This document shows, piece by piece, positions 1 through 64,000 of a stretch of 64,000 nucleotides of DNA. The position numbers were made by a program, and so were the translations under genes. Each line of letters begins with the position of its first letter. Position 1 is the stretch's first letter. The stretch covers positions 1-64,000 of the forward strand of contig JBOEGD010000010.1 of NCBI GenBank assembly GCA_050633245.1. The letters run 5' to 3'. Origin of the DNA: Calditrichia bacterium (lineage in GTDB: Bacteria; Calditrichota; Calditrichia; RBG-13-44-9; J075). Under the pieces are notes generated by a model. It made no database searches. It was not told where the DNA came from and saw nothing but the letters and a program-made list of their open reading frames with translations.

Positions 1-1
1 G

Positions 2-259
2 CTTTCCGGCGGCGAACAGCAGCGCGTTGCTATTGCCAGGGCGTTAATTCATGAACCGGGGATCATTCTCGCTGATGAACCGACAGGGAATCTCGATGCT
101 GAAACCGGAGCAAAAGTGATTGATCTTCTCGATCGTTTGGTGCGACAGCGTGGAAGGACAATGATAATGGCAACGCATAGCCGAGATGTCATCGGGCTGG
201 CAAATCGCATATACGCCATGCAGGAAGGCACGCTGGTTTTACAGGAGCAGATGTCATGA
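2..259 (+). CDS. ABC transporter ATP-binding protein (LolD/MacB-like), C-terminal fragment, truncated by window start
   Basis: Frame 2 reads [15 protein letters not shown]...[11 protein letters not shown]...MATH (signature, Walker B, D-loop, H-loop); TGA at 257-259 overlaps the next ATG (ATGA). Confidence 0.93.
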
Positions 260-2805
260 AGATTCTGCGCAAATACAGTCTCCGCTATTTGCTAAAACAT
301 CCGTGGCAAATGGGGCTTTCCATATTGGGAATCGCACTTGGAGTCAGCGTGGTTATCGCTATCGACCTGGCAAATACCAGCGCCTCAAAGGCATTTGAGC
401 TTTCTATGGAGAGTGTTTCCGGAAAATCAACACATCAGGTCGTGGGCGGCTCGGCGGGAGTACCGGACTCCGTCTATCGCAAGCTCAAGGTTGAAAATGG
501 ACTGCGCAAAGCAGCTCCGGTTGTTGAAAAGTTTGTAACAGCCGGCGGAAAGCGCACCATGCATCTTTTAGGCGTCGATCTGTTTGCTGAGCGGCCATTC
601 CGCTCCTATCTGGACAGCCTTGATCTTTCCGGAAGCGGCCCCGGAATAAACGGACTAATGGCACAGCCCGGTAGCGCATTTATTTCAGCTGAGACAGCTG
701 AGATACTCGGCGTTTCCAGTGGAGATGATCTGAACATCGCCTATAGTGGAAAAACGACCGCGTTACGTATTCTGGGAACGCTAAATCCAACTAATGAACG
801 CAGTCGACGCGCTCTGGAAAATCTGATTATCTGCGATATTGCAACAGCTCAGGAAGCCCTGGATATGAACGGGCACATTAGCCATATCGATCTTATCCTT
901 CCCAACGAAAACAGCGGTAAACAAATTGAAGACGTCATTTGTGCTTCTCTGTCACAAGGCGTTCGTCTGCTTCCAACCGCTGCACGAAGTGGCGCGCAGG
1001 CACAGATGGCTGAAGCTTTTCACCTGAACTTAACCGCCCTCAGTCTATTGGCCTTAGTCGTCGGCATGTTTCTGATTTACAATACAATCACCTTCTCCGT
1101 CATTCAAAGACGCTCACATATCGGATTGCTAAGAGCCAATGGTGTTACCCGTCGCGAGATCATGCGGTTGATTATGGGGGAAGCAATTATCCTGGGAATC
1201 ATCGGAACAGCCATGGGGTTACTCCTCGGACTCTTACTCGGCAAGGGCATGCTCCTGTTAATTACCCGAACAATAAATGATCTTTACTTCGTGCTGAATG
1301 TTTCCGAAATGCAGATTCTGCCGATAAATCTACTGAAAGGTGCCGCTCTTGGAATAGGAGCCTCTCTGCTTGCAGCCTTTCAACCTGCTCGTGAGGCGAC
1401 ACGTACACCGGCTCGAAGTGCCATTTCAAGGTCAGCCATTGAACGATCGGTGCGTCAGCGAATTCCGCAAATGAGCCTGGCAGGACTACTCTTTATTTTA
1501 ATTGGGACAGTAATATTATGGCTGCCGCAAGGTAATCTTTGGCTGAGTTACGGCGGATTGCTTCCACTATTTCTTGGCTTTGCGCTACTAACCCCACTTG
1601 CAATCATCATATTCAGCAAGTTACTGGCACCTGTCACCGGAAAACTGTTTGGCCTGCTTGGCAGAATGGCTAGTCGCGATATCGCTTCGCAGCTAAGCCG
1701 AACCACCGTAGCAATTGCCGCTCTGGCCATCGCGGTAGCTGCAACAATTGGTGTTGGGACCATGGTAAACAGCTTTCGCTCTACAGTTGTGCACTGGCTT
1801 GAAACACGTCTGCAGGCCGACGTCTATGTTTCTCCTCCCAGTTTGGTTTCGCGCCGGAATGATGCGTTGTTGGATGAAGCGCTTTTGAAAAAGCTGATTG
1901 AGCTACCTGGTGTCGCCGGCGTGAATTTCTACCGTGAGAACCAGATTGCCTCCGGTGATAGCACAATTCATTTAATTGCAGCAGAGCTTACGCAAAAATC
2001 GCGAGATGGTTATCGTTTCAAGTCCGGTAATCCGGCCGACATCTGGCCTGCCTACATGAACGGGGAAGCCGTTATTATATCTGAACCCTACAGCTACCGG
2101 CATAACCTAAACGTCGGATCAACCATTCGCATTCCGACAGATAAAGGTGAACGGAGTTTTCCGGTCGCCGGTGTTTACTACGACTATGGTTCGGATATGG
2201 GATTAGTCTCACTTGCATTCGACAGCTATAAAAAACACTGGACAGATTTGCGGCCATCGGGCATTTCATTAATTGCTGCTGAAGGTATGAACGCCGATAC
2301 GCTAATTAGTCACGTCCGGGCGAAGATTCCGGCAGGGCAAGACGTTTTATTGCGATCCAACAGCTATCTGCGAACCATGTCGATTGAGATTTTTGATCGC
2401 ACCTTCTCCGTAATAAACGTGCTGCATTTACTCGCAATTGTTGTCGCATTTATCGGAATATTGAGCGCATTGATGTCTTTACAGCTGGAACGGACTCGCG
2501 AGCTTGGTATTTTGCGCGCAAATGGCGTTACGCCAAGTCAAATCCGCGGGCTGGTAACGCTGCAAACCGGAATGATGGGACTCATAGCCGGTATATTAGC
2601 TATTCCACTGGGCAATGTTCTTGCCTGGGTATTAATTTACATTGTCAACCAGAGATCGTTTGGCTGGACACTGCAGTTCGAGTTTATTCCGTCCGTCTTA
2701 GCGCAAGCTATGCTGGTTGCGATTGTTGCTGCAATTATTGCCGGTATTTATCCGGCGATAAAAATGTCTCGTTCGTCCCCGGCATTAGCATTGAGAGAAG
2801 AATAA
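256..2805 (+). CDS. ABC transporter permease, duplicated MacB/FtsX-type (AttF/G-like)
   Basis: 849 aa with two repeats of TM + periplasmic domain + 3 TM; IGLLRANG and LGILRANG FtsX motifs; translationally coupled to the ATPase. Confidence 0.9.
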
Positions 2806-2835
2806 TTTACACGATAAATAAAGAGTAGCGATATC

Positions 2836-3993
2836 ATGTTTAGAACCAGCTTAATAATTCTTGCAGTATTTGCAGCGTTGGCATTTGGCACCACCTATGT
2901 TCTTCAGTCTGATGCCGTTGTTCAGGTCTCTAATTCGGTGCGGGTTGCCGAAGCAATGAGTAGTAGCGATACCACCGGCTACGCTCGGGCAGTGGAAACC
3001 ATCGAGTTTGAGTTTCCGCAAGACCATGGCCCACATCCGGATTTCAAAACAGAATGGTGGTATTATACCGGAAATGTTAAGAGCAAGAGTGGCAGACGCT
3101 TTGGCTATCAATTCACCATTTTTCGCATCGCTCTCTCCCCTACTCCGGCAGAACGCACATCGGACTGGGCAACGTCTCAAATGTATATGGCGCACTTCGC
3201 CTTATCCGACCTCGATGGTGGAGAGTTCTATAGTTTCGAACGATTTAGCCGCGGAGCACAAGGTCTGGCGGGCGCGCAGTCGGTTCCTTTTCGCGTGTGG
3301 CTGGAGGATTGGCAGACAAAAAATGCACCGGGTAGCAAACCGTTATTTCCGAAACATTTTCTCTCTGCCTCCGGAAAGAATGTCTCAATAAACTTGACGC
3401 TTGAAAGTACGAAACCGCTGGTCTATCAAGGCAAAAACGGCCTTAGTCAAAAGAGTAGTGAGCGTGGAAATGCCTCTTATTATTATTCTATGACGCGTAT
3501 TAAGACCGATGGCACAATTACGATTGGCGATGAAGAGTTTGAGGTATTCGGTTGGTCCTGGAAAGATCGCGAATGGAGTACCAGCGCGCTGGCGGAAGGA
3601 CAGGTTGGCTGGGATTGGTTTTCGCTACAGCTCTCGAATGGTGAAGAGATCATGTTTTTCCAGCTGCGAAACGAAGATATATCCAGGCCCCCCTTTAGCA
3701 AAGGAACGGTTGTATATAAGGACGGGCAATCGCGTCAGATAAAGAACGGTGAGGTTCTTTTAGAAGAGCTGTCGATCTGGGAGAGCCCGCACGGCGGAAA
3801 GTATCCGGCGCGCTGGCGTTTTCAGATTCCCGCAGATTCTGTTGACATTGAAATTCGCTCCAATTTACCCGATCAAGAGCTGGATGTTTCGGTGCGTTAT
3901 TGGGAAGGCTCTGTTTCTATCGATGGCAAGCGTGGCAGCAGCAGTATCTCCGGCCACGGCTATGTTGAGATGACGGGGTATGGGGATAGATGA
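2836..3993 (+). CDS. AttH/CrtC-like lipocalin-fold secreted protein
   Basis: FPQDHGPHPDFKTEWWYYTG, W-x-DREWS, GWDWFSLQL, YWEG and GYVEMTGY motifs; N-terminal hydrophobic anchor; follows ABC ATPase/permease as in attEFGH-like loci. Confidence 0.85.
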   Translation: MFRTSLIILAVFAALAFGTTYVLQSDAVVQVSNSVRVAEAMSSSDTTGYARAVETIEFEFPQDHGPHPDFKTEWWYYTGNVKSKSGRRFGYQFTIFRIALSPTPAERTSDWATSQMYMAHFALSDLDGGEFYSFERFSRGAQGLAGAQSVPFRVWLEDWQTKNAPGSKPLFPKHFLSASGKNVSINLTLESTKPLVYQGKNGLSQKSSERGNASYYYSMTRIKTDGTITIGDEEFEVFGWSWKDREWSTSALAEGQVGWDWFSLQLSNGEEIMFFQLRNEDISRPPFSKGTVVYKDGQSRQIKNGEVLLEELSIWESPHGGKYPARWRFQIPADSVDIEIRSNLPDQELDVSVRYWEGSVSIDGKRGSSSISGHGYVEMTGYGDR

Positions 3994-4139
3994 GTGGGTG
4001 AGCGGGAGAGCGGGCGAAAAGGCGGCAAACAACAGACGGCAGAGAACGGACTTCAGAGTAAATTGCCTCATTGCCTCATTGCCTCATTGCCGTCTTTCAC
4101 TTTTCACTTTTCACTTTTCACTTTTCACTTTTCACTTTT
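3992..4139. repeat. Composite short tandem repeat tract (8-mers and 7-mers) between convergent genes
   Basis: GAGYGGGN x3 (3992-4015), degenerate AGACGGC/AGAGAAC 7-mers (~4020-4047), ATTGCCTC x3.7 (4062-4091), TTTCACT x6 (4095-4136). Confidence 0.9.
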
Positions 4140-4155
4140 ATGAACTCTGAACAAT

Positions 4156-5442
4156 TCAAACCTTTTTCGCCAGCAAAATCTTGTGTCGCATTTCAACAGA
4201 TTTACGGTGCCCCTGCAGGCCCTCAGCGGAAGCAAGCGTTTTTGCAGCATCTCCGATGTGCTTCAATCCTTCTTCATTCACCGATAATGTGGTTTGCAGT
4301 TTTATAAAATCCAACACACTTAACCCCGCGCGATAGCGAGCAGTCGTATTCGTAGGCAGCGTATGATTAATTCCACTACTATAGTCACCTAAAACTTCGG
4401 CTGTAAGTTCACCAATAAACAGTGACCCATAGTTCGTCAGGTGCGATACAATCATATCCGGATTCTGTACTTGAATTTCAAGATGCTCCGGCGCACGACG
4501 ATTACTAATATCAATCGCTTCAATCATATCAGGCACTAAAATAATTGCACCATTGCGCGCCATCGATTCATAGGCAATGTCGGCGGTTCCCAGTGAGAGC
4601 AGCTGGAGTTTTATATGATGAACAACAGATTGTGCCAGTTTCTCGGACGTGGTAACCAGAATGGGGCTGGCATCACGATCGTGCTCAGCCTGAGCAATTA
4701 AGTCAGAAGCAACAACTTCCGGCCTTGCCGTTTCGTCGGCAATAATGAGAACTTCTGTCGGCCCGGCGATCATATCGATTCCCACAACACCAAAGACTTC
4801 TTTTTTCGCCTGCGCAACATACTTATTGCCCGGTCCGACAATTTTGTCAACACGCTTTACGCTGTCTGTGCCATAGGCAAGGGCCGCGATCGCATGTGCA
4901 CCACCCATAGCATAGATCTCGTCTATTCCAAGAATATCAGCGGCCACAACAATTGCAGGATGAACCGTTCCATTGGCAGTTGGAGGTGAGCAGACACAAA
5001 TTTGTTCAACTCCGGCAATTCGTGCCGGCACTGCGCCCATCAACAAGCTGGAGATAAGTGGAAATCCACCACCGGGAACATAAACAGCTACCCGCTCCAA
5101 AGGCTGTACACGCTGTCCGGCAGTCACTCCGGGCTGCACGTCCATCTCAAAGTCTTTAAAGGGTTCCATTTGCCGGGTGGCAAAGGTTTCCAAGTTTGCA
5201 ATCGACGTGCGAATTGCATCCTGAGTTGCCTGATCGACAGACTCGTAAGCTGCTGCAATCTTGTCTTTGGGATAGCGCAACGTCTCTAACGTAACGCCAT
5301 CGAACTGCATCGTATAGTCGACAATTGCCTGGTCTCCACGTAACCGAACGTCATCAATAATTTCTTTTACTGAGGCCACATCTTCTAATTCGCGATAAAT
5401 AAAAAATCCGTTCGGCAAATCCACACTGCGGATAATTCTCAT
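4156..5442 (-). CDS. hisD: Histidinol dehydrogenase
   Basis: YVPGG, KIVGPGNKYV, IDMIAGPTE, AQAEHD, APEHL and GDYSSGINHTLPT motifs. Confidence 0.97.
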   Translation of the reverse strand: MRIIRSVDLPNGFFIYRELEDVASVKEIIDDVRLRGDQAIVDYTMQFDGVTLETLRYPKDKIAAAYESVDQATQDAIRTSIANLETFATRQMEPFKDFEMDVQPGVTAGQRVQPLERVAVYVPGGGFPLISSLLMGAVPARIAGVEQICVCSPPTANGTVHPAIVVAADILGIDEIYAMGGAHAIAALAYGTDSVKRVDKIVGPGNKYVAQAKKEVFGVVGIDMIAGPTEVLIIADETARPEVVASDLIAQAEHDRDASPILVTTSEKLAQSVVHHIKLQLLSLGTADIAYESMARNGAIILVPDMIEAIDISNRRAPEHLEIQVQNPDMIVSHLTNYGSLFIGELTAEVLGDYSSGINHTLPTNTTARYRAGLSVLDFIKLQTTLSVNEEGLKHIGDAAKTLASAEGLQGHRKSVEMRHKILLAKKV

Positions 5443-6686
5443 TTAAATCTCCTTCGGCGGAGCTCATGCAGCACCTCCGATATGGTTACTTTCTTACTAG
5501 CCATTAAAACGGTTAAAAAATATAGAACGTCTGCTGCTTCCCAGACAATATGGTCGTGTTCTTCAGCTTCAATTACTTCCTGCGCTTCTTCAAGCAGCTT
5601 TTCTGCAAGAAGGTCCCCCTCAAGCAGTTTTGCGGTATATGAACCCGGTGTTGGCTTCTCCAGTCGCTCGCCAATCACATCATACAGTTCCGTCCATGAA
5701 AAATTTCGTTCTCCATAGCAAGAATATGATCCGGAATGACAGGCAACATCTGTCTGGTCTACCACAGCAAGTAAGGAATCGCGATCACAATCTGTACGCA
5801 ACGTCTTTAGTTGCTGAAAATGCCCGCTGGTTTCCCCTTTCACCCAAAGTGAATCGCGTGAACGTGAATAGTAGCACATCATACTTTCAGCGAGGGTCTT
5901 GCGAACCGCTTCGCGATTTGCAAATGCCTGCATTAACACTTGTCCATGTGAATCCTGTGTAATAACAGGCAATAAATCACTCTTCCAGTTGAGTGATGAC
6001 ACAAATGCATCAGCCAAATTAATCTTGCCGGTGTAAAGCGCCATACCGAGCTGAACATCCATATTCAATTTTGCAAGCTCTTCAATTTCATCAAGCGTGC
6101 TGACACCACCAGCAGCGGTAATCTTTACGTTTGTTGCCTCAGATAGCTCTTTCAGTTGGGCGAGATCGATTCCATCCATCATGCCCTCGCGTTCTACACA
6201 GGTGCAGAGAAATCCGCCGGCATACTCTTCAAGAGCCTTTGCAGCATCCATTAAGCGAATGCCTGTTTTATGCTTCCAGCCACGCGTAACGATTTCGCCG
6301 TGTAATACATCAACAGCAATAATAAGGCGGTCACGTGAAATCGCCTGAACCAGCTCTTCAAGAAAACCGGTATTTATCTTATCTTCTTCAAATGCTTTGC
6401 TTCCAATAATAACCTTACTTGCCCCAAACGAGATAAGCTCTTTAGCTTGAGAAACACTGCGTATACCACCGCCAACGCGACAAGGTGCCACTTTCAGCAA
6501 TTCGCGAATCAGCTCATTATTATGCGTTTCTCCCATTGCTGCATCCAGATCGATAACCGCAACTTCGCCATAGCGATGAAACTCTTTTACAAGTTCAATC
6601 GGATTGTCACGTTCGAGAACACGCTCTTTGCCCTGTCTGAGCTGCACGGCCTTGCCATTCTGTAAATCTATAGATGCGACTACCAT
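5439..6686 (-). CDS. hisA-hisIE: Fused HisA (ProFAR isomerase) - HisI (PR-AMP cyclohydrolase) - HisE (PR-ATP pyrophosphatase)
   Basis: N-terminal TIM barrel (SIDL, VIDLD, VGGGIRS, AAGGV); then YYSRSR...[17 protein letters not shown]...SC (HisI); then GSYTAKL...EEAQE...WEAADVLY (HisE). Confidence 0.9.
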
Positions 6687-7435
6687 CGTATCGATACCCC
6701 CTCTTCCTGCAGTTCAGATTTAATCTGTTCAACCGTATACTCTCCAAAGTGCAATAGAGAAGCCAATAAGACAGCATCACATTTTCCTTCGTGCACCACA
6801 TCAGCCATTTGCTTTGTGGTTCCAGCGCCACCTGAGGCAATCACCGGAATACTGACGCGCTCAGAAACCTGGCGTACCAGCTCAATATCATATCCGGCTC
6901 TGGTTCCGTCGCGATCAATTGAATTCAACAGAATTTCACCGGCTCCGCGCTCTTCGGCCTCAACAGCCCATTGCAGTACGTCACGTTCGCTTTGCTTACG
7001 TCCACCATGTGTGTAGGCAAACCAGGTGTCGCCATGCTGCTTGGCATCGATAGACAAGACAATACACTGTGCGCCAAAGGCATAAGCACCTTCATTTAGC
7101 AAATCGGGATTTTTAATCGCCGCTGTGCACATCGCAATTTTATCGGCACCGGCATGAAGGGACTGGCGCATATCCTCCACGCTGCGAACGCCGCCCCCAA
7201 CAGTAAGCGGAATAAACACCTCTCGGGAAACGCGCTCTACCACATCCAACATGGTTTCACGGCTTTTATGCGATGCACCGATATCCAGAAAGACCAATTC
7301 GTCAGCATTCTGATCGTTATAGTAACGAGCGAGCTCCACCGGATCTCCCGCGTCCATAATGTCTTTGAACTTAATTCCCTTCACCACACGTCCTTCATCG
7401 ACGTCCAGACAGGGGATGATGCGTGTTGCCAGCAT
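6680..7435 (-). CDS. hisF: Imidazole glycerol phosphate synthase cyclase subunit
   Basis: [12 protein letters not shown]...[28 protein letters not shown]; start moved to ATG 7435 (GGAGG upstream). Confidence 0.97.
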
Positions 7436-7578
7436 AATTCGGTTACCTCCAGCCACTTCCCGGCAGGAAAGTAGCGAAAAATACAAAGTTATTTCAGTTG
7501 ATTTGACGGACAGGTCAAAAATTCCGGGCGAATGATTTTAACGCGCTGTAAATCTACGGTCAAAACCGCGGTAGTGTC

Positions 7579-8181
7579 TTAGGAATACAACTCGACCCAA
7601 TTTTTTAGAAGCTGCATGCCGTTCGCAGCGCTCTTTTCGGGATGAAACTGCACCGCATGAACTCGGCCATGCTCTACCGCAGAAGCATACTGCACCCCAT
7701 AGTCGGTTGTTGAGCTAATAGTAGTCTCATCATCCGGCTTTACATAAAAACTATGCAGAAAATAGAAGAATGGGTCCTCAGGAAGATCTTTAAACAAAGC
7801 AGAGTCGTTTTGCGTTTGAATGCGATTCCAGCCAATTTGCGGCACCTTGTGCATGGTAAATCGCGGCACGCTTCCCTTAAAAAAACCTAAACCCTTAATG
7901 CCGGGAGACTCATCACCTTCTTCAAAAAGAAGCTGCATGCCAACACAAATCCCCAGAAAGGGTTTGTCCGCACGCAACCAGGCTAAGGTTGGCTCAAACA
8001 ACGAGCGCTTGTGCAACTCTTTCACCGAAGCCTCAAAGCTACCTACTCCGGGAAGAATAACCTGGCTGACGTGGCTGAACTTGCTATCATCTTTTAACAA
8101 AATACTTTCAACACCAAGATGTTCCAACGCGCGAACAACTGAACGCAGATTCCCGGCGCCATAATCGATTACGCCAATCAC
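7579..8181 (-). CDS. hisH: Imidazole glycerol phosphate synthase glutaminase subunit
   Basis: IDYGAGNL, LPGVG, LGICVGMQ, YFLHSF, QFHPEKS; GTG start at 8181 overlaps the hisB stop (GTGA). Confidence 0.96.
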   Translation of the reverse strand: MIGVIDYGAGNLRSVVRALEHLGVESILLKDDSKFSHVSQVILPGVGSFEASVKELHKRSLFEPTLAWLRADKPFLGICVGMQLLFEEGDESPGIKGLGFFKGSVPRFTMHKVPQIGWNRIQTQNDSALFKDLPEDPFFYFLHSFYVKPDDETTISSTTDYGVQYASAVEHGRVHAVQFHPEKSAANGMQLLKNWVELYS

Positions 8182-8765
8182 AGTGCCCCCTTGGTGCTGG
8201 GAATGTCTTCCGGTGAGCGCGGGTCGATTTCGCAAGCCATGCGCATTGCTTTAGCAAAGGCTTTGAAAACGGCCTCGACCTTATGATGATCCGAACGACC
8301 ATAATGTATCTTCACGTGTAGATTAATGCCCAGCGCATTCACAAAGCCAAGGAAGAAGTCTTCCAACAGCTCTAGTTCTAACTCGCCCACCTTAAGGTTT
8401 TTAAACTCGGCATCCCAGTGCAAATGCGGACGCCCTGAAATATCGACAGCTACTGTGGCAAGTGCCTCATCCATTGGATAGACAAAAAATCCGGCGCGAC
8501 GAATACCACGCTTCTCTCCCAGCGCTTCTTTAAAGGCCTGTCCCAGGACAATACCGCTGTCTTCCACGGTATGATGTCCATCTACCTCAAGATCGCCCTT
8601 GATTTTCATCGCAATATCAAACAAGCCATGACGCGCCAGCGTGTTCAGCATGTGATTCAAAAAGCCGATCTCGGAGGAAATCGTTCCCTTGCCGCTGCCG
8701 TCCAGGTTTAACCTGAGTGCTATAGTTGTCTCGCTGGTTTTGCGCTTGATTTCCGCTTTACGCAT
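8178..8765 (-). CDS. hisB: Imidazoleglycerol-phosphate dehydratase (monofunctional)
   Basis: RKTSET, FLNHML, DGHHTVED, SDHHKVEAVFKA, IPSTKG; no N-terminal phosphatase domain. Confidence 0.97.
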   Translation of the reverse strand: MRKAEIKRKTSETTIALRLNLDGSGKGTISSEIGFLNHMLNTLARHGLFDIAMKIKGDLEVDGHHTVEDSGIVLGQAFKEALGEKRGIRRAGFFVYPMDEALATVAVDISGRPHLHWDAEFKNLKVGELELELLEDFFLGFVNALGINLHVKIHYGRSDHHKVEAVFKAFAKAMRMACEIDPRSPEDIPSTKGAL

Positions 8766-10483
8766 TACAGCACCTCTTTTAATTGATTGACGTTTGTTAA
8801 AACGCTTGCGGCTCCTTCAGCAGCCAACAACGTTTCCATTTCTTTATCATGCTGCGACTGCGGTGCCAACACGCCAATTGCGCGCATACCGGCAGACTTA
8901 GCGGCCTTCATATCGTCTACCGTATCTCCAAGGTAGATAGCGCGATGCACACCTAGCTTTTGCTTTGCCAGCTGCAGCCCATGAGGTTGTGGTTTTTGCT
9001 TCTCCCCCATATCTTCCATGGCTATCAGCGCTTTAATATGGCCTGCCGAATCATGTCGGCGGAGTACGTATTCGGCTTCTTCGCGCGGACGTCCCGTTAC
9101 AACACCGAGTGAATAGCGACTTGCGAGGTCTGCCAGGAGCTGAGCTGAGAGCAGCCATTCTTCACCGGCAATGAGCCCATCGAAATTGGCTCCGCGATAG
9201 ATTTTCTGAAAGACATCAATAATCTTGTCACGGTCTGTGGGCTTTCCACGTTCCGCCAACAGAGCTTCGGTGCAGTCCCAGTCATTATTGAAGCCGCCAC
9301 GTCGCTTTAATGATTCAATTTGTTCAAAAGATACATCAGCACCTAAAAAATGTTCGGCAGTCTGTTTTATCGCCATGCGATACGATCGAGATTCATCGAC
9401 CAACACGCCATCCATATCAAACAAAATCGCTTGTGGAGAAAGCACTTCCGCTAATGCATTCAGCAGAGCGTCGTTTTGCTCTCGCATACCGATGGCCACG
9501 CGAAAGCAGCCTCCCAGATTTGGCAGTTTGTTCAGGTTCTTCACCAGAATACCACGATCAATCAACGCTTTATGCACACGATCAGACTCATCCCCAATTT
9601 GCAGAAGATGGAAATTGGCAGCAGCACCTCGGCATTCAAGGCCAAGCTTTTCAAAGCCAACGCGAACATAATTGCGTTCAACCTCCAGTTCGGCGACAAC
9701 GCCTTCAAGAAAGGATTTGTCACTCATTGCAGCAGAAGCAGCGATAACGGCAAGACCATTAACAGAGAATGGCGGATTCACCTTGCGCATTTGCTCGATA
9801 AATGCCGGACAAGCAGCCGTTACTCCAATGCGCAAACCAGCCAGACCGTACGCTTTCGAAAATGAACGCAGCACAATCAGGTTGTCATATTTGGCTTGGA
9901 GATCGAGACAGCTTTCGCCCAAAAAGTGGGTATAGGTCTCGTCAAGCATTACCAGCGTATTTGGCGTATGTTCCAGCAAGCGAATCAGCTGTTCGCGAGA
10001 AATAACCGCTCCGCATGGACTGTCTGGTCTTACCACCGCGACCAGACGCGTCGCATCATTTATTTCTGCTATAAATTTGTCTATTGGAAAGGACAGATCG
10101 GCTTCGTAGACGATTTGCTGCACGTCCGCGCCAACAACACGAGCATGTAAATCGATCATCCCAAAGCTGGGATAGGCGAGCAGCACCTGGTCTGCAGGAT
10201 CGATAAATGTTTGCATAACTGCACGAATTGCATCATCAGCGCCATTGGATATTAACAGCTGCTCCTGAGGCACTTCGAGGAACTGCGAAAGCTGCTTCAT
10301 AAACCCATTGTAGTCTGGATAAGCAATAACCTCGAGGTCATCGATTCTGTTCAGCGCCTCCATGACGGTGGGTGAACAACCCCACAGGCTCTCATTCAGA
10401 TCGAGGCGAATTTTATCCTTTCGCGTTGTAGCAATCAGCGGGTAGGCAGCAACATCCTGAACAGACTGTCTGGCCTTAATCAT
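8765..10483 (-). CDS. hisC: Histidinol-phosphate aminotransferase fused to a C-terminal HAD hydrolase (TIGR01548-like)
   Basis: LDLNE, SNGADD, LDETY, RSFSKAYGLAGLRIG (PLP lysine); then FDMDGVLVD, GGFNNDWD, VTGRP, KPQP, YLGDTVDD (HAD motifs I-IV). Confidence 0.9.
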   Translation of the reverse strand: MIKARQSVQDVAAYPLIATTRKDKIRLDLNESLWGCSPTVMEALNRIDDLEVIAYPDYNGFMKQLSQFLEVPQEQLLISNGADDAIRAVMQTFIDPADQVLLAYPSFGMIDLHARVVGADVQQIVYEADLSFPIDKFIAEINDATRLVAVVRPDSPCGAVISREQLIRLLEHTPNTLVMLDETYTHFLGESCLDLQAKYDNLIVLRSFSKAYGLAGLRIGVTAACPAFIEQMRKVNPPFSVNGLAVIAASAAMSDKSFLEGVVAELEVERNYVRVGFEKLGLECRGAAANFHLLQIGDESDRVHKALIDRGILVKNLNKLPNLGGCFRVAIGMREQNDALLNALAEVLSPQAILFDMDGVLVDESRSYRMAIKQTAEHFLGADVSFEQIESLKRRGGFNNDWDCTEALLAERGKPTDRDKIIDVFQKIYRGANFDGLIAGEEWLLSAQLLADLASRYSLGVVTGRPREEAEYVLRRHDSAGHIKALIAMEDMGEKQKPQPHGLQLAKQKLGVHRAIYLGDTVDDMKAAKSAGMRAIGVLAPQSQHDKEMETLLAAEGAASVLTNVNQLKEVL

Positions 10484-11334
10484 GCTACAACCTTGCGGAA
10501 ATCGTATTCCAGTATATCCCGCGCTCCCAAAGCCTTAAGCTTCGGAATTAAATTGGCGGCATCGATCTTTTTAACCGCGGCCTTCACAGAATAGCCTTCA
10601 TCATTATAAAGTGGCGAAACGGTCGGCGCTCGCATACATGGCAAAATGCGAATCACCTCTTCCAGCTGTTCCTTCGGGACGTTCATCTCTAACATAACGC
10701 GAACACGCGCATCGAGAATCGATTGAAAAAGCATCTGGATGCGCTCAACTTTAGCGCGTTTCCAATCATCTTCCAAGACAGCATGATTGGCAATAAGATG
10801 CGTTGATGACGACAGTACCTCGCCAATAACCTTCAGCTTGTTTTCAACCAGTGTGCGACCGGTAGACGAATTGTCTACAATCATATCGGCATCATCCGGT
10901 GGAAAAACTTCTGTTGCACCATGCGTACGCAGAAAGACATAATCGTAGCCTTGCTTGTCTAACCAGGCCTTGCAAATCGTTTCATATTCAGAGGCCACGA
11001 CTATCTTGCGCTTTTTTAGCTCTTTTTCATCGACTTCTTCCGGAATGGCGGCCACAATTCGCACCGGGTCGAACCCAAGCTTCATGACAGTTGCTACATC
11101 AGCGCCGGTCTCCGTTACCCAGTCAATACCGGTAAAACCAATATCGTGCGAACCCAATTCCAGCAGTGTCGGAATATTTTGCGGCTTCATAATTTTAACG
11201 CTAATTTCGTTATCACTTACGAAGGGGCGATAGCCGCGCTCATCGATATCCAAACGGATTCCAGCCTCGGCAAGAATATCCACAACCTTACGATGAATGC
11301 GGCCTTTCGGGATGACTACTCTAAGTTTTTTCAT
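10480..11334 (-). CDS. hisG: ATP phosphoribosyltransferase, long form
   Basis: IPKGRI, DIGFTGID, GATE, IVDNSSTGRTLVENKL, plus C-terminal regulatory domain (PCMRAPTVSPL). Confidence 0.96.
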   Translation of the reverse strand: MKKLRVVIPKGRIHRKVVDILAEAGIRLDIDERGYRPFVSDNEISVKIMKPQNIPTLLELGSHDIGFTGIDWVTETGADVATVMKLGFDPVRIVAAIPEEVDEKELKKRKIVVASEYETICKAWLDKQGYDYVFLRTHGATEVFPPDDADMIVDNSSTGRTLVENKLKVIGEVLSSSTHLIANHAVLEDDWKRAKVERIQMLFQSILDARVRVMLEMNVPKEQLEEVIRILPCMRAPTVSPLYNDEGYSVKAAVKKIDAANLIPKLKALGARDILEYDFRKVVA

Positions 11335-11425
11335 ATATCTTTTGCTAAGTTTTATTCATATTGAAAAGATTAAGTCGACAAATTAGCCACAAGCATTTCA
11401 ATAATAAAGCAGGAAGATTTTTACA

Positions 11426-11869
11426 ATGGTCAAAACGCTCATTACCCTAAATTTGGTATCAACGCTTGTGATGACAGGCGTAATTTGGATTGTTCAAATC
11501 GTTCATTACCCGCTATTCAAACTGGTTGGTGCAGAAAATTTTGCGCAGTATCAACAGCTTCACAGCAAGTACATCACGTTCATTGTTATGCCGCTAATGC
11601 TCATTGAATTAATCACTGCTTCGATACTGGCTGTCGTCCCTCCAAAGGGAATGCCGCAAGAAATGCTTTGGCTTGGCCTTGCTCTGGTCTTGGTTGTATG
11701 GGGAGCAACATTTTTCTTCTCGGTTCCACAGCACGCCATACTTAGCCGCGGCTTCGATGTCGATGCACATAATACGCTGGTAAGCACAAACTGGATCCGC
11801 ACGATCGCCTGGACGATCCGCACGGGATTGGTTATTTGGTTGGTGGGGGAATACTTTGGGGCATGGTGA
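11426..11869 (+). CDS. Small four-TM membrane protein of unknown function
   Basis: 147 aa, four hydrophobic segments, WIVQIVHYP and NWIRT motifs; AGGAAG upstream. Confidence 0.75.
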   Translation: MVKTLITLNLVSTLVMTGVIWIVQIVHYPLFKLVGAENFAQYQQLHSKYITFIVMPLMLIELITASILAVVPPKGMPQEMLWLGLALVLVVWGATFFFSVPQHAILSRGFDVDAHNTLVSTNWIRTIAWTIRTGLVIWLVGEYFGAW

Positions 11870-11870
11870 A

Positions 11871-11905
11871 AAAAGTGAAAAGGCAAAAGTGAAAAGGCAA
11901 AAGTG
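11871..11905. repeat. Heptamer tandem repeat AAAAGTG/AAAAGGC x5
   Basis: Five alternating 7-mers starting 1 nt after the stop of 11426..11869; reverse complement of the tract at 12385-12426. Confidence 0.92.
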
Positions 11906-11917
11906 AGTCAGCAAATA

Positions 11918-12277
11918 TTAACGTGTCGATCTAATTAGCCCGGTTAGCATCGCAAAAAGCGAGTTTAATCGGGAGTTGATCTTCTGCTGCTCACGAGAGT
12001 TTATATAGCCAAATCGTATCGCCAGCTCCAACTGAGTATCCAGCTCAACCAGGGAACTTCTCGCAATAACAAAAAAACGCTTTCTGTCATTTGGAGTTGG
12101 ACGAGATGCTCCCTCTGAGATATTTGATAGAACTGATAACATTGTTCGATTACTGTGTTTCGTCAGTTCATATTTCTCTTCCGATGGAAAACGACTTGTA
12201 ATTTGCTTTAAGTATTCTGCAAACAACATTCCTTGTTGCCAAACATCCAAAGACTTATGATTTAATTATAACAACAT
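11918..12277 (-). pseudogene. Four-helix-bundle protein (IVP/TIGR02436, bAvd-like) with in-frame TAA at codon 4
   Basis: AAGAGG RBS, then ATG(12277) TTG TTA TAA TTA AAT CAT AAG TCT TTG GAT GTT TGG = MLL*LNHKSLDVW; body has FP-x-EEKYEL, SNISEG, RFFVIARSSLVELDTQL. Confidence 0.8.
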
Positions 12278-12384
12278 TCGAAGCCTCTTTTACATATTCT
12301 TCTCAGATGCTTCTAAAATTTTGAAAAGCAGATCAACAAATCATCATTAGACATGCTTGGAAGTTTACTCGTTCAACGTTTGTC

Positions 12385-12426
12385 TTTTCATACCTTACGT
12401 CTCACTTTTCACGTTTCACTTTTGAC
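12385..12426. repeat. Degenerate heptamer tandem repeat (consensus KTTTCAC) x6
   Basis: ttttcat accttac gtctcac ttttcac gtttcac ttttgac, ending 3 nt from the stop of 12430..12882. Confidence 0.8.
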
Positions 12427-12429
12427 TTC

Positions 12430-12882
12430 TTACACACCAAATTGCCTCAAATGATGATCCAAATGTTTGGAAAATGAGACGTTCCATTCATCTTTTGTCA
12501 GCGGTCCGAAGGAGTGGGATTCTTTATTGTGGAAATGAGATTCGCCTAATTCCTGAGTCTTTCGGATATAGTCTATAAGACGCTTTTTTTCAGCTTCGAA
12601 ATCTTTATCGGCACCAACCAAAAACTGCGGTGCTGTGCGTCCATTTTGGGAGTATGGCTTAGGACCAACAACTGCACTTTTTATAAACATTTTCAGGAAA
12701 AAGCGACCGAATGCTCCTGGTTTGGGGTATTTATCGGTGTAGACCATCTCATAGGCGACAGAGCAATGTGCCAGCATTTCGGCGACGTTCATTTTACCCC
12801 ATTCCGGCTTCGTTTCAGCGGTGAGATTGTTAATTCTGGCGATCATTTCTTCTGTGTCCTGCTTGTTGAATAGATTTTTCAT
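12430..12882 (-). CDS. DUF1569 / DinB-like protein
   Basis: WGKMNVAEMLAHC, HSFGPLT...W...KHLDHHLRQFGV. Confidence 0.85.
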   Translation of the reverse strand: MKNLFNKQDTEEMIARINNLTAETKPEWGKMNVAEMLAHCSVAYEMVYTDKYPKPGAFGRFFLKMFIKSAVVGPKPYSQNGRTAPQFLVGADKDFEAEKKRLIDYIRKTQELGESHFHNKESHSFGPLTKDEWNVSFSKHLDHHLRQFGV

Positions 12883-13033
12883 CGGTGTTAACCTTTCAAT
12901 AGTACTGCGTATTTGCGAATCGTCTCCGACTGCATCCTGCAGATCAAAAACAGTATTTGCTTCCCCGACTAAAAAATAGTTCGCAATTTCAATAAGGTCA
13001 AGGTGAATTGTAGAGGCAGCGGGCAGAATTTAA

Positions 13034-13084
13034 ATTGGACAATGGACAATGGACAATCATAAATAATCATTCATAAATAATCAT
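13034..13084. repeat. AATGGAC x3 followed by TCATAAATAATCAT x2
   Basis: Read directly: 13034-13054 and 13057-13084. Confidence 0.8.
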
Positions 13085-13147
13085 TTCCCGTCCGATAATC
13101 TATCTCGTAATAATGGACTATTACATTTTTAGGGAAAGGGATTTGCT

Positions 13148-13399
13148 ATGGACCGGGAAAGGACTCCCGCAGCAGAAGACGCATACAAGATGTTGCGCAA
13201 CAGTATTGATCAATCGAAAAAAATTCAGGAGTCGCTGGAAATACTGCATAGCGACGATGAAGACCTGGATGAAGAATTAGAACACATTGAAGAGCATACT
13301 GGTTCGCTAATCAAGACGCTCGGACAGACACTATTATCCGCCAAGCGCTTTGAGGAGGCAATGTTGCGATTTGGTCGCATAACGCGCGACGAGGAATAA
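13148..13399 (+). CDS. Hypothetical acidic helical protein
   Basis: 83 aa ORF with purine-rich RBS (AGGGA), helical/acidic composition, converges on the next gene with a 1-nt gap. Confidence 0.6.
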   Translation: MDRERTPAAEDAYKMLRNSIDQSKKIQESLEILHSDDEDLDEELEHIEEHTGSLIKTLGQTLLSAKRFEEAMLRFGRITRDEE

Positions 13400-13400
13400 A

Positions 13401-14282
13401 TCAAAATCGCTGTGCAGATTCCCAACCAACCATTGCCTTTTTGCGAGATGCACCCCAACGATATTGGTTGATTTCGCCAATTTTGCGAATCACGCGATGA
13501 CAGGGCACCAGGTAGGCAATGGAATTATTGGCAATTGCACTCGCCACTGCGCGCACGGCTTTTGGTTTATCGATTGCCGTCGCAATGTCCTGATAAGAGA
13601 CCAAATGACCGGACGGAATTTTTAGCAGCGCTTCCCATACCTTCATTTGAAAGTTAGTGCCGCTAAACAACACGTGTAGTGGCTTGTTATCAGGCACTTC
13701 TTTACTGTGGAAGATTTGTTCTACCATTAGACGTGTTGCAGCAGCATCTTCCAACAGCTGCGCGCCATTCCAATGTTTGCGTAGATTCGCCAGGCTTTCA
13801 GAGCGACCAATTTCCGGGGTAAGAAAAACCAGATCCGTTATTCCACGCGCGGACACTGCAATAAGGCATTCGCCAAATGGCGTAGGGTGAAAACCATAGT
13901 TGATAGTTAGCCCCACTCCACCACTACGAATTTCCCCCGGCGTTACCGCATCACACTTCACAAACAAATCGTGTAGGCGCGAAGGTCCGGTTAATCCGCT
14001 GTCCAGCGCAGCATCTAATACATTGTGCGAGTTGGTTAACAGCTTTCGCGCATGCTCACGAGTGAGAAACTGCAGAAATCGCTTTGGACTAATGCCCACC
14101 CAGCGGCTAAACAATCGCTGAAAATGATACTCGCTCATGTTAACGGCAGCGGCAACCTCGTATAATTCAGGCTGGCGTTCAATATGGGTTTCCAAAAAAT
14201 GGATCGCTCGTTCAACGCGCTGAAAATCTTCTGCAGCCTGCGAAAAGGCCATCGGTTTCTCCCTTACTGTTGCTTCAAACAT
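13401..14282 (-). CDS. AraC-HTH fused methylated-DNA--protein-cysteine methyltransferase (Ada-like, no N-terminal Zn domain)
   Basis: MSEYHFQRLFSRWVGISPKRF HTH; GTNFQMKVW, SYQDIA, VPCHRVI active site. Start ambiguous (ATG 14282 or 14252, both with RBS). Confidence 0.92.
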   Translation of the reverse strand: MFEATVREKPMAFSQAAEDFQRVERAIHFLETHIERQPELYEVAAAVNMSEYHFQRLFSRWVGISPKRFLQFLTREHARKLLTNSHNVLDAALDSGLTGPSRLHDLFVKCDAVTPGEIRSGGVGLTINYGFHPTPFGECLIAVSARGITDLVFLTPEIGRSESLANLRKHWNGAQLLEDAAATRLMVEQIFHSKEVPDNKPLHVLFSGTNFQMKVWEALLKIPSGHLVSYQDIATAIDKPKAVRAVASAIANNSIAYLVPCHRVIRKIGEINQYRWGASRKKAMVGWESAQRF

Positions 14283-14511
14283 AGACAAATTCCTCCGCTT
14301 TCTCAATTGCTTTTGAGAAGGATAGCTATTGCAAAGCCTTTATTCCACCCGATTCTTGCGATGTTAAATGTCTATTGGTTTATTTTGTGAAGTTAAAATC
14401 ACGCCCGTATTCTCGCTTTACCGATGTACATTTTGGCAACCCATTGCTCTTAATGATGGAATAGTTACCTACCAAATAAGATGAAAAAGCCACTTCAGGT
14501 TCATTTTTTAC

Positions 14512-14561
14512 TTGACAAAATCGCGGGTAGGGATTACTTTGTTAGTATGGCGAACAAAGTA
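14512..14561 (+). promoter_or_regulatory. Sigma70 promoter overlapped by a palindromic operator (probable ROK repressor site)
   Basis: TTGACA(14512-17)-17 nt-TACTTT(14535-40); perfect inverted repeat TACTTTGTT-N9-AACAAAGTA (14535-14561). Confidence 0.8.
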
Positions 14562-14844
14562 GCATTCATGCTGCAGATTGTATTTTTCAAACCTGCAGGT
14601 AGAGTGTTGCACAATCATTTCGACGAATGGGTGAATACAACCAAGATCAGGATATTCTTAACCGGCCGCATAGCCGATCTGCCTAAGGGCACTAGCATCA
14701 CATTGTTGAAATCGTTCACTATTTTTATTTTGTTGAGTCGCTACAAACTGCATCTCGGAAAACAAAATTCCCGTGCATCCTCTAACTGTTTACTTCAAGT
14801 GGGACCGGGAATAACACACAACACAAACTATTTAGGAGGCTCTC

Positions 14845-17800
14845 ATGATTTCAGCTCGAGTCCCATCAAACCGGTTCGTCGCTGGACTCTGGTTTGCCGC
14901 AGTCGCGGCACTATTCCTGCTCGTTACACCAGCGGGGGCCACCGGACAAGTCGACAAAGTAGAAGTTATTGCAGATAATACAGGCAGCAGGCTACAGGTT
15001 GATGGAAAAGATTTCATGGTTATTGGGATGAATTGGGATTTTTTTCCACGAGGCACCAATCATACCTATAGCCTTTGGAGTCAGCCAGATGATGTTATAG
15101 AAGCAGCTCTTACCCGTGAGATGTCCCTGTTGAAAGGGATGGGCGTTAATGCAATTCGTCAGTATCAAGGCGTGCAGCCCCGCTGGGTACAATGGATTTA
15201 TGAGCGCTATGGAATCTATACGGTGCTGAATCACGCTCTTGGTCGCTACGGCGTCACTCTAAACGGCGTGTATATTCCTTCGACCGACTATTCTGACCCC
15301 GCACAGCGAAAGCTTATTACCGATGAAGTAACCGCAATGGTAACGGAGTTTAAGGATACGCCCGGCGTATTGATGTGGCTGCTGGGTAATGAGAACAACT
15401 ACGGCTTATTCTGGAGTTCCGCCGAGACCGAAGCATTGCCTGCAGGTGAGCAGCGTGACGAGGCTCGTGCCTCACACCTGTATTCACTATATAGCGATGT
15501 CGCCGTAGCAATTAAAAAGATCGACACTCTCAGACCCGTGTCTATGGCAAATGGCGATCTGCAGTATATTGATCTAATCGCCAAAAACAAGAAGGGCATC
15601 GACATATTCGGAACCAACGTCTACCGCGGAATTTCCTTTGGCGATTTATTTGCAGAAGTTAAAGAGAAGCTTGGCCTGCCGGTATTTTTCACCGAATTTG
15701 GAGCGGATGCGTATAATGCCAAAGAGCTAAGGGAAGATCAGCTTACTCAGGCTTACTACCTCATTGGTCAGTGGAAAGAAATATACGAGGAGACCAGTGG
15801 AAAAGGCGGTGTTGGTAATTCAATCGGCGGACTGACTTTTCAGTTCAGCGACGGCTGGTGGAAATATAAGCAGGATAGCGATCTGGACATTCATAATACG
15901 TTTGCAGGCTGGCCAAACAAGGCCTATCCGGAAGATTATGTAGAAGGCCAGGGTAATATGAATGAGGAGTGGTGGGGCATCTGCGCTAAGGGTCCGACTG
16001 ACGCTGGTGGCCTTTACGAACTGTATCCTCGCGCCGCTTACTATGCGCTGCAGAAGGTGAATACGCTGAATCCTTATGCACCGGGCGTAGACAAGGAAGC
16101 AATTAACGAACATTTCTCTAATATACAGCCGATGGTCTCACTGCTCTCTGCTCGTGGCGATAAGGCCGCACTCGAGGGCGCAGCAACCCAGCGCCTACGC
16201 GTTAGCGGCGTTCGCATGGAAATCGAGACCATTAGCACCGGTGGAGATCGCATCAGCACTCCGGAAGTTGCAGACTCTGACAACAATGATTCACCCTCAT
16301 TTCAGGGATTCGATCATATGGAGTCCTACTACGTAGGCCTTGAGGCAAATCCAGCTGGTAATGTGAGTGCAAAAGTCTCGTTTAATATTCTGGGTAATGT
16401 GGCGGAAAATGCTATTGACGAAATTTTCTACGAAAACCGCGGCCGTTCCCGTAGGGTATTGACGGAAGATGAAACCGTGACGTTTAGCGGTATCGAACGC
16501 CTGAAAGTATATCAGGCAGAGCTTACCTGGGAAGAGAAGCTGTTCAGTCTGCAGGGTTTCTATCGAACCGGTCATTATCATTGGGGTTATGAAGGAGACT
16601 TCTTTGGCCTCTATCCCGAAGCAAACTACGGTCCAAATATCGACATTTATAATGGTGATGCGCCGCTGGGTGTAGAAATCACAGGTAAAAATATGTTCAA
16701 GGGACTGAAGGTTGCTTTCGGACCAGAACTCTGGTGGGGAGCGAATCCGACCGTGTTGGTAAAATATCAGCGCAAGGTTGGTCCGTTCGAGACCACCGCA
16801 ATTTACCAGGAAGACCTCGATGCACAGGGATCTACGGTTAGCTCATTCGCCGTTCCGCTACCACCTACGCGCAGAGCGACTCTGCACCTGGAGACGAAAC
16901 GAGGGCCAATCGGAATTGAACTTGGCGGTATCTGGTCTGGTAATACCAAGATTGATGAAACATTTCAGATAGTCGATGAAGCAACCGGCGATGTGTTTCA
17001 GGATCAAATAAAAGACTCCGACACTTTTGGTGGAAAGATTAAACTGACAGCCACTCGTGGCAAATGGAGCTGGTATGGCCAGGGAGCACTGATGGGACTG
17101 GTTGCCGATGGCGGTGTGAATCCCACGCTTACCTATACCGGCTGGAGACTTAAAGACAGTGGAACGGGTAACCAAATGAATGTGTTAACCGGTATATCGG
17201 CCCGTTTCGGAAGCTGGGAGATATCACCTAACTTTCTCTGGCAAAAGCCAATTGAAGGCCCGATTCCGAACGATGTAAACGCCCCCGGTCGCCCACGCAA
17301 TATTCTTGATGATCCTTTTGCCGTACGTGGAAACCGCGAGACAACTGCTGGTGAGCTGTTGGTTACTTATGACCCGACACCTGCAACCTGGATGTATTCC
17401 TGGGATAGTGACATAAAAGAAGACGCGCGACTAGCCTATACGCTTGGTTTCGTCTTTCGACAGCAGGAAACGACGCGTGATGCTGCTATCGGAATCTTTG
17501 CTGATGGACGCAATACCTTTGCCTTTCCCGGTGCCCCTCCGGCACGAGATCTTTGGGAAGCCTATGGACGCTTTATCTCGAAGATTAAGCCAGGTGTGGG
17601 TATAATTGCCAATCTATTTGCAGGAGAAGGTGAGCCAAATGGCAGTGATGAAAGACTTATTGAGCGTTTTGGTGGAGATATACGTTTCGCGTTAGGCTCG
17701 ATAAAACTGCAAACATCTGCCAAAATAAATGATTGGGGTCCATACGATTATCATCGTGACTTTAACCTGACCTATCCGCTGCAGCTTGGCGCTGATATTT

Positions 17801-18018
17801 CAAACGTCTTGGGCAAACCGGGCTGGTTTGATATGCCGCAAACACGCCTTGGCATTCGCTTTAACTATCGTACGCTGGATGAGTTCTCGCCACGCTACTG
17901 TCCGGGTGAATCCGTGAATGCAGGCGGCGTTCTGGAGTGCGACCCGACGATTGCCAGTGCATCAAATGGCAACGAATGGGAAATCCGCACTTATCTACAT
18001 TTGAACCTCGGTATGTAA
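14845..18018 (+). CDS. Clan GH-A (GH2-like TIM barrel) glycoside hydrolase with a long C-terminal probable outer-membrane beta-barrel
   Basis: Signal peptide; MWLLGNENN (acid/base) and FFTEFGAD (nucleophile); residues ~450-1057 are successive amphipathic beta-strands; AGGAGG RBS. Confidence 0.75.
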   Translation: MISARVPSNRFVAGLWFAAVAALFLLVTPAGATGQVDKVEVIADNTGSRLQVDGKDFMVIGMNWDFFPRGTNHTYSLWSQPDDVIEAALTREMSLLKGMGVNAIRQYQGVQPRWVQWIYERYGIYTVLNHALGRYGVTLNGVYIPSTDYSDPAQRKLITDEVTAMVTEFKDTPGVLMWLLGNENNYGLFWSSAETEALPAGEQRDEARASHLYSLYSDVAVAIKKIDTLRPVSMANGDLQYIDLIAKNKKGIDIFGTNVYRGISFGDLFAEVKEKLGLPVFFTEFGADAYNAKELREDQLTQAYYLIGQWKEIYEETSGKGGVGNSIGGLTFQFSDGWWKYKQDSDLDIHNTFAGWPNKAYPEDYVEGQGNMNEEWWGICAKGPTDAGGLYELYPRAAYYALQKVNTLNPYAPGVDKEAINEHFSNIQPMVSLLSARGDKAALEGAATQRLRVSGVRMEIETISTGGDRISTPEVADSDNNDSPSFQGFDHMESYYVGLEANPAGNVSAKVSFNILGNVAENAIDEIFYENRGRSRRVLTEDETVTFSGIERLKVYQAELTWEEKLFSLQGFYRTGHYHWGYEGDFFGLYPEANYGPNIDIYNGDAPLGVEITGKNMFKGLKVAFGPELWWGANPTVLVKYQRKVGPFETTAIYQEDLDAQGSTVSSFAVPLPPTRRATLHLETKRGPIGIELGGIWSGNTKIDETFQIVDEATGDVFQDQIKDSDTFGGKIKLTATRGKWSWYGQGALMGLVADGGVNPTLTYTGWRLKDSGTGNQMNVLTGISARFGSWEISPNFLWQKPIEGPIPNDVNAPGRPRNILDDPFAVRGNRETTAGELLVTYDPTPATWMYSWDSDIKEDARLAYTLGFVFRQQETTRDAAIGIFADGRNTFAFPGAPPARDLWEAYGRFISKIKPGVGIIANLFAGEGEPNGSDERLIERFGGDIRFALGSIKLQTSAKINDWGPYDYHRDFNLTYPLQLGADISNVLGKPGWFDMPQTRLGIRFNYRTLDEFSPRYCPGESVNAGGVLECDPTIASASNGNEWEIRTYLHLNLGM

Positions 18019-18070
18019 ACAGCTTTTTATTGAAGCGTTTTAATAAAAAAATTGTTACTTTGTAAACTAC

Positions 18071-18107
18071 TACGCGATGATGCGAGACTTGCATCATCGC
18101 GTATTTT
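18071..18107 (+). terminator. Intrinsic terminator/hairpin
   Basis: TACGCGATGATGC-gagactt-GCATCATCGCGTA followed by TTTT. Confidence 0.75.
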
Positions 18108-18276
18108 CTGTTAGAGAAGAAGAACTTCATATATTTTTAGGACATTTCGATACTAACTATAAGCTGAGAAGAATCATTGCGGGCTTGCTATTACCTTAAG
18201 AATAACGCACTGACCGGCGCAAGGCTGCGACCGGTTTTCATTTTCAACCTGGCTGAGACAGTTGAGAGGACTTCAA

Positions 18277-20457
18277 ATGAACGTTGAAAAGCAGATAAGA
18301 GACTTGCTTAATCAGATGACGCTTGATGAAAAGATAGGACAGCTTCATCTAATTAATGGGGCAGGTGGACATATTCCAGACCATCTTCGACATACCATCG
18401 CCGAAGCTCGCATTGGTGGGATTTTAAATGAAGTGAATGTAGAAACCGTAAATGAACTTCAGCGTATAGCGGTGGAGGACAGCAGGCTTGGAATTCCGCT
18501 AATTATTGGCAGAGATGTTATTCATGGCTTTAAAACCATTTTTCCAATACCGCTTGGGCAGGCAGCAAGCTGGAATCCCGCAATTATAAAAAAAGGCGCT
18601 CGCATTGCTGCTGTTGAAGCAGCCGCATCCGGTGTAAACTGGACGTATGCCCCAATGATGGATATCGGTCGCGATCCACGCTGGGGACGTGTAGCTGAAA
18701 CCCTTGGCGAAGACCCATATCTTACCAGCGTCCTGTCTACGGCCATGGTGCACGGCTTTCAGGGTGAAGATTTGAAAAACCACGATAGCATCGCAGCCTG
18801 CGCAAAGCATTTTGCCGGGTATGGTGCCAGTGAAAGCGGGCGGGACTACAATACGACGAATGTTCCGGAAAACGAACTGCGTAACGTTCATTTACCCCCT
18901 TTCAAGGCAGCTGTTAATGCCGGAGTTGCGACGTTTATGACGTCATTCAGTGATATCGACGGTGTTCCGGCATCGGCGAATGAACTGCTTTTGAAGCAGA
19001 TATTGCGTAAGGAATGGCAGTTTGATGGCTTCGTCGTCAGCGATTGGGCGTCTGTACGCGAACTCATTGTCCATGGTCTTACAGCAAATGACAAGGAATC
19101 CGCCTTTGAGGCTATCAGCGCTGGTGTGGATATGGAAATGGCCAGCGACACCTATGTGCGCAGTCTGAAAGAGCTTCTTGATGAAGGTGCTGTAACCATC
19201 GCTCAAATAGACAATATGGTAGAAAACATTTTGCGCATAAAAGCCCGTCTGGGGCTTTTTGAAAACCCCTATACAGATCCGGCTGCATTTCCAACCATTG
19301 CAAATTCCTTCCATCTGGAAGCAGCCAAACAGGCGGCAGTTGAAAGCGCCGTACTGTTGAAAAACAATAATCACCTGCTACCGCTGTCGCAAGACCTGAA
19401 CTCACTGGCCGTCATTGGTCCGATGGCTGATGAACCTTACGAGCAGTTGGGTACCTGGATATTCGACGGAGATCCCGGTCTTAGTCAAACACCGCTCCGG
19501 TCGCTTCGCGACACTTTGGGCCAGTCGATGGAAATCGGCTATGCCCGTGGCTGCAAGTCCACCAGAAGCCGCGGAAAGGAAGACTTTCCCGAGGCACTTG
19601 AGCTTGCCAGAAAGTCTGATGCCGTGCTGCTTATACTTGGCGAGGAATCGATATTATCCGGTGAAGCTCACAGTCGCGCAGATGTTCGCCTGCCCGGTAA
19701 TCAGGAAGAACTTATCGCTGAGATTGCCGCAACGGGTAAGCCGGTTATTCTGGTAATTATCGCAGGTCGTGCATTGGCACTACAAAATATTGTCGATCAT
19801 GTTGATGCCCTGCTGATAGCCTGGCATCCCGGTACAATGACCGGCCCGGCTCTGACGGATCTGTTAACCGGCAAAGTCTCTCCTTCCGGTAAGCTTCCGG
19901 TTACTCTTCCGAAGCTGACCGGACAAGTTCCGATTTATTATGCCCATAAGAAAACCGGCCGACCGGCATCACCAGAGACCTTTATGCATATCGACGACAT
20001 CGATCAGGGCGCACCGCAACTATCGATTGGCAACACATCATTTCACCTGGACGCTGGCTACACACCGCTCTTCCCATTCGGCTATGGACTCTCATACAGC
20101 AAGTTTCACTATGAGAATATTCATCTAAGCGCACACGAATTAACCGTTGGAGAAAGCCTTACCGTCACTGCCCAAATTACTAATATCGGAGGCGTTCCTG
20201 CCGATGAAGTTGTTCAGCTTTACATCAGAGATCTGGTTGGCAACGTAACGCGTCCGGTAAAAGAGTTAAAGGGCTTTCAAAAAATCCATCTGCATTCTCA
20301 GGAATGCGTGACCGTAGAGTTTCAGCTGACCAACGAAGATCTCTCTTTCTACAATCGTAACATGAAACAGGTTACCGAGCCGGGTGAGTTTCACGTCTGG
20401 ATCGGTGGTGACTCCGATACCCAACTAAGAGCCGAGTTTAGGCTTGTAAGCCCTTGA
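18277..20457 (+). CDS. bglX: GH3 beta-glucosidase with Fn3 domain, no signal peptide
   Basis: MTLDEKIGQL, DVIHG, RDPRWGR, AKHF, VVSDW, SGEA, PFGYGLSY, RPVKELKGF; ATG 18277 with GAGAGG RBS. Confidence 0.93.
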   Translation: MNVEKQIRDLLNQMTLDEKIGQLHLINGAGGHIPDHLRHTIAEARIGGILNEVNVETVNELQRIAVEDSRLGIPLIIGRDVIHGFKTIFPIPLGQAASWNPAIIKKGARIAAVEAAASGVNWTYAPMMDIGRDPRWGRVAETLGEDPYLTSVLSTAMVHGFQGEDLKNHDSIAACAKHFAGYGASESGRDYNTTNVPENELRNVHLPPFKAAVNAGVATFMTSFSDIDGVPASANELLLKQILRKEWQFDGFVVSDWASVRELIVHGLTANDKESAFEAISAGVDMEMASDTYVRSLKELLDEGAVTIAQIDNMVENILRIKARLGLFENPYTDPAAFPTIANSFHLEAAKQAAVESAVLLKNNNHLLPLSQDLNSLAVIGPMADEPYEQLGTWIFDGDPGLSQTPLRSLRDTLGQSMEIGYARGCKSTRSRGKEDFPEALELARKSDAVLLILGEESILSGEAHSRADVRLPGNQEELIAEIAATGKPVILVIIAGRALALQNIVDHVDALLIAWHPGTMTGPALTDLLTGKVSPSGKLPVTLPKLTGQVPIYYAHKKTGRPASPETFMHIDDIDQGAPQLSIGNTSFHLDAGYTPLFPFGYGLSYSKFHYENIHLSAHELTVGESLTVTAQITNIGGVPADEVVQLYIRDLVGNVTRPVKELKGFQKIHLHSQECVTVEFQLTNEDLSFYNRNMKQVTEPGEFHVWIGGDSDTQLRAEFRLVSP

Positions 20458-20492
20458 GAAGAAGCACCACATCTTTTGATCTGATAAAAGCG

Positions 20493-20536
20493 AAAGCCCG
20501 GAGAGAATATCATTCAGGATATCTCTCCGGGCTTTT
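20493..20536. terminator. Bidirectional terminator between convergent units
   Basis: AAAGCCCGGAGAGA...TCTCTCCGGGCTTTT. Confidence 0.75.
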
Positions 20537-20688
20537 GCCTAAGTCTTTTATGTATTTTAAAACTATCTACTGCAGGGGTGCAATTCCATCATCGTTAATA
20601 CATCGCTGAAGAAGAGCAGATTTCCCTGCAGCTAGACACCCTACAGAGCTGCTATCGTTCTGGAAGCAGCTCTGTATAGCAAAAAATA

Positions 20689-22023
20689 CTACTTGATGAG
20701 CATCATCTTTTTCGTTGAAACATAGTCACCAGCAGTTATCGCATATACGTAGATACCTGACGGTAAATCGGTTGCATCAAAATCTACTACATAAGATCCC
20801 TGATTCAGGAAGCCATTCACCAATGTGGCAACTTCTTGTCCAAGCATATTATATACTTTCAGCGCTACCTGATCTGACTGCGGCAGGTTGAAGCGGATGT
20901 TGGTCGTCGGGTTGAACGGGTTCGGATAATTCTGCTCCAGAGCGTAGTCTGAAGGAACAGCGGTATCCAGTTGCTCAATACCGGTCGGTGTTGTAGAAAA
21001 GTAGATATTGTCCAGATAAATATCGCCATCACCATCAAATTTAAACTGAAAAACATCAGCAAGATCAACCGGAGCAAATACAGACAACGGAATATCTACA
21101 CTCACCCAGCTACCTGTTGGGCCAGGAGGCACCAATAAATATTCTATTTCTACCGGTCCCGGGCTGATAAGAAAAACGCCCAGATCTGTAGAATTATCGG
21201 TCCAGAAATCAAGATGCAGATAGGACATTGCAGACACATCCTGATTGCTTCCCAGCTGGATTCCCTGGTAATTCAATCCGGTGTAAAGCAGCGTGTTATT
21301 TCCACCAATGAGTTCTTCGGTAACAATCGTTGCCTGTCCCCAATTCGGATTCAGATCGGTTCCTGCTATATTGGTATAAGCATCGCTGAACACTGAAATC
21401 ACATCGCTCGCGGGAATAGTCGGAGTTGGTGCAGGATCAGAAGGTCCGGAGCCGGTTGTTTGGCCGGAAAATGTAACATTGTCAAAATAACATACATTAT
21501 CACTGGTTCTTGCATTGAAGTCCATGAAAATGATTATTTGATCCTGATCAATAGTTATCGGCTCTCCGATTCTACCCGTAAAATCAAACGTCAACTCTTC
21601 CCACTGATTAACCACAGTGTTCGCAACTTTAATCTCCGGCAAGGCACCGCCATCCGGTCGTGCAAACTTAACTCCAACATCGCTTATTACCGGTTTCCAC
21701 ACCAACACTTTAACAACACTGTTTGTTGCATCCAGTGTAAATGTTCCGATGTCTGAGCCATGCATTGATTCAACACCTGCAAATGGTTGGCCCGTTTGCA
21801 ATGCTGTAAATTTAGCTACAGTTGCAGAAGTATTCGCTCCTGTCATATCAGGATTTGCAATAACTTCTAATGCAGGATTGGTATCGTTTTCAAATACCGT
21901 CCATGTCCAGTTTGCGCCATTACCGCCCGATTCAAAATCGATCGGCGCGACCTGGGCAAATGCACTGCTTGAAAAGAAAGCAATACTTAAAACCGCCATA
22001 AAAAAATGCGTGCACTTTTTCAT
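20689..22023 (-). CDS. Secreted carbohydrate-binding-type protein with T9SS type A/FlgD-like C-terminal sorting domain
   Basis: ATG 22023 with AAGGAG; signal peptide (SSSAFA-Q); two beta-sandwich modules, one with APTPT...VISVFSDAY; C-terminus QNYPNPFNPTT...KVYNMLGQEV...SGIYVY...TKKMMLIK. Confidence 0.8.
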   Translation of the reverse strand: MKKCTHFFMAVLSIAFFSSSAFAQVAPIDFESGGNGANWTWTVFENDTNPALEVIANPDMTGANTSATVAKFTALQTGQPFAGVESMHGSDIGTFTLDATNSVVKVLVWKPVISDVGVKFARPDGGALPEIKVANTVVNQWEELTFDFTGRIGEPITIDQDQIIIFMDFNARTSDNVCYFDNVTFSGQTTGSGPSDPAPTPTIPASDVISVFSDAYTNIAGTDLNPNWGQATIVTEELIGGNNTLLYTGLNYQGIQLGSNQDVSAMSYLHLDFWTDNSTDLGVFLISPGPVEIEYLLVPPGPTGSWVSVDIPLSVFAPVDLADVFQFKFDGDGDIYLDNIYFSTTPTGIEQLDTAVPSDYALEQNYPNPFNPTTNIRFNLPQSDQVALKVYNMLGQEVATLVNGFLNQGSYVVDFDATDLPSGIYVYAITAGDYVSTKKMMLIK

Positions 22024-22128
22024 TCTGTACTCCTTAAGGTTTAGTTGGGAAATAGTATTTATTACTATCTCTTTTATATTGTTACCTACTGCCAGTCGAT
22101 TGACAGCAGGCTTGAAAATCACCAGCTA

Positions 22129-25100
22129 TTAGCGATTGGATATGTTAAGTCCATAACCGTATGGGAACATGGCCGTTGCTTCGCTACTGCTTTTCTCGGC
22201 ATTGGCAGGCCATGAGAAAGACAACCGACCATGAAAATCGTAATCGCCAAACAGAACATCTGCTACGCCCTGTCCTTCAGAGCCAGGTAGCCAGGCAGCA
22301 ATAAATGCCGACGACTCATCGAGTTCGGGTTGGATTAGAAGCGGTCGCCCGGAGATCAAAATGGCTACTACAGGAATACCTTTCGCAGTAATTCGTCTGA
22401 TTGTGGCAATATCTTCCGGATGAAGCTTTGCGAGTTCCAGACTGTTGCCATAAGGCTGTAGGTCTGCAGTCGTGAGGCCGGTACGGCGCTGAGAACCCGG
22501 TGCTACCAATCCTCCCTCAGTCCTTATATCGCCCATTCCCTCGGCATAGGGCGTTTCTCCGATTACTACAATCGCAACGTCAAAATTACCGGTGTCAGCT
22601 GCTGATCCGTCAACACTTAATATGGCATCCGATGCAACATCCTGAATGCCTTCCCATATTGACGTTCCACCTTCAATTGCACTATTTCCGGAAGTTCCCT
22701 GCCAGGCGATAGTAAAACCGCCACACTGATGTCCACGATTGTCTGCATTTTTGCCGGACACCAGAATTTTGGCGTTTTTCTTTACCGGGAGTAGATCAGG
22801 ACTGTCTTTTAACAGAACAAGTGATTTGCGCACCGCCTCACGAGCTACGTCCCGGTGTTCTTTCGAACCATAACTTTCATGGTTAGACAAGGGTCTTTCA
22901 CTTGGACGTGGCCTGTCAAAAAGGCCATATGCCATTTTTACGCTTAGAATGCGTCTCACAGCATCGTTAATTCTTTCCATCGGAATATCGCCCTGCTCGG
23001 CACCTTCTTTCAGATGTTGACGACACTGCTTCCATTTTTCCGAGACCATAAACATATCGATACCGGCATTTGCAGCCTCTGTAATTGCTGTTTTATAGTC
23101 ATCCGACAGTTGATCAGCACCGTCCCAATCCGAAACAATGAATCCCTGAAAGCCAAGTTTGTGCTTCAGAAGTTCCGTTAGCAGGTAGCGATTACCGTGA
23201 CACTTCTTGCCATTCCAACTGCTTAGCGAGGCCATTAAGGTTAATACACCTTCCGAGAGCGCCGGCAGATAGGCATTCACATGCATATCACGCAACTGTA
23301 TTTCAGTCATATCAACGTCGCCCTGATCGATACCGTCTGTTGTTCCGCCATCACCGACCCAGTGCTTCACGCAGGCAATCACGCTATCTGCTCCGAGATC
23401 TCCCTGCATACTTTTCACAAAGCGGCCCGCATAAGAGGCAACGTGGCCGGTATCTTCGGAGTAACTTTCATAGGTTCGTCCCCAGCGATTATCTCGTGAA
23501 ACCGCCAAGGTGGGAGCGAATGTCCACTCCACACCGGTAGCGAGCACCTCAAGGGCAGTAATCCTGGCAATTCTGGCAATGAGGTCCGGGTCATGTGTTG
23601 CACCGAGACCGATATTGTGCGGGAATACGGTTGCCCCACGGACATTGTTATTCCCATGAATGGCATCAATTCCGTAGAGGATTGGAATTGCCAGATGATC
23701 GGCATCCTGCTCCATAGAAGCAGCCCAATATGCGTCGTTCATTTGTACCCAGGCCGCCGGAGTATTATCTCCCGGAAAAGAGCCGCCACCGCTTAATACA
23801 GAGCCAATATGAAATGCCTTTACTTCTTCCGGTGAAATAGCCTGTCTTTCAGGTTGAAGCATCTGTCCGATTTTTTGATCGAGCGTCATCTTGGCCAACA
23901 GCGATTCTACAGACTCTTTAACCGCTGGTGTAATTTCCGGGGCTACAACTTTTATTTCATCATCCATAGCAGCAAGGCTCCCTCGTCGGCTTTCAAGTTC
24001 CATGCGCACTTCATGCGCTTTCTCTTCGGTAATAGAATAGGATGCTACCGCCCAGATGGCGATAAGAGAGGCAATAATCGGGATTACCACATCACATAAA
24101 CGCATTAGAAAAATAGTCTGTTCGGTTTGCGCTCCTCCAAGTGCTACGTCAAAACCGGTTGCATTCAGCAGAAAACCGCCACCGGCAAGGGCAGCCGCCA
24201 TGCCGAGTTTCACAACCCACCAGAAGATAGAGCCATACATTCCTTCGCGCCGCTCAAAGGTGGATACTTCATCCAGGTCTACAACGTCTGCAACCATTGA
24301 AGGCATCAAAGTGAACAGCCCGCCAAGCCCAAAGGCAAGAAATGGTGCCGGCAAGAGTAACAGTAATGGCATGTCGGGATTGTAGCAAATCCACTTTAAC
24401 GCATAGCCTAAAATAGAAACACCGGTTGCAACAAAAAACGCACGGCGTTTGCCAATCTTTGTCCCCAACCAGGTGATAAAAACAACTACTATGAAAGTTG
24501 CAACGGCTCCCAGAGTTCCGGCATAGCCGGCGTATTCTGCGCCCAGTGTCTGATCTCCACCGAAGACGTAATAAATGATTACATAAAACTGGAATGAGGA
24601 GATGAGCATAAAGCCGTTAAACACCATAAAGGTAGCGACTCCCAGTTTTTGAAAGTCCTTGGACTTAAGGCAGATTCCGAATCCTTTGAAGAAGGCCGTC
24701 ATGTTTTCGACAAATCCCTTAGAGGTCTTCTCGGCTTCTGCTTCTCCTCCTGCCGGAGCTTCAAGAGCAACAGTGTTATCTACAAAACGTTCTTTCAGAA
24801 AGAGGGCTGGTAAAACCCCTATTGCGATGGTTACAACCGCAATAATTATTGCTAGTCCTGCCGCTCCGGAAACCTGATCTTCAAAAAAACCATCGTAAGT
24901 CATAATCCACAAAAACCATGGAGATGCGACATAGGCGAGTTGACCGATAAAATTTTGCACACCCATCAGGCGGGTGCGCTCATGGTAGTCCGGCGTCAGT
25001 TCGTAACCCAGTGCAACCCATGGGGTGGCAAAAGCTGTATAGGCAAGATAGAAGATGATTGAGCCAATTAGAAAAAAGATAAAGTAAAAGGTCTCACTAT

Positions 25101-25434
25101 AGCCTGTTGGAAGCTGCCAGAGAAGGGCAAAGATAAGCCCTGATGCGATGGCGCCTATAAAGATGTAGGGGCGGCGTCTGCCCCAACGGGAACGAGTATT
25201 ATCTGATATATAGCCCATCAATGGATCGGTCAGCGCATCAGTTAACCTCGGTAAGGCTCCCAGTAATCCAACCAGTGCAGGATTCATCCCCAGACCAAGA
25301 TTCAGGACGATGACCATTCCACCCATAGCAGCTGCCAACAAATTATTTACGAAGGCCCCTAGCCCGTAAATTAACTTATGGCTCAGGGAAATTCGATCTT
25401 CTGGCGCGGTTTGATAGTGCTTAGCTTGGCTCAT
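22129..25434 (-). CDS. GPH/MelB-family MFS sugar transporter fused to a GH3 beta-glucosidase
   Basis: N-half: TDPLMGYISDNTRSRWGRRRPY, ELTPDYHERT, RREG, about 12 TM; C-half: MTLDQKIGQM, DAIHG, RWGRTYESY, VKHW, IVSDWDG, AWLPGSEG, PYGYGL; one continuous ORF. Confidence 0.88.
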   Translation of the reverse strand: MSQAKHYQTAPEDRISLSHKLIYGLGAFVNNLLAAAMGGMVIVLNLGLGMNPALVGLLGALPRLTDALTDPLMGYISDNTRSRWGRRRPYIFIGAIASGLIFALLWQLPTGYSETFYFIFFLIGSIIFYLAYTAFATPWVALGYELTPDYHERTRLMGVQNFIGQLAYVASPWFLWIMTYDGFFEDQVSGAAGLAIIIAVVTIAIGVLPALFLKERFVDNTVALEAPAGGEAEAEKTSKGFVENMTAFFKGFGICLKSKDFQKLGVATFMVFNGFMLISSFQFYVIIYYVFGGDQTLGAEYAGYAGTLGAVATFIVVVFITWLGTKIGKRRAFFVATGVSILGYALKWICYNPDMPLLLLLPAPFLAFGLGGLFTLMPSMVADVVDLDEVSTFERREGMYGSIFWWVVKLGMAAALAGGGFLLNATGFDVALGGAQTEQTIFLMRLCDVVIPIIASLIAIWAVASYSITEEKAHEVRMELESRRGSLAAMDDEIKVVAPEITPAVKESVESLLAKMTLDQKIGQMLQPERQAISPEEVKAFHIGSVLSGGGSFPGDNTPAAWVQMNDAYWAASMEQDADHLAIPILYGIDAIHGNNNVRGATVFPHNIGLGATHDPDLIARIARITALEVLATGVEWTFAPTLAVSRDNRWGRTYESYSEDTGHVASYAGRFVKSMQGDLGADSVIACVKHWVGDGGTTDGIDQGDVDMTEIQLRDMHVNAYLPALSEGVLTLMASLSSWNGKKCHGNRYLLTELLKHKLGFQGFIVSDWDGADQLSDDYKTAITEAANAGIDMFMVSEKWKQCRQHLKEGAEQGDIPMERINDAVRRILSVKMAYGLFDRPRPSERPLSNHESYGSKEHRDVAREAVRKSLVLLKDSPDLLPVKKNAKILVSGKNADNRGHQCGGFTIAWQGTSGNSAIEGGTSIWEGIQDVASDAILSVDGSAADTGNFDVAIVVIGETPYAEGMGDIRTEGGLVAPGSQRRTGLTTADLQPYGNSLELAKLHPEDIATIRRITAKGIPVVAILISGRPLLIQPELDESSAFIAAWLPGSEGQGVADVLFGDYDFHGRLSFSWPANAEKSSSEATAMFPYGYGLNISNR

Positions 25435-25711
25435 TTCATCGTACTCCTTTTCATGAGGCATTTACTACTAAAATGATTCTGAATACACTTTGGTATTTCT
25501 TTAAAAATGATATAGGAATCCCGTTGTCCACGAAAAATGGCAATGGCCTATCAGCCCGCAATTCTTTCGGGATTAAAAAGTTTGAAAACCACTAACCGGG
25601 AATAATAATGTTAGACGTTCAAACGCCCGTCTGTCATTAAGTGGGCAAATAATTAAAACAAATCAAAAAGTCGAGTATACTTACCGTTTTCCTGCGAAGT
25701 GAAAACGATTC

Positions 25712-27019
25712 TTATTTACTAGTTGAAGAAGTTGTTTGCTTAAAAAAGTTTGGCTCCGAGAAACGTGCTTCCAATGAGAGTGTTGCCGCACCAATTGCAA
25801 CGGCATGTGAACCAAGCTCTCCAAAACATATTTCTGTTGACGCAGTTGAGTTAATCAGGGTGCGTCCACGAATTATTTCACGAATCGGATCGAGTAATAG
25901 ATCTCCGAGAGACGTCATTACGCCACCAAGAACAACTTTTTGCGGATTCATTATGTTTATCCAACCTGCAATAGCGATACCCAGATATTCCGCAACCTCC
26001 TTAACAATTTGCAGAGCCAGCTTATCCCCTTTTATAGCCGCCTGCACAATAGTTGCATACGTTGGTTTATCAAACGTGAGAATGCTTCCGGGATAATCTA
26101 CCGAAAGTTCAACCGCTCGCTTTTCAATTGCCCTGCCCCCAACAAAGTTCACTAAACAACCTCTAAGTCCGCATACACACTGAATGCCATTAGGGTCAAT
26201 CGGTAAATGACCTATTTCGCCGGCCATGCCATTTGCACCGCGATAAATTTGACCTTCAAGGATATAACCGGCGCCAATACCATAGCCCAGTTTAATGTAA
26301 ATAAGATCATCGATCCCACTACCGGCTCCCCACATGTGTTCGGCGAGCCCACCCAGATTGGCATCATTGTCAATGTCAACAGCAACATCATAGCGTTGGC
26401 TAAGCAATTTAATTTCACTTCGCCCTCTCCAGGCAGGAATAACTACTTCAGAAAGCCACTCCGGATGCAGCGGGTCTACGGGGCTTGGAACCGCTACACC
26501 TATGCTCCAAAGACGCTCCCTGCCACTCCCCCACTCCTCAAGACATGCATCGCAGAGCTTAAACACTAATTCTCTGGTTCCTTCGGGGTCAGTGCGCACC
26601 GGATGCTTTTCTTCTTTCCACAAGAGAAGGCGCCCTCTAAGATCTGTAAGCGCAACAGCAACATGGGTTGCCCCAATATCTACCCCCAGAATACAACGGG
26701 CATCATCTTGAAACTCCAGAACAATCGGCCGCCGCCCTCCGCGTGAAAGTCCTGATCCTTCTTCAGCAATCAGATCCGTTAACAATAATTCGCGGACAAT
26801 TTCGGTAACCGTAGAACGTGACAATCCCATTCTGCGAGCTATTTCAGCACGGCTGATTTGATGCTCCCACCAGATTAACCGAAGAACAGAATCGGCCAGC
26901 GGTCTGGCTCGTTGCGTTCCGGGGCCTTCATTAGCCTTTACTCTGGCTTGTGACTTATCCGCTACTTTACCCTTGCTCATAAATATCGTTTCGTTCAGAT
27001 TCTTTTTTGAAGAGAACAT
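25712..27019 (-). CDS. ROK-family transcriptional repressor (XylR/NagC-like)
   Basis: ISRAEIARRMGLSRSTVTEIV wHTH, GGRRP, GVDIG, DNDAN, GEIGH, CVCGLRGC; start uncertain (27019 or 26980). Confidence 0.92.
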   Translation of the reverse strand: MFSSKKNLNETIFMSKGKVADKSQARVKANEGPGTQRARPLADSVLRLIWWEHQISRAEIARRMGLSRSTVTEIVRELLLTDLIAEEGSGLSRGGRRPIVLEFQDDARCILGVDIGATHVAVALTDLRGRLLLWKEEKHPVRTDPEGTRELVFKLCDACLEEWGSGRERLWSIGVAVPSPVDPLHPEWLSEVVIPAWRGRSEIKLLSQRYDVAVDIDNDANLGGLAEHMWGAGSGIDDLIYIKLGYGIGAGYILEGQIYRGANGMAGEIGHLPIDPNGIQCVCGLRGCLVNFVGGRAIEKRAVELSVDYPGSILTFDKPTYATIVQAAIKGDKLALQIVKEVAEYLGIAIAGWINIMNPQKVVLGGVMTSLGDLLLDPIREIIRGRTLINSTASTEICFGELGSHAVAIGAATLSLEARFSEPNFFKQTTSSTSK

Positions 27020-27086
27020 TATCCGCAAACCAAATAGAATATGTTATTAAGTGATACTCAACTTATGTTGCAATAACAAATTCTAC

Positions 27087-27130
27087 TACACCCGGCAAAC
27101 CTTCCCTACAGGAAAGTTTGCCGGGTTGTA
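27087..27130. terminator. Strong hairpin downstream of the lipoprotein gene
   Basis: TACACCCGGCAAAC...GTTTGCCGGGTTGTA. Confidence 0.6.
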
Positions 27131-27180
27131 AAAACTATTAAACTCAACATACTTATAGATTAACGTTATTCCCTAATCAT

Positions 27181-29646
27181 TCATTTGTGTAACAAAACAT
27201 TATCTACCCACACGGTATTGGGTCCGGGATCACCCACAATTATCATCTGTGCCAGGTGTTCACGGGTAACAAGGCCGGTGAAGTCTGACAGGGGAATATC
27301 AAAAGTGACCCATTGGCCACTTACCAATGGCGGCGTAGAATTTTCATCGAAAGTCAGCTCAAACTCAACATCATCTCCACCATCGAAGACACCGTCCGCG
27401 CCAAAATCCACCAACTTGATTTTAAATACTGCCGGAACAGAAACGTCATCCGGCGTCCAGATATCCATGGAAAAGTGCGTCATTGCGTCGGCATTAATGG
27501 TTGGTGAGGTGAATTCAATTCCGGCGAACACAAGGTTGGTATACAGTTTTGCGTCGTCGCCGGCAACCAGAACATCCCCTACGTCGGCATTATCCCACTC
27601 TGCCGACCAGGTATTCACTGTTACATCGGTATAGGCATTGCTATACAACGAAATAACATCGGCAGCGTCAAAGGTCGGTGTCGGTGCAGGGGCAGCTGGT
27701 TCAGTAGGATTGCCTCCACCCTGCTTGTAGAAATACACATTATCTACGTAAACTGTGTTTGGATCGCCGGAAATAATAAGCTGTGCCAGATTCGATCGAG
27801 TCGTTAGCCCCGTAAAGCTGGACATCGGAATGTCTATGCCAATCCAGCTACCCGTTCCCAGAGCCGGGGTGGAGTTGGCATCAATACTCAATTCCTGTTC
27901 GGTATCATCACCGCCATCGAATGTATTATCGGGGCCGAAATCCACCAGCTTCACCTTGAAGGCCGCCGGTAAAGCAGTTGGGTCCGGTGTCCAAATATCT
28001 ATATGGAAGCCCGTCATCATCGTCACATCAATAGTCTGAGAGGTAAACTCGACTCCGGCAAATGCCAGACCGGTATACAGCTTGGTATCGTTGCCCTGAA
28101 CTTGAATATCGTCCAGGTTTGCCTGACTAAAGCCCGCATTCCAGGTATCTACCGGCTCATCGGAATAGGCATTACTAAAGAGCGAAATAACGTCAGCAGC
28201 CGGAACAGTAGGCGTTGGCGCCGGAACTGTAGGCCCAGTCGGTGTACTTCCACCCGTATTGTGGAAATAAACATTATCCACATAAACAGTATTGGGCTCT
28301 CCCGAGAGTACTAATTGTGCCAGATGCCCTCTTCCGGTCAACCCCGTGAAATCAGACAATGGTATATCCAGGCTAACCCAGGATTCCGTTGCAAGAACCG
28401 GACTGGTAAATGTAAGCTCATGTGATGAGTCATCACCGCCATCAAAGACGCCGTCAGCTCCAAAGTCAATCAGCAGCACTTTAAATGTTGCCGGTGCAGC
28501 GGTAGGATCGGGTGTCCAAATATCCAGATGGAAATTAGTCATCATTGAGGCATCAATAGTTTGTGTAGCAAATTCAATCCCGACGAAGTTTAGATTGGTG
28601 TACTTTTTAATATCATCTCCTGCGACCTGAATATCAACCACATCAGCATCTGAGAATTGCCATCCGGTGTCCCAGGTATCGACCGTGACGTTGGTATAGG
28701 CATTACTAAACATCGAGATAACATTGGCGGCATCAATCGTGGGAACGGGTGCCGGTGACGCTGGTCTTGGCGATGCCTGGACCACATTAACCGTAATTTT
28801 TTCTGCCATTTCCACAGAACCCAGTTTAACTGTTATTTCGGCAGTACCGACACTAACGCCGGTAACTTTGCCGTCGTCACTGGTCTCTGCCACTGCGGGA
28901 TCTGAAGAAATCAGGGTGAAATAAGCCGGTGCGGCATCAACTGATACATCCTCGCCATTTACATTATACGTTACACCGGTAACACCGGCGCTAAAGGTTT
29001 CACCCTCTTCACCGGTAACCGTAGTGGAACTAATTACCGCTCTGGGTTGAGCAATGGTACCCAGCTTTTCGAACTGCACCTCATCGAACCACAGATCATA
29101 TCCCACGCCGTTTTCAGGGCCTTCTGCATATTGAAAGAGTCCACCTTCAATAGAAAGCTTCGCAGCCAGCGGGATCGGAACCACGTATTTTTTCCATGAG
29201 GTGGTAACAGGCACACCACTTCTAGTGGCACTAAAAAGGGATGCCCCGCTGTTATCGTTGCCGAAACCGACTAAATCAATCGTGGCTACAGTGCTCGCTT
29301 TGGCCCAAAACGTTAACGCATCGTACCCCGTTAAATCTCTGCCAACAGTAGAGATAAATGCACCTCCGGCAAAGGAACCGGCGGGATCACCAAAGCTTGG
29401 CACGGTTATTCTCATTGACAGGTCACCATCATAAGTGTCGCTGTCGTCCACATCAAAGGCATCGACTTTAGAACCGCCGAATGCTTGATATTCCATCGCA
29501 GGACCAAACCCGTCGATAAATATCTCTGCATCAGTTGGATATGATGCAGGAGCTAGTGTATTTATGTCTCTATCACAACCGGACAATCCGATAAGAATTA
29601 ATACGGTAGTTGTGAAGACTAGGCGAAATAGGCTTTTCGCAGTCAT
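27181..29646 (-). CDS. Surface lipoprotein, probable glycan-binding protein (CBM-like + Ig-like + three repeated modules)
   Basis: Lipobox LSGC; three ~170-aa repeats each starting AP(T/V)PT...VIS(L/M)(F/Y)SNAY and ending N-T-V-(Y/W)-V-D-N-V; GGAGG RBS. Confidence 0.8.
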   Translation of the reverse strand: MTAKSLFRLVFTTTVLILIGLSGCDRDINTLAPASYPTDAEIFIDGFGPAMEYQAFGGSKVDAFDVDDSDTYDGDLSMRITVPSFGDPAGSFAGGAFISTVGRDLTGYDALTFWAKASTVATIDLVGFGNDNSGASLFSATRSGVPVTTSWKKYVVPIPLAAKLSIEGGLFQYAEGPENGVGYDLWFDEVQFEKLGTIAQPRAVISSTTVTGEEGETFSAGVTGVTYNVNGEDVSVDAAPAYFTLISSDPAVAETSDDGKVTGVSVGTAEITVKLGSVEMAEKITVNVVQASPRPASPAPVPTIDAANVISMFSNAYTNVTVDTWDTGWQFSDADVVDIQVAGDDIKKYTNLNFVGIEFATQTIDASMMTNFHLDIWTPDPTAAPATFKVLLIDFGADGVFDGGDDSSHELTFTSPVLATESWVSLDIPLSDFTGLTGRGHLAQLVLSGEPNTVYVDNVYFHNTGGSTPTGPTVPAPTPTVPAADVISLFSNAYSDEPVDTWNAGFSQANLDDIQVQGNDTKLYTGLAFAGVEFTSQTIDVTMMTGFHIDIWTPDPTALPAAFKVKLVDFGPDNTFDGGDDTEQELSIDANSTPALGTGSWIGIDIPMSSFTGLTTRSNLAQLIISGDPNTVYVDNVYFYKQGGGNPTEPAAPAPTPTFDAADVISLYSNAYTDVTVNTWSAEWDNADVGDVLVAGDDAKLYTNLVFAGIEFTSPTINADAMTHFSMDIWTPDDVSVPAVFKIKLVDFGADGVFDGGDDVEFELTFDENSTPPLVSGQWVTFDIPLSDFTGLVTREHLAQMIIVGDPGPNTVWVDNVLLHK

Positions 29647-29743
29647 TTCTGACCTCCAGATTGGTTAGGGGATCATGAGGTTAGTTACGTGGGCCGGCCC
29701 CCTTAAAAGCCTTGCGAAGACTATGATGTGTGCTCGATCCACG

Positions 29744-29792
29744 ACTTTGTTTGCTTACCGAACAAATTACTATTCAGTTAGGAATTTGTCAA
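29744..29792 (-). promoter_or_regulatory. Sigma70 promoter overlapped by a second copy of the palindromic operator
   Basis: Minus strand TTGACA(29792-87)-17 nt-TAATTT(29769-64); TAATTTGTT-N9-AACAAAGT in the same register as at 14535. Confidence 0.8.
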
Positions 29793-30054
29793 GTGAAAAA
29801 TAGGGGCAACTTATATTCTGTCGAAAAGCTTGCGAGAACAAACCTTGTATAATAGTAGAATTTGAGCAGTTTATGTTTGCAGTGAGCCATTCATTCAAAA
29901 GATGTTGAGAAGACTGAAAAGTGGCGTAACATAACCCAAGTTTAGCAAATATGGTAGGTTGTCGGGGTCTTTACTCATGGTAAACATGTTTAATGGAACC
30001 TCTTTATCGGCCTTTCGTAGCTTGAATAGATAAAACTCACGTTTTGGAGATCCC

Positions 30055-32415
30055 TTGAACCACCGATTACGCTTCCTTAGTTTATGCCTAGTACTTGCAG
30101 CTCTGCCGGCATTCGCCCAAACAACCATTCGTGGAACCGTTACTGATGCCGAATCCGGAGAGGCCCTGCCGGCAGCAAACATTCAAATTGAAGGCACCTA
30201 TAATGGCACCATTTCAAATGACCAAGGCACGTATGAGCTTGAATTAATGCAGCTCCCCACGACCCTTTTGGTGAGTTACATCGGCTATGAAAGCGCGGCC
30301 GTCAACGTTACAAGAAGCTCCGGCAGTTCCATTCCAATTCGTCTGAACCCGCTAACCTACGAGCTTCAGGCGATTACCGTTACCGATGAAGATCCGGCAG
30401 TTACCATAATGCGCAGGGTTATTAAAGAGAAACAAAAATGGTATGGCTCCCTGAGAACCTATCAGTCTGAAGCGTACACGCGCACCTCACTCCAAAACGA
30501 TAGCGGCATTGTTTCGATCGCTGAAAGCATTTCTGAGATTTACTGGGATGGCAAAAAAGGATCGAGAGAAGTCGTATTATCAAAAGATCAATCCCGTAAT
30601 GTCGACTATGATGACAATTTTGCAACGGCTGTTCTTATCGAGAACTTCTACGATAATGACATCCCCATTCAGGGCTTTAAGATGATCGGTCCAACCCATC
30701 CCGATGCTCTAAAGCATTACCACTTTAAGTTAATCGGGCAAAGAAAACTGGATGATCGCATCGTCTATGACATGGAGCTAAAGCCAAAAGGTAAGCTACA
30801 ACCCGCTTTTGAAGGTCGTATATCAATATTAGACGAATTGTTCGCGATGATAGATGTCGATTTGAGACCACGTGACAATCTGATCTTTCCTCAGCCAATC
30901 CAAAGTTGGAAACTGGCCTATAAGCAGCAATTCCGCAATTTTGGTAAAACATATTGGCTACCAGTCGATGTGCGTATCGACGGAACCATTAAGTTTGGTT
31001 TCCCCGGACTACAGTTTCCGCCGATTTCCTATACGCAACTTACGCGCCTTAGCGGTTATCAGGTGAACACTGCCCTCCCCGACTCGCTATTCGAATCGAA
31101 GGTGCAGCGTCGTGAAGAATTCAGTGACTCGACGGGTGCCGGAGTTCAGGCAGCTCGCGTGCCGCTTTCCGACGTCGAGGAAGAAGCCTATGAGTCTCTG
31201 GATAGCACCCTGACACTAAATAAGGCTTTTAAGCCCACCGGAATGTTTGCCCGTTTCGTCGATCTGGAAGACGGAGATAGTGATAATAATGAAGGCGGTG
31301 GTATCACCAAGTATGTAGATTTTATTCCCATGCTCTGGTTCAACCGTGTCGCCGGTTTACACACCGGGATGCGCCTGGAGAGCAGTTCACTTAAAAAGCT
31401 AAAGCTACGGGCCGAAGCGGGTTATCGTAGCGAACAAGCCAGCTGGAATTATGCAGGTGGAATTGGACTCCGTCTATTTGAGAATAATGCGTGGATAGAG
31501 CTTGGCGCATTTCGCGAAAACGCGACGCGTAATCGCTCCATAACCTGGAACCGCTTCTTCAACAGCGCACTGCCGCTAATCGGCTCCCCGGACTATTTCG
31601 ATTACTATCAGCGCGAAGGTTTTTTTGCAGAAGCGGGTTTCGATTTGCCAGATGCCCTGAACACGACCTTAAGCTTCACCTATCGCCAGGAAGATCATTC
31701 CTCGCTGCGCAAGAACACCGACTATGCATTTTTTGACGATACCGTTATCCAGCGAAACAATCCAAACATCACCGAAGGGGATATGCGCACGCTATCGACA
31801 GTATTAGAATATGATGATAGCTATACACCATTTGGCCTTGTCGGTGAAAAAGGCATGCGTCTGGAAATTGAGCACAGCAGTGACGTCTTGAATAGCGATT
31901 TTGATTTCACGCGCTATCAGGCAGAGATATACTGGAAAATCCCTACCTTTTTGCGTCGCCGTATTCTCCCAAACGCCATCGATGTTCTTGTGTCTGCAGG
32001 AAAAACAACCGGCACCGTCCCTGCCCAACGCCTCGGTGCGATTGACACAGGATTCGAAGCTTTTCGGCCCTTTGGAACCTTTCGCAGCTTGCGCAATCAG
32101 CCGCTTGAAGGCGATGAGCATCTTGCGATTTTCTGGGAGCACAATTTTCGCACGGCACCGTTCGAGCTACTGGGCCTCAATACCCTTGCCCGAAAGAATT
32201 GGGGAATTTTGCTACATGGCGCCAGCGGTAGAACCTGGCTAACTGATGAGACAGCTCAGCAACTATATTTTTTGCCACGCGTTAGCGAGGAAACGCATCA
32301 TGAAATCGGCGTTTCTGTAAACGGAGTGTTCGGCTTGTTTCGCGTAGACTTTACCCAACAGTTAAACGGCAACGTCGGCAGCTATTTTGGAATCGGCGCA
32401 GCGCGTTTCTTCTAA
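30055..32415 (+). CDS. Carboxypeptidase-regulatory-like domain + DUF5686-type outer-membrane protein
   Basis: Signal peptide; IRGTVTDAESGEALPAANI...SYIGY; C-terminal beta-strands ending in F; TTG start with GGAG. Confidence 0.78.
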   Translation: MNHRLRFLSLCLVLAALPAFAQTTIRGTVTDAESGEALPAANIQIEGTYNGTISNDQGTYELELMQLPTTLLVSYIGYESAAVNVTRSSGSSIPIRLNPLTYELQAITVTDEDPAVTIMRRVIKEKQKWYGSLRTYQSEAYTRTSLQNDSGIVSIAESISEIYWDGKKGSREVVLSKDQSRNVDYDDNFATAVLIENFYDNDIPIQGFKMIGPTHPDALKHYHFKLIGQRKLDDRIVYDMELKPKGKLQPAFEGRISILDELFAMIDVDLRPRDNLIFPQPIQSWKLAYKQQFRNFGKTYWLPVDVRIDGTIKFGFPGLQFPPISYTQLTRLSGYQVNTALPDSLFESKVQRREEFSDSTGAGVQAARVPLSDVEEEAYESLDSTLTLNKAFKPTGMFARFVDLEDGDSDNNEGGGITKYVDFIPMLWFNRVAGLHTGMRLESSSLKKLKLRAEAGYRSEQASWNYAGGIGLRLFENNAWIELGAFRENATRNRSITWNRFFNSALPLIGSPDYFDYYQREGFFAEAGFDLPDALNTTLSFTYRQEDHSSLRKNTDYAFFDDTVIQRNNPNITEGDMRTLSTVLEYDDSYTPFGLVGEKGMRLEIEHSSDVLNSDFDFTRYQAEIYWKIPTFLRRRILPNAIDVLVSAGKTTGTVPAQRLGAIDTGFEAFRPFGTFRSLRNQPLEGDEHLAIFWEHNFRTAPFELLGLNTLARKNWGILLHGASGRTWLTDETAQQLYFLPRVSEETHHEIGVSVNGVFGLFRVDFTQQLNGNVGSYFGIGAARFF

Positions 32416-32520
32416 AACAATCGCCTTCCTTAAAAAGCAAAAAATTGCGAACTTTTGTCCTGTAGGAAGCGTCATTATATTGATGCCCTGCAAGGACAAC
32501 CATATAGGAGGCAATCTCTC

Positions 32521-35367
32521 ATGCGAATGCTAATTATCGCAGCAGTATTCAGTTTCTTTTTACTACAGTGTTCCGGCACCAGGTCGGCCGCTCAAAAAGC
32601 CATGAATACCGCTGAAGCGGTGATGGTAAAAAAACTACCGGTAGACAATAATGTGATCATTGGAAAACTTGACAATGGTCTTACCTATTATATCCGCAAA
32701 AATACCGAGCCCGAAAATCGCGCCGAGTTGCGACTTGCAGTCGATGCCGGTTCGATGATGGAAGATCCCAAGCAATTGGGACTCGCTCACTTCGTGGAAC
32801 ACATGGCCTTTAACGGCACGGAAAATTTTGAGAAACAAGAATTAATCGATTATGTTGAATCTATCGGCGTGCGATTTGGCCCACACTTAAATGCTTACAC
32901 CAGCTTTGACGAAACCGTTTACATGCTTCAAGTGCCGACCGACAGTGCCGGCATGCTCGATACCGGGATTCAGATTCTGGAAGAATGGGCACATCGCGTC
33001 AGCTTTACGGATGAAGAGATAGACAAAGAACGTGGCGTGGTTGTCGAAGAGTGGCGCACCGGACGCGGCGCCGGAATGCGAATGCTCGACAAACAATTGC
33101 CGGTTCTGTTTAAAGACTCGCGTTATGCAGAACGATTGCCTATTGGTAAGAAAGAAATTCTTGAGACATTTGATTACGAAACGCTACGCAGCTTTTATCG
33201 CGACTGGTATCGCCCGGAGTTAATGGCGGTTATTGTTGTTGGCGATGTGGACGTGGCAGCGGTTGAAGCACAGATTAAGCAGCGATTTTCAACCATTCCG
33301 GCAAGCACTGCAGACGTGCGTGAACGCAAAAGTTATGAGGTTCCAGGACATGCAGAACCGCTCTACTCAATTGCCACAGATCCGGAAGCACAGCGCAACT
33401 CGGTATCCATTCTTTACAAGCGCCCCGTAAGCGAGCAGAACAACGAAGAGGCATATAGACGTTCATTAGTTGGATCGCTGTTTCTGGGAATGTTTAACAA
33501 TCGCCTCTATGAACTCACTCAACAGCCGGAACCTCCTTATCTGGGTGCTTATGCCGGAGAGAGCAACTTTATTCGCGCAAAAAACTTTGCGCAGCTCGGG
33601 GCAGTCGTCAAAGACGGCCAGATCGAGAGCGGACTCAAAACACTTTTAATTGAAGCCGAGCGAGCAAAACGCTTTGGTTTTACCGCAACTGAGCTGGAAC
33701 GAGAGAAGACCTCACTAATGCGCGGCATTGAGCAGGCATATCGCGAGAAGAGTAAGACCAAGTCCCGCAACTATGCCTCAGAATACATTAGAAATTTTCT
33801 GGAAGATGAACCCATTCCCGGAATTGACTTCGAATATGAGCTGTATCAAAAGTTTGTTCCCGGTATTACGCTCGAAGAAATCAATACGCTTGTTGGCAAA
33901 TGGCTAACCGATGAGAATCGCGTGGTTTTGGTAGACGCACCTGAAAAAGAAGGTCTGACAGCGCCAACCGAGGCCGGATTGCAAAACGCCTTTGCAACGG
34001 CAACACAGAGCGATATTACAGCCTATGTAGATCAGGTGTCTAATGATCCATTGGTAGCCGAGGTACCCGAACCGGGAACGATTCTATCCGAAACAATGAA
34101 TGAGGAAGTAGGAACAACGACCTGGAAACTCTCGAATGGTATTACCGTTGTTCTAAAACCAACAGACTTTAAGAATGACCAGGTTTTGTTTAATGCTTAT
34201 AGTACTGGCGGTCATTCGTTAGTAGATGACAGAGACTTCATTTCCGCAAGCTACGCCACGCAGATTGTCGAACAAGGTGGCATCGGCAACTTCTCTCTCA
34301 TCGAGTTGCAGAAAAAGCTTACCGGAAAAGTAGTCAACGTTTCACCATATATTCGCGAGTTAAACGAGGGTATATCGGGTAGCGCATCGCCAGAGGATCT
34401 GGAAACGATGTTCCAGCTTATCCATCTTTATATTACCAGTCCACGACGCGACGAACAATCTTATGAAGCATACCGTGCACAAATAAGCGCTTATCTGCAA
34501 AACTACGACGCCAATCCGGCTAATGCATTCCGCGATACCATCAGAACAACAATGGCGCAGAATCACTTCCGGGCTCGACCGATTTCACAGTCTCATCTTG
34601 ATGAAATGAACCTGGATCGTTCATTGGCAATCTATAAAGACCGTTTTGCCGACACCGATGACTTCACCTTTATTTTCGTAGGCAATATCGACCCGGTATC
34701 ACTCAAACCACTCGTCTCAACTTATATTGCCACTCTCCCCACGACCCCACGGGAAGAAACATGGGCAGATGTCGGTATGCTGAACCCCGAAGGCATTATC
34801 AAAAAAACGGTCTATCGTGGAATTGAGCCCAAAAGCCAGGTTCGCATTACATTTACCGGACCACTGCAGTGGAATATAAAAAATCGCTTCGAGCTGAACA
34901 TGATGACCGCCGTCTTGCGTATTAAGCTGCGCGAGGCATTGCGTGAAGATAAGGGCGGAACCTACGGCGTTGGTGTTTCCGCACGAAGAAGCCACTTCCC
35001 ACGTTCGGAGTATTCGCTGAACATTGGATTCGGCTGCGACCCGGAAAGAGTCGATGAACTTATTACAACGGTTTTCGATGAGTTAAAAGCGCTACAGAAG
35101 TCACAGGTCGATGATATTTACATGCAAAAAGTGAAAGAAACGCGTCGACGTGGTTGGGAAACGGACGTAAAGGAAAATCGCTTCTGGCTGAACTCACTGT
35201 CTTTTTATCTTGAAGAAGGCGAAGATCCTGCACAAATAATCAATTTGCCAACTCTGATCGAAGGTGTCACGAAGGAAACAATTCAAAGTGCCGCTCAGCA
35301 GTATATTGATCTGAAGAATTATGTGCAGATCGTTCTGAAGCCCGAGGCGTCAACCGGCGTAAACTAG
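32521..35367 (+). CDS. M16 zinc protease (PqqL-like), lipoprotein
   Basis: GLAHFVEHMAFNGT (HxxEH), NAYTSFDETVY, LREDKGGTY; lipobox-like LLQC; ATG 32521 with AGGAGG. Confidence 0.93.
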   Translation: MRMLIIAAVFSFFLLQCSGTRSAAQKAMNTAEAVMVKKLPVDNNVIIGKLDNGLTYYIRKNTEPENRAELRLAVDAGSMMEDPKQLGLAHFVEHMAFNGTENFEKQELIDYVESIGVRFGPHLNAYTSFDETVYMLQVPTDSAGMLDTGIQILEEWAHRVSFTDEEIDKERGVVVEEWRTGRGAGMRMLDKQLPVLFKDSRYAERLPIGKKEILETFDYETLRSFYRDWYRPELMAVIVVGDVDVAAVEAQIKQRFSTIPASTADVRERKSYEVPGHAEPLYSIATDPEAQRNSVSILYKRPVSEQNNEEAYRRSLVGSLFLGMFNNRLYELTQQPEPPYLGAYAGESNFIRAKNFAQLGAVVKDGQIESGLKTLLIEAERAKRFGFTATELEREKTSLMRGIEQAYREKSKTKSRNYASEYIRNFLEDEPIPGIDFEYELYQKFVPGITLEEINTLVGKWLTDENRVVLVDAPEKEGLTAPTEAGLQNAFATATQSDITAYVDQVSNDPLVAEVPEPGTILSETMNEEVGTTTWKLSNGITVVLKPTDFKNDQVLFNAYSTGGHSLVDDRDFISASYATQIVEQGGIGNFSLIELQKKLTGKVVNVSPYIRELNEGISGSASPEDLETMFQLIHLYITSPRRDEQSYEAYRAQISAYLQNYDANPANAFRDTIRTTMAQNHFRARPISQSHLDEMNLDRSLAIYKDRFADTDDFTFIFVGNIDPVSLKPLVSTYIATLPTTPREETWADVGMLNPEGIIKKTVYRGIEPKSQVRITFTGPLQWNIKNRFELNMMTAVLRIKLREALREDKGGTYGVGVSARRSHFPRSEYSLNIGFGCDPERVDELITTVFDELKALQKSQVDDIYMQKVKETRRRGWETDVKENRFWLNSLSFYLEEGEDPAQIINLPTLIEGVTKETIQSAAQQYIDLKNYVQIVLKPEASTGVN

Positions 35368-35393
35368 CCTGTCAATTTTATAGCGTATAGAAC

Positions 35394-35430
35394 CAAAGAG
35401 GCCGCTCTGCATAGCAGAACGGCCTCTTTG
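35394..35430 (+). terminator. Intrinsic terminator
   Basis: CAAAGAGGCCGCTCTGC-ata-GCAGAACGGCCTCTTTG. Confidence 0.75.
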
Positions 35431-35625
35431 TATTGTTGGGGGAGTATATCTATATAGATTCGCTAAACACGCGAAAAAGTTTTCACGTGCCAGAAGATAA
35501 CCCAGCTTCGAAGACCAAAGCCAATCGATAATCTCAATAGAGCAATAGATATTCTCTATGAGTGAAATTCAGGAATAGTTTTCATAGTAACTGTAAGTCA
35601 GTTGTTGAGGCATGAATGGAGGGAT

Positions 35626-35654
35626 AAAAAAAGCCCATGACGCCTGTCATGGGC
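35626..35654 (-). terminator. Intrinsic terminator
   Basis: Minus strand GCCCATGAC-aggc-GTCATGGGC followed by a T7 run. Confidence 0.75.
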
Positions 35655-35685
35655 ACGAATAAATTAAAGAGATAGGCGTCAGATC

Positions 35686-36405
35686 CTAATTGCCACGCGC
35701 TCGATATTCTCGTTTGCCGGCATCGCGTTTTCGCTGCTCGCTCATTAGCCGCTCGCGCTTGCGATTCCAGGAGACCCAATCGAGAAGCTCATCTTTATCG
35801 ACATTAAACTCTGCAATTGTCGTCTGTCCATCTTTATTCAGAGAAAGACTTTGTCCGGGAGTTACAGTCGTGATAACCGAGTCTGCACTAATCGCAACCG
35901 GCTCTCGTTTTGCCGAAAGTCCTTCGATAGAAACCGCATGCCCCAGACTTTTACGGCTATCGACATTACCGGCATAGACAAGGATTTCAGTCGTTCCGTT
36001 TTTCAGGGCCTCTATTCTGAACTGAGCGCTATCGGTATACACTTCGGCTGCAGGAGTTATGATTCGCATGCTGCCACCATTAACGCCATCATCTATCCAC
36101 ACCTTGCCAACGCTTAATAAACAACGCGTCTCGCCGTCTGCTATTTCAATGCTAAAAGCGGTATTGCTACCAAGACGAATCGTTTCACCGGTATCGAGCA
36201 AAATTTCGCAACGGCTTTTGCTTCGCGTCTGAACAATATCGCCAGCATCGATTTTGCTGTTAAACGTTGCGTATTCCAGCGCATTGGTTCCGGCTGGTAC
36301 AATAAACACTCTATTGAGTGGAAAGGTTACTTTTCCAACCGTTTGTGCGGTTAGGCTGGAAGCAAATAGAATTAGAAATAACAAGCTTAATCGCTGTAAT
36401 ATCAT
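35686..36405 (-). CDS. Secreted FecR-domain protein
   Basis: Signal peptide; GDIVQT...SRCEI...IRLGSNT, ITPAAEV, ILVYAGNV pattern; ATG 36405 with GGAG. Confidence 0.7.
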   Translation of the reverse strand: MILQRLSLLFLILFASSLTAQTVGKVTFPLNRVFIVPAGTNALEYATFNSKIDAGDIVQTRSKSRCEILLDTGETIRLGSNTAFSIEIADGETRCLLSVGKVWIDDGVNGGSMRIITPAAEVYTDSAQFRIEALKNGTTEILVYAGNVDSRKSLGHAVSIEGLSAKREPVAISADSVITTVTPGQSLSLNKDGQTTIAEFNVDKDELLDWVSWNRKRERLMSEQRKRDAGKREYRARGN

Positions 36406-36578
36406 AACGACTCCATGTGAATCTTGATCTGTAAAGAGCATTGGCTCGGGACGAGCCAGGTGAATAACCATCATCTATGTAGGTGTTTCAAAACATTTTT
36501 TGAAACAAAAAGATCAGACTTTTAATACTCAAACATACGTATTAAAGGCGCTTATCGCAATATGAAAAGGGATTATTT

Positions 36579-37331
36579 TTACAGAAAGATATATACTTTG
36601 ACCCCATCATTGATGCGTTGTTCAGTTAAATTCGTCTTAATTCGCTCGGCATCTTCTGCGGTCAATACAATGTCTGCCTTTAGCATACCGCCTGGTTTCA
36701 GCGCTTTAAATGTATTTTCAGACTCAACGATTTCCTGGCTTTTTAAATACTTCACCGGCCAGTCCTTGCCAAATTGACCGGCGATAAACAGGGTTTCGCC
36801 ATCGCTGTCTTTAATACGAGGCATAAGTGCCGGGCTAAGCTGCAATCCTCTACAGTCAATATGAATCGCCTCGAGCGGATTTGCAGCTTTTTTAAGGCTA
36901 TCTGTACGAATCGAGCGAGGTTTGCGTACGGCACTTACCGCTTCATACAATTTTTGTAGAGTCAATTCGACATCTAAAGCAACGCCGCGACGATCTTTTA
37001 AGTATTGTATTCCCTGCACCGAAAAGTCATTCAGATAGTTAGTAAACTCCTCTTTTACCAGCAGAACATCGAGAGTTTTATCGCCATTCAATGGAATGGA
37101 CATGACCAGACGGCGGATTTTTTCTACTGCGTTGGCACCGGCACGCTCTCTGGATCGCTGCACAAATTCACCCGGGGTCAAACCGGGGTCTGGTTCACCG
37201 GTGGCAACAACGCGCATCATTTCTTCCTGCCAGTCTACATAACCAACGTTATCGACTACCAGCCTGGTTTGTCCATTGGTATACGTTATAAATGCAAGAA
37301 GCAAAACTACAAGTCGAATAATCTGAGACAT
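36579..37331 (-). CDS. Secreted hypothetical protein (LPP20-like N-terminus possible)
   Basis: Signal peptide; VDW...ATG and IDCRGL-x-LSPALMPRI segments; ATG 37331 with GGAGA. Confidence 0.6.
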   Translation of the reverse strand: MSQIIRLVVLLLAFITYTNGQTRLVVDNVGYVDWQEEMMRVVATGEPDPGLTPGEFVQRSRERAGANAVEKIRRLVMSIPLNGDKTLDVLLVKEEFTNYLNDFSVQGIQYLKDRRGVALDVELTLQKLYEAVSAVRKPRSIRTDSLKKAANPLEAIHIDCRGLQLSPALMPRIKDSDGETLFIAGQFGKDWPVKYLKSQEIVESENTFKALKPGGMLKADIVLTAEDAERIKTNLTEQRINDGVKVYIFL

Positions 37332-37742
37332 CGTTAAAAGATCTCCATTTTTCCTGGGTGATGGAATCACGCAGATGCTATAAGTTTAAAACGATTGAAC
37401 ATAAGTTTTTGAGGTATTAAAGCAAAAATGACCTCGTTTTCACACCGTCATGGCAAATTTCAAATTTATTTGTTCAGAAAAAGAACAAAGTTCTGATTAC
37501 TTGTATTCACAAACCAAATAGATGTTCCCTGAGCAACTTACACTTTTCAAACAATGAATGCCAGTGAGGGCCGAAAATAGCTCAAATCGCCTGATAGCGT
37601 GGTTTTGGTCAGCATTTCAGCGATTTTTTGTAGAAGAAAGTCGACATTTGTGTCGCCTATTGCAAAAAAAATACCAAAACGCATTTTGTGATATTCGGCA
37701 TGGTAAGCTCATGAAAATTCTACATTATCGGCCATTTTTTCT

Positions 37743-37771
37743 TTGACATGAATAGTTTCAGTTATTATATT
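37743..37771 (+). promoter_or_regulatory. Sigma70 promoter
   Basis: TTGACA-17 nt-TATATT upstream of the sigma factor gene. Confidence 0.7.
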
Positions 37772-37834
37772 GATTTTCGATTGGGGACTTATATAACTGT
37801 TTATTCTAAGTTTAACTAAAATGTGGGATAGTGA

Positions 37835-38689
37835 ATGGCACAAGAGTTACGATCCATCCGCATCACCAACCGTTATTCTCTGGAAAAGTATTTGGACGAA
37901 ATCAGCCAAATTCCGCTTCTTAAGCCGCAGGAAGAGATTACTCTTACTCAAGGCATTAAAAGAGGCGAGCAGGACTGCCTGCACAAGTTGATTCGCGCCA
38001 ATCTTCGCTTCGTTGTTAAGGTTGCGAAGGAGTACCAAAATCAGGGATTACCGTTGACTGATTTGATCAATGAAGGAAATCTTGGTCTTATTAAGGCCGC
38101 CAAACGCTTCGACGAAACTCGTGGTTTCAAGTTTATATCCTACGCCGTATGGTGGATTCGTCAGTCAATTCTCAAAGCACTGGCAGAACATTCCAGAGTT
38201 GTGAGACTACCGCTTAACCGCGTCGGTCTTATCAGCAAGGTAAACCAGCTGGTCCGCGAGCTGGAGCAGAAATACGATCGCGAACCCTCGTTTGAGGAAA
38301 TTGCCGACAAGCTGGAGATTTCGATTCCTGATATCTCCGAAGCTTTAAGCAGCAGCGCCTTCCACGTTTCTTTAGATCAGCCGATTCACCGCTCCGAAGA
38401 CGGCACAATGAAGGAACTCATCCGCAACCCCGACAGCAAAACTCCCGATGGTGATCTCGTAAAAGAATCTCTCCAACAAGAAATTCGACGCGTGCTGAAG
38501 TCGCTTACACCACGCGAAGAGAAGATCATCAAGATGTATTTTGGTGTCGATTATGAGCGTCCCTATACGCTCGAGGAAATTGGAGAACGCCTGAAACTCA
38601 CACGCGAACGCGTCAGACAGATTAAAGAACGAGCTCTCGTTCGTCTACGCCATCAGTCACGCTCACAGAACCTGCGACTCTTTTTATAG
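37835..38689 (+). CDS. RNA polymerase sigma-70 factor, short RpoD/SigA family (no region 1.1)
   Basis: YLDEI, ANLRFVV, DLINEGNLGLIKAAKRFDETRGFKFISYAVWWIRQ, TLEEIG...TRERVRQI. Confidence 0.95.
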   Translation: MAQELRSIRITNRYSLEKYLDEISQIPLLKPQEEITLTQGIKRGEQDCLHKLIRANLRFVVKVAKEYQNQGLPLTDLINEGNLGLIKAAKRFDETRGFKFISYAVWWIRQSILKALAEHSRVVRLPLNRVGLISKVNQLVRELEQKYDREPSFEEIADKLEISIPDISEALSSSAFHVSLDQPIHRSEDGTMKELIRNPDSKTPDGDLVKESLQQEIRRVLKSLTPREEKIIKMYFGVDYERPYTLEEIGERLKLTRERVRQIKERALVRLRHQSRSQNLRLFL

Positions 38690-38712
38690 GCCACTTCTAT
38701 AAATTCTGATAT

Positions 38713-38827
38713 ACATCAACCATCGGCTTAGCCTCACTGCCTATTTTCTGATTCATTATTAGTCACTTAATTTTGAGTCACTTGAGGAAATGGCAGCGAA
38801 GCCAGCCGATGGTTGGTGTTTCTTTTA
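38713..38827 (+). other. Long imperfect inverted repeat (~107-nt stem-loop) followed by a T-rich run
   Basis: ACATCAACCATCGGCT...CTGCC..TTTC pairs with GAAATGGCAG...AGCCGATGGTTGGTGT; loop contains AGTCACTT twice. Confidence 0.7.
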
Positions 38828-38999
38828 CATCTGCTTGCACAATTCATTTCTTCGTATTAATGTATTACCGCACTTAAGGCATGGCAATCGCACTGCAATG
38901 CGAAACCAATATGCCTCATTGTTTAATTCCCCTAATAGATATTCGATAATAACAAGTAAGCAATATTATAGAGAACTCTACTGTGGAGGTATTTTAGTC

Positions 39000-40358
39000 T
39001 TGAAAAATCTTATGACCAGCGTTTCTGGTGTTCGCGGTATCGTCGGGGACAGCCTGACTCCGGAAGCCATTATTAAATATGTACATGCGTTCGCTCAGCC
39101 GCTTGCCGGTAAGAAGGTAATTGTTGGCGGAGACCCACGCGTTAGTCAATCATTTGTTCGCCCGCTTGTTAAAGCAACTCTGATGGCAAGCGGTTGCCAT
39201 GTTGTCGACATCGGCATCACCCCTACCCCGACGGTGCAAATTGTAACAGAACATCAGGAAGCAGCTGGTGGAATTTCAATCACAGCCAGCCATAATCCTA
39301 TTCAGTGGAACGGACTTAAATTTATCGGCGCCGATGGCCTGTTTCTGCCGGAACGCGAAATAAACGAGTTGTTTCACCGTGCAGACAATGCTGCGAAGAG
39401 CTATGCCAATTGGAAAGATCTTGGCAAAGAAGAAAGCTACGACAATGCCATTCAGGATCACCTCGATCTTATCTGGAAACTTCCTTATATAGACGTGGAG
39501 TTGATTCGCAGTAAAAAATTCAAAGTTGCCCTGGACTGTGTGAATGGCGCCGGTGGTACCATTATTCCACAAATGTTGGAACACCTTGGCTGCGAGGTTA
39601 TTGGTTTGAACCTGGAAGCAAACGGTATCTTTGCTCATACCCCAGAACCAACACCACAAAACCTTGCAGACTTATCTGAGACTGTCAAAGCAAACTCCGC
39701 TGATATCGGAATTGCAGTAGACCCGGATGTAGATCGCTGCGCACTAATAGCCAATGACGGTAATCCAATGGGTGAAGAGTATACCCTGGCTCTTGCGGTA
39801 AAGTACATTCTTAGCAAAAAGCTTGGTCAGGTCGTTATCAACCTTTCTACCTCACGCGTAATCGATGAGATCGTTGAATACTATAACTGCGTGCTGACTA
39901 AAACAAAGGTTGGTGAGATAAACGTTGCTGATAAAATGCGCGATCTTAAAGCTGTTGTTGGCGGCGAAGGAAATGGCGGTGTTATTCTGCCAGACGTTCA
40001 TCTTGGCCGCGATGCACCCGTTGCAGTAGCACTGACGCTTCAGCACCTGGCGGAGTTCGACGGTTCGGTAAGCGATTTAAAGCAGAGCCTGCCGCAGTTC
40101 TACATTCTAAAGGACAAAACACCTCTCGGTGACGTCGATCCGGAAGCAGTTATTGAGCACATGAATAAGAAGTATTCCAGCGAGCGCCTGAACCATCTCG
40201 ATGGACTGCGCATCGACCGCGATGACTGCTGGATTCACCTTAGAAAATCCAACACCGAACCGATTATGCGGGCTATTGTTGAAGCACGCACACCAGAAAT
40301 TGCCTGGACCGTGCTGCAAGAAGTAAAAGAAGAGATTGGTCGTATTCGCTCAAATTAA
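39000..40358 (+). CDS. glmM: Phosphoglucosamine mutase / phosphohexomutase
   Basis: SVSGVRG, TASHNP, DPDVDR, GGEGNGG, RKSNTEP; TTG 39000 with GGAGG (the ORF-track N-terminus is an over-extension). Confidence 0.88.
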   Translation: MKNLMTSVSGVRGIVGDSLTPEAIIKYVHAFAQPLAGKKVIVGGDPRVSQSFVRPLVKATLMASGCHVVDIGITPTPTVQIVTEHQEAAGGISITASHNPIQWNGLKFIGADGLFLPEREINELFHRADNAAKSYANWKDLGKEESYDNAIQDHLDLIWKLPYIDVELIRSKKFKVALDCVNGAGGTIIPQMLEHLGCEVIGLNLEANGIFAHTPEPTPQNLADLSETVKANSADIGIAVDPDVDRCALIANDGNPMGEEYTLALAVKYILSKKLGQVVINLSTSRVIDEIVEYYNCVLTKTKVGEINVADKMRDLKAVVGGEGNGGVILPDVHLGRDAPVAVALTLQHLAEFDGSVSDLKQSLPQFYILKDKTPLGDVDPEAVIEHMNKKYSSERLNHLDGLRIDRDDCWIHLRKSNTEPIMRAIVEARTPEIAWTVLQEVKEEIGRIRSN

Positions 40359-40386
40359 AAGGACCAGATCTTATAAAGAAATAGTT

Positions 40387-40428
40387 TCCCGAAGATACGG
40401 CTAATCGCCGCATCTTCGGGATTTTTTT
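40387..40428 (+). terminator. Intrinsic terminator
   Basis: TCCCGAAGATACGGC...GCCGCATCTTCGGGA + T7. Confidence 0.8.
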
Positions 40429-40484
40429 CCTACCCCATTGCCATTCACTGTTGTATGTTAAAATAAAAACCGGAGCATTCTGCT

Positions 40485-41789
40485 ATGTCGCCCTATGAGA
40501 TAATATCCAAAAAACGCGATGGAAAGACACTAATTGAATCAGAAATTCAGTATTTTATCAAGGGATTCATGGATGAAAGCATCGCAGAATACCAGATGAC
40601 CGCTCTGTTGATGGCAATTTACTTACGCGGTATGACTCCCGACGAAACTATTGCCCTCACCCGTGCTTATATTGCTTCAGGAATCAGTATCGATCTCGAT
40701 GGCCTGGCAGGTCTGAAAGTTGATAAACACAGCACCGGCGGTGTGGGTGATAAGGTATCGATTATATTAGCACCGCTGGTTGCAAGTCTTGGTATTTACG
40801 TGCCAATGATGTCTGGCCGTGGATTGGGACACTCCGGTGGCACACTGGACAAGCTGGAATCGATTCCCGGCTTCCGCACAAATCTTTCTCTCGAAGAATT
40901 CCATCGTGTTCTACGCAAACATCATCTTGCACTTATCGGCCAAACTGCCGAGCTCGTTCCGGCTGACAAACGCATCTACGCCTTAAGAGACGTTACCGCA
41001 ACGGTAGACTGCATTCCGCTGATCTGCGCCAGCATCATGAGCAAAAAGATCGCTGAAGGAGCCAATGGTCTTGTTCTTGATGTAAAATATGGCTCTGGTG
41101 CATTTATGAAGCGCGTAGAAGATGCCGAAGCATTGGCAAAAGGTCTTATAAACATTGGTTCGGCATTTGGGCAGAAAGTTATCGCAAGCATTACTTCCAT
41201 GGAGCAACCGTTGGGCAATAAGATCGGCAACTGGCTGGAAATTGAAGAGTCTCTCGATTGCCTGAATGGCGGTGGACCTAAAGACCTGCGAGAGGTTACG
41301 CTGAATCTCGCCATGCACATGGTGAAGATTGCCAAACCCGAACTTTCCCGTGAAGATGCGATGCGTCTTTGTGTAGAAGCGCTCGATAGCGGAGCGGCGA
41401 TGCAACATTTTCTGGAGATTACCGAGACGCAGGGCGGCGATACCGCAACGTTGCAAAATCCATCCGCCTACCCCACTTCCGCCCATACGTCCATGTTAAA
41501 AGCTGAACGCGATGGCTACATTACGTCGATGAACACCTACGAGATCGGCATAACTTCGGTGGGCATTGGTGCCGGCAGATTAAAAGCAGATGATATGATC
41601 GATCCCAAAGCCGGCATTATTCTCCATAAGAAATGCGGTGACACAGTAAAAGCAGGAGATTCCATTCTCGAGATCAGAACGGATATGAAAGATCGTATGC
41701 AGCCAGCTTTAAATCGTCTGAAAGACGCGATCACCATTGCAAATGACCCAATTTCGCAGCCTGCTCTCATTCTGAAAGAAATCGCCTGA
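40485..41789 (+). CDS. pdp: Pyrimidine-nucleoside/thymidine phosphorylase
   Basis: KKRDG, DKHSTGGVGDK, SGRGLGHSGGTLDKLESIPG, SIMSKK, LDVKYGSGAFMK. Confidence 0.95.
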   Translation: MSPYEIISKKRDGKTLIESEIQYFIKGFMDESIAEYQMTALLMAIYLRGMTPDETIALTRAYIASGISIDLDGLAGLKVDKHSTGGVGDKVSIILAPLVASLGIYVPMMSGRGLGHSGGTLDKLESIPGFRTNLSLEEFHRVLRKHHLALIGQTAELVPADKRIYALRDVTATVDCIPLICASIMSKKIAEGANGLVLDVKYGSGAFMKRVEDAEALAKGLINIGSAFGQKVIASITSMEQPLGNKIGNWLEIEESLDCLNGGGPKDLREVTLNLAMHMVKIAKPELSREDAMRLCVEALDSGAAMQHFLEITETQGGDTATLQNPSAYPTSAHTSMLKAERDGYITSMNTYEIGITSVGIGAGRLKADDMIDPKAGIILHKKCGDTVKAGDSILEIRTDMKDRMQPALNRLKDAITIANDPISQPALILKEIA

Positions 41790-41817
41790 TAACCTTATAA
41801 GAGCTGAATTATCCCGC

Positions 41818-41846
41818 TTGCAATGCCCTGGGGTGAATGTTATATT
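41818..41846 (+). promoter_or_regulatory. Probable sigma70 promoter for tig
   Basis: TTGCAA-17 nt-TATATT. Confidence 0.55.
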
Positions 41847-41898
41847 GTCTGCTCATTTTGTCAAAATAGCCTTACGCTAAAACGGAGAGAATAGTGCT

Positions 41899-43173
41899 AT
41901 GCAGTGTGAATTGAAAGAACTTGAGAAGAATCTTCGCCAAATAGATATCGAAATCGATACCGAAGAACTGGTTGAGATAGAAAAGAAAGTTATTCGCGAT
42001 ATCCAAAAGACGGCGGTTGTTCCCGGATTTCGTAAAGGTAAAGTACCTTCCGGCTTAATAAAGAAGCGGTATGCCGACGTTATTCAGACTGAAGTTCTGG
42101 AAAAAGCTGTTAGTGAATTCTACGGAAAGGCTCTCGATCAGGTAGATATTAAGCCAATTGCCCAGGGATCCATTACAAATATTGATTATAATGGCGTCCC
42201 AACCGGATTGAAGTTTACAATTGAGGTTGAAGTCGAGCCTGTTATCGAATTAAAAAAATACAAGAAATTGAAGCTGGAAAAAGAAGTCGCCGACGTAACC
42301 GAAGATATGATCGGTGAGGCACTTGAAGATATGCGACGCCATTTCGCCACCACCAAGGAAGTTGAGAAAGCCGTTGAAGGCAGTCTGCTTAAGGTAGAAC
42401 TTCAGGAACTTGGTGAAGGCGATACGCCGGTTATTGGTCGAAAATACGAAGACGTTGCTATCGAAATTGGCAGCGGTAAGTTCGACGAAGAAATGGAAAA
42501 GCAGTTAGTTGGCGCAAAAGTCGATGAAGAGCGCGTTATCCGCGGAACAAGCCCCTCTCCCGACCCGGAAAAACCGGGAGAGGCTATTTCTTATAAGGCA
42601 ACGATTAAATCTGTTGAAGAGCAGGAAATTCCGCCGCTGGATGACGAGCTGGCAAAAAGCCTTCAAGATGATCAGATCGAGACTCTTGACCAGTTGAAAT
42701 TGCGTGTAAAGGAAAATCTGCAGGCCAATTTAGATCGCCGTGGTAAGCAGCAATTCACAACTCGCCTGATAGACGAACTGCTTAAAGAGAATCCCTTCGA
42801 CGCTCCGGAAGCTATGGTAAATAATTACCTAGATCATGTGTTAAACGATCTGAAGCAGAAAAACCCCGATGCTCAAATGGATGAGGAATCTCTTCGCAAA
42901 AAATATCGACCGGATGCAATTCACAGTATTCGCTGGCATCTGCTAAAGCAGAAGCTCATTGAAGTCGAAAGTTTGGAAGTCACAGACGACGACATCAAGG
43001 AACGCATAAATTCCTTTGGTATGGGCGGCGCGGAAGCAGAAAAGATCTTTCAGGACATGAGCTTTCTTGGCAGAATGAAGGAAGATCTGATTGAAGAAAA
43101 ACTTCTGACATTTTTGGAAGAACATGCAAACGTTACTGAGATTCAAGCAAAACCCGCTGCTGTAGAGGCCTGA
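41899..43173 (+). CDS. tig: Trigger factor
   Basis: VPGFRKGKVP ribosome-binding motif; FKBP-like middle domain; upstream of clpP. Confidence 0.95.
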   Translation: MQCELKELEKNLRQIDIEIDTEELVEIEKKVIRDIQKTAVVPGFRKGKVPSGLIKKRYADVIQTEVLEKAVSEFYGKALDQVDIKPIAQGSITNIDYNGVPTGLKFTIEVEVEPVIELKKYKKLKLEKEVADVTEDMIGEALEDMRRHFATTKEVEKAVEGSLLKVELQELGEGDTPVIGRKYEDVAIEIGSGKFDEEMEKQLVGAKVDEERVIRGTSPSPDPEKPGEAISYKATIKSVEEQEIPPLDDELAKSLQDDQIETLDQLKLRVKENLQANLDRRGKQQFTTRLIDELLKENPFDAPEAMVNNYLDHVLNDLKQKNPDAQMDEESLRKKYRPDAIHSIRWHLLKQKLIEVESLEVTDDDIKERINSFGMGGAEAEKIFQDMSFLGRMKEDLIEEKLLTFLEEHANVTEIQAKPAAVEA

Positions 43174-43299
43174 TCGCAAAATAATGTACGGTTCTACGGC
43201 TCCAAACAGGCCGCTTGAACAGTGCAGGTCGAAAGCGTGACAATGAACAATTAATGAACCCCTTTAAGCAGTTACATTCTATTTTACGGAGGAATATCG

Positions 43300-43896
43300 A
43301 TGCCTTTAGTTCCAATGGTAATCGAACAGTCGGGAAGAGGTGAACGCGCATTTGATATCTATTCGCGCCTGTTAAAAGAACGAATTATTTTTCTTGGTAC
43401 ACCAATAGATGACAATATCGCCAGTCTTATTATAGCTCAGCTGCTGTTTTTGGAAGCAGATGACCCCGATAAAGATATCTATTTATACATAAACAGCCCC
43501 GGTGGCATGGTTACTTCCGGACTGGCAATTTACGACACGATGCAGTATATTAAGCCAGACGTTGTAACCAACTGCATTGGTCAGGCAGCAAGCATGGGTG
43601 CAATCCTTCTTGCAGCCGGCACCAAGGGAAAGCGTTTTTCGCTGCCAAACTCCCGAATTATGATTCATCAGCCTCTGGGCGGCGTTGAAGGTCAAGCAAC
43701 TGACATTGATATCCACGCAAAAGAGATTTTGAAGATTCGCAAGCGCCTGAACGAGATTCTGGCTGAAACCAGCGGACAATCAATAGAGCGCATCGAAGAA
43801 GATACCGATCGCAACTTTTTCATGACTGCCGCGCAAGGTCTCGAATACGGCCTGATCGACGAGATTCTGGTTCGTCGCAATGACGACAAAAAATAA
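43300..43896 (+). CDS. clpP: ATP-dependent Clp protease proteolytic subunit
   Basis: [34 protein letters not shown]. Confidence 0.98.
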
Positions 43897-43917
43897 CACG
43901 TTAAGTGGATACCGACC

Positions 43918-45165
43918 ATGTCTGACAGAGAATATTTCGAATATCAGTCCCAATGCTCATTTTGTAATCGCCGTGCCGACCAGGTAGCACAACTTGTTAC
44001 CGGTACGGCAGCAAGCATTTGTGAAAACTGTATTCAAAGTGCCAGTGAGGTACTGAACAAGTCCCGCTACAATCAGTTTCAAAAGGGTGAGTTCAAATTA
44101 CCAAAGCCACGCGAGATCAAAACCTTTCTCGATCAGTTTGTTATCGGACAGGATAAGGCCAAAATTGCCCTGTCCGTAGCGGTTTACAACCACTACAAGC
44201 GCATTACCCTCGAGTCTTTTGATGATGGCATAGAACTCGAGAAAAGCAATATTCTCATGATTGGCCCAACCGGAACCGGTAAAACCTTTCTGGCTCAGAC
44301 GCTTGCCAGACTGCTTCAGGTTCCCTTTTCAATTTCGGACGCCACAACTCTTACCGAAGCAGGTTATGTCGGTGAAGACGTAGAGAACATTCTGGTTCGC
44401 CTCTATCAATCTTCAAATTATGATGTCGCGGCTACACAACGCGGAATCGTCTATATCGATGAAATTGATAAGATTGCACGTAAATCAGGCAGTCCCTCTA
44501 TCACCCGCGATGTTTCTGGTGAAGGTGTGCAGCAGGCCTTGCTGAAGATTCTTGAAGGAACAGTTTCTGCAATTCCTCCCAAGGGTGGTCGCAAGCATCC
44601 TGAAGCTCCAATGGTTCATATCGATACCCGCAATATTCTGTTTATCTGTGGTGGTGCCTTCGACGGACTCGAACCAATTATTTCGAAGCGAATGGGCGAC
44701 AATACGATTGGCTTTGGAGCTCAACTTTCCTCTGAGGAAGAGCCAAATGAAAAACGTGCGATGGAACTCGTTGAGCCGGACGATTTAATGCATTTTGGGC
44801 TGATACCCGAACTGATTGGTCGGCTGCCGGTACTGTGTGGCTTACACCATCTTGGCGAGAAAGAACTGCTTGCCATTCTGGTTGAACCAAAGAATTCTCT
44901 CATCAAGCAATACAAGAAGCTTTTCTCTCTGGAAGGCGTCGAGCTGAAGTTCACCGAGAAAGCATTAAAAGAAATTGTGCGGCTGGCACATGAACGCAAA
45001 ACCGGCGCTCGCGGCTTGCGCAGCATCCTTGAGAAGGTGATGTTGAACGTAATGTTCGATGTGCCCTCACTCGACAACGCTCAGGAATGCTTGATTACCG
45101 AAAAGGTTATTCTTGGCAAGGCCGAACCTACGCTGAAAATGGGGAAATCCCGCCAGTCAGCCTGA
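43918..45165 (+). CDS. clpX: ATP-dependent Clp protease ATP-binding subunit
   Basis: CSFC...ICENC zinc finger, [25 protein letters not shown] loop, TGARGLR. Confidence 0.98.
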
Positions 45166-45280
45166 CCCGCTCCAACGTTTGCGGACATTATTTAGAGATC
45201 CGCTCGTATACCAAGTATAATAGAACTCCCGCTCCTTATTGCGGGATTTTTATTCTCAACACCACGGAAAATTCTACCCT

Positions 45281-47629
45281 ATGGAAAAAAAATCATCCCG
45301 CAGTAAAAGCGACGAGCTTCCGGAGATACCTCAAAAACTACCACTACTTCCAATAAGGGATCTGGTGGTTTTTCCGCATTCAGTAGTTCCTCTGCTGGTA
45401 GGACGAGACAAGTCTCTTGCTGCGATACAAAGCGCCAAAGAAAACGGCAACTATCTGATGGTAGCTACGCAAAAAGACTCTGAGAAAGAGAATATCAAAG
45501 CCAGTGATATCTTTCGCGTCGGAACCGTTAGCAAGATTTTACAGGTTTTAGAATTCCCCAATGGCCACTCAAAGGTGGTTGTAGAAGGTATTGTAAGAGC
45601 ACATGCCAGTCGCTTCGTGCGAAACAGCGCTTTCTTTCAAACGAACATCAACGTCTTTAACGAAGCTGACATCTTATTTTCAGAAGTACAGATTAAGCAG
45701 CTGTTCTACTACTTTCAGGAATACATCAACTTTACTCCGGAATTACCCGACGAAATTATAGAACACCTCCGTCAACAGGGCAGCCCACTACGAATGATCG
45801 ATTTTGTCGCACTGAACATTCAATCCGATACGCCTCAAAAACAGAAGATTCTTTCAGAAGCCGATCCCGATAAACGCTTACAGCTTCTGTTAGACACGCT
45901 ACAGCAGTTGATTGGTTATCATCGCGTACGCCAGGATATTGATTCACGCGTTCAGGAAAACCTTCTCAAGAACCAGCGTAATTATTATCTACAGGAAAAG
46001 CTGCGCGTCATCAACCGCGAGCTGGGTGAGGAAGAAGAACAGTCCCCTGAGATTTTAAAGCTCGAAAAAGATCTGGAAGCAGCAAATTTACCTGAGCACG
46101 CTCATGCCAAGGCCAGTGAAGAATTACAAAAACTTAAGAAGATGCCGGCATTTTCACCGGAATACACCGTAGTTCGCAACTATCTTGACGTTATGCTTCA
46201 AATCCCATGGACAAAGCAGACAGAAGATCAGCTGGACATCAATAAAGCGGGAGATGTGCTGGATCGCGATCACTATGGCCTTAAGAAGCCAAAAGAACGC
46301 ATTCTCGAACACCTCGCTGTTTTAAAACGCGTCGGCAGTATGAAAGGCCCAATACTTTGCCTGGTTGGCCCTCCGGGGGTCGGTAAAACCTCGCTTGGTA
46401 AATCGGTAGCTGAAGCATTGAATCGCAACTTTGTGCGCGTTTCGCTTGGTGGTGTTCGCGATGAAGCAGAAATTCGCGGTCATCGTCGCACCTACATCGG
46501 CTCGATGCCTGGTAAAATCGTTCAATCGATGCGTAAGGCAGGCACGCGCAATCCGGTCTTCCTGCTGGATGAAATAGATAAGATGACTTCCGACTTTCGC
46601 GGCGATCCCGGATCAGCTCTCTTGGAGGTGCTCGATCCGGAACAGAATAAAACCTTCAACGATCACTATCTGGATGTCGATTACGATCTATCCGATGTGT
46701 TTTTTATTACAACAGCCAATGTGCAGAGCCAGATTCCCCTCCCCTTGCAAGATCGTATGGAAGTGATTCAACTGCCCGGTTATCTGGAACATGAGAAGGT
46801 TCGCATTGCTGAAGACCACCTCATTCCCAAACAGCGCAAAGCACATGGTCTTTCCGCCAAAGAAATGGGCTTAAAGCGTCCGGCACTACTACGCGTTATT
46901 CGAGAATACACCCGTGAAGCTGGTGTGCGTAATTTGGAACGTGAACTTGCAAATCTTTGTCGTAAGGTTGTGAAACAACTCGCCTCAGACAGCAAGAAGA
47001 AGTCAGTAAACATTGCAGCAAGTAAGATTGGAGACTTTTTGGGCAAACCGAAGTTTCTCGATCGCAAGGCCGACCTTACCGAAGCCGTTGGTTCTGCTAC
47101 CGGCCTGGCCTGGACGGCCTATGGCGGTGACGTTCTAAAGATTGAGGTGAGCATGCTTCCGGGTAAAGGTAAGCTAAGCCTAACCGGAACGCTTGGTGAT
47201 GTAATGAAGGAGTCGGCTCAAACAGCACTCAGCTTTGTGCGATCTATTGCCAGTGACCTGAAGATTTCGCATAAAACATTCGAAAAGAACGATCTGCACA
47301 TTCACCTGCCGGAAGGCGCTGTGCCAAAGGATGGTCCATCTGCCGGCGTTACGCTGGCAGTTGCGCTAATCTCGGCTCTTACCGGACGACGCGTACGTAA
47401 TGATATTGCCATGACCGGTGAAATCACCTTACGCGGACATGTTTTAGCCGTTGGCGGCATTAACGAAAAGCTGTTAGCCGCTCAGCGTAACGGTATCAAA
47501 ACGGTCATTTTACCGGCAGAGAATGAAAAGGAAGTTGATGATTTGCCTAAAGAAATTTCCGATGGTATCACAATTGTTCAGGCCAAGGAATTTAAGGACG
47601 TTATGAAAAAAGTTCTTCTAAAAGCCTAA
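45281..47629 (+). CDS. lon: Lon protease
   Basis: [35 protein letters not shown] (catalytic Ser), GGINEK; ATG 45281 preferred. Confidence 0.97.
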
Positions 47630-47650
47630 CTTTTATCTTGGCCATCCCCC

Positions 47651-47694
47651 TATAAAAAAGGCCGTTCCGTAATTACGGAACGGCCTTTTTTATA
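47651..47694. terminator. Bidirectional terminator (perfect 44-bp palindrome)
   Basis: TATAAAAAAGGCCGTTCCGTAA/TTACGGAACGGCCTTTTTTATA. Confidence 0.88.
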
Positions 47695-47724
47695 TCATAA
47701 TAGTTGACGCATAGCTTCACTACA

Positions 47725-47833
47725 TCTCACGTCTTAAAACTACCGTTTTCTATCTTGCGTCTCTTTTCTGCCGTCTGTTATCTTACGTCTTCTATCTTAC
47801 GTCTTCTATCTGCCGTCTTCTATCTTACGTCTC
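47725..47833. repeat. About 16 heptamers arranged as 14-nt units (TCTTACG/TCTGCCG + TCTTCTA)
   Basis: About eight 14-mers, decaying leftwards, abutting the esterase stop codon at 47834. Confidence 0.92.
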
Positions 47834-48562
47834 TTAGATTTTCTCCAGAAAATAGGGTAACATACTACGCCATGTCGGCCAGTCGTGGCCCATATCGTGT
47901 CCCCACAGATCCAGCCAGTGCGGAATGCCTTTACCGTGCAATACTTCAGAGAGTTGCACCGAGCGCTCCGGCGCCTCGTAGTTACCCTGCCCGGTGGCAA
48001 TAATAATCCGCTTGTTGTTGCGCATCTGGTTAAGCATATGCTCATCATTCCAATTCGACAAATAATCTACCGGTGAGTTGAAGTAGACATTTTCATCGAA
48101 GTACCCTTTGGAGTAGGACTTCAGATCATAGCTGCCACTCATTGCGATGGTTCCGGCAAACAGATCAGGGCGGCGAAAGAAGTTATTCGCACAGTGCAGT
48201 GCTCCAAGAGAAGCACCAGTCGTCACAATCGGAACCTCACTCTGGCAGTGTGTGTGAATAAACGGCACCACTTCCTGAGTAATGTAATTGTTGTACTGCT
48301 GATGTCGCACCGCCTTGTCGTAGGGATGCATATTGTTGTTCAACCAGCTTTCATTGTTGATGCTGTTGATGGAAAAAGCTTTCATTTTTCCGGAATCAAT
48401 GAAATGTCCAATTGCATCGATCAGCTGAAATCGTTCATATTCCAAAAAGTCCGCAGCCGCAGTTGGGAACATCAACAGAGCATTGCCATAGTGGCCGTAA
48501 ACAACAATCTCCATATCTTTGTGGAGATTGGGGCTCCACCACTTGTGAATTTCTCTGTGCAT
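47834..48562 (-). CDS. Alpha/beta-hydrolase esterase family protein
   Basis: YGHYG...FPT, TGASLG nucleophile elbow, HDWPTW; ATG 48562 with AGAGGA. Confidence 0.88.
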   Translation of the reverse strand: MHREIHKWWSPNLHKDMEIVVYGHYGNALLMFPTAAADFLEYERFQLIDAIGHFIDSGKMKAFSINSINNESWLNNNMHPYDKAVRHQQYNNYITQEVVPFIHTHCQSEVPIVTTGASLGALHCANNFFRRPDLFAGTIAMSGSYDLKSYSKGYFDENVYFNSPVDYLSNWNDEHMLNQMRNNKRIIIATGQGNYEAPERSVQLSEVLHGKGIPHWLDLWGHDMGHDWPTWRSMLPYFLEKI

Positions 48563-48681
48563 AGGTAATCCTCTATATATGTTTTCTATTGTGTTTTTAG
48601 CTCGGTAGTCCATTTCTGAGCGAGAGAGGAAAATATACGAAGGGGATATGAAATCTCAATGGGTAAAAAAAAGTACAGGGC

Positions 48682-48847
48682 AGAACACAAAATACAGAAC
48701 TCAGAACTCAAATGGAGCGCGGGTAGCGGGTGAAAAGGCCACACAGTTAACGTATATGAGAGGGTGTATGGAAGATAAGGAGAGGGGCGAAAAAACGACA
48801 GATTAAAGACGGCATAGAATATTAATGCCTCAGTGCCTCAGTGCCTT
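48682..48847. repeat. Composite 7-/8-mer repeat tract similar to the tract at 3992-4139
   Basis: AGAACWC-type x4 (48682-709), GCGGGT units, GGAGAGGGGCGAAAAAACGACAGATTAAAGACGGCATAGAA, ARTGCCTY x3 (48824-47). Confidence 0.75.
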
Positions 48848-48915
48848 ATCAAAAAAAAAGGAGCCCCAAAACGAGGCCCCCACTCTAATATTGCTCAAGC
48901 TAATAATCAAATTAA

Positions 48916-49635
48916 TCAATCATCCCGAGTGACAGTTCCACTTACATTACGGATAGTGACACTGCCGCTACCGGCATCACCAACATAGACATCTTTCGAT
49001 ACCGTGTCAATTGTGATGCTACCACTGCCGTCATCTTCGATGACGACGCTACCATCGACATTATTGATCGTCAAGCTACCGCTGCCATCATCAACTTCTA
49101 CCGTACCGGCAATATCTTCGATCGTAAGTCGGCCGCTACCGTCATCAATGCGCAGCTTTCCTGCAATATTGCGAACCCTCAGCTCACCACTGCCATCATC
49201 AATCTCAACATCTCCACGGATATTCTCGATCAGCGTAGAGCCGCTACCATCATCAATATCCATATCCATTTGCTTTGGCACTCTCACTTCCAGATCGACT
49301 GATACATACCCACTGCCAAACCACCGCCAGTTGCTGGTGTTTTCAACTTTTAGTAACGCATTTTTACCACGCTGCTTTAATGTAAAAATCAGCTTCTTAT
49401 CCACGTAGGTATTCAGATCTTCTTCGTCCATATTCTTACCGGATATCTTGGCATGAACAGTAATCTCATCAGCACCTTCCACACCGGTAACGTGTAATTC
49501 ACCACTGCCTACATCGATTTTCATATAGTCAATTGAGTTGGCGTCTAATGTCAGGTTACGTTCGATATAATCTTGCGCCATCAGGCTCCCGCCCAAAATA
49601 AGGCTCATTAAGATAGTCGTAAACATTGTTTTCAT
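48916..49635 (-). CDS. DUF4097/putative-adhesin beta-helix protein
   Basis: ATG 49635 with AAGGAG; signal peptide; six ~18-aa DDGSG-x-(L/I)-x-I repeats. The ORF-track extension to 49977 is spurious. Confidence 0.82.
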   Translation of the reverse strand: MKTMFTTILMSLILGGSLMAQDYIERNLTLDANSIDYMKIDVGSGELHVTGVEGADEITVHAKISGKNMDEEDLNTYVDKKLIFTLKQRGKNALLKVENTSNWRWFGSGYVSVDLEVRVPKQMDMDIDDGSGSTLIENIRGDVEIDDGSGELRVRNIAGKLRIDDGSGRLTIEDIAGTVEVDDGSGSLTINNVDGSVVIEDDGSGSITIDTVSKDVYVGDAGSGSVTIRNVSGTVTRDD

Positions 49636-49699
49636 TTGAGTCTCCTTGCTTTTGCATTTAATCAGACTACTGGTATAACATGGAAAAAGTTGCATTTCG

Positions 49700-49748
49700 G
49701 CAAGTAGCGAGTGGCAAAAAGCTAGACGCGAGATGTCAGATGCGAGAC
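49700..49748. repeat. Degenerate heptamer repeat (consensus GCGAGAY) x7
   Basis: gcaagta gcgagtg gcaaaaa gctagac gcgagat gtcagat gcgagac. Confidence 0.75.
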
Positions 49749-49877
49749 GAGCCAAGCGTATTAAGTTCGGTTGGATTCTATAATAGCAGTTATCAAGGCG
49801 AATGGCGAATAATTTAATTTTCAAAAAAAGGTTAAAATGATAGAAGTAATAGTGAAACCAATTTGGAAGGTTATTGG

Positions 49878-50246
49878 ATGGCTCGTCTACTAAAATTATC
49901 TCATAAATCGTTGGATGCATGGAAAGAAGCAATGCTCTTGTTAAAATTAACTTATAAAGAAACATCTTTTTTCCCACTGGTAGAGAGGTACGGACTTACT
50001 GCGCACTGTAGAAAAACCGCAACCTCGATTGTATCAAATATTGCGGAAGGGGCATCCAGAAAGACAATGAAAGAAAAAGCGCGGTTTTTCGAGATCGCAA
50101 GATCATCCCTTGTTGAGTTGGACACTCAATTTGAAATAGCTGAAAGCCTAGGATATATGAATCACCATTCAACTGAAAGGCTTGTATCAAGCTTTGGAAA
50201 AACTTTTGCACTTATTTCCGGACTAATCAAAGCCAATCGAAAATAA
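49878..50246 (+). CDS. Four-helix-bundle protein (IVP/TIGR02436, bAvd-like)
   Basis: HKSLDAW, FP-x-x-ERYGL, SIVSNIAEGASR, RFFEIARSSLVELDTQ; ATG 49878 with GGAAGG. Confidence 0.92.
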   Translation: MARLLKLSHKSLDAWKEAMLLLKLTYKETSFFPLVERYGLTAHCRKTATSIVSNIAEGASRKTMKEKARFFEIARSSLVELDTQFEIAESLGYMNHHSTERLVSSFGKTFALISGLIKANRK

Positions 50247-50251
50247 ACTCC

Positions 50252-50272
50252 TTCTTGCGTCTTGCGTCTTGC
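50252..50272. repeat. Heptamer repeat KTCTTGC x3
   Basis: ttcttgc gtcttgc gtcttgc, 5 nt after the stop; complementary to GCRAGAC at 49700-49748. Confidence 0.8.
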
Positions 50273-50293
50273 CACCCCAGATTCACGAACAAC

Positions 50294-50322
50294 TTGACAT
50301 CCTCGCTGAAATAGGCTAAAAT
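50294..50322 (+). promoter_or_regulatory. Sigma70 promoter for pruA
   Basis: TTGACA-17 nt-TAAAAT. Confidence 0.72.
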
Positions 50323-50399
50323 GCTGGTCGGTTTTTTCCGATAATAAAACTTTAAATTTCCGATAAAACACTACATTCTATTACAGGAGGAAAAGCGTT

Positions 50400-52031
50400 A
50401 TGTCCAATGCCTTCTTTAAAGTACCATCTCCAGTAAATGAACCCGTTCTACCCTATGGACCGGGCAGCGCAGAAAAAGCTGACATCCGTGCTAAGCTAGC
50501 GGAACTGAAAGCGAATCCTGTAGAAATTCCAATAATTATTGCCGGTGAAGAAATTAAAACCGGACGCATGGCAGAAATAACTGCCCCGCACGATCACTCC
50601 ATTAAACTTGGTAGTTATCATAAGGCAGGTGAAAAAGAAGTGAACATGGCTATCGAGGCCTGCCTGGCTGCACAGGCGGAATGGGCAGCACTGCCCTGGG
50701 AGCACCGTGCATCGGTCTTCCTGCGTGCCGCTGAGCTGCTTGCAGGACCATGGCGTTCCACTATCAATGCCGCAACAATGTTAGGACAGTCCAAAACTGT
50801 CTTTCAGGCAGAGATCGACTCCGCCTGTGAACTTATCGACTTCTGGCGCTTCAATGCCTACTACATGACCCAACTAATGGCCGATCAGCCTGAATCTTCA
50901 CCTGGTGTTTGGAATCGCGTTGAATACCGTCCTCTGGAGGGTTTTGTATTTGCCGTTACCCCTTTTAACTTTACATCTATCGCAGGTAACCTGCCAACCG
51001 CTCCGGCAATGGTAGGCTGTACTGCACTTTGGAAGCCGGCATCAAGCGCAGTTTATTCGGCCTACTTCCTGATGAAGCTTCTGGAAGAAGCTGGTCTGCC
51101 AAAAGGCGTTGTAAACTTTGTTCCCGGTTCTGGTGGCGAAGTAGGCAACCCCGTAATGGCAAGCCCGGATCTTGCAGGTGTTCACTTTACCGGTTCCACC
51201 AGCGTTTTTCAGGGCATGTGGAAAACTATTGGCGACAACATTCATAACATGAAGTATTATCCACGCGTGGTTGGTGAAACCGGTGGTAAAGACTTTATTT
51301 TTGCGCATCCAACTGCAGATCTTGAGCCGCTGGTAATTGCAGCGCTGCGCGGCGCGTTTGAATATCAGGGGCAGAAGTGTTCTGCCGCGTCGCGAATGTA
51401 TATTCCGAAATCGATGTATGCAGATTTCAAATCCCGCTATGTTGCTGAAGTAAACAAGGTCAAAGTTGGTGATGTGGAAGACTTTACCAACTTTATGGGC
51501 GCTGTTATCGACAAGGGAGCCTTTCGCAGCATTACCGAATACATCGACTACGCGGCTGAGAGTAATGAAGCGGAATTCATTACCGGTGGAAAATATGACG
51601 ATTCAAAGGGTTGGTTTATTGAGCCGACAACGATCGTTACAACCAATCCGACATTCAAAACCATGGCTGAAGAAATATTTGGCCCGGTTTTAACTATTTT
51701 TGTCTACGATGACGACAAGCTGGACGAAACGCTTGATCTCTGTGATACCACCTCAATGTATGCGCTCACCGGAGCCATCTGGGCAAAAGATCGCGCTGCT
51801 GTGGTAATGATGGCAGACCGTCTGCGCAATACAGCAGGTAACTTTTACATTAACGATAAGCCTACCGGAGCCGTTGTTGGACAGCAGCCATTTGGTGGTG
51901 GGCGTGCTTCAGGAACGAATGACAAAGCAGGTAGCGCCATGAACCTGCTGCGCTGGATGAGCGTGCGTACAATGAAAGAGACGCTGGTTCCGCCGGTTAA
52001 GTGGGACTATCCGTTTATGGGTGAGAAGTAA
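50400..52031 (+). CDS. pruA: L-glutamate gamma-semialdehyde (P5C) dehydrogenase
   Basis: QAEIDSACE, PFNFT, FTGST, GETGGK, FEYQGQKCSA, EEIFGP, GQQPFGG-x-RASGTNDK. Confidence 0.96.
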   Translation: MSNAFFKVPSPVNEPVLPYGPGSAEKADIRAKLAELKANPVEIPIIIAGEEIKTGRMAEITAPHDHSIKLGSYHKAGEKEVNMAIEACLAAQAEWAALPWEHRASVFLRAAELLAGPWRSTINAATMLGQSKTVFQAEIDSACELIDFWRFNAYYMTQLMADQPESSPGVWNRVEYRPLEGFVFAVTPFNFTSIAGNLPTAPAMVGCTALWKPASSAVYSAYFLMKLLEEAGLPKGVVNFVPGSGGEVGNPVMASPDLAGVHFTGSTSVFQGMWKTIGDNIHNMKYYPRVVGETGGKDFIFAHPTADLEPLVIAALRGAFEYQGQKCSAASRMYIPKSMYADFKSRYVAEVNKVKVGDVEDFTNFMGAVIDKGAFRSITEYIDYAAESNEAEFITGGKYDDSKGWFIEPTTIVTTNPTFKTMAEEIFGPVLTIFVYDDDKLDETLDLCDTTSMYALTGAIWAKDRAAVVMMADRLRNTAGNFYINDKPTGAVVGQQPFGGGRASGTNDKAGSAMNLLRWMSVRTMKETLVPPVKWDYPFMGEK

Positions 52032-52058
52032 ATCGCCTGAAAAAATATTGTAAAATGT

Positions 52059-52099
52059 AAAAAGGCCGGTTCGTCTACTTCTGACGAACCGGCCTTTTT
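52059..52099. terminator. Bidirectional terminator, copy 1 of a 41-bp direct repeat
   Basis: AAAAAGGCCGGTTCGTC-tacttct-GACGAACCGGCCTTTTT. Confidence 0.88.
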
Positions 52100-52118
52100 G
52101 TTTAGACTGAATCCTTTT

Positions 52119-52133
52119 TAATAATCATTATCA
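52119..52133. promoter_or_regulatory. Fur box
   Basis: TAATAATCATTATCA, one mismatch to the 7-1-7 consensus TGATAATnATTATCA, upstream of an iron-type TonB receptor. Confidence 0.75.
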
Positions 52134-52248
52134 AAGAGGAATCATTCTGCCTAAACAACAATTGTCCAATATATGAGGCGTTGATGGATTTTCTCCCCTT
52201 TGCTACTTTTATGTGAGTTTATAAGTAACACTACTGTAAAGGGTAATT

Positions 52249-54738
52249 ATGACGATTTGCTATCGATTCTTTTTTGGAAAAATATTGACCCTTGGATTGA
52301 TTGCAGCCTTTGGGTTAGCAAATGGACTTCTCGCCAATGAGACGGAAAGTAAGCTCTCACTTTCCGGGCAGGTTCTGGATGCAGCCACCGGTCAGCCGCT
52401 GGAAGGTGTAAATGTACTGATTGAGGCCGATGAACGTGGTGGTGCCACAGATCGCCAGGGGCGCTTCTTAATAGCCGGTATGAGTGAAGGACGTAAGCTG
52501 GTATCTGTTTCGCACATTGGATATTTTACGGTGGATACGATGTTGACCATCACCGCAACCCGCTCAGAAAAGCTGCTAATCTATATGGATGTTGAACCCG
52601 TTCATCTTGAGGAAATGGTGGTAGAGCGCGATATGCTTGTCGGCAGTATCGGCAATTTGCGTAACATCCCCGGTTCGGCACACTTCATTAGCGGGGAAGA
52701 GCTTGAAATTCACTCCAATAACGACATTCACCGTGCACTGCGCGGAATTCCCGGTGTCAATATGCAAGAAGAAGATGGCTTTGGTCTACGTCCAAATATC
52801 GGTTTTCGTGGAACCGGAGTAGAACGCAGCCAAAAGATCACGGTTATGGAAGATGGTGTTCTCGCTGCCCCCGCGCCTTACGCAGCGCCTGCGGCGTATT
52901 ACTTTCCCACCGTTGGGCGAATGCATGGGATTGAGGTTCGCAAAGGCTCCAGCCAGATCAAATATGGCCCGAACACCACCGGCGGTGTGCTAAATCTTAT
53001 ATCATCAGCTATTCCGGAGCAGCACAACTTGTATGCAAAAATAATGGGAGGCAGTGAGTTTGGCGGGACGCTACATGCCAGGGCCGGAACCTCAACACTA
53101 CATAGCGGAGTATTGCTAGAAACCTTCCAGGCACACTCCGACGGGTTTAAGGAATTGGATAATGGAAGTGATACAGGCTTTCTAAAGGGTGATTATTTGC
53201 TAAAGGGGCGATTGAATACAGATCCGGCCAATGTTGTCTATCATGAACTACAGCTTAAGGTGGGATATAGTGAAGAGAATTCTAATGAGACATATCTTGG
53301 TCTGACAGATGCCGACTATCTTGTGACACCACTTCGCCGTTATGCCGGGTCACAGGAAGATCAAATGCAAACTGAACATCGTCAGTATTCTGCGCGCTAT
53401 TTTGCGCGTTTTTCCAAGGGCGTCGATGTGACTACAACGCTTTATCGCAATGAATTTAGCCGCAATTGGTATAAGCTGGACAAAGTCTTTTTGGGAACTG
53501 AAACAGTTAGCATCGGCAGTATTCTTGATAACCCGGTGGCGTTCGAACAGGAGGTCGCCGTTCTTGCAGGTGCAGATAGTCCTACTGAAGATGCCCTGCA
53601 GGTTAAAGCCAATAATCGTGATTACTTTTCTCAGGGAGTGCAGAGCATACTTGGAATACAGAGTAATCTCTTCTCGGTTAACCACCTACTCGAAGTTGGA
53701 TTACGTTTGCATGAAGATGAAATGGATCGCTTTCAATGGGTCGATGGTTATCGCATGCGTGACGGCGTAATGACCTTAAGTGAGGCAGGTGTTCCGGGAA
53801 CGGAAAGCAATCGAATCGAGTCTGCATCCAGTATTGCTACTTTTGCTGAATATACGTTAAAGATGGGAGCGCTTACCGGTGTTGGTGGAATGCGACATGA
53901 GTCAATTTCAATTCGTCGCGATGATTATGGAAAAGAAGATCCGCAGCGCAGTGGCTTAAACCTTTCGAGTAGAGAGAATAAACTTTCTGTTTGGGTACCT
54001 GGTGTTGGTCTTAAATATGAATTGAATCCAACGCTCGGTATCTTTGCTGCAGCGCACAAGGGCTTTGCTCCTCCAGGATCCAAGGAAGAAACCGAGGCTG
54101 AGGAAAGCGTGAACTATGAATTTGGTCTGCGCTTTAATCGTCAGAGTTCACATCTTGAAATAGTAGCTTTTCGTAACGACTACAGCAATCTACTCGGTCT
54201 AGATTTAAATGCCGGTGGTGGTAGCGGAACCGGGGATTTGTTCAATGGTGGTGAAGTTATTGCTCAAGGGCTGGAGTTTGCAGCCGCTACCAATCTGGGG
54301 CAGTATCTCAACAATCGGGTTATTTTGCCCGCTCGATTAACGTATACCTACACTAATGCTTCGTTCCGTAGTGATTTTGAAAGTGACTTTGATCCTTGGG
54401 GGGATGTGCAGCATGGTGATGAATTACCCTATGTCTCAGCACATCAGCTTTTTATGAATATAGGTTGGATGACCTCTTCTTTTCTCATCGATGTCAGTAT
54501 GCGATATGCTGCTGCTGCACCTACCATTGCCGGACAGGGCAATCGTCCCGACTCCGAGTTTACCGATGCCTACGCGGTATTCGATGCCTCGCTTGAATAT
54601 TCGTTTAATCAGCGATATCAGATTGTTATGCTCACTAAAAATCTGACCGACCTGACCTACGTAGCTGCTCGTCGCCCGGCAGGTATTCGCCCAGGATTAC
54701 CCCGCACTCTCATGCTGGGTTTTCGCATTGATATATAG
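52249..54738 (+). CDS. TonB-dependent receptor, FecA-like
   Basis: Signal peptide; carboxypeptidase-regulatory-like N-domain; plug (IPGV...EDGFGLRPNIGFRG, IEVRKG...YGP...GGVLN); barrel ending NLTD...PGLPRT...FRIDI. Confidence 0.92.
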   Translation: MTICYRFFFGKILTLGLIAAFGLANGLLANETESKLSLSGQVLDAATGQPLEGVNVLIEADERGGATDRQGRFLIAGMSEGRKLVSVSHIGYFTVDTMLTITATRSEKLLIYMDVEPVHLEEMVVERDMLVGSIGNLRNIPGSAHFISGEELEIHSNNDIHRALRGIPGVNMQEEDGFGLRPNIGFRGTGVERSQKITVMEDGVLAAPAPYAAPAAYYFPTVGRMHGIEVRKGSSQIKYGPNTTGGVLNLISSAIPEQHNLYAKIMGGSEFGGTLHARAGTSTLHSGVLLETFQAHSDGFKELDNGSDTGFLKGDYLLKGRLNTDPANVVYHELQLKVGYSEENSNETYLGLTDADYLVTPLRRYAGSQEDQMQTEHRQYSARYFARFSKGVDVTTTLYRNEFSRNWYKLDKVFLGTETVSIGSILDNPVAFEQEVAVLAGADSPTEDALQVKANNRDYFSQGVQSILGIQSNLFSVNHLLEVGLRLHEDEMDRFQWVDGYRMRDGVMTLSEAGVPGTESNRIESASSIATFAEYTLKMGALTGVGGMRHESISIRRDDYGKEDPQRSGLNLSSRENKLSVWVPGVGLKYELNPTLGIFAAAHKGFAPPGSKEETEAEESVNYEFGLRFNRQSSHLEIVAFRNDYSNLLGLDLNAGGGSGTGDLFNGGEVIAQGLEFAAATNLGQYLNNRVILPARLTYTYTNASFRSDFESDFDPWGDVQHGDELPYVSAHQLFMNIGWMTSSFLIDVSMRYAAAAPTIAGQGNRPDSEFTDAYAVFDASLEYSFNQRYQIVMLTKNLTDLTYVAARRPAGIRPGLPRTLMLGFRIDI

Positions 54739-54754
54739 CTTCGGGTTGAGGCGA

Positions 54755-54795
54755 AAAAAGGCCGGTTCGTCTACTTCTGACGAACCGGCCTTTTT
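54755..54795. terminator. Bidirectional terminator, copy 2 of the 41-bp direct repeat
   Basis: Identical to 52059-52099 including the loop. Confidence 0.88.
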
Positions 54796-54815
54796 CGTTT
54801 CAAGGACGTGGGGAA

Positions 54816-55340
54816 TTATATTTGTGACCAGTCTGCTTCTGATTCTTCGGCTTGCTCAGGTGCTTCAGCTCCCTGCACTTCGCCATGGTAACGGCCGCGC
54901 TTACCACGCTTGCCTCCACGCATTCCCTTGCCTTTTTTGCCACCACGCTGACCTCGCTCAGACAACATTTTCATGTCAAACTTCTTCTGTTGGTCTGGCG
55001 TAAGCAGATCTCTAACTGCACGTTTATTCATCAACTTTTTCAGACTCATCTTTGCGCGCAGCTCACTTAGCTTACCGTGCAGGTTTTTAACTTTACCTTC
55101 ATCAAATTTATCGGCAACCATTGCCAACTTCAATTCGGCGCGAAGACCGGCAACCTGAGCGCGAACGGTTATCATTTCTTTCTGCATGTCAAGACGAAGA
55201 TCCGCAACTTGCGAGCGCTGCTCTTCAGTTAGATCTAATCCTCTCAAACCATGTTTACCACGCTTTTTATCAGGGTTTCCGGCAAATACTACAGCTGTTG
55301 CCAACAACAAAGTTATTGCTAAAATTAGTGCTCGTTTCAT
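54816..55340 (-). CDS. Spy/CpxP-family periplasmic protein
   Basis: Signal peptide; LDLTEEQ and LLTPDQ LTxxQ motifs. Confidence 0.85.
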   Translation of the reverse strand: MKRALILAITLLLATAVVFAGNPDKKRGKHGLRGLDLTEEQRSQVADLRLDMQKEMITVRAQVAGLRAELKLAMVADKFDEGKVKNLHGKLSELRAKMSLKKLMNKRAVRDLLTPDQQKKFDMKMLSERGQRGGKKGKGMRGGKRGKRGRYHGEVQGAEAPEQAEESEADWSQI

Positions 55341-55421
55341 TTGTTTCTCCTTCCCGAAGGAATTATATGTTCAGCATCTGAACTTGTTTTTTCGTTTCAC
55401 TCCAAATGGAGTCTTTTGATG

Positions 55422-55901
55422 TTAACGCCTTCGGCGTTTCTTACGTCCACGATCATCGGGCCCGGTTCTAAAGAGAATCGAAGACAAAACGCGTTGTTCG
55501 TCAAGTGTTAAAAATTCTTTTGCTTCTATAAAATCAATTATTGCTTTTTCCTGTATTTTCAGCTTTTTATCCGATATTTCCATTAAGAGTGAATCAGCCA
55601 TTTGTCTATCTGCTGTTTCTGCCAGCAAAACATCTTTCAGTTTTCTCTCATCACTCCTTATGCTCTCATGAATCGAATGAATTGATTCACGAAATGCTCT
55701 TGCTCTATCCATCAGCTGCTTATGCTTTTCCTTGTTCATGCTGCGTGGGAAACGCGGTCTGTCCATTTGCCCACGTGGTGGAGGTCCATTAAATCCAGGA
55801 CCGGGGCCGCCGTCAAAACGATAAAACAAATAGGTTCCAATGGTTGCCAGATTTACTACAATCAGGAATATTAGTATTCCTATTAGAAGCTTTATCTTCA
55901 T
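55422..55901 (-). CDS. Membrane-anchored periplasmic heavy-metal-sensor/CpxP-like protein
   Basis: One N-terminal TM (IVVNLATIG), Pro/Gly linker, helical domain with FLTLDEQ. Confidence 0.7.
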   Translation of the reverse strand: MKIKLLIGILIFLIVVNLATIGTYLFYRFDGGPGPGFNGPPPRGQMDRPRFPRSMNKEKHKQLMDRARAFRESIHSIHESIRSDERKLKDVLLAETADRQMADSLLMEISDKKLKIQEKAIIDFIEAKEFLTLDEQRVLSSILFRTGPDDRGRKKRRRR

Positions 55902-56335
55902 TCCTCTCCCTCCGTGGACAAGTCTTCACTCCAGCTATCGCCGAATACATCCTGTGTAAGAACGCTGGAGTAAATATCCAGATCGTTGCTGTAGCTCTCG
56001 GTGCTCCCCTGTTCGGCTAGTCCCTTACCGAGAAAAACCCCCATTGTGATTGCCAAAGCTAACATTGCACCTGAGAGAGAAAGTTGTTTCCATCCTCTTG
56101 CAATTCGGCTCGCTTCGTTCACACGGCTCGCTTTGATGCGAGTTGCCAGAAATGGATCTACTTCTAATTCGGGTAAGGGTTTTTTACCCGGCTCGTTAAG
56201 CAGTTCAGCCATGGAGTTAAAGTATGCCTCCATCTTTGGGTCTTGCTTAAGCTGCTCTTCAACCCATTTGCGAGTTTCCGAATCGAGCGTATTGTTTAAC
56301 CAATCGGTTAAATACTCCTGAAGACTGTTCTTCAT
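55898..56335 (-). CDS. Probable anti-sigma factor
   Basis: Directly after the ECF sigma; N-terminal helical domain, DPFLATRI, one TM. Confidence 0.7.
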   Translation of the reverse strand: MKNSLQEYLTDWLNNTLDSETRKWVEEQLKQDPKMEAYFNSMAELLNEPGKKPLPELEVDPFLATRIKASRVNEASRIARGWKQLSLSGAMLALAITMGVFLGKGLAEQGSTESYSNDLDIYSSVLTQDVFGDSWSEDLSTEGEE

Positions 56336-56352
56336 CTTATTCTCACTACTTG

Positions 56353-56382
56353 TTTAGACACATGATTTTTAGATTCATTGCA
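56353..56382 (-). promoter_or_regulatory. Putative ECF promoter, copy upstream of the anti-sigma
   Basis: TGCAA-N17-TGTCTAAA on the minus strand. Confidence 0.6.
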
Positions 56383-56413
56383 TCCTGCTTAAAAAAAACT
56401 CTGCTGCCGCTTC

Positions 56414-56992
56414 TTAAATATGGTCTTTCAATGGTGCCAATGCTGTAACGAGCATCTTTTTTGCGCGATGTATTCGCGCTTCAACGGCACTCATGCTAAG
56501 ATCCATCACTTCGGCAATTTCTTTATAGCTCATATCCTCATATCGATGCAGCTGGAAGGGCAAACGATACTTCGGTTTCAGCTTTTGCAATGATTGCCAA
56601 AGCAGATCATCACGTTCCTTCTTTTCCAATTTGCGATCCGGAGATATAAATCCACCTCTCCCAAAAGGCGTCTGCGATCGCTCATTCTGCAAAACATCTC
56701 CAATCTTTTGATCCATAACATCAAGCCAACGATAGCGGCGCTCGCGCTTCAGCACGTTCATTGCGTGGTTTAGTGCAATGCGATAGACCCAGGTATAGAT
56801 GGAAGATCGTCCATCGAAGGTAGACATTTTTTCATGCACCTTCATAAATACGTCCTGCGTTAAATCGCGTGCGCTTTCCTCGTCGCCCGTCATGCCGTAG
56901 AGCATATTCAAAATACGCTTTCCGTATTCTGAATATACCTCGTCAAATGTTACTGCATGCGGCTGCTTATTTCCGGCTTCCGGTCTCTGCAT
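56414..56992 (-). CDS. ECF sigma factor
   Basis: ARDLTQDVF, TWVYRIALN, MSYKEIAEVM...AVEARIHRAK. Confidence 0.95.
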   Translation of the reverse strand: MQRPEAGNKQPHAVTFDEVYSEYGKRILNMLYGMTGDEESARDLTQDVFMKVHEKMSTFDGRSSIYTWVYRIALNHAMNVLKRERRYRWLDVMDQKIGDVLQNERSQTPFGRGGFISPDRKLEKKERDDLLWQSLQKLKPKYRLPFQLHRYEDMSYKEIAEVMDLSMSAVEARIHRAKKMLVTALAPLKDHI

Positions 56993-57043
56993 ACATCCAG
57001 AATCAGTTGGGCTGATCCATATCCTCGCGTTCGTTTCTATTTA

Positions 57044-57073
57044 TTTAGACAGTAAGTCAGTTCAAAACTTGCA
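57044..57073 (-). promoter_or_regulatory. Putative ECF promoter, copy upstream of the sigma gene
   Basis: TGCAA-N17-TGTCTAAA, same motif and spacing as 56353-56382. Confidence 0.6.
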
Positions 57074-57204
57074 GAGAATTTCACTTTTTTTTGATTCAGT
57101 ATTAGCCAATCAATATCAATAATCCGATAAATTATCATTATGATAAAATTCGTCGTGTTACTAACTTAGGATAACCCAAAACTCTGAGATAAGCAATCTG
57201 GCCA

Positions 57205-58926
57205 ATGAACCACGCAGCCAAAAACCAACCTTCAATTAAGCGACTTTTTACCTCTCCCCGGCCCTCCATTCTACTGGCCTTAAGCCTGATTACATCGAGT
57301 CTATTCGCGCAGGAATTAACGTCTACTCATCAGCTCATTGGGAAGCTGGGCTGCGCCGGATGCCATACTCAGCTGCCCTACAAGCATGATCTTAATCAAA
57401 AAATTCCGGACTTATCTCAGGCCGGAGCTCGCTATACTGAAGGATATTTATTTTCCTATTTACAGAATCCCACTAAAGTACGTAGGCACCTTGGGGACTC
57501 TCGTATGCCAAACTTCCAGCTGAACGAACAGGAAGCACTTGCCTTAACGCGATATTTAACAACCCAACAAAAAATGCCGGAGCTACCCCAAATACCAGAA
57601 CTTGGGCAACCCGTTCCGCGAAGCCTGCAAATCCGTTCGGATAAGGCTTTCGCAGATTATATGGCCAATCAGGCTCTCTGTCTTACCTGCCACGGATTTA
57701 ATGATAGACCGGCCAATCTCGCTGTTACAATGGATAACATGGGCGCCCGACTTAAGCCAAATTGGATGCGCAGCTTCTTAAGTGCGCCAGATCAGTTCGG
57801 CATTTCATCAGAGTTAATGCCTGCACAATTTTTTCAGCCTACGAAAAAGCAAAATGTCCGAACTCCCATGGGTAAGAGTCCCGCTCAACGCATCAATCGA
57901 ATTGTTGATTTTTTAGTTACAAGCTCCAAAGCGTTGCGCCGGCAACAGTTGGACAATTTAACTGCCGCCGTCAAGAAATACCCAAAAGCCAATGCAGCAT
58001 TGGGTAAACAAATTTTTGTGGGACTCAACTGCGCTGGATGCCATTTAGCAGAGCTTCCTCCCGCAGAAAATTCTGCGCCAAACTTATCCCTCACGGGCAG
58101 CCGGGTAAAGCAAGAATGGCTAAAACATTATCTTGAAAAGCCTACAGCACTCAGGCGCGCCGGCTATCGGCCGGGAAGTGGCGGCCGCATGCCGGATTTC
58201 AAGTTATCCAACGAAGAGGTTCAGCAACTAACAACATACCTAATGCAGCAAACAATCGACCTGCCGAAAGCAATCTACATAACCAAAGCGGCGCCCTATC
58301 AGCAATCCAGGGCACGCAAACTACTGAGTGACAAACTTCCCTGTCTTGGCTGTCATCAACTCGACGGCAATGGCGGAGTAATCGGACCAGATCTGAGTAT
58401 TGCAGGTAGACGACTGAACCCGGACTATATAGATGCGATAATCGCCAATCCAAAGCTATTTACATCGCATCAAATTATGCCTGAAATATCTATGTCGAAA
58501 AAAGTTAGAAGTTGGTTAACCAGCCTTTTGGTTCAGCAAAGAGATTCAACATTGTCAGTGGCTTACCTGCCCTTTACACAACTGGAAGCGTCACAGCCTG
58601 GCCAATCGAAAGCAGCAAGGCAATATGCACAGTTTTGTGCTTCATGCCATGGGCCAACCGGCAATGCAGATGGATTTAACTCCGTGTATCTTCCGGTAAA
58701 GCCTACAGCTCATGCCGACTCCGGCTATATGTCCACCAGAACAGACGGCGTACTATATGATGGAATCTACAGTGGCGGCTATATTTTAAACAAACATCAG
58801 TTTATGCCTCCCTGGCGCTCAACTTTCAGTGATGTGGAAATACGTGATCTGGTTCAGTATATGCGAGAGCTGTGTGACTGCCCCGAGCCTGACTGGGCAG
58901 ATAAAAAGGCAGGGGCCAGGAAATGA
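57205..58926 (+). CDS. Periplasmic pentaheme c-type cytochrome (tandem class-I-like domains)
   Basis: Five CxxCH motifs (CAGCH, CLTCH, CAGCH, CLGCH, CASCH), each followed later by an MP motif; signal peptide. Confidence 0.85.
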   Translation: MNHAAKNQPSIKRLFTSPRPSILLALSLITSSLFAQELTSTHQLIGKLGCAGCHTQLPYKHDLNQKIPDLSQAGARYTEGYLFSYLQNPTKVRRHLGDSRMPNFQLNEQEALALTRYLTTQQKMPELPQIPELGQPVPRSLQIRSDKAFADYMANQALCLTCHGFNDRPANLAVTMDNMGARLKPNWMRSFLSAPDQFGISSELMPAQFFQPTKKQNVRTPMGKSPAQRINRIVDFLVTSSKALRRQQLDNLTAAVKKYPKANAALGKQIFVGLNCAGCHLAELPPAENSAPNLSLTGSRVKQEWLKHYLEKPTALRRAGYRPGSGGRMPDFKLSNEEVQQLTTYLMQQTIDLPKAIYITKAAPYQQSRARKLLSDKLPCLGCHQLDGNGGVIGPDLSIAGRRLNPDYIDAIIANPKLFTSHQIMPEISMSKKVRSWLTSLLVQQRDSTLSVAYLPFTQLEASQPGQSKAARQYAQFCASCHGPTGNADGFNSVYLPVKPTAHADSGYMSTRTDGVLYDGIYSGGYILNKHQFMPPWRSTFSDVEIRDLVQYMRELCDCPEPDWADKKAGARK

Positions 58927-61007
58927 GTCGATTACTGATCTACAGTTATTGCCTCGCACTTCTCGTATTTCTCTTAAGCTGTGAGCAGAGTGAACAGTCT
59001 ACAAAAACCAATCGCCTTCTACCTTTTCCGGCAGAGGTTTTGAAAACGGCAAAGAGCAAAGTACAAACTTCAGACTTTGCCGGATCACTTGCCTGTAAAA
59101 GCTGCCATCAGCAGGAATATGATCTCTGGAAGGAATCGACCCATGCCAAGGCCGGAGGGCTACCGCACGAAGTAAAGATCATTGCAAAGTTTGATGGCAG
59201 CCCACTGCGATTTAGGGATGCTGTCGTTATCCCAAAAAAACTCTCTTCCGAAAACTATGTTTTTATTATCCGTGAACAAAATCGTCCAGAATATCAGTTA
59301 GCTGTCTCCGCTGTGGTTGGCGGTGGACACATGATAGGTGGGGGCACACAAAGTTTTTTCACGAAATTGGAAGATGGTTCTTATCGCTTTCTACCGTTCG
59401 ATTTCATTCGTGACGAAAACCTCTGGTTTGTGCAGCTACGGGCAAATCAGAACTGGCTGCCGATATCAAAAAACATTGCTCTTTCCGATCTTCTGAATTG
59501 GCCGCCACGACGCCTGCTCGGCACGGTCGACGGGATGTCGAACTGTCAAAACTGTCATGGTAGTCAAATTGTAACAAAACGTGTGAACAACTCGCGTTTC
59601 GAGTCGCACTTTACCACGCTGGGCATCAACTGCGAATCCTGTCATGGTCCCGGCAAAAGACACATTGAACTGATGCAGAGCGCTGATCTCTCTACGCTGA
59701 AAGACATCGGAATACAGTCGTTAGAGGCCCTATCCAAAGATGCGTCGTTGATGGTATGCTTTCAATGCCATGCCACAAAAGATCAGCTACAGCCGAACTA
59801 TCTTCCAGGTGACGACCTCGAATCGTTTTACTCACTAAAAATGCCCGTCCTTGGCAGCAAGCTCTATCTACCCGATGGAAAAGTGCGCGAGTTTGCCTAT
59901 CAACAAAATCATCTTTTCAGCGATTGCTATATCAATGGTTCCATGACGTGTGTGGATTGTCATTCTCCGCACTCGCAAGGCTATCGCGATATTACAGGAC
60001 AAAAATTAGCAAGTCCGTTTGATGACGGTCAGTGCACTGGTTGTCATGGAAATATGAACGCGAATCCGGCAGCACATTCCTTTCACAATGCTGGTCCTAA
60101 CGGCGTGCGCTGCACCGACTGTCACATGCCATATCTGCAGCATCGCGTGCTTGGCGAAGAATTGCGCTTCGCACGATCGGACCACACCATACCTATCCCA
60201 CGTGCCGGCTTAGAATCGCGCTTTGGTATTGAGAACAGTTGTGTCGGTTGCCATTCGAACAAAACATCAGAATGGGCAAAAAATGAAACGCGTCGTTTGT
60301 GGGGAAAAGGAAAGCCTCTGCACTCACTCGTCAGTGGATTGTTGAAGGCAGACAGCGTTTATTCTCGAACTGAGGCAGCAGCGCTGCTCCTACAGCCGGA
60401 TAAGCAGCATCCGATTGCGCAATACACAGCACTTGCTGAGTTTACGAAACGTTTTCTTAAACCGGATATGCCGACTCTTGAAGAAGACATCAGATCTAAA
60501 CTTAAGCTTCTTAGTGAATCAAACGATCGCGACCTTCGCGCCTTTGCGCTAATGAGTCTGCACTTGTCTCAGGGAAACGTGGCTGATGTTCGAAAGATGC
60601 TGGTTGAATCACTGCAAAATGCCGGGGCCCAGGAAACCAGTCTACGGAAGCGCTGGTCTATTACAATGGATTATATTGGCAGCCAGTTTTTTTCAGAACG
60701 TGACTACTTTAGTGCAATAAGAGCATATAACAAGGCCTTGGTAATAAATGCAAAGGACACATTTGTTTTGGATAATTTGGCCGCTGCGCTCGAAGCAACA
60801 GAGGACTACTCAAGTGCTATATCAACGTATCAACGTGGCCTTACAATCGAACCTCAGGCTGCACAGCGACACTTTAGACTGGCCAGAGCACTGAATAAAG
60901 CAAAACGACTGGACGAGGCAATTGTTGCGCTCAAAAAAGGACTGACACTCGATCCGACCAATAAGAACCAGCAGAGCATCCTACGCTATCTGGAAGAGCA
61001 GCAGTAG
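58923..61007 (+). CDS. Octaheme c-type cytochrome lipoprotein with C-terminal helical/TPR repeats
   Basis: Lipobox LLSC; eight CxxCH (CKSCH, CQNCH, CESCH, CFQCH, CVDCH, CTGCH, CTDCH, CVGCH); TPR-like tail; ATGA overlap with the upstream gene. Confidence 0.85.
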   Translation: MSRLLIYSYCLALLVFLLSCEQSEQSTKTNRLLPFPAEVLKTAKSKVQTSDFAGSLACKSCHQQEYDLWKESTHAKAGGLPHEVKIIAKFDGSPLRFRDAVVIPKKLSSENYVFIIREQNRPEYQLAVSAVVGGGHMIGGGTQSFFTKLEDGSYRFLPFDFIRDENLWFVQLRANQNWLPISKNIALSDLLNWPPRRLLGTVDGMSNCQNCHGSQIVTKRVNNSRFESHFTTLGINCESCHGPGKRHIELMQSADLSTLKDIGIQSLEALSKDASLMVCFQCHATKDQLQPNYLPGDDLESFYSLKMPVLGSKLYLPDGKVREFAYQQNHLFSDCYINGSMTCVDCHSPHSQGYRDITGQKLASPFDDGQCTGCHGNMNANPAAHSFHNAGPNGVRCTDCHMPYLQHRVLGEELRFARSDHTIPIPRAGLESRFGIENSCVGCHSNKTSEWAKNETRRLWGKGKPLHSLVSGLLKADSVYSRTEAAALLLQPDKQHPIAQYTALAEFTKRFLKPDMPTLEEDIRSKLKLLSESNDRDLRAFALMSLHLSQGNVADVRKMLVESLQNAGAQETSLRKRWSITMDYIGSQFFSERDYFSAIRAYNKALVINAKDTFVLDNLAAALEATEDYSSAISTYQRGLTIEPQAAQRHFRLARALNKAKRLDEAIVALKKGLTLDPTNKNQQSILRYLEEQQ

Positions 61008-61020
61008 GCAGTAGGTTGTA

Positions 61021-61045
61021 GTAAAGACGCGATGCCTCGCGTCTC
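61021..61045. repeat. REP-like palindrome (GTAG-family appearance)
   Basis: GTAA-AGACGCGA-tgcc-TCGCGTCT-C between convergent genes. Confidence 0.5.
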
Positions 61046-61057
61046 AGCGGGGGCGCC

Positions 61058-62062
61058 TTAGTCTTCTTCCTTCGCATCGCGCGACATCAGCTCAACTACG
61101 GCATCATGGGGGCTCTTATCCTCAAACAGCGCCTGATAAACCTGCTCGGCAATCGGCATCTCTACGCCAGTCTTCTTAAACAGCTGATGCACCGACTTGG
61201 TCGTGCGCACACCTTCAGCAACCATTACCATCTCGTCAAGAACCGTCTGCAGCGTTTTGCCCCGACCAATTTCCTCGCCAACATGGCGATTACGACTGTG
61301 CTTACTCATACAGGTTACAATTAGGTCACCTACTCCGGAGAGACCGGAGAACGTCTCTTTTTGCGCACCCATTGCAACGCCAAGACGCGTTACTTCGACT
61401 AGGGCCCGGGTAAGCAGCGCAGCCTTGGTATTATCGCCAAAGCCGGCGCCGTCGCAAATACCAGCAGCGATGGCAACAACGTTCTTCAATGATCCACCAA
61501 GCTCAACACCAATGATGTCGCTGCTGGAATACACGCGAAAGGTGTTGGTGCTAAATAGGTCGCGCACGATGCGAGCCGTATTCAAATCCACGCAGGCTGA
61601 AACGATTGCCGTTGGGATTCCACGGCTCACTTCTTCGGCATGGCTTGGCCCATAGAGAGAAACCACGTGAGTAGGACTCACATCCAGTGTTTCCTCAATT
61701 ACTTCAGACATGCGTTTCAGCGTATCATTCTCAATGCCTTTGGAAACGTTAATAAAAACCTGACCGGGCTGAATGCTCCTTTTAAGCTTCTCACATACGC
61801 CGCGTGTTACGTGCGACGGAACCGCAGTTAAAACAAAGTCAGCACCGGCAACCGCTTCATGCTGGTCGCCGGTGATTTGCAAATTTTCAGGAAAGGGCAC
61901 GCCGGGTAGATAAATCTCATTGGTTCGTTCGTCATTCAGACGCGCAAGCTGTTCGGGATTGTATTCCCACATGGTTACCTGATGACCTTTACCAGCCAGC
62001 AATATGGCCAGGGTAGTTCCCCAGCTTCCGGCTCCAATTACCGCAATGGATTTATCACTCAT
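61058..62062 (-). CDS. gpsA: NAD(P)H-dependent glycerol-3-phosphate dehydrogenase
   Basis: GAGSWGT, SKGIE, GPSHA, LKNVVAIAAG, GDLIVTC-x-S-x-x-SRN. Confidence 0.97.
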   Translation of the reverse strand: MSDKSIAVIGAGSWGTTLAILLAGKGHQVTMWEYNPEQLARLNDERTNEIYLPGVPFPENLQITGDQHEAVAGADFVLTAVPSHVTRGVCEKLKRSIQPGQVFINVSKGIENDTLKRMSEVIEETLDVSPTHVVSLYGPSHAEEVSRGIPTAIVSACVDLNTARIVRDLFSTNTFRVYSSSDIIGVELGGSLKNVVAIAAGICDGAGFGDNTKAALLTRALVEVTRLGVAMGAQKETFSGLSGVGDLIVTCMSKHSRNRHVGEEIGRGKTLQTVLDEMVMVAEGVRTTKSVHQLFKKTGVEMPIAEQVYQALFEDKSPHDAVVELMSRDAKEED

Positions 62063-62071
62063 GCGCTTCTC

Positions 62072-62980
62072 CTATTTCAGTACGTCTTCAATTGTTTTAC
62101 CGGTCAGAATCTGCAGGATTTCCTGATACTTCTTCGATGTGTTCATGACGACTTCTTCCGGAAGCGTTGGCGGCGGTGGCGTTTTATCCCAGTCGAGTGT
62201 CTCTAAATAATCGCGGAGATACTGCTTGTCCAAACTAGCCTGCGAACGACCGGTTTCGTAGGTGTCCTGCGGCCAAAAGCGGCTGGAATCCGGCGTTAAC
62301 GCCTCGTCAATCAAAATAATCTCATCACCCAGCATGCCAAACTCAAACTTGGTGTCCGCTATAATAATGCCTTTCGTTAATGCTGCATCTGCGGCGCGGT
62401 TGTAAATTTTCAAACTCAGGTCGCGAACCTTCTCAGAGATCGGACGATCGATAAGCTCACACATTTCATCGAATGTGATGTTCTCATCATGACCTTCTTC
62501 GGCCTTGGTCGATGGCGTAAAAACGGTCTTTGGTAATCGTGAAGACTCTTGCAAGCCTGTCGGAAGCTCCATCTTGTGCAGCGTTCCACTCTTACGATAT
62601 TCCTTCCATCCAGATCCGGCAAGATACCCACGAACGATACATTCTGCAGGCAGTGGCTTGGCTTTATGCACCAGCATTGCACGCCCCTTCAACATATCGA
62701 CATGATTGCAAAACGGCTCGGGAAAAGAAGCCACATCATCAGTGACGAAGTGATTCTTTACAAGATCTGTAGACTGCGAAAACCAAAATTTCGAGATTTG
62801 CGTCAGCACGATACCCTTTGCCGGAATTCCCTGCGCCATTACAACATCAAATGCAGAGATGCGGTCGCTGGTGACAATTACCAGATGATCACCGGCATCA
62901 TAAATATCGCGAACTTTGCCGCGATTAAGGAGCGTTGCTCCCGGAATAGAGCTATTTAATAGCGGAGCTGGATTCATCAT
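62072..62980 (-). CDS. purC: SAICAR synthetase
   Basis: [56 protein letters not shown]. Confidence 0.97.
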
Positions 62981-62988
62981 GAATCTCC

Positions 62989-63621
62989 CTAACTGCTTTT
63001 TTGTAGAATTTTACTTTCCTCTCCCTTCAACAAACGCTGAACATTTGCACGATGCGTAAAAATTATCAGCGCCGGAATAAAGAGGCTTAATAGTTGAAGT
63101 TGCAAGGGCACATCGATCCCCATAAGAAACTTTTGTCCGAATACAGCCAGCGGCAGGCTTACCGAGGCCAGAATAGAACCAAGCGAAACATAGCGGGTAA
63201 TCGCAACGGTAATAACGAACACCAGTATAGCAATAATTACTGCTTTCGGCAGAAGTCCGATAACCATACCGGCTCCGGTACCAACGCCCTTACCGCCTTT
63301 AAACCCGGCGAAGATGGTCCAAATATGACCAAAGACCGCAGACATGCCAGCAACAATCTGCATGTTCACGGGTTCCCAGTTCATTCCCTTTAATCCATAT
63401 TCATAAAGCAACGCGGTAGGGATGAAACCCTTCATAATATCTATAAAAAGAACAACCGAACCGGCTTTCCAGCCGAGCACACGAAACACGTTGGTTGCCC
63501 CTGCATTTCCACTTCCATGCTGTCTGATATCAATTCCTTTTAACAACTTTCCAGCAATAATACTTGTGGGAAATGAACCCATCAGGTAGCTGATTGCAAT
63601 CATTAACAGCAAGTATCCCAT
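62989..63621 (-). CDS. plsY: Glycerol-3-phosphate acyltransferase
   Basis: [14 protein letters not shown]...[15 protein letters not shown]. Confidence 0.96.
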
Positions 63622-63649
63622 ACATTCTCCCGGATAAGGTAAATTAAGA

Positions 63650-64000
63650 CTATGAGTTTACCACCCGTCCCATCGGGTAAAACGTTTCACTTCCACTCAG
63701 TTTCAGAAGTGCATTAACCTGATCTTCTGCAACAATGACGATTAATCCGACTCCCAGGTTGAATGTCTGACGCATGTCAGCTTCGGGCACGTTACCGGTT
63801 TTCTCGATAACATCAAATATTGGTAAGACCGGCCAGCTACCCCAACTGATATCCAGCTTCAAGTTGTCGGTTAAAAGACGGCGTGTATTCTTCTCAATTC
63901 CACCGCCGGTAATATGAGAAATACCCTTTACCGCAATGCTCTTACGAATTTCGCCGATTAATGGATAATAATTGCGGTGGATGCGCAGCATCTCTTCCCC
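63650..64000 (-). CDS. purM: AIR synthetase, C-terminal fragment, truncated by window end
   Basis: HITGGG...N, WPVLPIF, MRQTFNLGVG. Confidence 0.9.
   Translation of the reverse strand, partial: GEEMLRIHRNYYPLIGEIRKSIAVKGISHITGGGIEKNTRRLLTDNLKLDISWGSWPVLPIFDVIEKTGNVPEADMRQTFNLGVGLIVIVAEDQVNALLKLSGSETFYPMGRVVNS

Follow-up and report, generated by a model that had tools for sequence, protein, structure and literature searches.

The window analysed here, a 64,000-nucleotide stretch of DNA from a Calditrichia bacterium, carries two genes for four-helix-bundle proteins and a series of short-period repeat tracts between its genes. An initial annotation had placed eight such tracts, and TRF (score at least 30) recovered seven of them at the same positions; the eighth (49700–49748) is too degenerate for TRF and is supported by complementarity and predicted folds. 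Five tracts had been described as adjoining stop codons, and the sequence and the list of open reading frames bear this out in all five cases. The stop codon of the gene at 2836–3993 overlaps the start of the tract at 3992, the stop of hisD (4156) lies 16 nucleotides from its tract, and the distance is 1 nucleotide for the 147-amino-acid gene at 11426–11869, 1–3 nucleotides for the DUF1569 gene (12430) and 1 nucleotide for the esterase gene (47834).

The first of the two cassettes (11871–12428) starts immediately past the 147-amino-acid gene with a purine-rich arm (11871–11906; AAAAGTG/AAAAGGC, period 14, 2.6 copies by TRF), and its pyrimidine-rich arm (12385–12428, called by TRF at 12397–12428; TCACTTT/CACGTTT) stops just short of the minus-strand DUF1569 gene. 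The latter arm was identified by TRF, by inverted matching and in the folds. The two arms match in inverted orientation (11871–11906 against 12397–12428, score 34–36) and pair in both the minimum free energy (MFE) and centroid folds. The cargo between them, on the minus strand at 11918–12277, is a four-helix-bundle gene (PF05635/TIGR02436) scoring 96.2 bits with Pfam and 89 bits with TIGR02436. Unlike the ortholog in L043, this copy carries an in-frame TAA at codon 4, leaving an open frame of 110 codons from a TTG at 12250. A codon alignment of the two gives pN 0.09, pS 0.74 and a dN/dS of about 0.03, and the gene has evolved under strong purifying selection. This cassette is conserved in the closest metagenomic relative, and the arms of the L043 ortholog likewise pair in MFE and centroid folds. 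In the relative X3, which is 90–95% identical, the arrays flanking this cassette are both swapped for another, roughly matched 8-nucleotide unit, with loose ends.

The second cassette (49711–50275) carries an intact four-helix-bundle gene on the plus strand (49880–50246; Pfam 92.3 bits, TIGR02436 84 bits), for which the sequence indicates an ATG start at 49880, the listed reading frame beginning at a TTG at 49863. Both cargoes thus score well above the family cut-offs (33.8 bits for PF05635 and 24 for TIGR02436), as expected from the earlier proposal that the two filled sites share one cargo family, and the second protein is a close relative of XCC0516 (PDB 2GSC, E = 2.9e-26). The purine-rich arm (49711–49748, previously given as 49700–49748) is a degenerate GACGCGA/GATGCGA array below the TRF threshold, and the pyrimidine-rich arm (50252–50275, TRF 50253–50272) contains 2.9 copies of TCTTGCG, detected by TRF, inverted matching and folding. 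The arms match in inverted orientation with a local score of 26, which exceeds the 95th percentile for the 600 control genes, and their pairing is again seen in MFE and centroid folds. Whole-element fold z-scores are modest for both cassettes (−2.69 for the first, −0.78 for the second) because the interior dominates the energy. Since the second cassette sits in a divergent gap, transcription through its 5′ arm would require a promoter, and a search for one found none.

The other four sites, all delimited by TRF, look different. Between a convergent gene pair (3992–4139), purine-rich GAGCGGGA (3992–4014) at the stop of a lipocalin/CrtC-type gene is followed by pyrimidine-rich ATTGCCTC (3.8 copies, 4062–4091) and TTTCACT (6.4 copies, 4095–4139) on the hisD side; the halves are non-complementary, with a fold z of −1.55 and a nearly unpaired centroid. 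The divergent gap 5′ of the DUF1569 gene (13036–13085) holds TGGACAA (3.1 copies) and TCATAAATAATCAT (2.1 copies), with a fold z of +0.91; the spacer differs in X3, with loose ends at 13014 and 13107. At 47744–47832 a pyrimidine-rich array of CGTCTTCTATCTTA (6.4 copies, period 14, fold z −0.51) ends next to the stop of the minus-strand esterase gene. The last site (48695–48846, fold z +0.33) is a composite of CAGAACT (2.3 copies, 48695–48710) and purine-rich sequence, then TGCCTCAG (2.6 copies, 48826–48846), and is followed by a terminator-like hairpin (48881–48859) for the minus-strand gene at 48916. None of the four folds better than its shuffles, and where the initial annotation saw the two halves of an empty cassette the units are unrelated and lack complementarity. 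We consider it probable that two classes of feature in the window share the same raw material, namely two cassettes and four orphan repeat sites. The single mobile-cassette system first proposed survives at the two filled sites and fails at the four ‘empty’ ones; it merges two separate things, a population of heptamer arrays and a set of stem-enclosed four-helix genes.

That population is large. With TRF at a score of at least 40, the genome scan called for in the initial annotation yielded 275 period-7 and 83 period-8 arrays, compared with 1 and 0 in a dinucleotide shuffle of the genome in 2-kb blocks, and hundreds of intergenic arrays of 7-, 8- or 14-nucleotide units occupy 465 intergenic regions. 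The four orphan sites are ordinary members of this population and not cargo-less cassettes. The purine-then-pyrimidine polarity that had been claimed is real genome-wide, purine coming first in 47 intergenic regions with both tract types and pyrimidine in 2, although the site at 13034–13084 conforms weakly (purine fraction 0.71, counted from the unit, with a 14-mer that is half purine). Within 25 nucleotides past stop codons there are 112 arrays that are purine-rich in the sense of the gene and 31 that are pyrimidine-rich, and divergent gaps show no array polarity. Orphan arrays are purine-rich in sense directly 3′ of stops and pyrimidine-rich before the next start, and this polarity is restricted to places where transcripts run through.

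Could all six sites nonetheless belong to one system of mobile cassettes, the cargo-less sites being footprints or landing pads? Matched cargo-less hairpins do exist: among 255 pairs of adjacent arrays in this genome, about 10 are matched, inverted and without cargo. Cassette arms have 7-mers in common with 3–75 other arrays (background median 30), the same unit vocabulary as the orphans. The boundary between orphan and cassette is not absolute, and the roughly matched replacement arrays beside the first cassette in X3 point the same way. However, in addition to the unrelated, unfolded halves within the window, the 45 purine/pyrimidine regions have a median inverted score of 16, equal to that of random gene flanks, and only 4 exceed the control 95th percentile, the other 41 scoring as random flanks do. 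Two arrays of one intergenic region are no likelier to have 7-mers in common than two taken at random (10–11 of 173 pairs against 6.4%), and there are 574 arrays to 10 cassettes. We regard this single-system reading as rather unlikely.

By contrast with the orphan regions, most four-helix genes of this genome, and of the order to which it belongs, share the stem-enclosed design. A local inverted match between the 200-nucleotide flanks, compared with 600 control genes, exceeded the 95th percentile for 9 of 10 copies here and 21 of 28 in relatives, and the 99th percentile for 6 and 19 of these, respectively; arms were undetectable in one copy here (C7) and seven in relatives. The relatives lie at genus-to-family distance and are non-independent, each locus is the best-scoring hit in its genome, and gene calls are crude, being longest open reading frames. 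Only 19 of 4801 genes scored reach an inverted score of at least 30, and five of those 19 are four-helix genes. The earlier suggestion that the arms enclose the cargo in a stem-loop agrees with the predicted folds at both filled sites. So does the claim that each uses its own 7-mer with the wider comparison, in which a cassette's own partner arm is the best match in 21 of 39 cases and among the top three in 32 of 39, the better-scoring partners being mostly arms of related cassettes. The left arm is purine-rich in 25 of 31 cassettes, pyrimidine-rich in 4 and neutral in 2, independently of gene strand.

An alternative origin would make these genes orphan Avd remnants of diversity-generating retroelements, and the repeats unrelated products of slippage. 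Avd has a related four-helix-bundle fold, and Avd models do match the cassette proteins weakly (PF22296, E = 2.9e-4; NF033474, 30 bits). Both scores fall far under the cut-offs (40 and 80 bits), there is neither a template/variable repeat pair nor a reverse transcriptase, the 97%-complete assembly having no PF00078 match, and chance slippage cannot yield matched arms around so many copies. Avd scores, PF00078 absence and matched arms all contradict the remnant origin, which we judge highly improbable.

Comparison of orthologous loci bears on mobility. The cassette of G019 lies inside an operon, between the stop of an ABC ATPase gene and the start of a permease gene; in G030 these two genes overlap (ATGA) and in G023 they are separated by a 126-nucleotide spacer, both without a cassette and without any arrays. 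This is the presence/absence variation bounded by the arms that was to be sought in relatives, and such array-free empty sites again count against the cargo-less sites being part of the same system. A second site lies upstream of one orthologous aldehyde dehydrogenase gene. Two genera carry cassettes there, that of this genome and that of G001, the G001 cassette being frameshifted, unrelated (25.7% identity) and bounded by different arms. At the same place G003, from another genus, has a cargo-less hairpin built from the unit of its own intact cassette elsewhere; eight relatives showing about 1.3–1.5 kb of this upstream region lack a cassette, and a further two show only about 500 nucleotides of it. 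Cassettes at the 3′ ends of der and aceE occur in this genome and in none of 24 relatives each, and inverted heptamer pairs without cargo stand at the der 3′ end in three genomes of one genus. The G003 hairpin and these der pairs favour a single system. No target-site duplication could be established. The cassettes are discrete insertions, present or absent as blocks between intact neighbouring genes. Insertion at gene 3′ ends, as first envisaged, does not describe them: of the 10 cassettes here, 6 lie between co-directional genes, 2 between convergent and 2 between divergent ones, near background proportions, and the clean insertion in G019 falls between a stop and a start within an operon.

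The related cassettes L017/L027 and L035/L036 keep their units in unrelated flanks, and the genome pairs concerned do have conserved der and aceE flanks. The arm unit thus follows the gene lineage and not the neighbourhood. This tracking across genera in unrelated contexts is what would be expected if the four-helix proteins were trans-acting binders of heptamer arrays, as DNA or RNA, each paralog with its own unit, so that cassettes and orphans formed one regulatory system. Purifying selection on the protein fits as well, and the orphan units found most often (AAAAGTG, CAGAAC and ATTGATG) double as arm units here. GGGAATC repeat no. 15, 6 nucleotides from bccP, overlaps the annotated start of XCC0516 in the supplementary table of Rehm et al. 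(2015; PMC4692102), where that gene is labelled simply ‘conserved’. Yet units this abundant will by chance adjoin whatever gene is embedded among arrays, the sharing of a cassette's units is only slightly more frequent in arrays near it, and eight relatives (32–100 kb sampled each) show no clear relation between copy number and array density. We find this binding role quite unlikely.

The reading that we prefer, taking cassettes and orphan sites jointly as probable, is that the two window cassettes are of the intervening-sequence (IVS) type, a four-helix gene inside complementary inverted arms of cassette-specific tandem 7-nucleotide units. If the ORF-bearing intervening sequences of 23S rRNA are a guide, the read-through transcript of a cassette would form a long stem, which RNase III, encoded in this genome, might cut, removing the cassette from the host transcript and releasing or destroying the four-helix mRNA. 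Such excision would make a cassette harmless to its surroundings, whether it lies between operons or within one. Because the cassettes encode no enzyme, transposase included, spread to new sites would have to depend on recombination through the arms or on a function supplied by the host or in trans. The factor encoded elsewhere that was originally invoked is in keeping with enzyme-less cassettes, and is not a PF00078 reverse transcriptase of this assembly. The median identity of the four-helix paralogs is 27.6%, and therefore nothing points to recent intragenomic copying. A full-text literature search found no paper on a free-standing, non-rRNA form.

Among known systems, MITEs and other non-autonomous TIR elements are likewise short and enzyme-less, with inverted arms as bounds and block presence/absence, but the cassettes of one genome have unlike arms, divergent paralogs and no established target-site duplication. 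For the orphan arrays the relevant comparison is with dispersed intergenic heptameric repeats, of which the cyanobacterial STRR are one class. Others are GGGAATC in Xanthomonas and GGGGA(C/T)T in Nostoc (Rehm et al., 2015; PMC4692102), and TAACTGA repeats (MacGregor, 2015; PMC4679880). As far as the available text of Rehm et al. goes, both the heptamer class and its polarity rule are already published: the repeats have period 7, number in the hundreds per genome, are strongly intergenic and often form convergent inverted pairs, with the purine-rich strand up to 50 nucleotides past stops on the sense strand or antisense upstream of ORFs. Here, about 100 different units are found instead of one dominant unit, and G-quadruplexes are unlikely since most units lack G runs. 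The available portions of these two papers make no link between repeats and a four-helix gene, and the word ‘23S’ is absent from the MacGregor text.

Of known systems, the one closest to the cassettes is the 23S rRNA intervening sequence that bears an ORF (Coxiella burnetii helix 45; Leptospira; S23p/23S_rRNA_IVP). Its loop protein is of the same family, and, according to PMC4990558, it too has a long stem of terminal inverted repeats around the ORF, heptamers in the arm and no encoded enzyme. There the Coxiella element is described as a 28-bp terminal-repeat stem with tandem heptamers in strain-dependent number, RNase III cutting within the stem, and such sequences are viewed as selfish insertions (PMC4990558). 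No 23S gene was found in this assembly for comparison. The cassettes differ in that RNase III excision is proposed for them by analogy, in lying between protein-coding genes and not in an rRNA helix, and in their longer arm arrays, cassette-specific units and purine-then-pyrimidine polarity.

Both window cassettes carry a gene of the same protein family between their arms. The cassette 1 gene (11918–12250, minus strand) lies between arms at 11871–11906 and 12385–12428, and the cassette 2 gene (49863–50246, plus strand) between arms at 49711–49748 and 50252–50275. The two products match PF05635 (cut-off 33.8; 96.2 and 92.3 bits) and TIGR02436 (curated cut-off 24; 89 and 84.2 bits), and the cassette 2 protein matches PDB entry 2GSC, the protein XCC0516 (E 2.9e-26, residues 13–126). 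On these similarities the cargo proteins are predicted to adopt a four-helix-bundle fold. The 2GSC structure is a homopentamer of four-helix bundles (Lin et al., 2006, as cited in PMC4990558), and the available portion of PMC4990558 names the XCC0516 crystal structure as S23p of X. campestris. The cassette 1 frame holds a TAA at 12266–12268 (minus strand, codon 4), where the ortholog in L043, the locus of the closest metagenomic relative, has AAG; the rest of the frame is uninterrupted after it and the L043 copy is intact. Between the two genes pN is 0.09 against a pS of 0.74, which shows that the protein is under purifying selection. Identity with the DGR accessory protein Avd was considered and rejected, as NF033474 reaches 30.1 bits where 80 is the cut-off, and the Avd models fall far under threshold. 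The lack of a reverse transcriptase reported for the window in the initial annotation extends to the whole 97%-complete assembly (6.35 Mb in 59 contigs, the window being on contig C10), in which no match to PF00078 is found.

The genome holds ten PF05635 copies, nine of which lie no more than 700 nt from a tandem tract. We scored the inverted match between flanks by local alignment of the 200 nt left of each gene with the reverse-complemented 200 nt to its right, with 600 genes as control (median 16; 95th percentile 22, 99th percentile 27). RNAduplex, applied to the 200-nt flanks, returned long noisy duplexes that failed to discriminate (control mean −68.7 kcal/mol), and local alignment was used instead. 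Nine of the ten four-helix copies in this genome score above the control 95th percentile and six above the 99th; for the relatives' loci, each the best-scoring hit in its genome and drawn from genomes at genus-to-family distance that are not independent, the figures are 21/28 and 19/28. The window cassettes score 36 and 26 against the control 95th percentile of 22, and their arms pair in both the predicted MFE and the predicted centroid folds. Scores of at least 30 occur for 19 of 4801 genes, five of them four-helix genes, and most of the other high scorers are flanked by copies of palindromic, terminator-like repeats. The purine-rich arm stands on the left in 25 of 31 armed cassettes, irrespective of the strand of the gene. 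The best match of a left arm is its own right arm in 21 of 39 cassettes and ranks among the top three in 32, with better-scoring foreign partners coming mostly from related cassettes; the proposal in the initial annotation that each cassette has a unit of its own is therefore right. Six further small genes with tracts on both sides seem, on visual inspection, to be ordinary housekeeping genes. On contig C8 of this genome (G000), at 50391–50741 (3892–4242 of the extracted locus L116), a cassette lies opposite in orientation to the flanking histidine kinase and sigma-54 response-regulator genes, which share a strand.

The initial annotation had taken all six repeat sites of the window as one mobile system, filled or empty. 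Its raw observations hold: TRF recovers seven of the eight tracts at their coordinates, while the eighth (49700–49748) is degenerate yet complementary to its partner, and the sequence and ORF list bear out all five cases in which a purine-rich tract begins 0–20 nt from a stop codon in the sense of that gene. The four sites without cargo (3992–4139, 13036–13085, 47744–47832 and 48695–48846) are a different matter. Their halves have unrelated units, they fold no better than shuffles, and cargo-less purine/pyrimidine regions of this genome score like the controls (median 16; 4 of 45 above the 95th percentile and 2 above the 99th). These sites are therefore not cargo-less cassettes. Of relevance to annotation, orphan arrays beside stop codons are mostly not cassette scars. 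The neighbouring genes in the window are ordinary (CrtC/lipocalin-type, hisD, DUF1569/DinB_2, Lon, esterase and aldehyde dehydrogenase). Hairpins with T-runs lie at 47650–47690, after Lon, and at 48859–48881, after the minus-strand gene at 48916; thus the arrays accompany intrinsic terminators rather than substitute for them. A near-consensus sigma-70-type promoter (TTGACA, 17 nt, TAAAAT; 11/12) is present at 50294–50322, just beyond the right arm of cassette 2 and upstream of the aldehyde dehydrogenase gene. A scan for promoters of this type found no convincing candidate inside cassette 1 or cassette 2.

Arrays of this kind are abundant across the genome. TRF, whose thresholds overlook degenerate arrays, gives 1996 merged tracts, 777 of them intergenic by crude gene calls that span 89% of the genome. 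The intergenic tracts are dominated by periods 7 (304), 8 (97) and 14 (89), and with 89% of the genome coding only 141 period-7 tracts are genic. At a score of at least 40 there are 275 period-7 arrays, against one in a block-wise dinucleotide shuffle. In all, 465 intergenic regions contain arrays, built from 102 canonical 7-nt units, and the commonest units (AAAAGTG, AACTCAG and AACACAG) have no G runs. Among array pairs no more than 5 kb apart, 27 of 297 share a 7-mer, compared with 6.4% between contigs, at most a slight excess. In samples of 32–100 kb from each of eight relatives, the density of period-7-family tracts (0 to 21.5 per 100 kb) follows four-helix copy number in no clear way; a sample of this genome itself gives only 3.0 per 100 kb. 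There are also about ten matched inverted array pairs in G000 with loops of 5–60 nt and no gene within, for example at C20:85642–85753, C10:272991–273063 and C14:105575–105636, mostly of the units GTTCAAA/TTTGAAC or ATTGATG/TCATCAT.

The fixed polarity described for the window is a genome-wide rule, since regions with both tract types have the purine tract first in 47 cases and the pyrimidine tract first in two. Arrays within 25 nt of a stop codon are purine-rich in the sense of the gene in 112 cases and pyrimidine-rich in 31. In the half of co-directional gaps that precedes the next start, arrays are pyrimidine-rich in sense (44 vs 15; 29 vs 10), and in divergent gaps the polarity is absent. 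The rule therefore tracks transcription leaving genes. Stop triplets were considered as the cause, with 64 arrays having stops in sense only against 38 in antisense only, but the bias outlasts them: among 88 arrays in which both strands or neither strand has stops it is still 46 purine-rich to 13, and we reject stops as the cause on that basis. Arrays upstream of starts shun ATG/GTG in the sense direction (18 sense-only vs 53 antisense-only).

This distribution has a precedent. In the available text, Rehm et al. describe the same placement for the heptamers of Xanthomonas and Nostoc, along with 70–75 convergent inverted pairs (Rehm et al., 2015; PMC4692102), and related repeats are described in Beggiatoaceae, cyanobacteria and Bacteroidetes in the accessible part of MacGregor (2015; PMC4679880). 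As far as that text describes them, the Rehm repeats share with ours the intergenic enrichment of period 7 and a purine strand that is sense after stops and antisense upstream of ORFs, whereas they consist of a single G-rich, G-quadruplex-capable unit and this genome has 102 units, the commonest without G runs. The genome-wide arrays here are therefore a fresh example of known, unexplained repeats.

Among these arrays the cassettes form a special case, and cassette 1 can be followed into a relative. It is kept in L043, where a neighbouring protein is 88% identical and the arms have drifted yet still pair in the fold (z −3.7). The segment comprising the DUF1569 gene and cassette 1 is inverted between the two (window 11833–13106, L043 2740–4062), with both breakpoints within array-bearing spacers. 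The L043 arrays beside the inverted segment share one unit family, in inverted orientation to each other, and could have mediated the inversion. Among 31 metagenome loci, picked by their DUF1569 relative and not by synteny, L043 alone has a four-helix gene nearby. With no same-genus genome to compare, the flanks of the window's site 2 are not syntenic in the relatives at 66–68% identity. In the sequencing run X3, contigs are 90–95% identical over the genes flanking cassette 1, and a different 8-nt unit, roughly matched, stands in place of the arrays to its left and right (loose ends at 11863 and 12437). The replacement arrays start in the last two codons of both neighbours (window 11864–11869 and 12430–12436), and the X3 ORF corresponding to the 147-aa gene continues into the array. 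Arrays can therefore change the C-terminal ends of proteins. Across the spacer at 13014–13107 the X3 sequence also differs from the window. The six sequencing runs, with no RNA run listed among them, contain only 5–10% of sampled words and were used only for the X3 loose ends; the segment 11955–12342, where the cassette 1 gene lies, is uncovered in all four runs compared with the window, with no bridging contig, a gap that carries no evidential weight.

Paralogs within this genome have a median identity of 27.6% (maximum 59%) and are old, with no sign of recent copying. Across relatives the cassettes act as discrete units. Four pairs of loci (L017/L027, L035/L036, L022/L025 and L021/L029) have related genes (62–75% identity) with related arm units in flanks of no detectable homology, and two of those genome pairs have kept both the left and the right flank of der and of aceE. 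The expected contrast between filled and empty alleles at orthologous loci is borne out between an ABC ATPase and its permease: in G019 a cassette sits between the ATPase stop and the permease start, in G030 the two genes overlap in ATGA with no cassette, and in G023 they are separated by an array-free spacer of 126 nt. The nearest G030 relative of the G019 cassette is on a different contig, and the G019 insertion junctions have diverged too far (67–72% identity) to call a target-site duplication.

The site occupied by cassette 2 in this genome lies upstream of an aldehyde dehydrogenase gene and can be compared through its orthologs. At that site G001 carries a four-helix gene with a frameshift, only 25.7% identical to that of cassette 2 and set within different arms, and G003 carries a cargo-less hairpin. 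The G003 hairpin shares its unit with an intact G003 cassette elsewhere (L028), the gene of which is 72% identical to the G001 gene. No cassette occurs at this site in about 1.3–1.5 kb of upstream sequence in eight other relatives; two more offer only about 500 nt. This genome also has a cassette at the 3′ end of der and another at that of aceE; neither recurs in any of the 24 relatives that have sequence downstream of the gene, a count from which partial matches (4 loci for der, 5 for aceE) were dropped. After der, cargo-less inverted heptamer pairs are present in three genomes belonging to a single genus. In fragmented assemblies many four-helix hits are no more than a few hundred bases away from the end of a contig (for example G014:C143:270, G010:C103:5, G007:C43:204, G015:C577:22), as expected if the repeat arms break assemblies, and groups of two or three cassettes spaced a few kilobases apart are seen in G029:C56, in G030:C174 and in G008 near 4.02 Mb.

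These comparisons show that the gene and its matched-arm stem form a discrete unit that can be gained, lost or exchanged at sites between ordinary genes, and that the arm unit follows the protein lineage. The 23S-IVS/TIGR02436 family has had no known function since the rRNA IVS was described (PMC4990558, citing Burgin et al., 1990). In full-text literature outside subscription journals, we came across no account of IVP genes that are free-standing and stem-enclosed; one paper merely has an entry for such a gene, located between gmk and nadD, in its annotation table. Bacterial heptamer repeats are likewise unexplained, and the present work joins the two orphan problems. Row 27 of supplementary file 2 of Rehm et al. 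(2015) places GGGAATC repeat no. 15 at 6 nt from bccP (XCC0517), where it overlaps the start annotated for XCC0516, a gene entered in that table only as ‘conserved’ (PMC4692102). Since XCC0516 is a close relative of the cassette 2 protein, the heptamer and IVS literatures meet at this gene. It is conceivable, although we think it improbable, that the cassettes are a widespread enzyme-less mobile family whose members travel with their own arms and can take each other's place at preferred intergenic sites, and that these cassettes, jointly with a four-helix protein that recognises the repeats, are the source or reader of the unexplained intergenic heptamer arrays in this genome, Xanthomonas, cyanobacteria and others, the classical 23S rRNA IVS being just one landing place.

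In a transposon or MITE, terminal repeats shared among copies would be expected, whereas the cassette arms differ between copies. The Coxiella IVS, as presented in PMC4990558, has a 28-bp stem of terminal repeats, the loop of which carries the same protein family. Its arm contains tandem heptamers (GACAGAT) that differ in copy number by strain, much as TRF finds periods 7 and 14 in the arms here, and RNase III cuts in its stem (PMC4990558). By analogy, a cassette transcript would form a stem that is cut by RNase III, the gene for which lies at C7:305970–306362. The rRNA IVS sits in helix 25 or 45 of 23S rRNA, whereas both window cassettes lie between protein-coding genes; this assembly yielded no 23S rRNA gene. 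An ORF-bearing IVS has an IVP-family ORF enclosed by terminal inverted repeats that form a stem, and this is the arrangement predicted here. With heptamer arms around such an ORF, we therefore take the cassettes to be IVS-type elements outside rRNA, and their nearest known counterpart is the ORF-bearing 23S rRNA intervening sequence.
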